DNA from: Thalia democratica | Taxonomy: Eukaryota | Length of the DNA stretch: 64,000 nucleotides | Reading direction: 5' to 3' | NCBI GenBank assembly: GCA_965202585.1 | Contig: OZ241831.1 | Coordinates: 25,978,001 to 26,042,000 of the forward strand | In this document: positions 1 to 64,000 of the stretch, in pieces | How the letters are laid out: each line of letters starts with the position of its first letter | How positions within the stretch are numbered: position 1 is the first letter of the stretch | Notes under the pieces: generated by a model | Seen by the model: only the letters and a program-made list of their open reading frames with translations | Databases searched by the model: none | Told to the model about the DNA's origin: nothing | Position numbers and translations under genes: made by a program

Positions 1-367
1 TGTTCTTATAAAACACCCAATAAATTACGTATATTGTAAACCAAACCTCATTTTTAAGTTAAATTAAAATTTTAAGTCAAACTTTATATCACGTACAAAT
101 TTAAAAGCTACAAATTCCAATAAGTTATACAAAAATTAACTGTAAAAAAATCAAGTTTTCTTGGACTGCTAATTAAAAAGCTACTTATAAAGTATTTAAA
201 CTTATAGGTCAGTTGCTAGTGAACACGATTAAAATGATATAATTTTATTCTAATTTACAAGTTAATAAACTATTAAATAGTCTAAAATTTTCTTATTAAA
301 TGTAAAGGTTTTATTATTACGTAATTTTTATGTGTTATTTTACTTTAAACTGTTAAAAAAATAAAAG

Positions 368-3300
368 ATGACTGAGTTAAATGAAAACTTTCCGGAAAAC
401 TCTTCAGAAAGCTCTCCTTTGCCCAGTTCTTCAACTTTCAATGAAGCCATCAATGTGACAGAGAACTCATCTCAACAAACAACCAATGCAGATTCCACTC
501 AAAAGCGCTCAACTCGATCGCAATCTAGGTACCAAAAACGACTAGAACAAAATGAAGAAGACGACAAAAAGTGGGAAGGTCCTCCCTGGAAAAACTTACC
601 ACATGTAGCGCTTGTCAATGTGTTTAAGTTTTTACCCGAAGATGATCGTTTAGAAGCGCAGTTTGTTTGCAGACGTTGGTATGATCTAATCAGAAACACA
701 CCTTGTATTTGGCGGGTAAAATATTTCAAGTTTTCCGGTCGTAACAAAAGAGATTTAACTCATTCACCATATAGATTCGCGACGCACTTCATAAAAAACT
801 TTGGCCACTTTATCAAAAAACTTGAATTTCGTTTGTACAGTCCTATTTCGTCGAGTGTTTGTAAAAAGTTTCAAAAGTCAATAAAAGTTTCTCTAAATCA
901 GCTAACAAAGGTCGAATGCAAATTAGAAGAACTTTCTTTGCCTCTCCTCCAGCTTGATAGATCTCATTGGGCGCAGCACCGAGAAGAAATGTGCAGTTCT
1001 TTAGCTAAGTTTTTCAAAAACAGCAAAGGAAGCCTACAAAGAGTTTACCTTAGGGGAGCCAGAGTAAACGAAGATGAAGGCTTTAACATTCTAAATTCCC
1101 TTGGGTGCAACGCGGGAAATACAGTTGATCAATTAGACATTGAAGACTTTTACAACTGTGGACGTCCTGTTTATCAGCAAACAAAGTTTAGCAGTTGTTT
1201 TAAATATTTTAATCGACTGTATGAGCTCGACATTAACTACAGCTACATATCAAACAAGCTTCTAGATACTCTCTCGGACAGTCTCAAGTTTGGTAGTTTG
1301 AAGTATATGTACATCAAAGTTAGCCCGCACGAAGAAAGATGTCAGCTTATCAGGCCGCAATCGTGGCGAAGATTGAAAGACGAGTGTCCAAAACTAAAAG
1401 TAAAATTGATGTTCTTGCGTGTTATGACTTACAGCGACCATTATAGAATTCTTTGCCCTGAAATACCATTAAACCAGGTAATGAAAACTAAGCTGTAGAA
1501 AATATTTTTTTTTGCTTTTAAATAAGTTTCGTGCAAAATGTAATTAAATTACAACAGTTGCTTAAAAAATACATTAAAGTTACTTTGGCAAATTAGGGGA
1601 AAATGTTAATACGTCAGGTCTATTAGCTTTATCAAACTAGAGACTTGTCCGATAAGTTTTGTCTTGAAATATCGTTAAATCAACTTTTAACGCACACGGT
1701 AAAAGATAGCAAAAGCACGTAGGAATATAACCTCACTGAAAAATAGCTTTAACTGCTTTTAACAACAAAAAATCAATAAAAAGAATTGTTTATGACTAAT
1801 AAAGTTGTTTGTCTGAACTAAAAAATATTGTTGTAATGTTAATAGCTTATTTAAATAATAGTATTAGTGCAAGTTAAATATTTTCTTCACAACCAGGTTT
1901 TGGATGTAAAATATTTATAGATAAGCAACATTATCAACTGCAACTTACTACTTTATTGTACTTGACAAAATCGTAATTTTTTTACTAACGAAACCTGGTA
2001 GTGAATAAAATTTACACTTATATTATTATGTAATTATAATAACATTATTTTTATAATATTATACGTTTATAACAAAAAATTATAGCTACTTTTATCTGTT
2101 TGAAAAGTTGATGTTTTGTCAATAAACGTATATTAAACTTGTGTCTTACTACTTAATAAATACTATTTATTAACACTTTTTAGTTTTTGTATTGCATATT
2201 CTTTGTTGGTTTGCTACATATAGTATTCTTAAGAGATAAAAAGTTATTTTACGGAAGACACAAACAGTTTCAAAATCCAATAAAAACATTTTTTATTGAT
2301 ATCTCAATTAAAACTGATAAAATTATCAAACTCTTGGTAATTGAGAAAAATTATAAAATTCTAATATATAAACTCTTAATTACTAAGAAAGAATCGGACA
2401 AAAAAAGAAAAAAAAGTTTTAAATTGTTTTTGTTTATTACTATGAGCTTATAATGCTAAATATCTGCAAAAAGTTTCAAACGTTTATACATTCTGTATAA
2501 AAGTTTACTTTGGACAAGGTTCAAATTATCTTATTTTTATAAAATGAACAGTTCATTATTATTCTTATATGTTTGTTTCTAGTAGCAAGTATTGCATTTG
2601 GAACCAAGTTGCATAAAATACAGTGGTTATTTAGATTTTATTATTCATCTGACTTTAAATAAAACAACAGCATACAAAAACTTACTGTAAATGTGGTTTC
2701 AATTTTTTTTTGATAATAAAACGAAACTACTTAAACTTAAAAATCGTTTAATATAGTTTATCTGTAAGTATTATAAGTATTTAGATGAGGTATAACTATT
2801 AAAAATAGAAATTTAAATGTTTTCTAATAAAGATCTTAGCGAAACAAGTTCACTAGAATATATAATAAATACAAATTTAAACAGCACTCTTTCTTTATTA
2901 CACTAACACAAGTTTCTGTGTGTTAACATGTTAACACACTTCAACGGAGCTATGAAGTTTAAGAAATACTGTTATGAGGTATATCTAGATTTATTTAATT
3001 TTTGATAAAGGTTACTTTTGATGGGTGTTACTATGCGGATAGGGACTGGCAGATTTGTCCAACAATTACGAGTTTGCTCCCAAACTTCAAAGAAACGCTT
3101 GAAAGATTATACCTTGGTTGGTTTAAACTATATTTTACTTATTGTAGCTTCACGTAGTTATAGATCACAAGTACAATATTATGACAAAATCTTAAAAATA
3201 TGTTGACCTATTAATACAGTTTTAAGAACTAATCTAATTTAATACTGTTACTTTACGTTATTCATAAATTTAATTTCTTAAAAATTAAATTCAAAAAATT

Positions 3301-6300
3301 ACTAAAAATTCAATTGTTACTAACATATTAAGTTAAGAAAAACTTAAATAGAGCAATGTTTAATAAACGAGTTTAATAACTATTTAAATACAAAACTCCA
3401 ATTTATTATGACAACCTTTCTTTATTAAAAGCATTTAGGTTTTTTTTGTTATTTCTAATTATTTTGAAATGTTTTTTACACTGTTTACATTTCGATAATA
3501 AAGATACTTTTATAGAGTGTAAAGTTCACATTCTCTATTAATTGGTTAGAAAAGTTTTAAGCACACAGTTTAGTTTGTACAACATAAGTATGCTATGCAA
3601 AAAACAACTATCTAAAATTTTATATACTTAACATAGAAAATAAGGCTTAACAGTTTTTTTGTTTCAATAATGTAAGAAATCTAAAGTTCATGTCCAGTAG
3701 TTAAGTATAATAAACTAGTGTTAAGTATTTTGAATCGTACATAAGTCAAACTTTATTTTAAGGTTTATGTATTTCTAATTTTTCAACAGAAATACAACAG
3801 TCTAGTCTTTTGTCAAAGTAATTTACTCGCTCTAGCTTTTTAAACTACGCAGTATAGTCAAAAGTAGTTTTGCCATGTTGATTAAACAATACGTAAAACT
3901 AGTTGAGTTGCATATATATTCTCGTTACACTTAGCTAAAAGTTTTATCAGGTTATGATTATCTGTAAAAAGTTTTTAGTTAAGTTTTAAATTTAGTTAAG
4001 TTATTCATTGTAATTGTAATTTTAACCGGCATTTAATTTTTGTCAGCAATGTTTTTATTATTTCAAGTAACCAAAGTTATGATTAAAAGTTATAACTGTA
4101 GCAAAACCATAAACCTTCTGGTTTACTTATTTTTATAATAGTCTGGTCAATCGTAATAAATAATGTGAATAAATTTCAACAAAACAAGTGCTCTTAATCA
4201 ATATTTATGTTGCATTTGTTTATTTTTAAATACTTTTGTAACAAATATGATTTTATTCAAGTACACAATTGGTTTCCACTTATTAATGTTTTCTAGAGTA
4301 AACTCTGATTTTGCAAACACTATATACCTTATTATAAAATCTTAGTTAACCAAAAAACGATAATTGAAAAGTATGCTTATATTTAAAACGATACCTTCGT
4401 TTTCATAAAAAAACAACAAATCTAAAAACTAAAAATAGGTTATAAATATATTTTCTAAATCAATGTAATGTTGAAGAGTTTAGTTGTAATTAGAACTATC
4501 ATTTTATTATTCACCTAAAATATAAAAATATTAGATTTGAACACAGATCTACCTGACACCAGAGAAAGGTTTGAAAAAGAATTGCTAAGTTTTATTTCAA
4601 GTTGCAGTAAGCTGACTGACATCAAAGTAAATGCTTTTATCACAACAAAATTCTTAGAGAACCTGCTTCAGTTAAAGGAAGACGGAAAATGCAGCTACAA
4701 ATACTTAAAGGTAACAAAAAATTAAAACTATATAGTTTTTAAGATGATAAGTTTAAAAATGTTCAAAAAAAATCAAACTTTTTTAAAATGCTAATAAGGA
4801 ATATTTAAATTTAAGTAAAAAGTGTATAATTGAAATGAAAAAAACATATTTACAATTCAGATAATTTATTATAGTCTTTTAGTAAATTGTTAAAAACCTA
4901 AATTGCTACCAAAATTTTGAATAAAAGCTTTGCAAAGTTTTTATTCATAAATATATCCAAAACAGATTCATTGCTTCACACATTTTTAATGATAAGAAAA
5001 TTTCTTTAAACAAATACTAAAGTATACTTTTAAGACATAGTCTTTGGTGTTTATCAAAGAGATAAAGATAATTAAAACAAAAGTTATACTAAGTTTATTG
5101 CTTTACAAGTGTTTCTCGCAAACGCGATGGTCACAAGCAAGTAAACTGAAAGTATCAATGGATAAACACTTCATATAGTTTTAGCTAGGTAATTAGATAA
5201 TTAAGTGAATTTAAATGAATTTAAGTAAAAATAATTAAAATTAACATAAAATACAACAATAACAAAAATACAATAGATAGAAGCAAAATTACAAAGTATC
5301 TAATAAAAACAATAGTAGGTGAATTAAACTTAGATCTAAATAATCGCTAACCAGGGTGTTCAACTTATACAAAGTTAGGGGCCTGGTTTATAACGAAACG
5401 TGCGCTTCAACTTGTATAAGCGATATCCCTTAGATAACAATTGAACTATAGTTGATGTTAGACTAATATGACTTACTTACTATTTACTAAAGGTTTTATA
5501 GATAAATTACTTATACTACTGTTAAACGTAATTCGAGTCTGTGGTGATTAAATGTATTTACAATGAAATTGCGAAACGAAAAGATTATAAAATACTGTAA
5601 AACATAAAACAAATAAATCGAATTATTAATTCTTTTAAAAGACTAAAATACAAGAATCAAAGAAGCTGAAAACTAAGTGGTCGTTCAAACTAAACTCATA
5701 AAGCAATATAAAAGCGAACTAAATTCGATTAAACAAGATCGAAACCATTCACAATTAAATGCAGCGAAAAGTCGTAATGGGCTAAAGCTAACTGCGACGC
5801 AGCAAAAACTAAAAAGTCATTCTCAAACGCGTTCGTTAAATTTATAGGAAGCTTGAGAGAAGAGAAGAAAAGAAATAAGATGACACTTACCCCTATAGCG
5901 GTACAAAACAATTAAGATCTCAAATTAAATTTGGTGAAATGTCTACATTTTCTAACTAACTCTGATCTCAGATTTCAAGTTGTTATCTGCAAATTCAATT
6001 TCAAGTCTCTCCAAATTGCAGAGAGTGCAAATTTTTCCTTGTCTATTTTGATTTGTACAATGAACAATCTCCAATTTGATTATATTTTTCCAATTGATGT
6101 TATCTTTTTTGATTTTGTGGATGAACATACTTAATCTTGTACTTTCCTTTATTAAATAGATGCTCTCTGTGTGTTTAAATCAAGAAGTAAAACAAGAGTT
6201 CATGTTCTAAAATGCATAATCATTTTTTTATTAAAAATGACTAAAATACACTTAACTTTACTAAGAAAGTCAAAATTATATTGTAACACCATTACTTTTG

Positions 6301-7603
6301 AGTGTATCTAATTGAAAAAAATTTCAATTGCGATCGTCAGCTGTTTTTTTAATGTTTAACACTTTTTCTGTAAAACTTAGGTTAAAGTTTTTAAGTTTAC
6401 TTATAAAAAGATAGAAAACAAAAAAGTTTATCGACCAAAGGTTAAAACTTTAATTTGTAAAAACTTATTAAGTTTGGCATAGTCCTTTAGATTGTAATAA
6501 TTAGTTGTATGTACAGTGTACATACTCTTAAAAACTAAAGTTTTGTTAATTAGGGGCGTGAAAAATCGTTTATAACCTAGCTAGAGTTAAGCAAGTTTCA
6601 AGTTTTATGTTATTCAAAAAAAGTTTCTACATTGTCTAAAACTGTAGCGCAGACAGCTTAAAAGTTACAACCTTCTTTATTCGATATGCACTCTAAAATT
6701 TGGCTATTAGTTGTAACCGAGGTTACGGCAGACAATTTTTTTACTAACCATATAACATTCAACTGAGATTGCTCTCATTGCTGCTTTGGTTGCTGTCTTA
6801 AACTCAATGGTACTTCAGGTTTAAAGTATGTGAAGTTTAAATAATTCAGGTAAAACCAGTCGTTAAGGTATTGCAAATTATAAAAAATTAATGGGTTTAA
6901 GCACGGTGAATACTTCGATCACTCCGAGTAACGTCTGCAGCTCGTCAACCTGTCAAGAACACTCACTCAGCTGTAGCCATGCCAACGATTGTTTTTGTTT
7001 GTAGGGATATAATTAAACTTCTGCCCTGACAACCTCTTATAGTTGACTTAAAGCTGCCCGGACTTGTTAACCACATAGAAATACTGCATTGTATTTGTTA
7101 TCACTAACTGCTAATTAGTATACTCGAACATTGGTTTTTAACTATATTAAATTGGGATATGGTAATTCAAACAGTGTACTTAAGAAAGTGTAATGATTTT
7201 TGCAAGTTGTATTAAAGGAATGCGGTTGCTTTGAAATGTTTTAATACTTAACGTGACCAGAAAACAAAAAGTTTTGATAAACTTCTATAGAAAATACAAC
7301 TATAAGTACTCTAAAATAAAGCTTAGCAGATTTTAAGAACAATAACACTTATTATGAAATCAAAAAGTATAGCAAAATTGTTTTCAATTTTTAAAGTTAT
7401 TCAGTTTTTTTTCTTCCACTTTATATAAGGTAGCCAGTTTAAGTTCAAACTGTTTTTCAATTTCACTACAGATTCGAATTTATGTTCAAGATTATGATAC
7501 TTCAACGGAAGATAGGCAGTTAGAGCTAATATACGATAAGTTTCGGGATTTAATTCACTCACAGTTAGATGACTACTATGCAGTTTGCTGTGTTTCAATT
7601 TAA
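368..7603 (+). CDS. FBXO39: F-box only protein 39 (F-box plus LRR-like repeats), 4 coding exons, about 507 aa
   Basis: Exons 368-1477, 3011-3116, 4535-4710 and 7472-7603 (TAA); GT-AG introns in phases 0/1/0. F-box WKNLPHVALVNVFKFL..DRLEAQFVCRRW. Motifs FSGR, LQLDRSHW, LRGARV, LDIEDF, RILCPEIP and last exon IRIYVQDYDTSTEDRQLELIYDKFRDLIHSQL are collinear with vertebrate FBXO39 as I recall it. Confidence 0.9.
1952..2009 (+). ncRNA. Decayed minimal type I hammerhead motif (U3-A8 core) in FBXO39 intron 1
   Basis: tttattgtac-TTGACAA(1962-1968)-...-GAAAC(1990)-CTG-GTA-gtgaataaa. Helix I pairs with one bulge; helix II is poor. The same core and helix III recur at 26051. Confidence 0.45.
5092..5147 (-). 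ncRNA. Minimal type I hammerhead ribozyme with G3-C8 core
   Basis: Minus strand: agttta-c-ttgctt GTGACCA tcgc-gttt-gcga GAAAC actt GTA^aagcaa-taaact. Helix I is 6+6 bp, helix II is a perfect 4 bp, and the cleavage triplet is GUA. Confidence 0.8.
5092..6200 (-). mobile_element. Penelope-like retroelement 3' remnant (GIY-YIG C-terminus, T-rich 3' UTR, hammerhead) in FBXO39 intron 3
   Basis: Minus strand about 6150-5915 translates, with a frameshift, to STRLSMFIHKIKKDNINWK...ICTLCNLERLEI.../NLRSELVRKCRHF. This resembles the remnant at 13.4-13.8 kb. Linkage to the ribozyme about 780 bp downstream is inferred. Confidence 0.65.
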
Positions 7604-10600
7604 GAAAATCAACAGAATAAATAACTTTAACAATCATTTTAATAGTTGTATTTTAATACATACTTGTGCTTAAATTTAATAAAACAGATAAATATTTAAA
7701 GTTAAAATAAATTATTGTTTCTTAGTTTTAACTAGTTTCAAAATAAATGTTTTCTATCACTAAAATAGATGACTAACGTACTATATTTTTACAAAACGTT
7801 TTTTTCTATACACTTATTGTTTGTTTCATTTAAAAAGTGTAGCTACTGTTGTAATAATTTTATGACATAATTTTATTATCATTTTATTAAAAACAGACTC
7901 TATTTCCCATACTTTTTAATAGAAGCCACTAGTTTGTTTTAATACTTTACTTTTTAAAAGATTAGAACATTAAAAAAAAAACTGCTTTATAACGTTCTAC
8001 ATAAAAAGAAGAAGATAATTTTACTAATTCGGTTCAAGTAAAACTATACTTTACGTCTTTTTTTTTTTCAATTTTCGAACGAAAAATGGTAAACTTCATT
8101 CTTTAGCAAAAATGCTTGTACAATGCTTTGTTGAGCTTCTGAGAACTTATTACAACTTAATTTGTTCATCAAGGTATGTACAGTTTTATTTTTATTACGC
8201 TTATAAATATAAGAAATTAATTTATTCATATGGACAAACAAAACAATAGCTTTCATGAATATTAACTAGGCGAAGCCTAAGAACTAGTAGCTTGCAATTT
8301 AAAAATGAAATCTAATAAAAAAGTAGATAAAACGTTTTTTCTAATCAAAACATGCTCAGTTTATCAAGTTAGGTTAAAACTACTACTTTTACGTTTCTTA
8401 TTTGTAATAAACAATTATAAATCAAAATTTATATAACTTATGATCTTTATAAAATTTTTCATTTAAAATTTATTCATAACTACAAACTTTTATTTAAGTT
8501 TTTATAATAAACTAGTTTTTAAACTATTCTATAACTTTAGATAAGCTAGTATCAAAGAAAAAAGTACAACAATTGTTAATAATTAAATTTTAATTCGATA
8601 ATTCAAATGTTGCTCAAGAGATTTGTGTCCTTAAATCATTTTTTGTAAAGTGTATAGTTGTAAAAGTTTCATGTTAAACTGCAACTATTTTAAAATAAAC
8701 ATTTGCATTACACGTTAATAATAGTTCATAAAGATAAAGTAAATAAGTTTTGATAAATTCAAAAACTGTTATGCTAATAGTTGATAAACAAAAAGTAATC
8801 TAATTTTTTTAAGAATAGGATAAAAAAATATTAGTTTCAAGAGGTAATTAACAAATTTAAAATTTGTTTCAATCTTGTTTTATTTAAAAACTTAAATTTA
8901 AATACTTTCATTAAAAAAACCTAAGTACATTTGAAGCTAGTAAATAGAAAGATACTGAAGTTTTAGAGAGAAAGTTACTACTTATCATTATTATTATTCA
9001 GAGCTAAAAGTATAAATTGTAATTAACTTAAAATAAAATATCAAAAAAAAAAATTTGAAAGCAAATAATTACTAGTTAGGCAAAACTTAGCAAAACTACA
9101 TTTTAGATAAATCGATAGTTTTATGTACCAAACTAGTAGAAACTTAGTTTATTTTTAAATAAAAGCAGTAAATTTAGCTGTTACAAATTAAACTTAACTT
9201 ATAAACTACTATAAAGTTAAAATAAAATAGTTTATTCAGTTTCCTTGTCAACAAATTTAAATTTTAAACTAATTATTTATTTGTAACCTTAGCTAGGAAC
9301 TGTATCACAAAATCAAAACAAAATTATACACTGACTTAATATTTTGTTAATTTTCATAAAATATTAACTTAAGTTTTGTATTAGTTTAAAAAAATGATTT
9401 TTGTGATACTTAGATTTCTTATTTAACTCATATACTTTTGTTAGATTAGCTGTGTTCTGGATAAACAGCTTTTTTAAAAAAAACTTCACACAAATTCTAT
9501 AATACTTGTAATTTTAATTTTTTGAAAATGGTTTGTTTCAAAAAATTTCGTTAAAAACAACTTTCAGCTCTATTACAGATGTTCAGTTGTTACACTTAAA
9601 ACCAGATGTATAATGTCACTTTGTACAACATAAATCCTAAGATTATTAACTACATTCAAATGATATAACTTTAGGGTTCTTAACTATTTTCAAAAAATTA
9701 AGATACAACCAGCATTATGTATATATAAAAGTTTAATTTTATATAAAAAACTATTTTCGGTTTCGACGCAAAATAGCGTTAGTTTCAAAGCAAATAAAGT
9801 TTATTAGCTGTATATTCTATAAAGTTTTTCAAGTATACATATTGTGACGTTTTAAATAAACTAACTTTAGTCATTCCATTTTGAAATATAATATTGTACA
9901 AGTAAGTTATTTCTTGATTTGTAATGTCTGGTCTTCTTTTTAGTTTTAGTTTAATTTTACTTTTAGTTATTGTTTTTTCGATGTTTAAAAAATATATACT
10001 GATTATTGAGAAAAAGTATGTCCCTTTCTTTTTTTTTAATGCTATTTTTTGAAATACCAATTTTGTTTGTTTTAAGCTACATAATTTACACGTTTTTTAA
10101 AGCCTAGAAAAATACAAAGTTAAAAAGAATATAAGCTGTGAGCAATATAAAAAAAAGCATTTTTACATAAAAATAATTTACAAATTGTAAAAGTTTCTAC
10201 CTTTTATATTTAGTTAATTATTTATTATTTTGTCAACTAAAAAAAAAGAAACAAATAAAAGTACTAAAAAGACTAATAAAAAGATATATATTTGTAAAAA
10301 CTATGATAAATATTCTTAAAACTAAAAAAGTGTATTACTATTTCGAAGTTATATATTTGTTGCTTGATTAATATAAAAATTATGTTTAAGTCTTTTGTAA
10401 AATAGTAAGTGCGTTATTAAGGTCATTAAAATAGTTTCAGATTTTATAATACTATTTTTAAATTAGTGTTACAGCTGCTTTAGTATAAGAAGTTAGGTTT
10501 TCGACACCTTTTCTCTATCTTTTCATACCAACTAAACAAATACTTTTTATAATTTAAGTTTAGTTAATTTTTAAAGTTAGTAAATAAACTTTCACGTTTT

Positions 10601-11034
10601 TTTTTGGTCACCGAGTTTTTTTTAATGTCTTTCAAAAACTAAACTTGATATCTTTTTATCAGCAGCAATAAAGTTATTTCAAAACTTAATTGTTTTCTTA
10701 CTTTGATCTATAGAATATATATAAACTTTGACACCAACTTAAACTATTTTTTGTATGTAGATAAGTTAAAAAAATATATTAATTAATCTATACAAAAACT
10801 TTAGAGCTGAATTATCATAAATTTATTCAACAGATTATTACTCAGCTACAAATTACATATCTTTAATCATAGTATATTTTTAAGCTTCCATTATGTTTGT
10901 TTTTTAATTTTTTTTAACTACAACTTCCTTTATCCCTAGAATTTTTTTAACGTCCTTATTAAAAAAGTAACATTTAAAAACCTAATAAACAAAACTTTAT
11001 AGATTTTTTGATTTATTTAAAAAAATCAGTAGAC

Positions 11035-14000
11035 ATGATTGACTTTGACTACATTTTATCAAAAATAAATCCTCTTGGACCTTACCAACTGTTTCTAGTT
11101 ATACTTGTTTATTGGCTTGCCATTCCTTCTCAAATGCACAATGTAGCATCTGTATTTATAGCTGCTAAGGAAGACTTTAGGTATACGATTGTTTTATGTT
11201 TTTTTTTAAACTCAACATGCAGCATAAAGAAGTACTAGAGAATATTTACTTCTATTTGTTTTTTTATAAGTGTTCTATTTTTTTCAAATTTATTTCAAGT
11301 AAAGTATACAAAAGTTTGAAATTTTAGTAGAGTATACAATGTTAAAAATAAAAGTATCCTAGTACCAACTTTTAAACTAATACTTGTTTTTCAAATTAGT
11401 ATTCAAACTTATATAAGCAAAATATACTCTTGCAATACGTTAGCACTTACATTACAAAATTCGTAGTAATATTTTATCATTACGCATGAGTTTGATAAAG
11501 TAGTACTCATCCTAAAACAAAAAATTTTTAATTTGACTAAAACAACAATTTTCTTAGACATTTTTAAACAATAACTATTTATTCAATACAACCAATGTAA
11601 AAATAATAGAAAAAAAGGAAGCTTTTTGAAATACTAAAAATACAATTAGGATTCATACTGCGTATAGTAACAAAAATAGAAAGTAGAACAATAAATTGAT
11701 GTTTTAAACTGTTTTATCTCCTAATTTATAATCGGTAAAGATACTAACTTGATTACTTGTTTAATTTTAGTTAAAAACTTGTTGTACATGAAAATTTATT
11801 ACAACTGATTCCAGCCGTGTATCTATTCAGAAATAACAACAACGTAAAAGAAGTCATTGAAAATATTGAATAAAACCTTCCTGTTGTGCATTTATAATTT
11901 TTTGCAAATTTATAGCATAATTATGCACATTGTAACTGTAAAGTAAAAAAGTAGTTAATGTGGTTAATACAACAACTTAATGGCAACAATATTTTTTTAA
12001 ATCTTGACATTTTCATCATAAAAAAAAATTAAAGACATCGATAAAAGCAGTTAGAATTTTTTTAAATATTAAGAAATAGTTATTGTGTTATTTTTCACTC
12101 GTAAGTTAAAAACTTTGTTTTTAAAACAGTTTTAACTCTATTTCACTTCACAAGCAAATAATGTCTTTTTATTTTATTTAAATTGCTTGTAAAAACAGAC
12201 CACAAAATATTAACCTTTTACTGACAAATTTTTAACATCTTGAAACTATAGCCTTAGCCTGTAAGAGCTTGTGTTCTAGTAAATTTTGTGATGAAATCAA
12301 ATATTATTTTCGAGTCATTATTTACTAACTTAAGACATCTAAAAAATTAGAACGGGTAAAATATGCATGAAAACACTTTGGTTCGAAGGGTCAAATATGC
12401 ACAAAGGGACACTTTTGCACGAAGACACTTTTACAAAAAGATATTTCTTCATTAAGACACTTTTGCACGAAAGTAAAAAATAAATAAATAATAATTTTGA
12501 AAATAATTCATAAAAACAAATTAGTAAAAAACACAAAAAAACAAAAATAAGTTACCGACCGTGGGTAAGGGTTAGGGGTAACAGTGATAGTGAAAATAAA
12601 GTATAAAAATAACTAATAATATAAAAATATATATATATATAACAATAATTAAAAAAATAAAAATGAAGAAGAAAAAAATAGTTACCGACCGAGGGTAAGG
12701 GTTAGGGGTAAAAGTGATAGCAAATTAAAATAAATGAAACATTTAAATAAACAAAAATAAGAATATTAAATAAAATGTTCAACCCGTGCAAAAGTGATCC
12801 TTCGTGCAAAATTTTCTTTGTAGAAAAGTGACCCTACGCGCAAATTTGACGCCGTGCAAAAAAGTTTTTTGTGCAAAAGTGTCCCTTCGTGCATATTTGA
12901 CACCAACCCCTAAAAACTAATCTTAAGATCATAAGTTTTATTTTTTCTTGTAACTTTTACCTATTAGCAAAAAACTTAAAAGTAGGTAGAACTTATAGAT
13001 AAAATAATGTAAAATGCATACAACAATTGGGTGTGCAATTTTTTTTTTGTATTTTTACAGCAACATTAACAAAAATTTCTCTACTAACAACATCTATAAT
13101 ATTACATCTCTATGTTATAAAAAGAAATTAACCTAAACAGTTTCAAAAACTTAACAACTTTATCTAATCTTAAGTAGAATATGTTTTTTTGTCTAAAAGA
13201 TACAACCTCCGCTTATATGTGGTCTAAATAGTTACAAGTATACTTTAGAAACATACCTAGAATGAAAACGAACGTATTTTCAACCTTTTTTGCTTTGTCG
13301 TGAAAAGACTCTGTTTTAGAAAACATGCACATGCATAAAAACGTACTTAAAAAGACTCATACGTATTCAATGTAAGAACTATTACAAGTCGGTTCTGTCA
13401 AAAATTAACATTATGTAATTTACAAAGCAGTTGTCTCATCTGAGAAAAATAAAGATATGTCATATATTGGATCCCCTCAAAGACCTTTCAAGAACAGATT
13501 ATACGAACATCGAACACCATTTCCTAAACCCAATAAAGAGAGGTCAATCAACTGCACACAACTCGCCAACTACATATGAAAATTGTATGAAAAAGACAAA
13601 AAATACACAATTAAATGGAATGTTAGGCAAATCAACAGAAAAAAAACAAACTTCATGTGCTCATTACGCAACCTAGAAAGATTATACACAGCAAATGTTA
13701 ACAAAAGAAAATCCTGAATAACAGAAATGAACTGGTTACACAGTGTCCTCATTACCCTAGGGAATACTTTTAGTTAATTTTTTTAGTCAAATTTATTTTT
13801 TGTTTCATGTCTTATTGCATTTACTTAGTTTATTTTATTTATTATTTTGTAATATCTATTTTTGTATTGTGTATATGTTTTTGCCTTGACTTACAACCTT
13901 TTTATAATTTTTTTTTTCTTTTTCTAAATCCCCTATAAAATTATTATTTTTTCATTTTTTCAAAGCTTAGTATATAAAAAAAAGTTATACGAACTAATTT

Positions 14001-17000
14001 TATTTTTCTTTATTATTATGGATTTAGGTAACGTATACTTAACAGAATACTAATATTAATAACAACCTATGTTTAACTTAATTTTTATCAACATCATCTT
14101 AATAGTAAGTCAAATTATAAAATTAATTTTATTTTTATTTCTATGTCTATTCTTATTTTAATTATTCACTTTGTACTTTTGTTTTTCAGCTTTTGTTTGT
14201 GTCTGATGAACTGCTCTGCAGGGAAACGGCGTAACGCAATAAAAGTTAAACAACAAATTAGTGTAATGATTAACATTTGTGATTTTGACTTCAAGTAAAA
14301 ATACACTTTAAAAAAAAAAAAAAGACATTTTGTGTTTAGTTTTCAAATAGAGACGGCTACTTTATAAAGTAAAAATTTATTTTATAAAATCTATTGAACT
14401 ATAGAACCTTAACAGTCTACATTACAGCATGCAGGAAACATATTTATTCTTATATTAATTTTTTCTATCACTGCATGGTTAGCATTTTGATTATTCTACT
14501 TCGTTAATAGAATAAAGTTTACAATAACAACAAAAGATACCTAGAAAAACTGTTGAGAGTTTTGTTAAACAGAGTAATTTAAACAACTAATAGAAATCTA
14601 AGTATGTTTTATTACAATTTAAACAATTTTTTGTTAGTATGTGTAAAACTATTAACATATTTGAATCGTTATCATAATAAATAGATATCAAAAGGTTTGC
14701 TAAAAAACTAACAATAATCTAATCAAAAATTTTTTTGTATGATAAAATTAAGAGTTTTAAAATTATCTATATCAACTTTTTAAATTGTTTTAACTACTTT
14801 AATGTACACCAAAAAATTTAGATTGTAAACAAACATATAAACAGTAGTTTTATTAACTAAATATTGAGAAAACACTGTAAAAAAGTTTTACAAATATTTG
14901 TTAATTTATTAGAAAACTAGTTAAATTTTAAAGTTAAGTGAGACTTAAATTTGCTACAACCGATGAAACACGTAGTACGTAGTACTTTCTTAAGTATTCA
15001 ATTAAGATACTACGAGCTAAAATGTATTTATAAATTGTATACACTTTCTTTCCGTACTGTTAAGTGTTACGTAACAGAAACTAGTTCACTTAAATTATTT
15101 TTCTTTAGCAAACACTTTTTTTAGCTGCAATGTGCCTCCTTTAGATAATAAGGAAGTATTTCCAAGCTTAACGGAGGAGGATATTCTTAATTACACAACG
15201 CCTTATGTTAATGGAATGTATGACGGATGTTTTAGGTTAGTTAGATTTTTTAATACTTAGAATTTGAAATGTTATTATAAAAAAAATTCCGTGTGTGTTT
15301 TGTTTTTTATTACGAACGTAATATAAAGATGTAAGTTAGAGCTTTATGTTTGAAGATTTGTTAACTAGTCTTACCTACAAAAAAACTGTATTTAATCTTT
15401 TCAAAATATTTTTTTAGATAAACTAAGTCGTAAAAGAGTAAATAAAATTTTAGGTAGACATACAGATTAAAATCCTAAAACAACTGTATAACAACAAATA
15501 AGGTATATTTTCTGACGTTAAAACTAGTAAAAAATCTGTTTTCAGTTTTATTTAGTGTCTACTAATAAAAACACTAGGTAGGTATTTTTCAACTAGGCAA
15601 GACTGAGCTATAGACGATTGTAAGCAACTTGGCATAGTTTAGTTTTTTTAAGTCTTGCGGTTATACATGCAATGGTTTCTTATAGTTATTTCGATATGCG
15701 ACTCGTCTAAATAAGTTTTTATTGTTGAAATAAAATGTTTTAGAACCGCTAGATTTAAAGAAACTTTATTTTCAACAAATTTTTTATAGAAATATTTACA
15801 CCTGGCTGTGAAATTGCAGCTAAATTGCAATTATGCTATCTAGATTCCGACAAAGAACTATATTGGTTAATAAACTAAACAGTCCATTTTGAACTTAATT
15901 AACGTTAAATATTTTTGTTCTTGATTCAAATTATTTGAAAAATCAGCTTTACTTTAATAATGTTTTAAACACTAATATAACTTTTTTTTATCGGAATAAA
16001 CAATTTATGTTTATCTAATTTTTGATAGAAATAAGAATGCAAAAAACACTAAGAATATTTTCTTTTTTATAGAAAAAGTTATAGTTTTTGTTATTTTCGT
16101 ACAGTATTTTATGACTTTTAGAATTAACATGATTTAGCTAAAATGTTTAAAATTATTTTATTTCAATTTTTAACTTAATGGTAAGTGTACTGTCAAATAA
16201 AGAATTTAAAGACCTAACTTTACCTTCGATTAAAAATTAAACAATAATGAAAGTTAATGTAATTAAAAACAAAGTAATATTTTTCTTTATGTAAGATAAG
16301 AAAAAACCGAAGCTAAAATTTTAACAAAAACTAGTAATACGTTTTGCTAAAAAAAATGAATTCTACTATGAGGTTTACGTGTAAGCTATGGATCTACATT
16401 TTAGCTTAGATCAGGGGCCGTCAAAGTTCAATCTTAACTAAAATACTTTGAAAATAATAAAAAACTTTTATCTTTTAAGCGATATGTCTATGACAAAAAA
16501 TCATAAATATTTTGAATTAAGCTAGATTCAATTTCTATGAATCAATTTATTTGGGTATTGTTATGACATATTTCCAAAAATTTAATAAAATCCCTATCGT
16601 TAATATAGCTAGAAATAAAAATTAAGTTTGACAATTTTCTTAAAAACTTATCTAAAAAATAGATATGGGTACAATGTTTCTGCTTGCACAAATCTAAACT
16701 GCGTTAACATGAGTGCTAAAACCATTCCTTGCGACAAAGGGTATCATTTTTATTTCGAAACATTTCAATCTACAACTATTTCTGAAGTAAGTAAAATATT
16801 TTTAAGTATTGTATATTTTAGAGCTATTATAAATCAAATTTTTGCTCATAATCAATTTTAATTAGGTTGCATTCTTCATTTGTAAATTTATTACTAATGG
16901 TAAGATTAAACAAAGTAATTTTGTTTAGTTAAGTACACAATGTATCAACTTAGCACGCAATAAACTGGCTACTAGCCGTTGATTATTGCCCTTAAAAAGG

Positions 17001-20000
17001 TAAACTTTTGATCCTTACATGAAATTAACTTAACTTTTGTTTAAAAATGAAAACTAAGCAGATACATATGAAAAGATCATCCTTGCGAAGATTTAAGTTG
17101 TAAAAAAGTATCCTTTATGAAACTCTGATATCTATAAATAAAAACATGCTTGTATAAAAAAATATTTGGTAATCAAACTTTTTATAACCATGAGAAATAT
17201 TGTAAACCGACTTATACATACTTTGTAATGATCATTAACAAAAACTTTCTTAATAAAACAAAAAGAAAAATCAATAAAGATAATGCATAGTTTTCGTAAC
17301 AAACTGCTTATGTTAAAAACACTTGATAAAAACTTTTCAAAATGTAACAAATAATTTAACTCTGTTCTATTTTTAATCTCCAGTAGTTAAAACAACTTAA
17401 TTTTGGCTTTATATCTTTAGTAGTTAAGCCATTTTTATAGTTTAAAAATTGTAATTTTTTAAAACTATAGTGGAACTTAGTCTGTGACAAGAGCATATGG
17501 AGCACTGTTGCAACATCAATTTACTATGCTGGAATTGCATTTGGTGCCATTGTTTGCGGATTTTTAGCTGACAGGTTTAGTTTTTCATATAAAAATTTAA
17601 ACTTAAGTTGTAAAGATTTAATATATCTAAAACAATACATCTGTATTTTTGTTTACTGTTTTTAAAGCAAACCTGCGTTTTTATACTAAAATTCAGAAGC
17701 AGTTTTCTAACAACAAAATCAATTTATTACCTTTTAAATCAATCTTAGCGTACATATGAAGTCTTTTATAAAATCAACCCAATTATCCATTATAACTAAC
17801 TTTTAACAAAAACTGGTTTACGTAATTAGTATGTAGACAACTTGGATTTTTTATCTCTTAGATATGTCATAAAAAGTTATTATTTTCTGGAAATCGAAAC
17901 AAGAAAAACCCGTAAAAAACTAAAAAAAGCTTTTGTACGCAACTACTTTATCAAAATGACAGTATTTCGCTACTAATAAGCATGAACAGTCCTAAAGAGT
18001 CATTTTAGATCACCGTATACATCAAAAAGAAGTATCTAAAATAGTATACAGTTTATATATGTTTATAATATGTAAATAACTAATATAAAACAAACACTGA
18101 TTTTACATACGCTTCAGACTTGATGCTTATGCAAATAATTATACTAACATGTATAAACATACATTTATAATAACAATCGAGATATACTTTATTTTAAACA
18201 CTTATAATATTAATTTATATCTAGTAAGTTCTACTCACAAAATTACAAAGTTGTTCCTAAATTCAAATCTAAATTAATAATGATTAAATTTATTTTTTTT
18301 TTTAGTTTTATAATTATTCATTTTAAATTATATGTTTTAACAACACAACTTGTACATATTTGGAGGTTGTTCATGCCAAAAACTAAATATCTAAACAAGT
18401 TATCATGTAGTTGATCCTTGTTGTCAAACAATCAAAAAATTTCAAAAATTTATGACTCAAAATTTATTACTAATTTAAATAGCAAATAAGATTTTTTTTT
18501 GATATAGTTTTTTTTGAGATAAGATTAATATGTATTTTTTGCATTACAAATCAAAACTAAAATACTCAATAAAGCATCAGAAAAACATCAAAAATTACAA
18601 AACAATATTAACATTTAAAGCTTTTTTGATTGCTATTTAATGTTGAGCTAGGTTTTTGTTTGTTTCCAAATTGTTAAGGATTCAATATTTAAATACTTCT
18701 GTTTATGCAGTTTGTATCTGATTGTAGTGTTAAAAGGGCTTTTCTTAAACATAGTTAGCACGTTTTAGTTTCCATTTTTTTAAACTGTCTTTTTAATATT
18801 TTCCAAGTTAAAATTAAGCTTTTGTTCAATATGTTTGAGTATATGTTCATAGGAGATATGTCTAATACAAAAACACATACACACTGTAAAAAACTATTGC
18901 ATTTTTTTTTCAATGTACGTTAATATTTACAGACTCTGTAAAGCTGTTCATATTTTATGGGCAGCGAAACGCCGTCAATCTTATAAAGTGTTTGTGTATA
19001 ACAACAGTTATTTTGTACTTAAATATATTAGTTCTTCCTTATACAATTAAACACAGTCTTTGAAAACGAGCAAAGTTTTCATGTTTTTTTCAGAAGTCAT
19101 TATATGATTCGTTTGTTTTTAATTTATATTGCTTTATTTTTACAGCTTTTTAAGTTTTAGATATCTGCTTTGCATCGAAACTAGTTAACTAATAAAGCTT
19201 ATAACAGAACAATTGTTTACCTTTTCCTTCGTTACCGAGTTGATATTTTTGATATTTCTGTTTTAGCTAAAGTATGTAAAAGATTTTTAACACATAAACT
19301 TACTAATGTGAGCATAAGTATTTTTTCAATAGTTGAGTGTTGCTTTATATTTACTATAAGTCTGTCGTTAAGTTTATTTATGTAACTGATTAAGATACAA
19401 TACTATCATCATTACTCAAGCTATAAGAAGTCTTAATGTTTTAGTGCAAATTGAAGATTGTTTCTTTTAGTCCTTAGTAGACAAAAATTAACTTTTGAAT
19501 ACAAAAATATGTTATTAAACTTTTGTATCTTGTTTAAAGCAAACTTTTAAAAAGCATTTAAAGCATAACTTTTACTACAATCTAATATGTATTCAAAACT
19601 TTGCATCACAACGGACTATAATTGAATGTTATTTTTGTTTAGTTCATATGTAAGCACTTAAAAATTTAAATAAAAAACCAAGGAGCTTTGTTTTAAAATA
19701 GTTTAAAGGCTTCAAAATTCTATAAATTAGGTACGGTCGACGTTGGACTCTGTTGCTAACAGCCATCGGTGGAACAGTTTGCGGAGTTGCCGTGTCATTT
19801 AGTCCTTGGTTTGAGCTTTTTGTTTTTCTTAGATTTTTAACCGCTGCATTTACTCATGGTGGATATATTGTGCTCTTTGTTTATGGTTAGAATATTGGTA
19901 TAAGTTCCTTTTTGTTTTATTTGTAAATTTTAAATAGCGCTCATTTTTGACAAATATAACAACTTATAAGTTATTTTAATTTATCTCGTATTTATTGTAG

Positions 20001-23000
20001 CTTTTTCAAATGATGGAGTTACATGTCAAACTTAAAACTATATTTAAAAACTAAACTGCTAAAACTTGAGCATATAACATTTTTGTTGTGTTAACTTTTT
20101 CAAGTGAGTATTTATAGAAAGACTAAACAGTTGTTGAAATAAGTGGATCAAAAAGCAGTGTGACGGGAATCCATTCACACTCGGCTGCTTCTGTTGGTTA
20201 CGCGCTCACCTCATTGTTTTCATACTACCTACGAAGTTGGAGAGTTTTTTACTTTGCAATATCTGTGACCCCGCTTCCATATCTCATTTTTCACTTTTTT
20301 GTTAGTAGTTTTAATGTTGTTTAAATTTTTGCTTTAAAGCTTTAAAGAACTTTTTCAAAGAGTAGTATTTAAAAACCCAAACCACTTATCCAGATTATTT
20401 GGTTGTGTATGACAAATGTTTTTCGAAGAAAAACTCCTAAGCACTTAAAAACATATTGATTTTTGTTTATATTAACATAACATTTGTGCTATGATCAGTT
20501 CTTTATTTTTGTTTGCTTAAAACTTAGACATTAAACAGCAGATAAAGGTTGTATAGCAAATAAATTTTGATAAATGTATCATGTACTTAATATACGTTGC
20601 TCTGCTTTATTTATAAAGTATTGAGCAAAATTTCAACTAAACAACATATCATTTTTATTTTATCATAAATACTTCGAATAACAAGATTAAATCAATTATA
20701 ATTTTCTATATCTTTAATAAGTTTAACTTTTAAGAAATATATTGTAATCTGTAAATCTTTAGACTAAATTGTAGATTGGAAAACAGTTTTTAAAGTAAAA
20801 TAGTATAACCTTCCGTTTGTAAAATGCTTTCGTTTAATAAAAAACTGCAAATTTTGCAGTTATAGTAATTGAGTTCTTTGATTATTTTGAAAAAAAATCT
20901 TTTGGTAATAAAATATTAATTAAGCAAATTTTGTTTGGCTAATACAACGATTCATCGTGACTATGTCTCCTAATGAGGACAAAACTTGGTCTCAGAATGT
21001 CATTTAGATTGTTGTTGATGTTCTTGTTCTTATTTAATGATAAAAAAAAAGAAACGACAAAATATCAATAATCGCAAAGTGTACCAAAATAAAACTATTC
21101 TTATATTTCTAGATTCCAGAATCACCAAGATGGTGTTTTTCAAAAGGTTATGACGAGCAAGGAAAAATAATATCAGAAAAATTTGCAAGAAAAAATAGAA
21201 AAGTCCTTACAAGCAAAGACTGGGAAAACTCTACAATTGAAAAAGTTTTACATAAATAAAACTAGATCAAGCATTAAGAAAAAAAAAAAGTTAAAGAAGA
21301 ATTTTCTAATTTAAAAACATTTTTTCTCAACTTGGTATTAAAAGTTTTGAACAGAGCATTTTTAATCTTTTTTTTTAAGTAAAAAAAGAAACTTACTATC
21401 GTATAAGTTTTAAACGATGTATGATGCTGTTTTGTAAAAAATTATAAAGTTTTAATTGTTTTGTTTATGTACCTGTACCTGTGAGGAAACATATAGTCTT
21501 ACTTATTGTATAAACTGTATATATGTTTCGATCAGTAACAGTATGTTTCATCAACCAAAAAAAAGTTTTTAAATTTTTCAAAAATTTTCTAAGTACTCAA
21601 ATTCTTTAAAACTTATATACGTTTCTCTGTTTCAGATTAATAACAAAACTCCACAGATTTTTCAAAGTGCAGTTGTAGAACTTTTCAACTACATCTAAAA
21701 CTTCAGTTAAACTGATTGTGAAAAAATTAGTACTTTGCTTTGGCATAATTTACTTACTTTTAATTTAGAGTAAACATAAATTGTTTGAGATTGAATAAAA
21801 ACATACTACCATATCATGGGTAGGTGTCAGAAATGCGAGAGCGTCAGTTTTTCAAGGAGCGTCCCTTTTGCACGAACCGACACTTTTCACTTTAGTGTAA
21901 CCAAAAAAGTGCTAATTCAAACGGATAACCAATTGTTTTTTAGGAAAATAAATGTTTTTAAGATAAAAGTTTCAAAGTATTAATTTCTCAATAAGAACAG
22001 TAAAAGCTCGCACAATCGTGACACTGTGCACTTTTGACCCGTGTCCATACAACACATAGTTAAACAGCCGATTAGTCATTTTCAGATGTGACTTACAGTT
22101 AGAAAGTGGTTTTATATGCTATTCTATTTTTACAGGAAGTTATTGACAGAAAATACAACTCATTAGATTTATTTAAATCGACAAATATGAAGTGGATTAT
22201 TCTAAAAATGATGTTTTGCTGGTATGTTGTATTTTATGGTTGTACGACCAAGTAGTATTTTTTCAACAAATAAAGAATTTAACTAAATCTAAAGTCTAGT
22301 TTGTCCTGGACAAGACGTAAAAAGGTATCTATGGTGTGCGACTCGATAACCGAAAGGTCCATCGTTCACCATGTTCTACGAACAAATATTTTGAGAGTCT
22401 TTTTTTTTCGTTCAATAAATAGTTAAAGACTTTAAAAAAAAAAAAATGGGTCAAGAAAAAAAACAATAACTACGACAAAAAAACTTTAAAGTCTTTTTAG
22501 CTAAAAAAGATTATATTTTTCCAATTTAAATGGTTCATAAAAGTTTGTATACAATTGCATGTACTTAATTTTTATAGTTTTTTTTTTTCTTAAGTAAAAT
22601 AAAAAATTAAGCAATGTTAATTTGCTTTTTTCACTTCGCTTGTTTTAAAATTAATGTTTATTTGCTTAATAAAAAACAACAAATTTTTATTAAATAAGTT
22701 ATAAACTTTTTTTATTATATTTAAAAAGAAAACAAATAGTTATGACATATTTCATGGTTTTTATTCTAAAAGCTACTGTATAAATTATAGTTGAGAAACT
22801 TAATTTTTCGTACATGAGTAATAAAGCTACAGTACTAATATAAAAAGCTGTTTAAAATAAGATTTCTTTTCATTACGTTGAAAAAAATATTTTCAAAAAT
22901 TTAGTTTTTATCTTGATTATTTTACTAGTTTTTATGCTTACTCTTTTGCTTAATTTACGTTGTTAAAGGTTTTTGTTGCTTAAAATGTTGCAATATATGA

Positions 23001-25648
23001 TTTTTTTTCTTTTTGCTATTTTTTTCGACTTAACTTGTTCTTCCAATAATTTAGGTTTTCAACGGCTCTTATATACTACGGTTTTTCATTGAATGCAGGA
23101 AACTTGTCAGGGAACATATTCGTAAATAATGCGTTGAACGGATGCGTTGAAATTGCTGCTTATGTTTTTGTGCAGTTCACTATTAACAGGTTCAAGTCAA
23201 ATAATATTTCAAAAAAATGTTACTTATACTTTAGCTACATATAAGTTATTCTCGTTACTATCAAATTTGTCTCTTATTTTATGTTTAATTGTTACTTCAA
23301 TTATTAAATGTAAATAAAGGCTAGGTAGGAGAGCACTTTTATCATCAATGTTCTTTTTACAAACTGTTTCATGTGTTTCAAGTATTTTGTTGTCGGAATT
23401 GAGTAACGGAAATGAAGGTAAGCACAACTTAAAAAGTGTGTATTAATAAATCAAGTACAAAAGTTTAATTGAATTTTAGCAATTTTGAATGCTTCGAAAG
23501 CTTTTGCAATTATTGGTAAGGCTGCGGTATCAGCTTGTTTTGGAATAGTTTACAATTACACAGCAGAGCTTTTTCCAACTGTAGTAAGGTTTGCTGTTTT
23601 CATAATTTACAATTTTTTTATTCGTTTAAAACAACTAGGGAAATTAGATTTGCGTAAAAGTTTATGTTTATCTCAGACTAGCATAATATTTGTTCTAATC
23701 ATTTAACTACTACACTTAAAATAAAAGTTCAAAGAATGACTTTTGTAAGCTAAAAGAGTTACAAAAATCATCAACAACTTTTCCTTAAAACTTTTTTTCA
23801 GGGCAAACGCAGTCGGTCTTTGTTCACTTACATCACGCATTGGTAATATTTCAGCACCTTATTTACTTTACATACAAGACTACGTTACATGGTTACCATT
23901 TACTATATTTAGTTTGATCGCTTTGGTTGCTGGCTTTTTTAGTTTAATGCTTCCCGAAACAACAGGCAATAATATAATGCGGACCTTAGAAGAAGCAGAA
24001 ACATTTTATACAGAAAGTAAAAAGTAAGTTGAATTTACTCACCAAAAAAAAGTTAGCCTAAGTTAACTAGTTTGAAGCCAAAATTAGTTTACTCGTCAGT
24101 CTTCCAAAATTATAAAGAAAGGTATTTTAAAAACTTTAACAACTTCAAAAATACTTAATTTTTTCTACATTTAGTTTATTTGTAGTTAGAGATAAGTTTT
24201 CTTTTATACTAAATCTAAAGCTATATATTTTATTTTTGTTTTTTACTTCTAAACAATTTTGGCTACTTTTTATCCTGTTGTAAAATCTCATGAAATTTTG
24301 AATGATCGAATAATTTCACAGCTCATTACAAAAATTACATATGTAAAGGATATGATTAAATTTTATTTGAAGCATTTTTCAGAAAGTTTTTGGCTTTTTC
24401 AAAGTTTTAAAATAAGAAAAGAAATTATCTTTAGATAGTATAAAATCTGAGTTACTTAATAGTTAATTTTAAATAAAAGCAGAAATAGTTGTAAAAAAAC
24501 TGTACAGTGTAATATGGAGTAAAAGGGTTTATATATATATATATATATATACAATAAAATAAAAGAAAGGCAGCAACCCTCTCTCCACAATCAAAACATG
24601 TATTTAAAAGAATAAAAACCATTAATCGATAATAAAAAATTACAATAAAATAAAACCAAAAACAAGATCAACCAAAACAAAAAATAAGTTGAATTGTACA
24701 TAAGTAAGTTGTTTTTAAGATAAGCTAACTGAAATTATTCAATTTCATTTGAAACGTCACGATGTGTTTTTTGTGTGATTCTTTGAAAATTTTGCTATGT
24801 ACTTTATTTCGTTCTGAAGATATATGTTAAACATTGAAACTGAGTAAACGATATAAAAACAAGTTTTTTTTTATATAATAAAGATATATATATATAAAAT
24901 AATGTGATTATATAAAATAATTAACCTTCCACAGAACCCACTCGAAGGGCTATTAATAGTTTATTGCGAAAATACGAATTTAAAATACACAAAGTTTAAA
25001 TCAAAATGTAATAGTGATTTATTTGGAGTTTTGTGAATTTTAGTTGTTAATTTAAATGGAGACTAGTTTTTGACTTGAAAATTTGTACTCTACAAAATTT
25101 CATAATTACGTCACACTGTTTTTTTGTATAGCTTTTGTATAAATGTTTATCAAAATGCAATTCATTTCGAATCTAAAGCTGATGATCAAAAAAAAATTTA
25201 TTATTTTTACGAAATATATGTTTTGTTATTTTTAATTCCAATTTTCGTAATAAACTACATATGTATATATATACATATTAAGAAAATTCAAGTAAAACTT
25301 AAAAGAATACTTTATGTTTATTAAATTATTCATTATTGTTTAATCTTATAAACAAGTTTTGTTTTTAAATTATAGTTTATTTTAAACTATTGTTCAGTAA
25401 ACTTTACTTATTTATAAACGATATCTTTTTTTGTCTAGTTAAAAACTATAAGTATTTCAAAAACTGTTGTAATTTTTAAACAAAGATCTTTATTTTTGGC
25501 AACTAATACACTTGTTTTATTAAAGTTTTTGGTACATTTTTCTTAAAAATAATAATTTAGGAATACCAAAAGATCGTTGATAAAAGTTGCAGAGTCTAAA
25601 ACATATGAAAATAAAGTTTGCATCGATGAAACTACGACAAAGTTTTAA
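11035..25648 (+). CDS. SLC22-family (MFS) organic cation/carnitine transporter, Orct-like, 13 coding exons
   Basis: Exons 11035-11180, 15125-15235, 16663-16786, 17471-17574, 19731-19885, 20131-20300, 21113-21244, 22136-22221, 23055-23189, 23320-23417, 23480-23588, 23802-24023 and 25561-25648. Motifs STTISEWNLVCD, ADRYGRR, IPESPRW, RLGRR, YTAELFPTVVR and LPET; C-terminus ...DETTTKF*. If exon 12 reads through unspliced it stops at 24027. Confidence 0.9.
12348..12909. mobile_element. Mutator-like MITE, family A (GGGGACGGGTAAA / GGGTAGGTGTC ends)
   Basis: Imperfect TIRs ggtcaaatatgcacaaagggacacttttgcac / gtgcaaaagtgtcccttcgtgcatatttgacacc. 9-bp TSD ctaaaaaat/ctaaaaact. Internal GGGTAAGGGTTAGGGGTAA repeats. 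Confidence 0.75.
13395..14247 (+). mobile_element. Penelope-like retroelement 3' remnant (GIY-YIG pseudogene, T-rich 3' UTR, hammerhead) in SLC22 intron 1
   Basis: An unlisted frame reads VIYKAVVSSEKNKDMSYIGSPQRPFKNRLYEHR...LANYI*KLYEKDKKYTIKWN...MCSLRNLERL.../LNNRNELVTQCPH, a GIY-YIG domain with a stop codon and a frameshift. Confidence 0.85.
14188..14247 (+). ncRNA. Minimal type I hammerhead ribozyme, canonical C3-G8 core
   Basis: ctttt-g-t-ttgtgt CTGATGA(14203) a-ctgc-tct-gcag-g GAAAC(14223) ggc GTA^acgcaa-t-aaaag. Helix I is 6 bp plus an extension; helix II ctgc/gcag sits on an A.G mismatch. Confidence 0.8.
18926..18987 (+). ncRNA. Decayed hammerhead motif in SLC22 intron 4
   Basis: agact CTGTAAA gctgttcat-atttt-atgggcagc GAAAC gcc GTC^aatct. 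Helix II is 9 bp; the core has two substitutions relative to CUGANGA. Confidence 0.6.
21818..22046. mobile_element. Degenerate Mutator-like MITE, family A
   Basis: Starts gggtaggtgtc and ends tgtgcacttttgacccgtgtcc; no clear TSD. Confidence 0.6.
22306..22405. repeat. Dispersed SINE-like fragment (family also at about 32262-32345, 32470-32545, 49695-49800 and 59665-59765)
   Basis: Shared motifs tgtcct(g/a)gacaagac..ggtatc..ctcgataa(c/g)c..caccaggtcct.ggacc..ttttgagcgcttt, found in both orientations. The SINE class is an inference. Confidence 0.4.
24530..24551. repeat. (TA)n microsatellite
   Basis: About 11 perfect TA units. Confidence 0.9.
24803..24857 (+). ncRNA. Minimal type I hammerhead ribozyme, canonical core, in SLC22 intron 12
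   Basis: tttatttcgtt CTGAAGA(24814) tatatgttaaacatt GAAAC(24836) tga GTA^aacgatataaa. Helix I pairs at 10 of 11 positions; helix II is atgt/acat with an imperfect base. Confidence 0.8.
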
Positions 25649-26050
25649 AGCGTGTATTGACACAACACGTTATTGTACATTACACAACAATTATCTATTT
25701 TATTTAAAAACTTGCTAAGTTTAAGCAACTGCAGTCTATTGCTTTATTGCCAAAGTCATAAGAAAGAATAAAAATTGCTTCAAAAATCTTAAAGTTTAAG
25801 CAGAGCTTTAAATGACATCTTATTTAAACCTTTGTTAGTGGTACTAATAATATTTTTTAAATATTTTTTTTCTTCATGCTTAAAGTTTAGAATTATATTT
25901 TAATTAAGTAAAATTATTTTTTAACTTAAAGTTTTGTTTATTACTATATATCAAGCATTTGTACTTTCAAACTTATTCATATCTTTATAGTGTTTTTTTT
26001 TGTTATTTTGAAGTAATAATACCTTATTTTTTTTAGATATGTTTAGATGC

Positions 26051-26113
26051 TATTTTATTAGTATTTGACAAGGTCAAAAAAATTTCCATTGAAACCAGGT
26101 AATAAATAAAATA
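26051..26113 (+). ncRNA. Hammerhead motif (U3-A8 core) downstream of SLC22
   Basis: tattttatt-ag-tat TTGACAA(26065) ... GAAAC(26091) cag GTA^ata-aataaaata. Same core and helix III as the motif at 1952; helix II is degenerate. Confidence 0.5.
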
Positions 26114-27752
26114 ATTAGTTTGCACTTTTGTTTCTATTTAATAACGTTTCGTAAACAATTTAACATAATGGATAAAGGTATCTAAAGTACTAACAACATA
26201 TAAAGTGAAAAGTTTTACTTCATAAATGCTATTTACAAAATCTTGTAGGAAAGCTGATAAGGATAAACTTAGCCTACGTTGATAGATAAGGTTATATGGA
26301 TAACGAAAATTAAACAACATTAAAAAAAAAAAAAAGAATTCATTCCTACAGTTTTAAAGCGACTCTTTTTAGTCAAATACTTTTTATGCAAAAATTAAAT
26401 GTTTAGCAGCAGTATTTTAATAATTTTTTTGAGAATTATATTTATTTGAAAAAAAAGAAACGTGTACACTTTTTGTTTGCTTTAGTCACAAAAATTTAGT
26501 TTTTTGAATTTCAATACGTTTCAATTTTTTAGTAAAAAACATTTCCTGAAATCTCAAGGTACTTATTTTGAAATCTAAACTAGGAAACGATAATTTTTTT
26601 TAAAGTAATCTAAATTTTTAAGAAATATAACTCTGACACTTTGACCTTTATACGTTTATTTTGAAAAATATCTAAAAACCAACTATATATTGATTGTTAG
26701 TTGAAACTTTTAAATTCTATAAAAAATGTTTATGTTCCATAATTTAGGCTTTCAAAAATAAGCAAATTTAAATAATCTTATACAAACTTACAACTTTAAA
26801 TAAATATTAATTTTAATATTACAGCTGAACTACTCGCACAATATTGTTACTTAGATGTTTACGCCGGCCTTGGCAACTACTGACTATAACGCGCTATTAT
26901 AACAATATCGTTGATAGTTACTTATGCTAAAGTTTAAAATGACTTGCTAATTAACAAAATCGATTTATCAAATGCAAATTTTACTAATCCTGTTATTCTG
27001 ATAGGTTATAAGTGTTGATTAAACCTAAGCTGCTGTTCATTGAGATAGGGTTTTAAACTATTAGATACTTAAAATTAACTAATTGTTTAATAGAAGTCGA
27101 GTCTATAAACTAAAATGTGTATTAACAATGAATAAAAGTGCAAAGAATACAACAAACTGCTAAAAAATAACACAAATCAACTACTTTGACTAAAAACGAT
27201 GGGAAATACATCAATTTTTATCAAGAATATCAATACTCAAATAAATGCAACCCATGGCTGTTAATCGCGACAAAGCTAAAAGCAATTAAAGCCTGTTTAA
27301 AGCGTAGCTTGAGTTTAAATACAAGATAGCTTTCTCGAAAAGGAGAAAATTGCAATAGCTTTACACAGCTACATACATCTTATGCCTACTTAAAAAAAAT
27401 ATTAACTAATATGTTTTGTTACCAATAATCTAGTTTCAAAAAATCATTTTCAAGTAGATATAAGATTTATGAACAAAGCATTTTTAGTTTAGTATAAAAA
27501 AGTGAAAACATACAATATAGTGACGTAACATTCATCTTTAATTTTAAGTAAAAAATAATAACATTTTATACCACTTGAATTATTTTTCTTGAGATAAAGT
27601 AACTTTTTTACGTACTAAAAGAATTTTAAAAGTAAGGTTTAAATAAAAAGGAGTACTCAAATTATTTTGGAAAAATTAAGGTACAAATTTTAATAAACAA
27701 AAATAAGTTTAAGTATACAAAAGAAATTAAAAAGTTTTTTTAGTTTGATTGT

Positions 27753-28154
27753 TTATTTGTAAAAAGGTAGTATTGTTTTGTTTATATTAATTTTAGCTTG
27801 TAGTTTATTTGTCCATTTGCTTTCTAAAAAATCTAGTTCCGTTTGATCTTCTGAGCTGTTCAAAAAAGTTATTGTAAAAGCATTTTCAAATTCTTTAAAT
27901 ATAAATGGATGATTTTTGTTATAATGAAGTTTAAGTGCAGCTCGATCGTTAACCTCATTCTTATCCATGTTTTTCCAATTATATCTATGCGAGCACCACC
28001 TTTGCGAAAAGGATGTTATCGTCTGTCCAACATAATATTCATTACATTCCATGCATTCTGCCGCATAGATCCCACAATTTTTACAATCTAATTTCTTTTT
28101 TAATTTAATTAATTTTTCGGTTTTTAATTTTAAACTATCAGTAATTTTAAACAT
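27753..28154 (-). pseudogene. GIY-YIG endonuclease domain of the Penelope-like element (open frame in the left arm, no RT)
   Basis: GIYAAECMECNEYYVGQTITSFSQRWCSHR...ELDFLESKW..KL..KIN; GIY, YVG, Arg/His and Glu motifs are all present. Confidence 0.85.
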
Positions 28155-29033
28155 TCCTTTATTACCATTTCGAACAACTTAACCCAAACACAATGATCAC
28201 ATATAAACGACCAAACACACTAGCAACGTTACTTATCAATTATAAAATAATTGCTCATCAACCTAATGCTGATAAAAGTATTTCTTACCCATGTGGGAAA
28301 TGTATGCTGTGCGATCGAAATGGTAATAAAGGAATGGTTAAAATCACTGATAGTTTAAAATTAAAAACCGGAAAATTAATTAGATTAAAAAAGAAATTAA
28401 ATTGTAAATATTTTGGGATCTATGCGGCAGAATGCATGGAATGTAATGAATATTATGTTGGACAGACGATAACATCCTTTTCGCAAAGGTGGTGCTCGCA
28501 TAGATATAATTGGAAAACATGGATAAGAATGAGGTTAACGATCGAGCTGCACTTAAACTTCATTATAACAAAAACCATCCAACTATATTTAAGAATTTTA
28601 AAATGCTTTTACAATAACTTTTTTGGACAGCTCAGAAGATCAAACGGAACTAGATTTTTTAGAAAGCAAATGGACAAATAAACTACAAGCTAAAATTAAT
28701 ATAAACAAAACAATACTACCTTTTTACAAATAAACAATCAAACTAAAAAAAATTTTTAATTTCTTTAGTATACTTAAACTTATTTTTGTTTATCAAAATT
28801 TGTACCTTAATCTTTCCAAAATAATTTGAGTACTCCTTTTTATTTTAAGTTTAACCTTACTTTTAAAATTTCTTTTAGTACGTAAAAAAGTTACTTTGTC
28901 TCAAGAAAAATAATTTAAGTGGTATAAAATGTTATTATTTTTTACTTAAAATTAAAGATGAATGTTACGTCACTATATTGTATGTTTTCACTTTTTTATA
29001 CTAAACTAAAAATGCTTTGTTCATAAATCTTAT

Positions 29034-29071
29034 ATCTACTTGAAAATGATTTTTTGAAACTAGTCGTAGAT
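29034..29071 (+). ncRNA. Minimal type I hammerhead ribozyme with U3-A8 core
   Basis: atctac TTGAAAA(29040) tgatttttt GAAAC ta GTC^gtagat. Helix I is a perfect 6 bp, helix III is the palindrome ACTAGT, and there is essentially no helix II. Confidence 0.75.
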
Positions 29072-29878
29072 TTTTTTAAGCAAAAATATTGCAGATTTCT
29101 TTTAAAAATTTTTGAAGTACAACTTCCTAAATAATTAAGTACGATCAAGAAAAAAGAAATCCAATAAAGAAAAGTATACTGTGCTGGAAAGATTTAAGGT
29201 AATTTTAAAATTTATTTGTAATCTGTTACCAATAGTCGAAAGAATTAACAACAATATTATTTGTTAAGTTGAGTTTGCAAGAAAGTAGTTGTACTGCACT
29301 ACTTAACATAGTTATCAAAAGTAGCCTTAAAGATATAAAAGTTCTTAATAAAGTTATAATAAAAACACAAGACAAAAAATTCCTATAAATTATAACGACT
29401 GTGCGAGAGCCTTATTACAATAGTTATTAGTCTTATGTTTTGCAGAATTAAAAACTTTAGATATTTTTTGGTAATTGAACATCAACATACCCAATAACAA
29501 ATGTAATTAATCAGAACTTCTGATTCAAAAGTTAATAACGCTACGATTCTCCTTATTAGCGTCAGTTATAATACTTTAAAAAAATTAGATAAAGATAAAG
29601 TAAGATGTTAAGACTAATTTATCTTATTTATAAATTGGTGATAAAAAACTCAAAAAGTTATACTAATGAAGTAAATACAAGTTTAAAAAACCTTCAAAGA
29701 CAAAAAAAATAATTACTATACTAAAATTTTCATTAGTATAACGACTAAAAAATACTTCAGTGAAGTGTATATTCACTCTTAAGTAAAATATAAACATGTG
29801 TAAAGAATTTTACTATTGTATAAAAAAACCCAAAAAATATATCGTTTATATCAGATATTTATATATCGTTCAAACTTC

Positions 29879-30180
29879 AGTTTAGTGGGTAAGGGTTAGG
29901 GCCCCTAACCCTTACCCACTAAACTTAGGGGTACAGTGACCTAACTTAGGGGTAACAGTGACAGTAAAAAATTGAGTAGTATAGATGAAAATAGATAAAT
30001 AAAAAACAAAAATAATAATAGAAAAAAATAAAAAACTGACCAAGGGTAAGGGTTAGGGGTAACAGTAAAAGTAAAAAAAAAAGAAAGAATAAGTTACTAA
30101 AAATATAAAAGGTTCAACCCTAGCAAAACTGTTTGTACAAAAGTGTCCTTTCAAGCAAAATTGTCCCTTTGTTACATTTT
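29879..30180. mobile_element. Truncated family A MITE beginning with a 47-bp fold-back palindrome
   Basis: GGGTAAGGGTTAGGGGTAACAG repeats and a degenerate gtacaaaagtgtcctttc end; 23-bp perfect arms at 29879-29925. Confidence 0.6.
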
Positions 30181-30651
30181 TGGGTAATTACCTAGCATAA
30201 TGTTGTACCAGTATTAAGCTGAAATTGTATTGAATTTGATGTTTATGCACTCAGTTTGAATAGTATTTTGAATTTTTAACAAAAAGTTTTAAAAACTCAA
30301 GGTGATTCCAGCTAGTTTGTATATATTTTTTAAAGCTCAGGCTACTTTTTAAAACTTAAATTTCAGTTTTTTCTCAATTTATTTCTAGATATTAAATTTT
30401 GCAGTTATTATTATGATATTTTTTAGTTACTCACACACTCATGACACTCAGGAAAACTTTTGGTATTTTGAAATTCTAGAAAATCTCAGGGAGACTTCGA
30501 ATAACTCAGGATATTTTGACTTTTTTAAAAACTCAGGATAACTCAGGGCAGTTTGATTTTTAAAAAATTGGTGGGCAGATTTTTTTCTAAATCTAGAATG
30601 AGATTTAGTAAATCCAATTTCAATATGTTGTTATTTTATATACTCAATTTT

Positions 30652-33484
30652 GGGTAATTTCCTAGGATGATGTTGCACCAATATTTCATTCAATTTTACA
30701 CTATGATAAGACATTTACACTTTCAATATTACACTTTTATAAGACAAGTATAGAAATAAAAAGCTCTAAATAAGAAAATAAATTTTGAAAATAGAGACCA
30801 ACGTAAGGTACGCACCCTACTAAAAGTACGCTTCCAGCTTAAAATACGCACTAATTTAAAAAAAAAATAAAAAAAAATATGTATGTAAGGTAGGCTATAA
30901 AATTATATTTACCACAAAATTTAACAAATCTCACTCTTTTATTTACATTTATGGGAGTTCTTTATGACTCTCACTCTAATTATTTACAGATGGAGATGAA
31001 GACAAGCTAAAGACCTTTTAACTACTTAATATATTTAAATATATGCAAAGCTTTATTGTGACATAAATATATAGTATTTTTTTGTTTTTGATATAATTTT
31101 TTGTTATAAGCAAACTTTAATTGTAAGATAAAAATATCCATTGTTGGTAAAAATTAGATACGTGCAGGGTTGCCACTCGGTCAGGAAATCAGGAAAAGTC
31201 AGGAAAAATTAAAAGAAATTACAAAAGTCAGGAAAAAATGGGGGGTTTTGAAAAAAAGTCAGGAAAAGTCAGGAAATTTGATAAAATTAAAAAAAAAAGT
31301 CTGATTTTGTCAGTTTAAATTTACAAAATTCCTTGTTTTCCAAAGCTAAATGGTAAAAATTAATTAAAAGTCCTTTAAAGTCGTTAAAAATTCCAAAATT
31401 TTCTTAGAAATTTACAAAAATATTTAATTTTATTTCCAATACCTTAACCTGGTATAGATTAGTAAAATATCCTTTAAAAAACTGCAAACAATTTCTATTA
31501 ACATATTGAACAAGTACCCTACTTGAACAAGCAGATTTTGTAGCTTTTTAGTATTGATGATCTGTAGCAAGGACACTTCCATAGTGAAACTGTGATATAT
31601 ACACAAAAGTTTATCTTGCATAATTTTAGAATCAAAGTGTTTTTTGTTTAAATTATTGAGTTCTTTATAACTAAGCAGTTAGTTTAGTATTTTATGTAAC
31701 AAGTTAATGTGTATACTTTACCTCTTTATAATTTTTTTCAAAGTTGTTTAAATTTATAAACTTAAGTTATAAGAGAGGTATATGCCAAGATTAAAATTAC
31801 TTATTGTTTGTATTTTTTGTAGAGTAACTTAATTTTTAAAGTAAATAAGAGTATATTTATTTGTTACAAATTTTTATACTAAATGATAAGAGGAAATATT
31901 TTAAACAACAGATATATAGTTAACTTTTTTATGTCTATTTTTTAAAGTTACTTAAGTATATTCTTTTTTAATTGATTTTTAATATAAGGATTTTATATTA
32001 AATAGTTTGGGTAGTATTTCATTAAACTAAGTGAACAATTTATATAAGTATAACTGATTTAGAAAAGTCAGGAAAATTTTGGTAAAAAGTCAGAAAATTT
32101 TTCTCAGCTTGATCAGTGGCAACCATGTACGTGCATATACTTGTATAGACAATATAAAAAAAAATGGTTTTTAAGCTAAATAAAGCAAAACTATTGTACG
32201 TGCAAAAACTTATAGCCTGTAAACAACTATTATTTTTAATTGAACGTTAAAAAAGCTTTCTAAAAGTTTGGTCTAAGAATCTGGGTGTACAAACAAACCT
32301 TTCAGTTATTAAGTCTAAAAGAATTTAATACATTTTTTTGTATTACTAAGCATAAATAACCAAAAAACAATTTAATTTTTAAGTAATTTTATTATTTTCT
32401 TTGTTTTTATTGTTATGTTGTAGTTATTTTATTTTTTAATCTATATACTGTTTATTGAACAATAGAAAATAAAGCGCTCAAAAAGTTTGGTCTAAGGACC
32501 AGGTGGCATGTGGATGAAAAATATTTTGGTTATCAAGTCAAACACTGATATTATTTTTTATTATCATTTAATTATAATACATTTATCTAGTAAACTTTTT
32601 TATGGAATATGAAATAACTAGTTATGAAAAAGTTATTATTCTAGTAATTTTTTTTTTGTTACCCCAGCTAATGTCATAAAATAAGTGTTTTAGACATAAC
32701 TTCTTATTTCTGTTTTTGATTACTTCTTTACACATTATTTCTTTATACAATTAAAATGATAGAACTTCGAAAAGCATTAGTTTATGTGTTTATCAACGAA
32801 ACAAGTTTATTTTAATTTAAAAGTTCATGACATTGATTAGGTATCATTTTCATTCATTAATAAAACAGTTTATGTATAAAGTTTGTTTATTTTAGTTGTT
32901 TAAGTTTATTTACTTAGTTTATTCACTTACAAGTGTTAGATAAGTAATTTTCATGTAGCTAGAAGGATATATTCTGTTTAAGATTTATTATTGTAGTTTT
33001 AATTTGAAATAAATACAAACTTTCATAGTGAGAATATTTTATTTATGTCACAATAAATCACATGTAGTTAAAATATCGAAATTAGATGAAAGGTCAGCAG
33101 AAGTTGCAGTAATTTATCTTTGCTCTAAACAGCTTGTCTTCATCTCTATTTGTAAATAGTTATAGTTATTCTTTATTTAATAAATATCTGTAAAACATCG
33201 CTTAGTTTAAATAATAAGTGTGCGTGCATTATTTTAAACTTTGTGTTAAATAAAATTAATTTATATACGTAAACAAAACTTAAAATTTTAAAAATATATT
33301 TAAAAATTTATTTTTATACATTATATTTTATTCTTTATTATTATACTTGTTCTTTTTATTTACCTTACGGTCTCTGTTTTCAAACTTATTTGGAGCTTTT
33401 TATTTCTATACTTGTTTTATAAAAATGAAAAATTGAAAGTTTAAAATAGTGATATTGGTACGACATCATCCTAGGAAATTACCC
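30652..33484. mobile_element. Non-autonomous TIR element (GGGTAATTTCCTAGGATGATGT ends), apparent 6-bp TSD
   Basis: About 29-bp TIRs at 30652 and 33456-33484; aatttt on both flanks. It interrupts an older ctcagg-rich repeat, and another left end lies at about 30181. Confidence 0.55.
31165..32127. mobile_element. Non-autonomous TIR element (CAGGGTTGCCAC ends), nested
   Basis: cagggttgccac ... gtggcaaccatg with subterminal gtcaggaaa repeats; flanks tacgtg/tacgtg. Confidence 0.75.
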
Positions 33485-34146
33485 AATTTTGTTCAAGAAC
33501 ATGATTTTATTGATTTTGAAATGCTAATTTAAAACACTTTTAGCCTTGCAGCTAGCTCATTACTATTCTTAGAAATAACATTGTAACTTTGGTTGAAAAT
33601 CTAAAACTAATGTTTATGATGATTATATTTATACTAAACAAAACAGTTTAGAGATATAAAAGTTTAGCTATGCATTAAAAAGTTTTAATAACTTTACAGT
33701 TTTCGTTACTTATATAGTTTAGTAACACTATACTAAACATTTATATACACTTAAGTTATTGAATAAGTTGTTTTTTATAACTTATAAGTACTTTTTTTCA
33801 CCAAAAGCAACTAAAAAATGAGTATAGACTAACTTGTCTTACTGTTACATCAGAGGTTAAAGTTTCATTTGTAGTAGATTAACCACAATAATTTTAATTC
33901 TGTTCGTTTAAAAATATTATATTTTTGTATTTTTATAGTTTAGAAATGAGCATGTGATTTAAGTAGTTTGTGCCAGAGGCAAAAAGATTTTTAAAGATTT
34001 AAAAAAAAAAAAAAACAAGCATGACCCAGGGAAGTTTAAGGTCACTCAGGGTAGTTTTTTTTTTGACTTAAAAAAGTACAACCCTAGTATTTGACCTTGA
34101 TAAAAGTAGTTTTATTCAATTTTGAAAACTTTTTTTTTTTGATTCA

Positions 34147-34460
34147 CAGGGTTGCCTTGAAACCTGAGAAAACCTGAAATTTTAAACAATTTTAACACGT
34201 TAAATAGTAGAATTTTGATTTGACTCAAATTACCTATTAGATAAATAATTTTTTTTTTGTCATCATTAACTTTTTTATATTAAAAAACACATTAAAATAG
34301 TTTTAGAGTATCTTTTTAATGTTTTTATACTATTTATCACAGTTTTGTACCTTAAACTTAACTTTGAACTAAAAATAGACCCAAAAATGTGTGCTTTTAA
34401 AAACCTGGAGGAAGTTTTGAAAACATGGAGAAAGTTTGTCAAAAACATTTGGAAACCCTG
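34147..34460. mobile_element. Short CAGGGTTGCC-type MITE
   Basis: cagggttgcc ... ggaaaccctg with aacctg(a/g)aa subrepeats; flanks gattca/acttca. Confidence 0.55.
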
Positions 34461-35165
34461 ACTTCAGGTTGTTTTGATGTAATTCAGGCTGTATTTTTTG
34501 TCTCATAGAGCCACAACTGTGTTATATGTCACAACAGTCATGTGTTGAACAATAAAATTTTTAAGGATAAAGTAATGATTCTAAATCAGTCGTTAGAGAA
34601 AATTAAGATTGAAAACTAAAAGCTGTTAAAAATTAAAATAGGGTTTTCACTAAATTTGATTTTACTGGATAATTGCAATTTTCAAAAAAAAAACAAAAAA
34701 AAAAACACTGGATTTCCTGGATAGAAAAAATTCCTGGATTCACCTTAAGTGTCTTAAAGATAATATTTTTTGTTAAGAAATGACTGAAGTTTGTAAAATA
34801 TTAAGAATTTAAGACTGAACTTTTTTTAACCACTAAAAGCAATATTTTTCAAACCAGAAATATTATTAACCATTAAACCTTTTTTTGTACAATTGTTGAA
34901 TAACAATTAAATATTTTAAGTAGGTTTAAATGTTATTAAATATATTTGAAATTTAAATTAAATATTGTTAATATATATTTAAATTTTTGATTAGTGCTAA
35001 AGTTGACTATTTTCATACAATTGTTTATACCATTCTATCTTTTATACATCATGCTCCAATCTAAAGGATTAAATAATGCTTTATTGTACTATAAAGTCAT
35101 TAATGATAGTTTTATACAAATTTACGTAAATTAAGTGTTACAACATATTTTTAGAATAATATAAA

Positions 35166-38100
35166 ATGTCTAAAGTGGAGTTTAGGTTGCCTTCTAAAAG
35201 GAGAACAATTGTTGATGATTTAGGTAATTTTGGAGGTAAATTGGTAACTCCTGGTGATGTTTGCACTGAAAGGAGCAATTATATGAGAGGACATGGTTAG
35301 TTATTTTATTCAACTTTTTAAAAGTTAGTCTGCTTAAGAGATTTGTTTTAATTTTTAATTTTAAGGTATATAAATGTCACTATAGCATCTAGATCAGGGC
35401 TAGTAGCTTTTTGTAAGAAACAAACCATATTAACTGAAAAAACTCTTTGTGGGTCACATAGAAAGGATAAAGTTTTTTGATAACCATAGTAATTTAAGTT
35501 GTACTTCATAGTTTGAAAAAAGATATAACATCAAATGTGTAATGAAATAAACGTAAAACAAGCAGAACTTTACTCATAAGCAACATAATACTATGTTTGT
35601 ATTTTTTGTAATAAAAAATATTGAACTAGCTTCTTTGAACCAAAAAATTTTGCTTGGTGATTTAAATTTGGTCAGCAGATTGCAGTTTGCAACCCTGATC
35701 TAAGTGAAGTAACATACTAAGTTTTTGAGTTAGTTTTTATTTTGCAAAGAACAATTTTCTGTAAATCTGGCCGCTCCTCATAAATACTTTCTAATCTTAG
35801 TCTTAACACAACAAATCTACATATACCAAATAGTATGACTTGGGTCAAAATACCTGAACTTACATACTAACAGTTATATTCATGTATAAAGTGTAATATT
35901 ACAATTAGCTTCCATTGTTTAAAAAATACAATAAATCATACTATTATTAAAATGTTATGCATGTGGCACAATCGTTTTTAAAGATCGGTATTTGCAAAAT
36001 AGTTTACGTTTTAGAAGCTTTATTTGAAGGTTAATAGACCAGTTCAGTAATAATGTGATTTTACTATTTATTTATTGGATGGTTGTATCCTTTTGGCAAC
36101 TAAAGTTAAATTGTTTAAGTGAGTACCTAGTTACAATATGTCTTTAAAATTGCATTACATTTTTCTACATTTTTGCTTTAGATTTTACATAATATCATTG
36201 TTGGTTTTTTTTAAATATTTCAAAGTATATATTGCTTAAAAAAGTATTGCGTTTTTTATTATAAATATTTGTAAGTTTGTATTTTTTTTATCAGATATTT
36301 TAATGCTAGTTTTTTATTAACAAAAATATAGTTACTTTTACATAGTACTGAAAAAATAATGTCATTTCATGTTTGAAAAATATTTTAGAGTTTATTTATA
36401 ACTTTAAAATTAGTATTAGAATTTCTTGCTAAATTTTGATCCAGCATTACAGCATTAGAAATTTTAGTCAATAAAACATGCGTATTTGTTGTTTATATCA
36501 AAGTTTTTGACAACAAATATGGTTTTTTAGTATTTTGTTTGAAGGAACAAACAAAAAAATATTGTGTACATATAATTTAATTTTTGATAATTAAACATAA
36601 TTATATACAAGGAAAACTTAAACAGTTTATGGAAATCTTAGTCTACTGCTTTAAATTTATATTTTAATATGATAGTTAAATTAGTTTTTCTTAGATAGTT
36701 CTCAAAAAAACAAGCTCAACTCAGAACTTTATGAATTAGTTGTCTGAAAACCAAACAAGATTAGCTCTAGTTAAATTAGATATAAATATAACTTATATCA
36801 CCATTTTATTAAGTTGTATACAAATAAAGATAATATAATTTTGTTTTTTAATTATGTTATATTTGATACATTTTGATTGACCAGGCACATATGGAACAAA
36901 AGATGAAGAGGACAAGAGAATCATTGCATCAGTTGCAGGACTTGTTGAACCAATCAACAAGCTTATATGCGTCAAACCCTTCAAATGCAGGTTTACAATT
37001 AAATTGTGAGACACAAGAGAACGAAAATAAACCAAGTGTTAAAAAAAAGAAAACGCATGTTAATGTTATGAGAAATATATTTATACTTCTTCAACAAACG
37101 GTAAAATAAGTATATTAAAACTTGATTAAATTGTTAATACCAATGTGTAACTCCCTGTGAAACTAAATAAAAATCCTCTTCATCAAATATGTGAAGTAAT
37201 AGTTTAGAAACTATTATTTAGATTATTGATAATTTTTATCAAGTTTCAACATTTTAATTTAACTTACAACCAGTCAAATTTGGTCAACAAAATTATATAA
37301 TAATAACACTTCTTTTTAACAACTTTGAAATAATTTTACATGAATTAAAATTTGAAAGTTCAAATAAAATATGTCAAACTAAAACAGTTAAAGCTCGAAT
37401 AATCAAAATTATAACAACTCTGTTGTTTTTATAGTTTAAGAATTTGATATTTTAAGTTTTGAAATTAGATTACTAAAGGTAAAATCTAAAAATAAAAATA
37501 GGAACTATTTAAACTAAGAAAATTAAAATGAAAAGTTGTTGTAATTTTTAATAAACTAGTTACCTAATGTTTCTTTTTACAAATACAAGAAATAAAAGTA
37601 AGTTGAAAACCACCGGTTAAGTTAAGATGTTACTAAAATGATCATGTAAGTATAATATATATGTTAATGATGTTATAATTTAAACTGTTGGATTTAAGTT
37701 GTTAAGTTTAAATGGTCAGAATTTTAATTATCACATTAAAGTTGTTTCGAATTCAACATCATATTTTAGAATCAGAGTTGTTGATAACTAGTTAAGATAT
37801 AGCTATTTAAAGTCATAGTTTCAGTTCTCATTTTTGAATTGAAGGTATGTGAATAGAAAGTAGTAATTGATTAACAAAAATAGTATTTGATAATAACATA
37901 GCTAAAAAGTTTCCTTATTCTAAAAATACTTTTATCAGTAGCTAAAATTTTTGAGCACAGTATATAAAAATCTATGCACGTTAAAACTTTAAACAAAACT
38001 GTTTAGTTTTTTTTGAACTTCTAAATATTTAAGATGTAATAACTTATTCTTAATTGTAAAAAAAAAAAAAGTATTTAATAATGAAATATATTAATTATTA

Positions 38101-41100
38101 ACAATAAAAAACATAAATTATTTTATTTTTAGATACAATGGAGAAGTGGGAGATGTCATTGTGGGCAGGATTAAGGAAGTGCAACAAAAAAGATGGAAAG
38201 TAAGACATACATTTTGAGTATCATTTTTATTTTTTCAATGTTGTTGGATATTGTGTGATGAATTTAAAAATTAAACTTGCAACTGTTTTGTTATTCTTTT
38301 TTACATGTTTTACTTAAGGTTTTAAGTATGAAAGCTCTATAGACGGCCATAAAATTAAAATTTTGTGTCTACTAAATTTTGAGCAACTCTGTTACTTAGG
38401 AAATTTTCTTGCAAAAAATCTCTCTGAACACTTTTGAAATGCGTTTTAAGTAAATATGTAACAATATTAAAAATAAAAGAATGAACTAGAGTAAGACATT
38501 ATAGAAGTATTCAAAATTTAATTTTTAAACTCAAATCTTCATCAGAGTCTTTGTGTCAGTAAATCAGTTCTATTTTACAAGGGCACTAACTTCTGAATAA
38601 TAAATATAAGTCATTTTAAAAATTTGAATTTACCAAACAATACTAAAATTCGTGTTGTATTTAATAATTAAAAAAAAAAGCACTTAGGTAGACCTGTACT
38701 ATCTGATGAAATTCAACTTAATTACAAGTAAAAATTTCAGTTTTTTTATAAAAATTCCCCAACTTTAGGTGGACACGAACTCGCGACTGGACAGTAGGTT
38801 GGACCTATCAAACATCAATTTAAAAGGCGGAGAGCTGAGAAAGAGAACTGCTGCGGACCAGTTTGCGATGAGAGAGTACTTGAAGGAAGGCGATCTAATT
38901 AGCGCCGAAGTTCAAAATGTTTGTTTAAACTTGTATTTTTCTTTCATGTTCTCAACTTGAATTTTTAGTTTAGAGTTATTACGTCTATTTGCTTATGTTG
39001 TATTTATCTTTTATGTTATAAAAATCTTTGAAATAGATTAAAAGTTTGTAAAGGCTTAATTTAATTTACGAAATCACAAGCTTTGTTGTTATGACGTCAC
39101 AGGTGCACCAGGACGGTTCTTTGTCGCTTCACACGCGCAGCTTGCGCTACGGCAAACTGGGTCAGGGCGTGCTGCTGAAAGTGGCGCCGTCGCTGGTCAA
39201 ACGGCAGAAGAACCACCTGATCCACCTCAATGCTCAGTACAGCCAAGTCAACATCATACTGGGCAACAACGGCTTTGTGTGGATATCTCCGCCCGTCAGT
39301 AAGGAGAACACTGGTATGTTTGTGTTATACTGGGTAAGCTAGGTTGTTTTTTGATTATGTTTTAAGATTGGTTTAATGAGTAGTCTGTTTAAATATCTGT
39401 ATATTTGTTTTAGCAAGCAGTAAAGCAATTACAGTCTGGTGTACAGTATACTACCGCTTAAGTACGCACTTTTTTTGGTACGCATCACGCCTTAAGTACG
39501 CACTTATCCAGAAAGACAAAGTAAAGGATATTATACTAGAACTTCAAGAAATTCCAGTTTTTTTGCCTAAATTTTCAATCATCAAGTTTTTCCAGATTAT
39601 TTTATGTTTCCAGGTAGAATGGCCAACCTGCTGAGTTAGCCTGAAACTTTCACAATTTTTAAACTAGGGTGAGTAATCCTGAGTAGGCCAAGTGGCCTGA
39701 GATTGTGACAGTCCTGTTATTAAATGTTAACAAACTAAATACTTATGTTGTGGTTGCAGAAAAGTAAAAAGAATAATGATATTTGAGCTGTAATGCTATA
39801 AAATAAATAAATATAGATGACAAAGTTAAAAAAACCTACATATACAAAATAGCTAAGTCATAATTTAACTTAAATGTACATACATTGATGATTTTAAAAT
39901 GTTTGGTAAACACAAAGTAGTTTGGTACTTTCCCTCTAACAAAACAAAATGTAGCTTAATATTTTTTTTTAAATCATTGACTGACATTGACTTTCTATAT
40001 TAAATATATGTATTATTTATGTAGAAGCTTTTTATAGAAAAAATAAATCATTTTAAAATCTATTAAAAAAATTTGTAAATTAGAATTATGTTTTAAATGT
40101 TATTTGAAATAAATGACTTTTTTATTTGACTTAATTATTTGGTGGCTAGTTGTAAGAAAAAAAAAACAACTAAATTTCATATTATACTATATCGTCAAAA
40201 AGTACGCACTACCCGTGCTAAGTACGCACTTTTTGGTCGGGTTCAATTTGCGTACTTAAGCGGTAGTGTACTGTACTTGTTTGTTATAACAGATGTTTTT
40301 TTGACAATAATAGTTGAATGGTGTTAGCTACCTAAAAAATTGGTGTATGTTTTTTATTTAAAATGAATCAAATCTAGCGAAGTTATTTTATTTAGTAAGG
40401 AATTTAAAGTAAAATTAATATCAAATAGTAGTTGTTAATTTTTTTTATCTTTGGACCTTTATATTCTGTTTAAATATATAATATTGTTGTAACTATTTAT
40501 TATCTTAAAAAAAGAATATTTAAAAGCGTATGTTACAATAAGTTTAAACAATCACTTAATTAATATTTTCATACCATCTTTTTCCAAAGGATGCACTACT
40601 TTTTCAAGATATCAAAATCTAGTCTAACAAGTGCGTCAGTTGACAAAAACTTAAAAGCTTACAATTGCATTATGTTGTCACAACCGCTTTTTTGACGCCG
40701 TAACTAACTATAATGACGTTACGACAGGCGACGGGGGGTTCGAGTTGGACAAGTCGTTGGTGAGCATCGAAGACAGGGAGGTTATGTGCCGGGTGAGAAA
40801 CGTCATCACCAACTGTCTGGCTCCCCACTCAGTTTATTTGTACGACACTTCGGTGCAGTACGCCTACGAAGCTTCACTCGATTACGAGGTGGTTGATTCT
40901 ATGTTTTTTGTTTCAGTTTTGACTTAAATTCAATGCGATATTATTGGCATGCTAAGAATATGTTTCATCATTAATATGATGAGTAGAATTATGTTATTTA
41001 AATTTTTTTGTTACAACTTAAACATATCTTAATTACATGGACTAATAACTTTTCATGTTCAATATTGACGTAAACTTAAATTTATTGTATTTATTTAAGC

Positions 41101-41245
41101 TTATCAACTTTTTTCTTAAATCTAAAGTGTTTAAAGTAAATAAGTGAAAATTTTACAGCCCAAGGATATTTTAAAGGAAGAGGTAGCAGAAGAGATCAAA
41201 GAAAAAACTTTAGTGCAAATTCAAAGACTTAAAAACGGCCAATAA
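35166..41245 (+). CDS. EXOSC2: Exosome complex component RRP4, 7 coding exons
   Basis: Exons 35166-35295, 36885-36990, 38133-38199, 38769-38918, 39103-39313, 40728-40888 and 41159-41245. Motifs LVTPGD, MRGHGTY, IASVAG, RYNGEVGDVIVGRI, QQKRWKVDTNSRLD, EGDLISAEVQ, LHTRSLRYGKLGQG, IILGNNGFVWI and LYDTSVQYAYEASL. Confidence 0.96.
35395..35697. mobile_element. hAT-like MITE in EXOSC2 intron 1
   Basis: cagggc ... gcaaccctg; flanks atctagat/atctaagt (6 of 8 match). Confidence 0.45.
39444..40273. mobile_element. Tc1/mariner-pogo-type MITE in EXOSC2 intron 5
   Basis: TIRs cagtatactaccgcttaagtacgca / tgcgtacttaagcggtagtgtactg, TA on both flanks, subterminal aagtacgcac repeats. Confidence 0.8.
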
Positions 41246-41910
41246 CTATAGTTCTTTTTTAGTTAATTATTTACGATTAGTTTAATTTTAATAGTCACTT
41301 TTTTGAAATTTTGTATTTAGTTTAGAATATTAAGTTTTTTAAACTTTCGTTTCCTTTTCTTTTTTCTAATATTTAAGCTGCAGTTGAATTTAATTTGTTT
41401 ATAAAAAAGGTCTTTTTTTATAAATGTTAGTTAAATTTTAGATAGTTGTATCCCTGGTATTTCAATAATATTAATAAAGTTGATTTAGTTTATACTATAA
41501 CTTTATTTGTGAATTAGTTTAAAGAATGATGAATTTTTAAAAATTAATTTAATTTCTTAATTTTAATTTTTCTGGTAAAGATTCTGTTTAAGTAATTTCG
41601 TTGTTTTTTATATATAATAACTTAATTATACTAATATTTTAGTCAAAATTAGTTGGAAAGAAACAGCTTTTCAACAAAATAATAAAAGAGTAAATCATCA
41701 TAGTTTAATTTATTGAAGTTATACATTTTTTTAAATTACCGCTGTATCCAGAAAATTTTGATAATATACAATTTTTATATTTAGTTTTCAAATAAAAAAT
41801 GGGAAAGTAAACGTTGATTTAATAAAAACTTAAAAAGCTTAGTTCTATTGTGGTCAAAAATTTCAATTTCTTTTGAGTTATTGTTATAATACATAAAAAT
41901 ATAAAATTAT

Positions 41911-43525
41911 TAGTGATGTACCGAACTCACTATCCGGGTCCGGCCGGATATTGCCATTTTTGTCTGATATCCGGATCCGGCCGGATTCTAATTTGAAAAA
42001 AAAGTCCGGTTCCGGCCGGATTCTAATTTGAAAAAAATGTCCGGGTCCGGCCGGATCTCTGTTAGGATCTAGTTAGTAAAAAAGAGCATACTGAAAAGTA
42101 TTTTTTCATAAACAAACCCTGTGCAAATTAATAAGAGTCATTTTCGTCAGTTAAAATTAAACACCTACCGTGATTGGCTCATTTTGTACACGTGACTAAT
42201 TTACATTTGTTTACATTTAAACTATGAATTAAACGTTTCATAAAATGCAACTCTTTACATATGTTGTAAAATTGAAAACTTTAAAATGAATACTTGCATT
42301 ATTTATTGTTTAAAGTTGAGCTCAGAGAATATTTAGAGTTAATACTGTTGAATGTACGAGCCAATGAGAATCATATGATGAAATTTTTCAAACTAAATAT
42401 TGATGTAACAAAACTTCAGAACATGACAGGCAGTTTATATGTAAGCAGTTAGTTAGTTTGGTGTGTAGCTTGAAGCAACAAAATATCTTGAACGTTTTTG
42501 TGAATGCTTATTGTAAGTAGTGTTTTGTTTTAAAATTGAATATTTCAACAGGTGTTTAATTATTTAAATATTTAAGCCAGGTTTATAGTTTATTAAAAAT
42601 TTTGCAGTTTCTTGTTTACAAAAAGTTTTATTTAGTTTTTTGTTTAAAGTCTTTTGATATAGATTTAAGTAGCTTCCAGTTTTTAAAGTGTTACCAAATT
42701 AATTAATAATTTTGTATATGCTAGTATTTCTTCTTGTGTTTTATATAAAAGATTCATCACTCAAAACTGTCAAGTCTGATTATTGAAAGTAGTCTCAGTT
42801 AAAATTTAGTATTTGTTAGATATTAATTAAATAAGGTAGGATTTAATTATGATGGGTAGTACTAATAAGTTAAGTGTACCACAATCAGTCTACAACTTTA
42901 CTACCAAATTGTCAACCTTTGCTAGCTGTTCTACTGATTATTAGATTAAAGTATCTTTTTCAGTTTTTAAAAACCTCATTCTGACTCAGGCTTGTTTATA
43001 CTCACTCTAGCTAGTTTTATTGACTTAAACAGTGACAACCCTGCTAGTTTGAAAATTTTTGGGAATTTTAGAAAATCTTGGACTGCCTCAGGCTAGTTTA
43101 GTTTTTTATAAAAACTCAGGCTAGTTTTATTTTAGATTTTTAATGAGTTTGAGCTGATCCAGTTTTCAATATTTTGTAATTTTCTAGTGTATTTTGTTCA
43201 AGAACATGATTTCAGATTTTATATTGTAAATAACACCTAAATTTGTAAACCTTTTGGCTAGCTGTTCTTCTTATTATTAGATTAAAATTTTATTTTTTTC
43301 AGTTTTTAAAAGCCTCATTCTGACTCAGGCTAGTTTATTCTAGTGATGTACCGGACTAACTATCCGGGTCCGGCCGGATATTGCCATTTTTGTCTGATAT
43401 CCGGATCCGGCCGGATTCTAATTTGAAAAAAAAGTCCGGTTTCGGCCGGACTCTAATTTGAAAAAAAAGTCCGGTTCCGGCCGGATTCTAATTTGAAAAA
43501 AAAGTCCGGGTCCGGTACATCACTA
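41911..43525. mobile_element. hAT-like element with TAGTGATGTACCG TIRs and an internally duplicated left end (43341-43525)
   Basis: tagtgatgtaccg at 41911 and 43341, cggtacatcacta ending at 43525; flanks aaaattat/aaaattac; tandem ccgg(g/t)tccggccggattctaatttgaaaaaaaagt units. Confidence 0.65.
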
Positions 43526-44042
43526 AAAATTACCTACAAAAACTACAAATTTAATAAAAGCATATACTAACCTCAAAAAAGCTCTAAGAATTGGCAAGTT
43601 TTTTTTAAACAAATTAAGTTATGCAGAAATGTTACATCATAATATATTTAACAAATTAGTAAATAAGTTTTTCAGCTTAAAAACATGTAGTATTAAACTT
43701 AGTGTTTGTGATTGTATAGAAATGTTTAAGTAAGAAAACTACCTAAAGATTAATACGAATATTAAGTAATAGTTGTACTCTTTTCAGATTGTATTTTGAA
43801 AACTGGTTCTGGGTAGTTTTATAAAACTACTACTATAAATATTCTTTATATAGCTTAAATTTTATTAACCATCTATAACAGAATTGCAGGAGTAGTTTTT
43901 AAGTACATTTTTAATATAGTTGTACTTAAAAAACTTTGGATAACAAAAGGTTTCTTGTACATTAGAAAATATTTATCGAGATACAGTAAACTTTAATACT
44001 GTATTAGTATTACTTCAACACAAACAAATTGGTAGCAATAAT

Positions 44043-46364
44043 GGGAACCGTTCAGTTCGAACCCGCGCACAATTCCCACCCAATCAATTCCAAATCAAAT
44101 CCAACCCGATTCAAATCCAACCCGGTCATTTCCCACCCGATCAAATCCAACCCGATTAAATCCTACCCAAATCAAATCCCACCCGAGCATTTCCCATTCG
44201 AATCTAATCCCACCCGATCAAATCCCACCCAAATTAAATGCCACCCGATCAAATCCCACCCGATCATTTCCCACCCAAATCAATTCCAACCTGATCATTT
44301 CCCACCGGAATCAATTCCCATCCACATAATTCCTACCCGGTCAATTCCAACTATATTATCTAACTCGATGATTCTCGTACGAATTAAAAATTTTAATACG
44401 TTTGGAACTTACATCAAAAATTTAGTTTTTGTTATTTTAAAAATCATTTGAAATATGAAATTAGTAAGGTAAGAACGGTTTTTTATTTAAGCTAAAATTG
44501 TTACTGTTGCTTATTTTATCATGTTTTTAGTTTAATGTCATTTTTGTTAGTTGATAACTACGATAATTAAATAATTACGACTTGCGAGCAACAGAAAGTT
44601 GGTCTGTTACTTGAAAAATGCTATCATTGTTACTTAAGTTTAATCCAGATCAGGTTTAGATAATAATAAAGCTTTTAGGATTGGAACCATTTTCTATCAT
44701 GTTAATTAATTTATGTCCAATTGATTTCTTTTTGTACGAGTTGGAACAATTGATATTGACACTTAATTATATATTAGTTTTTAACTAATTATAAAATAAT
44801 ATAGTACTGTACAACATAGTTTTCTTTAATAAGAACTTTGGAATTTTAAAATTATATTAATGCTTATTTTAGTAAACTCTTGACCTAAATTACTTTTGTT
44901 CGTTGATTACTAGACTTTTTTAAGTAATTACGGCCGGCAAGGAAAATTTGCCTATGTTTTTTAAAATGCTTTTACGGCTTATACAATTCAGTCCAAATCA
45001 GGTTCAAAGCAAGTTCAAGTTTTTTTAGTTTCCAAAACATTTTTACAACAAAGTATTCTACGGTAACTGATTTATGTTCAATTAAATCTACCTTTGTAAC
45101 GACTATAGAAATTAATATTGCTCGGCATAATTATTTTAAATTGCAATTTTCGGAAAATATTCTGTTTTATTAAGCTTAATGTTTCATATTTCTTGTTTAA
45201 AAAAATACTTCTTAAGTTTAATTTAACAACAATTTTAAGTATTTGATGCCTGCGGTGCGAATAAGTTATTATAGAAAAATTGGTCTTTTTTTTTAAATAT
45301 TTGTTATTCAAAAAAGTTCTTATTTGGTTGTTATTCAATTTTTTCTTTAAGTCTTAGCTTTTAAACCAACTAAATTAATTGAGTACTATATCTACTTAAA
45401 AATGAGCTTATTTTGATTGTAACTATGAAGTTTTTTTTCTAAAACATATGTTTTATTATTTATGTGAAAATAGATAAGTTAAATAAAAATTAATACTTGA
45501 AAATAACTTGAGTTATAGCGTAACCGAGCGAATTTTCTTTAGCAGAGGACTAAATTTTCGTATTCACTAGTCGCAATATAACATATAAACATGCTCTCGA
45601 GCCACACTTTTACAAATATGGGCCACAGTTTGCCGAACTCTTGTGTAGTTCATTAAAAAAAAAGTTATTTCAGTGTTGCAGAGACATTTCTAGGCCTTTT
45701 CAAATGGAGAAGCACTATTTTTTGCTTTAGCTTAAAATGATTCTTCTTCTAACTATAAATAAAAGTTGTCTTTTAAATATATAAGCATCTGCTCAACTGA
45801 TAATATATTTGTTAATCATAGTATTTAAATACATAATGTTAAACTATCAATAACGTTTTTCAGTCAAATATCTATATTTTTTTTGTCTATTTCATGAATA
45901 GTTTCTCACTTAATAACCTTGCTAGTTTAGATCAGGGTTTCCCAAACTTTTTTCCTATTTGATTTGATCGGGTGGGAATTGATTTGGGTGGGAATTGATC
46001 GGGTGGGAATTAATCGGGTGGGAATTAATCGGGTGGGAATTGATTCGGGTGGGATTTGATTGGGTTGGAATTGATTTGGTTGGGATCTGATTCGGGTTGG
46101 ATTTGATCGGGTGGGATCTGATTCGGGTTGGATTTGATCGGGTGGGAATTGATCGGGTGGGATTTGATTCAGGTGGGAAATGATAGGGTGGGATTTGATT
46201 TGGGTGGGAATTGATCCGAGTGGAAATTAATCGGGTGGGAATTGATCGGGTTGAAATTGAATCGGGTGGGATTTGATCGGGTTGGAATTGATTCGGGTGG
46301 GATTTGATTCGGGTGGGATTTGAACGGGTTGGAATTGAGCGCGGGTTGGAAATGTTAGTATACC
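44043..46364. mobile_element. Foldback / Mutator-like element with inverted minisatellite arms
   Basis: Left arm about 44056-44350 (tcccacccgatcaaa units of 14-15 bp) and reverse-complement right arm about 45955-46351. Perfect 9-bp TSD agcaataat at 44034-44042 and 46365-46373; both termini start GG. Confidence 0.8.
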
Positions 46365-47224
46365 AGCAATAATATATCAGTTACTAATTTTTGTCTAAAA
46401 CCAATAGGTTATTTAACTAAAAAAAATGATAATCTAGTTAATGAACACAAGACCAAATAGACTTTTTGAAGGTTTAAAACCAATTTTTTTTAGACTGCTA
46501 ATTGTTTAAATTAATGTTCCGGACGGATCTGGCCATAAAATTTTAAGATCTCTGGATCTAACCATGTTTAATTTTGAAAAATAGATTCGAAACTAGTTCC
46601 AGCAAGTCCATCAAAATCAGTCCAATAATCAATTGCAGATCAGTCCAATAACTCAAGTGTTTTGAATATTTTATCTAACTATATGTCCAGCCGGAACAAG
46701 ATAGTATCATTTTTTCAAATTGTATTAATTTTATATTGAACTATGATCCCAATAAAGAGCTCAACTAGAAATGAGCAAATAAACATTAATAAGACTTATT
46801 AATATTCATTTTTTTCAAATCCAATCGGGACGGGAATTGAATTTATGGTTCAAATTAAGGTTGGTTTGATCTCGGCAAGTCGTGGCCGGATCCGGGCTTT
46901 GGATTAGTAGAACATTAGTTATACTACGTTCGGATCATTTAAAATTTTCTAAAATTAAGTAATCTTACGTAGATCCCTGATTTCTGTCAAGATTGCTACT
47001 ATTTCTGCCCAAGATGTAATCTAAGCAGACGAAAATTAATACTAAGTCTTAAGATATACTAATGTGCTCAGAAGATATCTTAAGATAATAAAACTTATAA
47101 CTTTTCTATTGATAATAAAAATGCCAGTTAATATGCCGCTTATACTTGGTTAAAAAGTAGTGTTGCATTACTAATTTCTCGTCGGTGACTAATAATTTTT
47201 AGAAGTGAATTATATAGCTCAATT

Positions 47225-47597
47225 GGGGACGGTTAAAGTATGCACGAAGACACTTTTGCACGAGTGACAGTTTTTTAAAAGAGTAGAAAAAAATAAACTA
47301 AAATTAAAAAAAAACTATTTTCCGATCAAGGGTTTGGGGTAACAGAGATAGTAAAAAAAAACTAAAATATACAAAAAGCAAAAAAAAATTATTATAAAAA
47401 ATAAAAAACCGACAAAGTATTAGGGGTAACAGTGATAGTGAGATATATTAAGAAGAAAAAATGGTTAGGTAACCAAGGGTTAGGGATAACAGTAATAGTA
47501 AAAAAAAAGATAAAAGTAAAATAATTAAAATTGAAAACAAAAAAACATGTTTCAATTCGTGCAAAAGTGTCCCTTCGTACATTTTCGACACCTACCC
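47225..47597. mobile_element. Mutator-like MITE, family A
   Basis: ggggacggttaaagtatgcac ... gacacctaccc; flanks agctcaatt/agctcagtc. Confidence 0.75.
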
Positions 47598-48858
47598 AGC
47601 TCAGTCAGTCAGTTTGTAATTTTTTTTTTTTAATTAATGTTTTTAAAAGTTTGCGAAATATTGGTTGATAATGTTAACCTCTCGCAAATGACATTACAAG
47701 TTACCAAAACATACATAAGAAGTTAAAACCACTGAAAAGTAAAGTTTAACAAACTCGAATGAATTTTAAAACTTTAGTATACAAACAAAATTCTAAAATA
47801 TGTATACATATAGTTGTTATAATACTCAAATTCTATGATTAATAACCAAATCAAATATTTTGAAATTAACTGATGAAAAATTAATAGAATTTAAAATTAA
47901 TAGAAACTATTGCAACTGACAGCATTGATATTTGTTTGGATTGTTTTGTTTTTACAAAACAAAAGATTATATAATAAACTATAAACAGAGCAGTTAAGAT
48001 CTAGTCTGTCGATTTTTTTATGAAAAAATAGGAGAAAATTAAAAAAAAATATTTTCAATACAGAGTTACCTGAAAAAGGTTGAATAGACAGACGACTAAT
48101 GAAGCTCAAACTAAAATTAAGAGTTTATCATTTTTAGTCCAAATTCTACACAGTCACTTACAACTTCTTTACTTAGTTGAAAGTTCTTTAATAGCTAGAT
48201 AGGTTTCATAAACCATTAAGTCCAGTCTAAACACTTTAAGAGTTTTGTATAACATAAACAGTATTCTTAATGTAGTTGTTAAAGGTAATACACCATCACT
48301 TGATTTAAAATCTTTTTATACTTACTAAACTGTCATTTTAGAATCTCAATGGTTTTTTGTTAGTCGTGAATAACATCTTTGAAAAGTTAATATCTAATTG
48401 TGTGGCAAGTTTAAAAGAGATCAGTTTTTTGTTCACGAACACTTTTAATATTTCAAAATGCTGAAAGATATGTAATGATAAAATATTTGAAACTATTCCA
48501 AGATCAAAAAAAGCTTATCGCTAATTAATTCTAGAATTGCTGTTCATTGAAATTCGTGAGCCGAAAACATCTAAAAAACGTGTTGTCTTTTAATTATATT
48601 TATACAAATAGTACGCTATGACATTTATTGTAATGTTTTAACGTTTTTAATTAGTTGTTAATGTGTCTTTTCGTCATCTTTTAATTTTCGGAATTTAGTT
48701 ATTTCCGAATTGAGATCAAATTCAGACCGTCATACAATAAATCTCAACTTTTATTTCATAAAAAAATATTTATTAAACGGTTTAATTTTTACACCTATTT
48801 CAGTATGACGTTAAACTATTAACAGACATTTATAAAACTGACCGAAGAAAAGCTAAAT

Positions 48859-49141
48859 CAGGGATCAGCAAACTTATTTACGGCGGCATAACTTTTACCT
48901 CATTAAAAAATATTTTTTTATTATAAGGAATGAAAAGTTTGTTTGTTTTTCATTTGAAAGTTCATTGTGCTGCTTATTCTATGTTAACTTTATTACACAA
49001 TTGCTGTTCTGTAAATTTTTGTTTTTAAGTTTCAAAAGTACTATGCCCCGCGAAGAAAATCTCACTTTAAATTAAATATGAACCGCTACGAGTTTTTTCA
49101 ATTAATTATGCCCATCCTTTACAAAAAGCAATGGACCCCTG
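48859..49141. mobile_element. hAT (Charlie-like) MITE
   Basis: cagggatcagcaaact ... ggacccctg; flanks about agctaaat/agctaaac. Confidence 0.55.
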
Positions 49142-52100
49142 GAGCTAAACTAAAGTATTCTCATTATTTTAAACACTACAGATTTTATTTAAATACTTTT
49201 GATTAAAAGCTATTCTAATTAACAACAGTTTACTTTGTTTTTTTATTACGCAATCACTTTGTAATACGCATTCGAAGATTTAATAACCCCTTCTGCAGCC
49301 AACATCAAGATTATAAGTTGACAGGCGCCTCTCATAATAACTACCAACAAACTTGACACAAAACTGATCAGATGAGGGTTTTCTTCGTCAGAGAACATTG
49401 AGAACCAAACAATAAGTTCCAACAGAACTAAAGTGTAAAGACTGACAATTTCAACGAAAAGAGTAACACTTACATCAGACATTTTTTTGAAAAAAGACAA
49501 ATTTAGAACGACAAATTTGGAATTAAAAAATTTTTAACAAAAATCATCACAATCGAATATGACTAAATAAAAAAGGGTTTTTAAGGTTTAAAATATTTTA
49601 AAAAATGTAAATAATTAGTGTTTCGCCTGTAAAAACTATTTTTTTAAATTTAATTCTAATGAACAAAAAATAGCTTTATATATTTTTTATTGAACGAAAA
49701 AAGCGCTAAAAACTTTGATCCAAGGACCTGGTTTACGAAAAAACATTTCGGTTATCGAGTCATACACCAGGATACAGTATGATGCCATGTCCAGGACAAT
49801 ATATAATTACATTATAAAAATGTAGTAGCTTTTAAATAACAATTAAATATTTAAATATTTTGACTAAGTATAAAACCTTTGTAAGGGTTGTCTGTGTATT
49901 ATAAAATTTAGGAAAAACATATAAATAAGTTGAAATATTTTTGTTGCTAGAACAATTTTTATTAATTCATACGTTATTTAACATAGCTTTTAGTACTACA
50001 GTGCCGTGTTGGGCATACAAGTTTTGAAACTATGGTCAGATTAGCATTTGACCGGCTAAGAACAAAACATCGTTTTTTTCTTTAAATGATATAACTATTT
50101 ATATTGTGCAATGCATGTAATAAAATGCATACTAAATTTTCCATTAACTTATTGTTTTTTTTTCAACAAACCAGACAATTAAAATAGACAAAAACAAACG
50201 AAACAAAACTTTGATAAAGTTTAAAATCAATTTAGCCTAAACAAATCACACCGTAAACAATCTAATTTATATTGGTTTTAAGTTTTAAAGTGAAAGCATT
50301 TGTTTTAGCTAGTTTAATTCAATCTGCCTCTCGACTAAAACAGGTCGGATCATTGAGGGCCGGGAAAGCAAGGATGCACTGTGTTTGGTTTTAGCTAACC
50401 GTTTTATAAAGGAAGAACTTTAAAAATTGTTACGTAGTGTTGCTACATAGGGTGTAACCGAAAACTTGCATTTTTATCAAATCAAAACTCATATATTTTT
50501 TTTCTTAATTCAAAACGATAATCAAACAATTATAAATCAAAGCTTTTTTTCTAATTTAAAACCTTAACAACTTTGTGTTAAGATAATAAAATAGTTAACT
50601 TAAGTTTACTTCTTAATAACTTCCTCTAGAAGTTAAGATCTTTTTATTAGTTTTCGCAAAATCAAAGCATATAAGATTAAGTTTACTTAATGTGAAATAT
50701 ACTATAAATACTTACAACAGTTTTTAGTTTTAAAAGAGATTTGATTTAGGTAATAAACAATTGAATAACTAAAAAATACCTTTTAACTACTTTCTTTTGT
50801 TAAATATTATGATAAGTCGCTGCTCAATAATACGCTATATAATGCCCTAGCAGACTTATACATTCAAAATTTGACAAGTGCTTCAGACTCCCACATAGTT
50901 TTTAGTCAAAAGCACTAGTGAAAAACCTACTAAACATTTTTTCGCAAAATAATTTTTTTCACCTGTAATGTAAATTAAATGACAATATAGCTGCGGAGGG
51001 TAAGCTGGAATCAAAACTACGACAATATAAAAAATTTGCTCAAAACTTTCAAAAGGCTCTCAAAAAGAGTATACGAAAATAAAAAAGTTGAGAAAAAAAA
51101 AAGCTAACTAGAAAAAAACAATTAAATATAATTTGAAACTTATTTTTAGTAAAACTATAAAACAAAGTATAACACCTTAAGTTATTTAACAAAAAGAACT
51201 TTAAAAGTATACTAAAATATTTTCATTATTTTTAAATGTATACTCTAACATTTCAAAAAGACTTTATTCAATATAAACATACTATTAAAAAGTACCTTCG
51301 TAACGCTCATTGGTGTTTATAATATAATAATAATAAAAGGCCCGCTATCAGGCGGGATCGGCTATTCGTAATTGTGCATAGCGAATAAATATAAATAAAA
51401 ATAACAAATTCAAAGCACAGTGATGCAATAAATAAAACAAACAGATAATAAATAAAAATACAAATAAATTAAACTTTGATATAAATCATAATGGTATTTC
51501 ATATATTTAGGTCAATAAAGTATAATCTAATGATATCACAAAAAGTTTTAACATTAAACTTTTAAAAGTTTTTTCAAAAAGGCGTAATTACGTGGAAGGT
51601 TGTACAAAGATTATTATTTTTTTTTTCATTTACGGCTACATTGTAAATATGAAGTTGTATTTTTAAAATAAATCATATAGTTTAAAAAAGAGAGTTATGA
51701 GAACAGTGAAACAAGTTGAGCGTAATAATGTGTATGGCGGATACCTCTGATTAAAATTATGATTATTTGTCTGTAAACTTCGTACAATATAAGTACTACA
51801 GATTTTATAAGTAATACAAAAGATTGTTAATATAAATAACAAAAAGTACAATAAGACTAGTAACTTAATAAACATTTACTGATTGTTTCAACCTTTTAAC
51901 CAAAAAGATATTTTATGTCTAAGTTAACTCTAAACGGTTTTCTAAATACAATCGTAATAAACAAAGTCTAATAACTCAATATTTCACAGGTGTTTATTAA
52001 TAGAGTTCTTATAAGAATACAATATATCCAAAATATTAAATAAGTTTTAAGGAAACACTATTTTCATATATGTTGTCAAATTCAAAGCTTCGTTTAATCA

Positions 52101-52145
52101 CGGAAATACAACATTATAGTGATTAGTTGATGTGATAATCTAAAT

Positions 52146-52445
52146 CAGGGTTTCCCAAAGTGGGCCATTACAGAAATTTAGAGGACAAGGGGCCGTGAGT
52201 AGTAAAGAGGCCACAGGGGGTGGGGTATGAGGCTATAATCTGAAACTTACACTAGATCTGAAATTTAGGAGACCATGAGCTGTAAAAGGGGAAAAACAAG
52301 GTAATGACTTGAAACTTATACTAGATATTTTTGAGTTGATTTGGTCTTAGGCGTATTTAAAAGTAATATTATGAAAGATTTTGAGAAGGGGACCGTAGTT
52401 TTTTTTTTTAAAGCGGGCCTAATGAAAAAAGTCTGGGAAAACCCG
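52146..52445. mobile_element. hAT (Charlie-like) MITE
   Basis: cagggtttccca ... tgggaaaacccg; perfect 8-bp TSD atctaaat. Confidence 0.85.
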
Positions 52446-54730
52446 ATCTAAATATTTTGGCTAATTTATTACGCAAAATTGAAAAAATACTGCTGTTTAA
52501 TGTTCTTTTGTATTATTAGGAGCTTTTTTTAAAGTTCATTGTAGTGTAAAACAAGTTTTATCACTACAATGTACATTGTAGGCTGAAAATGTTATAGTCA
52601 TTCTCATAATTTTTTTTTAACCTTAAAGTATCTTAAGTTAAAATTATTTGAAAAGAAACATATATGTACAAAACTTGTTTTAAAAATAAAAAAAGTAGAA
52701 TGTAGACAACTTTCTATACATTTTCTAAATGTCATTGCTAAATTGAAACCTTAAGTTTAAAAACCTAAATTTTGTTTACTATACATTAAAATTTTTTATG
52801 GTTATATAACAACTCAAAAAAAAAGATATATCTACTGCCAAAAGATTAGAATTCAGAACTTAGAATTAACTGAAGAGTTAAACATAAACTAGTAAAATTT
52901 ATTAATCAATTTAGTTGAATAACAGTATTTTTTAATAGTTTCTACGAACAACTGATTGGCAACTATATTTCAGACTACACCGGTACTTGATGTACTGCAA
53001 TTTGGCTGATCAGTTTAAAGTATAATACCAAAATGGTAAAGTTATACCTATAATAAATTTAGATAAGTTTATTTAAATAAAATTTTAGATTAACAGAAAC
53101 AAGTTTTTTTCTACCTGTTTCTAAACTAATAACATCAAAACTAAATTAAACCTTGACTTTAAACAAAATTAAAGTTTTACTAACTAGCGTCTAAAACCAC
53201 AAAATCTTAAAGTAGCTTGAAATGAATAAATAGTCTTTCACTTGGGTTATAAGTCTCGAATAAAAATTATTGTAGTGTAGAAGAATAAATTAAAGCCAAC
53301 ACATTAGTAAAGTTTCTTATATATCAGCAATTGATTATTATTATTTTGAGTTTGAACAAAACCACTTATATACTTAGTAAAATAAAATTTTACGCAAACA
53401 TAATTGAAAACTTAAAAATTTGTTTGGAATAATGTTTTTTACTAATACTAATAAAAAGTGAAAATAACTGGTGTTAATTTTTATTATTCTAAAGTTTAAA
53501 TTAATGAAAAAACATCGATTTAGTTAATACAACTGACCGACAGCAGAACTGATAGATTAATAAATTACGTTCAAAAATATTCTAATTAACTATTAAAACA
53601 TGTTGCGTCACAAAACTGCATATAATGTTCAAAAAGATTACACCTAGAACTTAATCAGGAAAATACTATAAGTACTGAACTACAAAAATATAAATAAAAA
53701 AAATTTAGATAAATTATTTTCATTGAAAAATTAGATAAAACATAGTTGAAAACATATAAATTTTCTTCTAAACTGAATAAATTTTAATTTCAGGAAACAT
53801 AAACAACATAATAAAATGCACAAAGTTATTATTTGTTTATTAAAATGTCTTAATTAGTACAATAATACTTTTTTAGTTACTGATTGTGTAAACAAAGTAA
53901 ATAAAAAATTTTAAACAAGTTCGAAATAGTATAACATAAAAAAAAGCTTAAAATATGTAATTTTAGAATTAATTATACATATAAGTCAAAGTAATGTTTA
54001 CAAAGAAATAAAAAAAATTACAAAGTTGAAATTAAAAAACTTTATTAATCTACTTGTCATGTTATAAAAAATATCTTAATGCTTGTGACTGAAAAACTTA
54101 AGGTAGTGTATCAGAATAATATTAGTTAAAAAAGCACGTTATTGACTAGCTTTAATTATCTAAAGTTTTTATAGCAAGTCATAAAAAAAATCTAAATTAA
54201 TTTACAAATTCATGATTTAATAAATACGCAAGACTTTAAAAAAATTGAAGAATATAAAAATAAGTAGAAAATTTTAGCTGTTCAAGTTATTACATATATC
54301 TATCAAATACAAAGGTCACAAAAATAGTAATTTAAAGATAGTATTGTAAAAATGATAATGCATAAAAATTTAATATGAACAGAACTGGCTACTATTTGCA
54401 TAAAAGGTGCAAATACTAAGTAGCCATGTAGATTTTTGAAAACTTGCAAGAAAAGGCAAAATGTCAAAAGGAAGATCAGAAACAATCTACTTAAAACGAG
54501 CGATAGATAATAAGCACCATATTAATATATAATATAGTATTCAGTACTTTTAAAAGGAAATTAGAAACAGATTTAGGCTAAAAATTGTTATTTTAAACTA
54601 TAACTACAAAGGAACTGTTTATCATTGAAAAATTGTGTCTCAAGTTAAATACTTTTAAGTCATTTAAAGTAAAAACACACTGAGTTTTTTTTTTCAAACT
54701 TTAGCTACCTTCAGCTAAACTTGACCAGGT

Positions 54731-57700
54731 TCAGGCGTCAATTTCTTCTGGGTTTTCTGTAAGCGGACTCAATTTACTCTTTGACTTAACAAAAGCGAGT
54801 CCATGACTTCTCATGTGGTGATCTAGCTCATCGCTGGTTTCAAAAACGCGAAAACATTCCTGATATACATTATTTGATATTTATGTGCAACTTACTCTGA
54901 AGACAAGAATAAAAGGCAGAATATTTCAATAATTACATAGAATGGAGTTATAAATAACTAGAAAATAGTAATAATTTATTGCCATAAATCTCTAAACAAC
55001 CTTACAAGTGAAGCTATTTACACACGTACTGGCACATTCACTAGAGTTGTTTAAATTGCCTGTTTCTTTTAAGACTTCGATGTTGTACTTCCTTAAAAGG
55101 TCAACATTTTTTATCTGGTAAATTGTAAAATGTAAATATAAAACGATGGTTGTTAAATCAAAAATTTCAAAAAAGTGTTTGGTCATGTATCCTTTAAAAG
55201 TACACGACTGTTTAAGTCTGACAATTCTAAAGTGTCAACTAAAACTACAACAACTAATACTAAGACAAATCTAATTACGACCAACTAAATTAGTATTAAA
55301 ACTTACGTAAATTTTTCAATCTCATGCAAAAACTAACCTTATGCTTCATTAAAAGGTGCAGCTTTAGGGAAAGTTCGCTCGAAAACGATTGTCCGCACTC
55401 GCTACATTGAACGCAACCGTCCTGCTTGTGCTGCTCGATGTGCATCTGAATGGAATTTGTTTTTTAAGCTTGTGAAACTATGCATATTAAAAGTATCAAC
55501 AAACCAGAAATTCAGCTTTCTTTTCGCAACTGAAGTCGCAAAGGCTGCACTGGAAACTTGAAGCTGATTCAAACTGTGAAAAATCGTTTTCAAGAGGCAC
55601 ATCTGGCTGTAAGATAAAAGTAAATAGTCTGTGTGGTTTATAAACCATGAACGTGAAATTAGAGTTAACGCCTATTAAGTTTAAATATGAACTAGTATTT
55701 ATAAATTACGGGTGATAAACTTACTTGTTTGTTGATGCTAGCACCATTCAACGTTTTAAAACTCTGTTTTACATGAGAACTTGTCATTGTCTTTTTAATA
55801 CTTGTCTTAGGTCGGGTTGTAACCTTCATTCGGGCTCGCTAGAAAAAGTAGATTTATAACAAATTTGAAAAACAAAAAGCTTAAACAAACTAACAGTTTT
55901 AGAAAGAGCTGGTTTTTCGTCAGGTTTTTCAGGCGAGCTGTCTTTGTAACTTTCATTTTCAGAGCTACTTTTTCTTCCTCCTAATGGTATTTTCAAAAAT
56001 TATTACTTTTATGGTAGCGTTAAATTTTACTTTCAATAAGGAGTTATTTTTTATTATTCTTCTTTATAATTTTTTTTTTGATCTAAATATAATCAATCTT
56101 AAAAATAATAAAATTTTGAGTAGTTGTTGCATTTAAACATACTGATTTGGGTTCGACTCTCTGCTTCAGATGTAGCTGGTTGTTCCGTATTCACATCATG
56201 GAACTGATTTAAATGCGCCTTTAGTGAAGATTTGCTCGTGAAAACTTCAGTACATAAACAACACTGTGGTTTAAAGACTTTTTAGTCATTGAGCTTTTTT
56301 TTTCAATTAACTTTTTAAAAACAGTAATATTTTGATGTTTACCTTTATCAACTAATTTTGAGGCACAAAAAGTATTAAATTTCCACTAAAACTGTGTTAT
56401 AGTCATTCATCATTAGCTTTTATACTATTTAAAAAACACGAAGATGGCTACAAAACCTGAAAACCGGTCTCTTTGTGTTCTGGTTTGTGATATTCTCGCA
56501 AGTGCTTCAACAAAAGTTCTTCAGAGTTCTTGTCGTCGTGAAACGCCGTTTTGCACAAGGGACACATGAGAAGAGACTCGCGAACTTTGTCCACCACTCC
56601 GTTTTTACCTTGACACAATCTGTTTTAAATGAATACTTTTTTTTTGCAATCTTACTTAGTTTAGATGCTGTAGTCGCCAGACATGATTATAAAAAAAATG
56701 TAACCAAGGAAATATAAGACTAATCTTATCTTATTTGTGCTTAAAATAGTATATATCTACATATAACATATTTCTTAGATTAAGGAGTAAAAAAAAAAAA
56801 CTAACTTTTCATGCTTATTAAGCTTCTTTTCTGTTGAATAAGCTTTACTACACGTAAGGCACTTTAAAAACTTCTTTCGATGAGTCTATGAACAAAATTT
56901 GTAGAATATAAAAAGAACATTGGAAAGCATTTGTTTTGAAAAAGTGTAAAAACACCAAATTTAAAACCTTGTTTAGTTAGTTGTAAAATAAATTATTTTT
57001 TATTGAGTTGGTATTTAGTTTTTTCTGTAGCTCATTACTACTGTTTGCATAACTTAAACATGATAAACAGCAACTAATGTCACAATCAACTGACGAGCAT
57101 GTGCTGATGATAAGATTCTGTAGTTTTTGAAACTTCATCGCACAAAGTGCACTTGTAAACGCTCGTCCTGCTCTGATGCATGCATTCCAACTTCAAATGA
57201 GTGTTAAACTCATCATCGTTTCTAAAAAAGTAAACTATATAAACTATCCTTTCACGAACGAAAAAAAAATTAAACATTTTCAAAAGTTTTAAACTCAAAT
57301 GCAATATCTAATGTTTTCTTTATACAACCAAATAAGCAACACCTACTAACAAATGAAAATTGAATATTTACAATTTGTTTAAGATTAACGTTTTACAATA
57401 ATACATTGCAAATAAAAATCCAAACCTCTGGTAGATGAGCCCGCACTCGGGACAGGTGTGGGGGGACATGCCCATATGGGTGCGCAGGTGGGCGCGGTAC
57501 ATGCAATCGTTGTTGAAGTTGGCGTGGCAACCGGCGGTGCTGGTGTGCTTGCACATGTGGATCATCTCGTCGGAGGAGCGCTGCATGTGAAGCTGAAGTG
57601 AAGGCAAGTCGGCGAACGAGGACGAGCATTCCGTGCATTTCTGAAAGTGGATAATTTCAAGATGGTAAAACTTTTAATTTTTTAGGATTGATTTGTCGAA

Positions 57701-59100
57701 ACTGTAAAGAAAACGACATGTTACATGCTTAAAGATAAAAGTTGACGACAATCAGCTGATTTGACTTTAATTAGTGATTAATAGAATGCAGCAATAGAAA
57801 ATATGTCAAAAATTAAAACTAAGTAGTGTTACTGGCCGTTTCTTAATACAACCTAATTATACTAGTTTCTACTGACGACTCTTAGGAATTAGAAATTAAC
57901 TGGTGCATTAAACTAAGCTGGTGGAAACTCTATGTGTCCTTTGTATAATTAAAAGTGATATCAAAATAGACTGAAACTGATTTATTAATATACATACTAA
58001 GTTTGTTTTAAATTTATCTATTTTTAGTATTTAGAGAATTTGTTAACTTACAAATTTGTCTTCAGATTTCCTTTTCTTCATTAAGTTTTGGAACTCGGAT
58101 AAAACATTTGAAGTAGTTTGTATTTTGTCAGGAGCTGGCTCTTTTACCGGAGTGGACGTAGGTTGGTAGGACTGTTGTCTCAAAAAATATTTTTTCTTTC
58201 GCGGTTTGCATTGGAGAATTGAAAGAGGTGAAATTCTTGGCATGGCAAATACAGAGCTTTCCCCTTTGTCTCGGTGGTTCCTGGCATGCCGCAATAGATC
58301 ACAGCGATTGTGGAAAACAAGCGTTTGTGAACATGAAATGCATTGTACCTTAACAAAATTTAAGTTAAAAACAAAATACTCTTAGAATGCGAATTTAACA
58401 TAATCGAAATCGATTGCATTTTAACTTAACACTTTGTTAGATTATATTTAAGTACTAAATATTAAAAATAACTACCAAATTTATTGAAAAAATATTACGT
58501 GAAATACATTCAATCTTATTAAGACGTTTTATTAGCATAATATGAGAACTTTTTAAGTTATATTAAAATTTTAAGGGACAAAAAAATTGCATAAGTTAAA
58601 ACGAATTGCATAAATTAAAATTTACTGATAAACTCAAAATAGTTTAATTGAGTATATAATACTTTGTACAGAAAACTTAAAAAAAGACAAACCTTTTTGT
58701 GCAATTTTCTTCAATGAAAAAATAATTTATTTTATTAATGATTTTTAGTCTCAATTTTATGAACAAATTTTATTAAATTTTTAATCATGTTAATCGTAAA
58801 AACTACTAAAATCGTAAGTGTTAAACTGTTGTTAAGTTAAATACAGTGAAATTTACATAGTAGTTTCGAAACTAAGACACCTTAACTCAAGCTTACAAAC
58901 AGCTATCTAATTATTTAAAAAATAGTCCACTTTCAATGCTTCACTAACCTTTATAACTAAACTTTTACGATCGTAATGATCTTCTAAACTTTGTTTAAAG
59001 TAAAAGGAATCACCACACTCGGCACAGCTATGCAGCTCGCGATCACCGTCATGCGGACATTTGTTTTCAGACGCAACAAAACTCTTGATAGCGTTTGGTG
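54731..59100 (-). CDS. Multi-C2H2 zinc-finger protein of the ZNF532/ZNF592/ZNF687 family, 3' 13 exons (5' partial)
   Basis: Exons 59100-58949, 58348-58052, 57640-57426, 57221-57095, 56885-56806, 56619-56457, 56263-56143, 55980-55895, 55838-55725, 55606-55505, 55445-55338, 55114-55001 and 54859-54731 (TGA). Family signatures CAECGDSF....SLEDHYDRKSL.IKVQC..C..TLVFHNRCDLLRHARNH and C-terminal HMRSHGLAF. Confidence 0.88.
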
Positions 59101-59857
59101 CTTGTAAGAAATTCGCAAATATTTTCTACAATTTTTATAGTTGAAGATGAACATTGATTTTCACAGTAACAAACAGTAAGTTTATAAAATAGTTAAAAGG
59201 TATGAAGTTCAGAAAACAATCAGTCTTAATTAAAAATTGATTTCAAGAAAAAACTAAACGATTTGTTGTCTTATTATATTTTGAAAATACCACAATTGTT
59301 ATGTAGTGACAACATATTATGACATTTATTTTTATCCTTTTAATTAAAGTTTTATAATATTTTAAAAATAAAAACAGATTAAGTTAAAATATAAATTCTT
59401 AGTACACTATACACTTTAGGTCTATTTATTTTCAATTACCAATTGTTTACGTGTTTTTTGTACTTTGGTTTTTTGCGTGCTTTTTGTTTTAATAAATAGT
59501 ATTAAGTTTAATTTTTTTATCTGTTAAATTAACTTTTTCTAAAAAAATTTAAGAATAGTTGAATGTTATAAGTCAGTTTGATAATGTAATAATCAAATTA
59601 AAAATTAACTAAATATACTTAAACTTATGATGATATTACTAAATAATTATGCATAGTAATAGGTTTATGTCCTAGACAAGACATTAAACGGTATCCGTGG
59701 TATGCTCGATAAGCGTAAGGTTCTTCGTGCACCAGGTCCTAGGACCAATAATTTTGAGCGCTTTTTTGTCATTTAATAAACTATATCTTAGTTTCATATT
59801 AATTTTTTGCTTTTAATATTGTTTATATTTGCGGTTCAAGTTTACCTATTTTAATAT

Positions 59858-59902
59858 TGAAGTTCTGATAAACCTTTATTATGTGAAACACTGTTAACTT
59901 CG
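59858..59902 (+). ncRNA. Hammerhead motif with a probable G8A change
   Basis: tgaagtt CTGATAA(59865) acctttattatgt GAAAC(59885) act GTT^aacttcg. Helix I is 7 bp; helix III aca-c-tgt is near-palindromic. Confidence 0.6.
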
Positions 59903-61302
59903 TGGCATATAATTGAATGAAATTTAACTATACATAGTACTAAGAAGGTATAAACCTTCATAAATTAACTCAGACTGTTTTTAGCGCTAGAAAATTTAAA
60001 TTGAAGAGTTAAAAATGAACAAAGTTTTTAAGCTTATTAATTACAGTGTAGAAATAGCTGGAACACAATTAAAGTTTTTACAAAAAGTATTAATCTAACA
60101 CTAGTATACTACTAAAAAGTAAAGTTATTATTAAAGTCTTAAAAATCAACTGTATGTTAACGTTGATATGAAACTAATTTAAGTAACTATTAAAACTGTT
60201 ACAAAAATACAAATATTGACGCTGATATGCTGCTAAAAGATAAAAGAAAAGTTTTAACAGTTCAAGTTCTTATTAATAGAAATTAATAACTTTTATAGTC
60301 AACGATAAAAATAAATTTAAATTGTCATTATTCGATAAAAAAAATTCTCCTTTAATTGTCAAGATTAAATATATATAGAACTATATTTAAATGAGATTAT
60401 TTTTTTGTTACTGTACAATTTACAACAAAAAAATCAAAATGAAAAATATCAAGTAATGTTTGATTTATAATGAAATAAACTTACAAAAGTTATAAGCCTT
60501 TTTTTTAGATGATTTACTTTTAAGAGAAATGAATTCTTTTTATAGAAAAAAATATTTGCCACTATATTTTAGGAAAATTCAGTTAATAAAGTCAAAGTAA
60601 ATAAATGTAAATCTTCGGTATTTAGAAAATTTGTTTTTAAACTACTATTTATTTTTTGTTAAAAAAGGTTAATCTACTGAAATACATACTTGGTCAATTA
60701 AAAAAAAAACTTTTACTTACGAAGCTGAAAGTAGCTTGATAGCACTAGTCTACTATAAGAAAATAATTATTTTACTAAGTTGTTAATCAATTGATACAAA
60801 TATTGAAAACTAAAATCATTCAATAAAAATAAGTTTTGTAAAACGTTTAAGCTATATCATTCAAAAATGTATACGGATAAAGTTTATAAAACTGAAATAG
60901 TTAAGTTCTTGACTTTTCTAAAAACTTAATGTAGTTTAGTTTTTAAATATTTTATACTAAACTTGATATATCTTTGGAATAGTTGATATTCATTAGTACA
61001 AAACTATTTTTTATTACTTTATAGTTTAATACCATAGACTAAAGACAGTTCAAATGTAAACTAGATTTAAATTTGACCATCATAATTTGGTCATAATTTT
61101 AGAGTAGTTTTTTATAGAAAAAATTAAATTTGTCTAAAATCGATGTAAACATATATTTAAAATACTAATGGTGGTTTTTGAAAAACCAAAAACTCTAAGC
61201 AAAAAATTATTAAATTTAGATTGGGTAATAAATAACTTAAATATACAATAAAAAACTTATACATTATTTGGAGTTTTATTAATTACAAAACATATTTAAA
61301 GT

Positions 61303-61693
61303 GGGTAGGTGTCAAATATGCACAGAGACACTTTTGCATGGCGTCACTTTTGCACGAGTTGAACTTATTTTTATTATCACTGTTACCCCTAACCCTGGTA
61401 ACTTTTTTTTTCTTCTACTTATTTTATAAATTTATTTTAATTTTATTTTTATATATTTTTCTTTTTTAACTATCACTGTTCTCCCTAACCCTTACCCTTG
61501 GTCGGTAACTTTGTTTTGTTTAAATCAATATATACTTTTTAAATTTAATTTTAATTCTTTTTTTTACTATCACTGTTACCCCTAACCCTTACAAAGTCAA
61601 GTACTTTATTATTAGTATTCTTTTTTTTCTTTACTCACGTGCAAAAATGACCTTTCGTGCAAAAAAGTCTTTGTGCATATTTTACCCGTCCCC
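61303..61693. mobile_element. Mutator-like MITE, family A
   Basis: gggtaggtgtcaaatatgcac ... gtgcatattttacccgtcccc; perfect 9-bp TSD atttaaagt at 61294-61302 and 61694-61702. Confidence 0.88.
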
Positions 61694-64000
61694 ATTTAAA
61701 GTAGCATTACAGTATCTTTCAAGTAACTCTATATTATTAAAAGCATCATTAACATTTAACTTTATACTTGAGGAAGAACAAGAAAACTTTTACTTTTAAA
61801 ATCCTAGAAGAATATCAGAAAACTTGGAAGAAAATTATAAAATTATCAGAATGCTGAAGTTATCTTAACCACATAGAAAATAACTAAATATATATAAATG
61901 TGTTTTATAGAAATCAGATACAAAATCAAGTTGCTTAAAGATTACTTGATGAAATCTTAACACAAAAACTGGTTTAAATGCATATGTAAGTACTATATTG
62001 ACCTATTTTTTTTTCCTAAAATTCTGATCTACGTTGTAACAAGTGAGTTAATTTTTTTTTAATTATTTTACCTCCCTGCAACTAAAATATTAGAATCTAC
62101 AGCCAAAACGACATTAAAAAACTGAGTTGAAGTAATTAAAAGGCTTGATATTAGAAGTTTTTATGTATTTTTTTCACATCAATTAAACTATGTAAAGAAG
62201 TAGAATCTTATATCGGTGACATATTTTTATTACTTGATAATTAATTAAAGATTTTTCTAATTAGTACATTAGTGACGATAACCGAACAGGCTTAGTTTCA
62301 GATAATTTAACTATATTTATTTTTAACTATTGTTTATGTTATTAAAGTTTTTCTGTAGTAGCTTGACTTATCAACTTTTTAAAAGAGTCGAAATAAAAAC
62401 AAAACTTAAAAATAATAAAATTGCTTTTGTTCGTCCCGGTTAAATTTTACCATCAATGTGTCTATCCATAAGTAATTTAATGACAAGTGTGAACAGTTTA
62501 AGTTTCACACAAAAAAAAATATTTCACATAAAATAAAACATTGTTATTAAGTTATTGGCTATTAAATAAATATACGAACAGACACAAATGATAATAAAAT
62601 TTTGCAACCGAACAATATCTATAAAGAAAACTGTTATACAAAACTTAGTACAAATAAGACAATTTTTTTAGCTTCAAGTTTATTCGTAAAATTCAAAATA
62701 AATAACATGAAAAAGCACAATAGAATCTTACATGTAAAAAATGCAGGAGGTATAAAACACGTATTATACAAAAAACTTTCACTTTAAACTCGCTTAACAA
62801 ACGGCAGAAAAAGCTATAAAAACTAATAGCAGTAAATCTTTTTTATTATTGTAATTGACAGAAACATTAACTTTTGTCTAAACTGATTGTTTGTGAGTTA
62901 AAAAATGCATGAAACCATTAGTAAGCTTATTTTTCTGTGCACACTTTTCTGACATGAAAATTAAGGCTAAAAGTCAAATAAAAAAAAAAAATTCTAAAAA
63001 AATACTAATATGCTAAGGTGTGCGACAAATATAACAGTTTAACTATACAAACATTGTTCGGTTGCAAAAATTTGATTGTAAAATCGCACTTAAAACAATA
63101 AATAAAAATATCTGAAAACGACATAAGGACTTAGAAGTAGAGGACGAACACAAAATTTAAAAATTGTTGATTAAAACATATTTTTAAAAAATGCAATTTT
63201 AGTTTTTACATTACATGTCATTTACATAATGATAAGGCATGATATAATTTTAACACTGTGGTGTAAAACTTTACATTTGCAAATTTATGATCATTTTTTA
63301 TCAAGATACTACTAGTAAATGGTTTTATAATCTAAAAAGTATTTTGAAGAAAAATTACATACAAAAATCTCAATTAAACTAAATTTACAGATCAGCAAAC
63401 AAAAAATTCAATTACAAGATAGTAAAAATTAGGACATTTTATGATAGAAATAAATTTTGTCATTTTTAGAGTCGTAATCTAAAGTATTAAAAACATAACA
63501 GTAGTAACTCTTAAAAGCTTAACAGCTTTTGACAGCAACATAGGTACCAAAATAAAAGCACAAAACGTACTATTTTTCAGCTGTAACATACAGATAACAT
63601 TGTACCGTAGAAAAAATTTAAAAAAAATAATAGCAGAAAAAGTGGCCTGGGCAACCCTTAATAGCAATGGTTTAGGTTTATCTTAAGGACATTAGTGATA
63701 ACGCTTTATAGTTTATAAATTAAAACGAATAGTTCATTGGTAATTTTTCAGTGAAATTTATTTATATACCTTTTGTAAACTATAATTACACGTTATAAGG
63801 TTAAACAGTAATCTGAGGCCTTCAAACTACAAATAAAAGTTGTTTCAACAGTTTAAAACTAAATGAAATATTCAGTAAACTTTTAGAAATATATAACAGC
63901 TATAAGTAACAAACTAGTTTGACATAAATGATTTTATATAATAAAATGACTCAATAAACACTAAATATAACAATTTTACAACTTGTCTACAGGCTCCAAG

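Follow-up and report, generated by a model that had tools for sequence, protein, structure and literature searches.

The nine hammerhead-like motifs in a 64,000-nucleotide stretch of the Thalia democratica genome (contig OZ241831.1, positions 25,978,001 to 26,042,000; hereafter the window) are very probably retroposed fossils of seven Penelope-type families, one autonomous and six without a coding remnant here. In every family a predicted minimal type I hammerhead lies near the 3' end. As judged from family consensus sequences, the predicted tertiary pair joining core position 3 to position 8 differs in identity between families but is always Watson-Crick, and this state is a property of the family source copies. 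An earlier note on this DNA had read the motifs as independent ribozyme-bearing retroelement lineages; its observation is partly confirmed, and its interpretation is supported but was overstated in places.

Nine motifs and their repeat families

The proposed layout (helix I, a 7-nt core, helix II, GAAAC, a short near-palindromic helix III, GUH and the returning strand of helix I) is present at all nine sites. The cores start at 1962, 14203, 18936, 24814, 26065, 29040 and 59865 on the forward strand and at 5134 and 27453 on the reverse strand, the motif at 27453 being truncated; the positions quoted in the earlier note are motif ends rather than core starts. The helix III strings likewise agree (ACTAGT, ACGGCGT, ACTGAGT, ACCWGGT, ACACTGT, ACACTTGT and ACGCCGT). 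Cores had been listed correctly at seven of the nine sites (CUGAUGA, CUGAAGA, UUGACAA twice, UUGAAAA twice and GUGACCA), but the motifs at 18926 and 59858 carry unlisted, rule-breaking cores: CUGUAAA, in which U replaces the invariant A6, and CUGAUAA, which has a C3·A8 mismatch. Under a looser descriptor that accepts any helix III and requires a strict helix II, only the copies at 14203 and 5134 are structurally intact within the window. All nine copies read as single fossils, mostly mutated, and cleavage is not expected of them.

Every motif sits in its own dispersed repeat family of this AT-rich, 802-Mb genome (26% GC), as the claim of independent lineages would have it. Seven families hold the nine motifs: C3-G8 in three (F14 at 14203, F24 at 24814 and the ancestor of the 59865 copy), U3-A8 in two (F1 at 1962 and 26065, and the autonomous element at 27430 and 29040), G3-C8 in one (F5 at 5134) and U6 in F18. 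The family consensus sequences improve the hammerhead fold over the window copies and keep position 3 complementary to position 8; U3-A8 and G3-C8 are family states rather than single-copy mutations. The type I core consensus, C3 U4 G5 A6 N7 G8 A9 ... G12 A13 A14 A15.1 ... U16.1 H17, is matched exactly by F14, F24 and the 59865 family, and with a paired 3-8 swap by F1, the autonomous element (both U-A) and F5 (G-C), while F18 departs from it at U6. Of the three helices that surround a type I core, with helix I open and helix II capped by a loop, the first two can be drawn in the consensus sequences of F14, F24, F5, F1 and F18, the exception being the autonomous element, which lacks helix II; in most families helix III is too short for a hairpin. 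The suggestion that each lineage has its own compensated core fails for the U6 motif at 18926, the decayed window copy at 59865 and the autonomous element without helix II. A covariance model of our own was dropped because MAFFT scattered helix II of different families over the alignment and displaced the GAAAC of F5 by a single column.

Canonical C3-G8 cores are found in two abundant families. F14 contributes an intact hammerhead at 14191-14245 on the forward strand (CUGAUGA at 14203-14209), within an element copy spanning roughly 13401-14268 that ends sharply 23 nt beyond the motif, and its family alignment has intact helices and a consensus core. The F24 hammerhead at 24802-24858 on the forward strand (CUGAAGA at 24814-24820) has a G-to-A change in helix II, a helix in which the family alignment records a compensatory U-A to C-G change; the element's 3' end lies near 24896, adjoining a (TA)n tract. 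The third family is low in copy number (three copies) and is represented by a decayed forward-strand copy at 59853-59907 with helix III ACACUGU, helix I GAAGUU/AACUUC and the mismatched CUGAUAA core, in place of which a relative keeps CUGAUGA.

The U3-A8 family F1 is present as two forward-strand copies. The motif at 1950-2012 has the core UUGACAA (1962-1968), helix III ACCUGGU, H17 at 2000 and a decayed helix II, and it belongs to an element copy of about 1915-2036 with an inverted fragment immediately upstream. The second copy, also decayed, has its motif at 26053-26113 (UUGACAA at 26065-26071) and an element extent of about 26050-26145. The F1 consensus keeps G10.1-C11.1, and distal helix II covaries between U-A subfamilies. 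The G3-C8 family F5 is represented by a structurally intact hammerhead at 5092-5146 on the reverse strand (GUGACCA at 5134-5128; helix II UCGC/GCGA; helix III ACACUUGU; H17 at 5104), with the element's 3' end near 5065. All 21 copies in its alignment have G3, and 18 of the 21 have C8. Between the old subfamily (F5) and the young one (F5y), 9 of the 55 motif positions have changed, all of them outside the core; in helix I a single pair went from G-C to A-U. Finally, the F18 motif at 18924-18988 on the forward strand has all helices, GAAAC and GUC around its CUGUAAA core; the family consensus, CUGUAGA, also has U at position 6, and the core strand can pair alternatively with an upstream UUUACAG.

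The 3-8 pair across the genome

Exact-pattern counts were made over the whole genome, with each pattern read backwards as the control. The C..G pattern was found 9481 times against 254 in the control, and the strict U..A pattern 934 times against 1, placing the U-A total at 934 or above. The G..C pattern gave 587 matches against 406, and because this control is high, the case for G3-C8 rests on family composition rather than raw counts: about half of the matches belong to one young dispersed family and about 12% to the old F5, with some 350 copies in dispersed families. A single related U3·G8 wobble subfamily was also found genome-wide, and it marks the likely route from C-G to U-A. The G..G, C..C and C..A patterns yielded only single-mutant copies and local repeats across the genome, with no dispersed family, and A..U showed neither an excess over the control nor a genuine dispersed family. 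A recurrent ATGATTA...GAAAC, considered as an A3-U8 family, was rejected: it is the canonical CUGAUGA hammerhead in a frame displaced by 3 nt. The earlier estimate that searches for CUGANGA miss about half of the motifs stands within the window, where two of nine match, but genome-wide the proportion missed is nearer one in seven.

It is possible, and we propose it tentatively, that the G3-C8 lineage (F5, F5y and possibly a third type) is naturally selected and catalytically competent, and so the first natural inverted tertiary pair. If true, G3-C8, U3·G8 and U3-A8 would together record stepwise exchange paths of a ribozyme active-site pair in one genome, which would amount to a mutational scan, made by nature, of the hammerhead core.

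Probable Penelope-like origin and alternative readings

The proposed Penelope-like origin is supported by coding sequence in one family and by structural hallmarks, without a coding remnant, in the others. The motifs at 27430 and 29040 belong to an autonomous Penelope-like element, two copies of which, both truncated at the 5' end, lie here head to head. The element has the reverse transcriptase and C-terminal GIY-YIG endonuclease that, in a single open reading frame, define EN+ Penelope-like elements. The short arm (27430-28172, reverse strand) is truncated at 28172 and contains a GIY-YIG open reading frame at 27753-28154; its core UUGAAAA occupies 27453-27447, and the motif stops at ...GAAACUAG (27430), 2 nt short of the predicted cleavage site. 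The long arm (28173-29225, forward strand) has a GIY-YIG open reading frame at 28193-28681 and a 3' end near 29225. Its motif (29028-29077) combines UUGAAAA at 29040 with helix I AUCUAC/GUAGAU and the palindromic ACUAGU, and has only 9 nt where helix II belongs. Elsewhere in this family RVT_1 was found in loci L013 and L015, and GIY-YIG in L028 as well as in both window open reading frames; both domains lie upstream of the 29040-type motif. Tandem copies of the element stand about 4.1 kb apart on contig C9. A derivation of the autonomous motif by a 7-nt deletion from a UUGAUAA-U-GACU...AGUC family was unsupported, as the two have no more than about 20 nt in common and their flanks fail to align. 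RNA relatives of the element are marine metatranscriptome contigs only; their ends fall near 29053-29057, off the predicted site at 29065/29066, although assembled contigs cannot reveal RNA ends.

The other six families have no coding remnant within the window, but show structural hallmarks of Penelope elements: the 3' end is sharp and lies 20-40 nt beyond the motif, 5' truncation is graded (seen in F14), and inverted pairs stand head to head (seen in F1, F5y and U-A families, as in the autonomous element at 27430-29225). An optional tail of about 33 nt is present in 8 of 11 F5y copies. These features agree with the insertion signature of Penelope-like elements, which comprises 5' truncation, partial tandems, an adjacent inverted 5'-truncated copy and an optional 30-40 bp tail. 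Animal non-LTR retrozymes are defined by tandem repeats of a short non-coding unit, each with a hammerhead, that give circular RNA; the window copies are single.

Published work suggests how such copies could arise. In tandem source copies, a dimeric hammerhead would arise when two motifs pair through their very short palindromic helix III; by cutting after H17 it would reduce multimeric transcripts to single units. Target-primed reverse transcription by the Penelope reverse transcriptase/endonuclease may then insert the RNA, leaving 5'-truncated, often inverted copies with the optional tail. Dimer cofold energies are favourable, yet generic for self-complementary RNA, and were given no weight.

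Could the motifs simply be coincidences, a loose pattern that AT-rich DNA matches by chance? A looser descriptor, which asks for GAAA alone and a strict helix II and accepts any helix III of up to 12 nt, finds 2 matches against 1.25 in shuffles, so that significance at the level of the window rests on the GAAAC and short-helix-III signature together with the family evidence. Rfam reports no hammerhead in a cmscan of the window, at the gathering threshold or at E up to 10, nor in 13 family loci; Hammerhead_1 (RF00163) was passed elsewhere in the genome by a 328-bp tandem-array type only. The Rfam models do not capture these minimal motifs. Against chance, the skeleton NTGANNA-N6-30-GAAAC-N1-4-GTH matches the window 9 times against 3.7 in dinucleotide shuffles, and 5 times against 0.2 once helix I of at least 5 pairs is required. 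No shuffle of 300, global or in 1-kb blocks, reached that level of five, and among 240 permuted decoy motifs in the real sequence the real motif ranks first; shuffled AT-rich DNA, the control on which the earlier note would have given way, does not reproduce the density of good helix I. Every site moreover lies in a repeat family whose consensus improves the fold, and the genome counts for C..G and U..A far exceed their controls. The family alignments refute the chance reading, which we regard as scarcely credible.

A second possibility is that the variant cores (U3-A8, G3-C8) are catalytically dead passengers whose 3-8 pairing reflects coincidence or AT-biased drift. A genome of 26% GC favours changes of C3 to U and of G8 to A; off-consensus families such as F18 and the helix-II-less autonomous element still multiplied; ribozyme mutants leave Penelope insertion in vitro unimpaired, and whole Penelope clades have no hammerheads (PMC11167929, PMC8557442). 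Because F18 and the autonomous element spread with a core or helix expected to be inactive, and insertion proceeds without cleavage in vitro, family spread is no proof of an active ribozyme. AT-biased drift would nevertheless not yield G3-C8, which needs two transversions and is fixed in old and young subfamilies with the core untouched and a helix I pair compensated; G·G, C·C, C·A and A-U have no dispersed family, U-A families keep G10.1-C11.1 and covarying helix II stems, and the engineered G3-C8 pair is partly active (PMC11167929). We consider dead passengers unlikely. For F18 and the autonomous element, a putative role of the motif as a stable hairpin or recognition site for the element's own reverse transcriptase/endonuclease near the 3' end, rather than as a ribozyme, is more improbable still. 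In F18, 16-23 of 24 copies allow CUGURRA in the core strand to pair with UUYACAG upstream, a few of them through double changes, and this alternative hairpin excludes helix I, which would explain U6; helix I, the palindrome and the core boxes are all retained in the autonomous element, and Penelope reverse transcription begins at internal sites near the 3' end (PMC11167929). These copies are dead insertions, so the counts of pairing largely go back to a single source sequence or a handful of them. Fossils of Penelope-type families with a predicted hammerhead near the 3' end remain the preferred reading.

Relation to known hammerheads

Penelope-type hammerheads and the U3-A8 swap are already well known, and most of the finding is confirmation. 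What it adds is a G3-C8 core fixed in natural families with hundreds of copies, and a U·G intermediate subfamily beside U-A families. The variant families offer ready-made constructs for testing exchangeability of the tertiary 3-8 pair in vivo, and the spread of F18 and of the helix-II-less element bears on whether Penelope elements need the ribozyme. Searches limited to CUGANGA and the Rfam models undercount hammerheads in such genomes.

Minimal Penelope hammerheads are type I and lie near the element 3' end or pseudo-LTR (Cervera & de la Pena 2014, PMC4209133; also Lunse, Weinberg & Breaker 2017, as cited in PMC6765202). The Thalia democratica motifs share with them a helix III of 1-3 pairs with a palindromic centre, implying dimers, a frequent unpaired or mismatched base after A9, and many diverse families per genome. 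Unlike the published examples, this genome has a G3-C8 lineage, a U3·G8 subfamily, many 7-nt helices III (3 pairs around one central base), U6 in one family and an autonomous element without helix II. Non-coding repeats with a hammerhead are also known as animal non-LTR retrozymes, whose mobilisation is attributed to Penelope-like elements (Cervera & de la Pena 2020, PMC7229834; Li et al. 2026, preprint 10.64898/2026.07.22.740005). In the window each copy is a dispersed insertion standing alone rather than part of a tandem array, although the 328-bp arrays do occur in other parts of the genome.

Papers from 2011 to 2017 already describe U3-A8 covariation and Penelope hammerheads of the dimer type (PMC4209133, PMC3088659), with about 1,300 matches to the U3-A8 core variant among the Penelope hammerheads of Schistosoma (PMC4209133). 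A survey ranging widely over bacteria, phages and other sources describes covariation between positions 3 and 8 that preserves the tertiary Watson-Crick pair, and it reports U-A from nature and not G-C (Perreault et al. 2011, PMC3088659). No G3-C8 hammerhead from nature came up in text searches of a literature set that lacks two key papers (Przybilski & Hammann 2007; Lunse et al. 2017), and the natural lineage appears to be new. The same inverted pair has been made in the laboratory: the engineered C3G/G8C double mutant (Martick & Scott 2006, as cited in PMC11167929) regains part of the cleavage activity, also when built into an Anolis Penelope hammerhead (Frangieh et al. 2024, PMC11167929), whereas in Thalia democratica it is fixed in natural families.

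Hammerhead motifs in the window

The window (C7:25978001-26042000, in a genome of 802 Mb and 26% GC) had been read in an earlier note as holding nine minimal hammerhead motifs, and we found the claimed layout at 9/9 sites. Seven sites match the strict skeleton NTGANNA-N6-30-GAAAC-N1-4-GTH plus helix I, the exceptions being 18926 and the truncated copy at 27430(-). Helix III is as tiny and near-palindromic as described, 6-8 nt long and mostly built of three pairs flanking a single central base, and is unable to close as a hairpin. The claim of paired cores does not extend to 18926 (CUGUAAA, with U at invariant A6) and 59865 (CUGAUAA, with a C3.A8 mismatch), two cores that the note did not list.

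Chance does not readily account for these motifs. With a helix I of at least five pairs, 5 matches were obtained against 0.2 in dinucleotide shuffles (0/300). On the real sequence the true motif ranked first of 240 permuted decoy motifs, the next best of which gave three matches; the reversed sequence gave none. A broader descriptor recovered fully intact motifs only at 14203 and 5134, with a count not above background; what carries the signal is therefore the GAAAC/short-helix-III signature and, as the deciding evidence, the families of copies. Rfam models recognized none of the nine window motifs.

Elsewhere in the window, a GC-rich module of ~90 nt occurs twice, 1.43 kb apart (41937-42027 and 43367-43457). 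It is composed of GGTCCGGCCGGAT palindromes and A-runs, and its Rfam matches to a Bacillus sRNA are weak and at chance level. An ORF at 368-1498 encodes a product of 376 aa in which Pfam identifies an F-box domain (E 1e-10).

Repeat families and their 3-8 states

Every one of the nine sites belongs to a dispersed repeat family, and the window copies are single fossils. To derive consensus motifs, 20-30 copies of each family were aligned; the exception is the family of 59865, which has 3 copies only. The family of 14203 (F14, at least 537 candidate copies) has the core CUGAUGA, helix II CUGC/GCAG flanked by A.G, and helix III ACGGCGU. That of 24814 (F24, at least 551 candidates) has the core CUGAAGA; in helix II, one subfamily has exchanged a U-A pair for C-G, a compensatory change, and the window copy has a G-to-A defect. 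The family shared by 1962 and 26065 (F1, at least 374 candidates) carries UUGAMAA with G10.1-C11.1, helix II being decayed in both window copies. Because one relative of 59865 keeps CUGAUGA, the window core CUGAUAA is that of a decayed copy. The family of 18926 (F18, at least 135 candidates) possesses helix I, helix II, GAAAC and GUH around a consensus core CUGUAGA. In most of its copies the core strand CUGURRA pairs with an upstream UUYACAG as a hairpin of 7 bp with a 3-nt loop, with a few double changes (window 18924-18942; loci L131-L150); this hairpin excludes helix I and would explain the U at position 6.

Head-to-head inverted F1 copies (L127:146-248) fold as long hairpins that Rfam scores as microRNA precursors, with 63 bits at most and thus under the gathering threshold. 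Hairpin RNA could arise from these pairs.

We counted exact matches to N3-UGA-N-N8-A, spacer, GAAAC, N2-4, GUH on both strands of the whole genome, with the identical pattern read backwards as control (spacer 8-16 nt for C..G, G..C, G..G and C..C, 8-24 nt for the remaining patterns). C..G gave 9481 matches against 254, from the canonical families, and G..C gave 587 against 406. Generic U..A gave 8533 against 7852, the AT-rich background being high, and U..A with a GG...CC helix II gave 934 against 1, in several subfamilies whose distal helix II covaries (GCAA/UUGC, AGC/GCU, GGC/GCU). G..G (382 against 217) and C..C (313 against 236) consist of single-mutant copies of paired families and local tandem repeats, C..A (2589 against 1981) of single mutants, and U..G (2495 against 1949) of single mutants and an F1-related subfamily. 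A..U shows no excess (2509 against 2504), and its sole recurrent family was rejected as a register artefact. From the counts and the composition of the matches, only paired or wobble 3-8 states have dispersed families of their own. The proposal that CUGANGA searches would miss about half of the motifs fits the window, where 2/9 match; genome-wide the variants (~1,300-2,000 against ~9,500 canonical exact matches) amount to ~1 in 7, a rough share because spacer ranges differed between patterns.

The F1-lineage subfamily, with core UUGAAGA and a U3.G8 wobble (L169-L174; e.g. C1:6050951-6050988), may be an intermediate state linking C-G cores with U-A cores. A 27-bp tandem satellite outside the window (C1:1371907-1374391 and 1631774-1635566; C4:8338806-8420083) also appears among the C..G, G..G and C..A matches; its unit contains both hammerhead boxes (CUGAUGA ... 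GAAAC-GA-GUA) and no obvious helix II.

The G3-C8 state is carried by the family of 5134 (F5, at least 185 candidates, 75-83% identical), with core GUGAYCA (G3 in 21/21 copies, C8 in 18/21) and helix II UCGC/GCGA with a GNRA-type loop. About half of the first 100 G..C matches listed are a young, nearly uniform, chromosome-wide subfamily (F5y) with core GUGAUCA, helix II CGC/GCG and palindromic ACAAUUGU; ~12 are old F5 and a few a third type. F5y is homologous to F5 along the whole element. Their consensus motifs differ at 9/55 positions. These differences leave the core untouched and affect loops, H17, position 11.1, distal helix I and one helix I pair, in which both strands changed so that G-C became A-U. 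By our own estimate, nine random changes would spare the 13 core and closing-pair positions with a chance of ~0.07, which is no more than suggestive.

Penelope-like context

Two GIY-YIG ORFs lie between sites 27430(-) and 29040(+), and both sites belong to an autonomous Penelope-like element; other copies carry RVT_1 upstream of GIY-YIG, and one tandem pair lies ~4.1 kb apart. In the window, two 5'-truncated copies meet head to head at 28172/28173, and the end of the long arm is near 29225. The short arm ends in ...GAAACUAG (27430), 2 nt short of the predicted hammerhead cut; none of the other copies among the 40 scored ends there. In the family motif, a perfect helix I of 6 bp accompanies the core UUGAAAA and the palindrome ACUAGU, with only 9 nt (UGAUUUUUU) in the place of helix II; the motif is probably a crippled ribozyme. 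No Penelope coding remnants were found in the window outside 27756-28730.

The non-coding families have sharp 3' ends 20-40 nt beyond the motif, graded 5' truncation (F14), head-to-head pairs, an optional ~33-nt tail (8/11 F5y copies) and (TA)n tracts adjoining F24 ends, in agreement with published Penelope descriptions (PMC8557442, PMC11167929).

Marine metatranscriptome contigs (2016, one study) contain relatives of the Penelope element (window 28173-28832) and F24 (24705-24860) at 85-99% identity, which points to a host living in the plankton and to probable transcription, with DNA carry-over as an alternative. A perfect 45-nt palindrome (29880-29924, arms GGGTTAGGG/CCCTAACCC) follows the 3' end of the Penelope copy at a distance of ~650 nt.

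Cleavage, spread and known hammerheads

The anatomy of the motifs, the 3-8 states of their families and their Penelope context are directly observed. Going by the literature, tandem transcripts would be cleaved by motifs acting as dimers through helix III (PMC4209133; Lunse et al. 2017, via PMC6765202), and insertion by the Penelope enzyme would follow. Insertion in vitro has been reported without need of cleavage (PMC11167929), and F18 and the autonomous element indicate that families are able to spread with off-consensus motifs.

Taken as a whole, the finding is real and well read, and is mostly known biology. U3-A8 covariation has been published (PMC3088659; PMC4209133), with ~1,300 matches in Schistosoma (PMC4209133), as have the dimer model and the small, palindromic form of helix III. 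Literature text searches of partial coverage yielded no description of a G3-C8 hammerhead from nature; an engineered C3G/G8C double mutant had partial activity in a Penelope hammerhead, in the same study as the insertion assay (PMC11167929). The novelty is modest and consists of a natural G3-C8 lineage, a subfamily with the intermediate U.G state and two families whose motifs are off-consensus.
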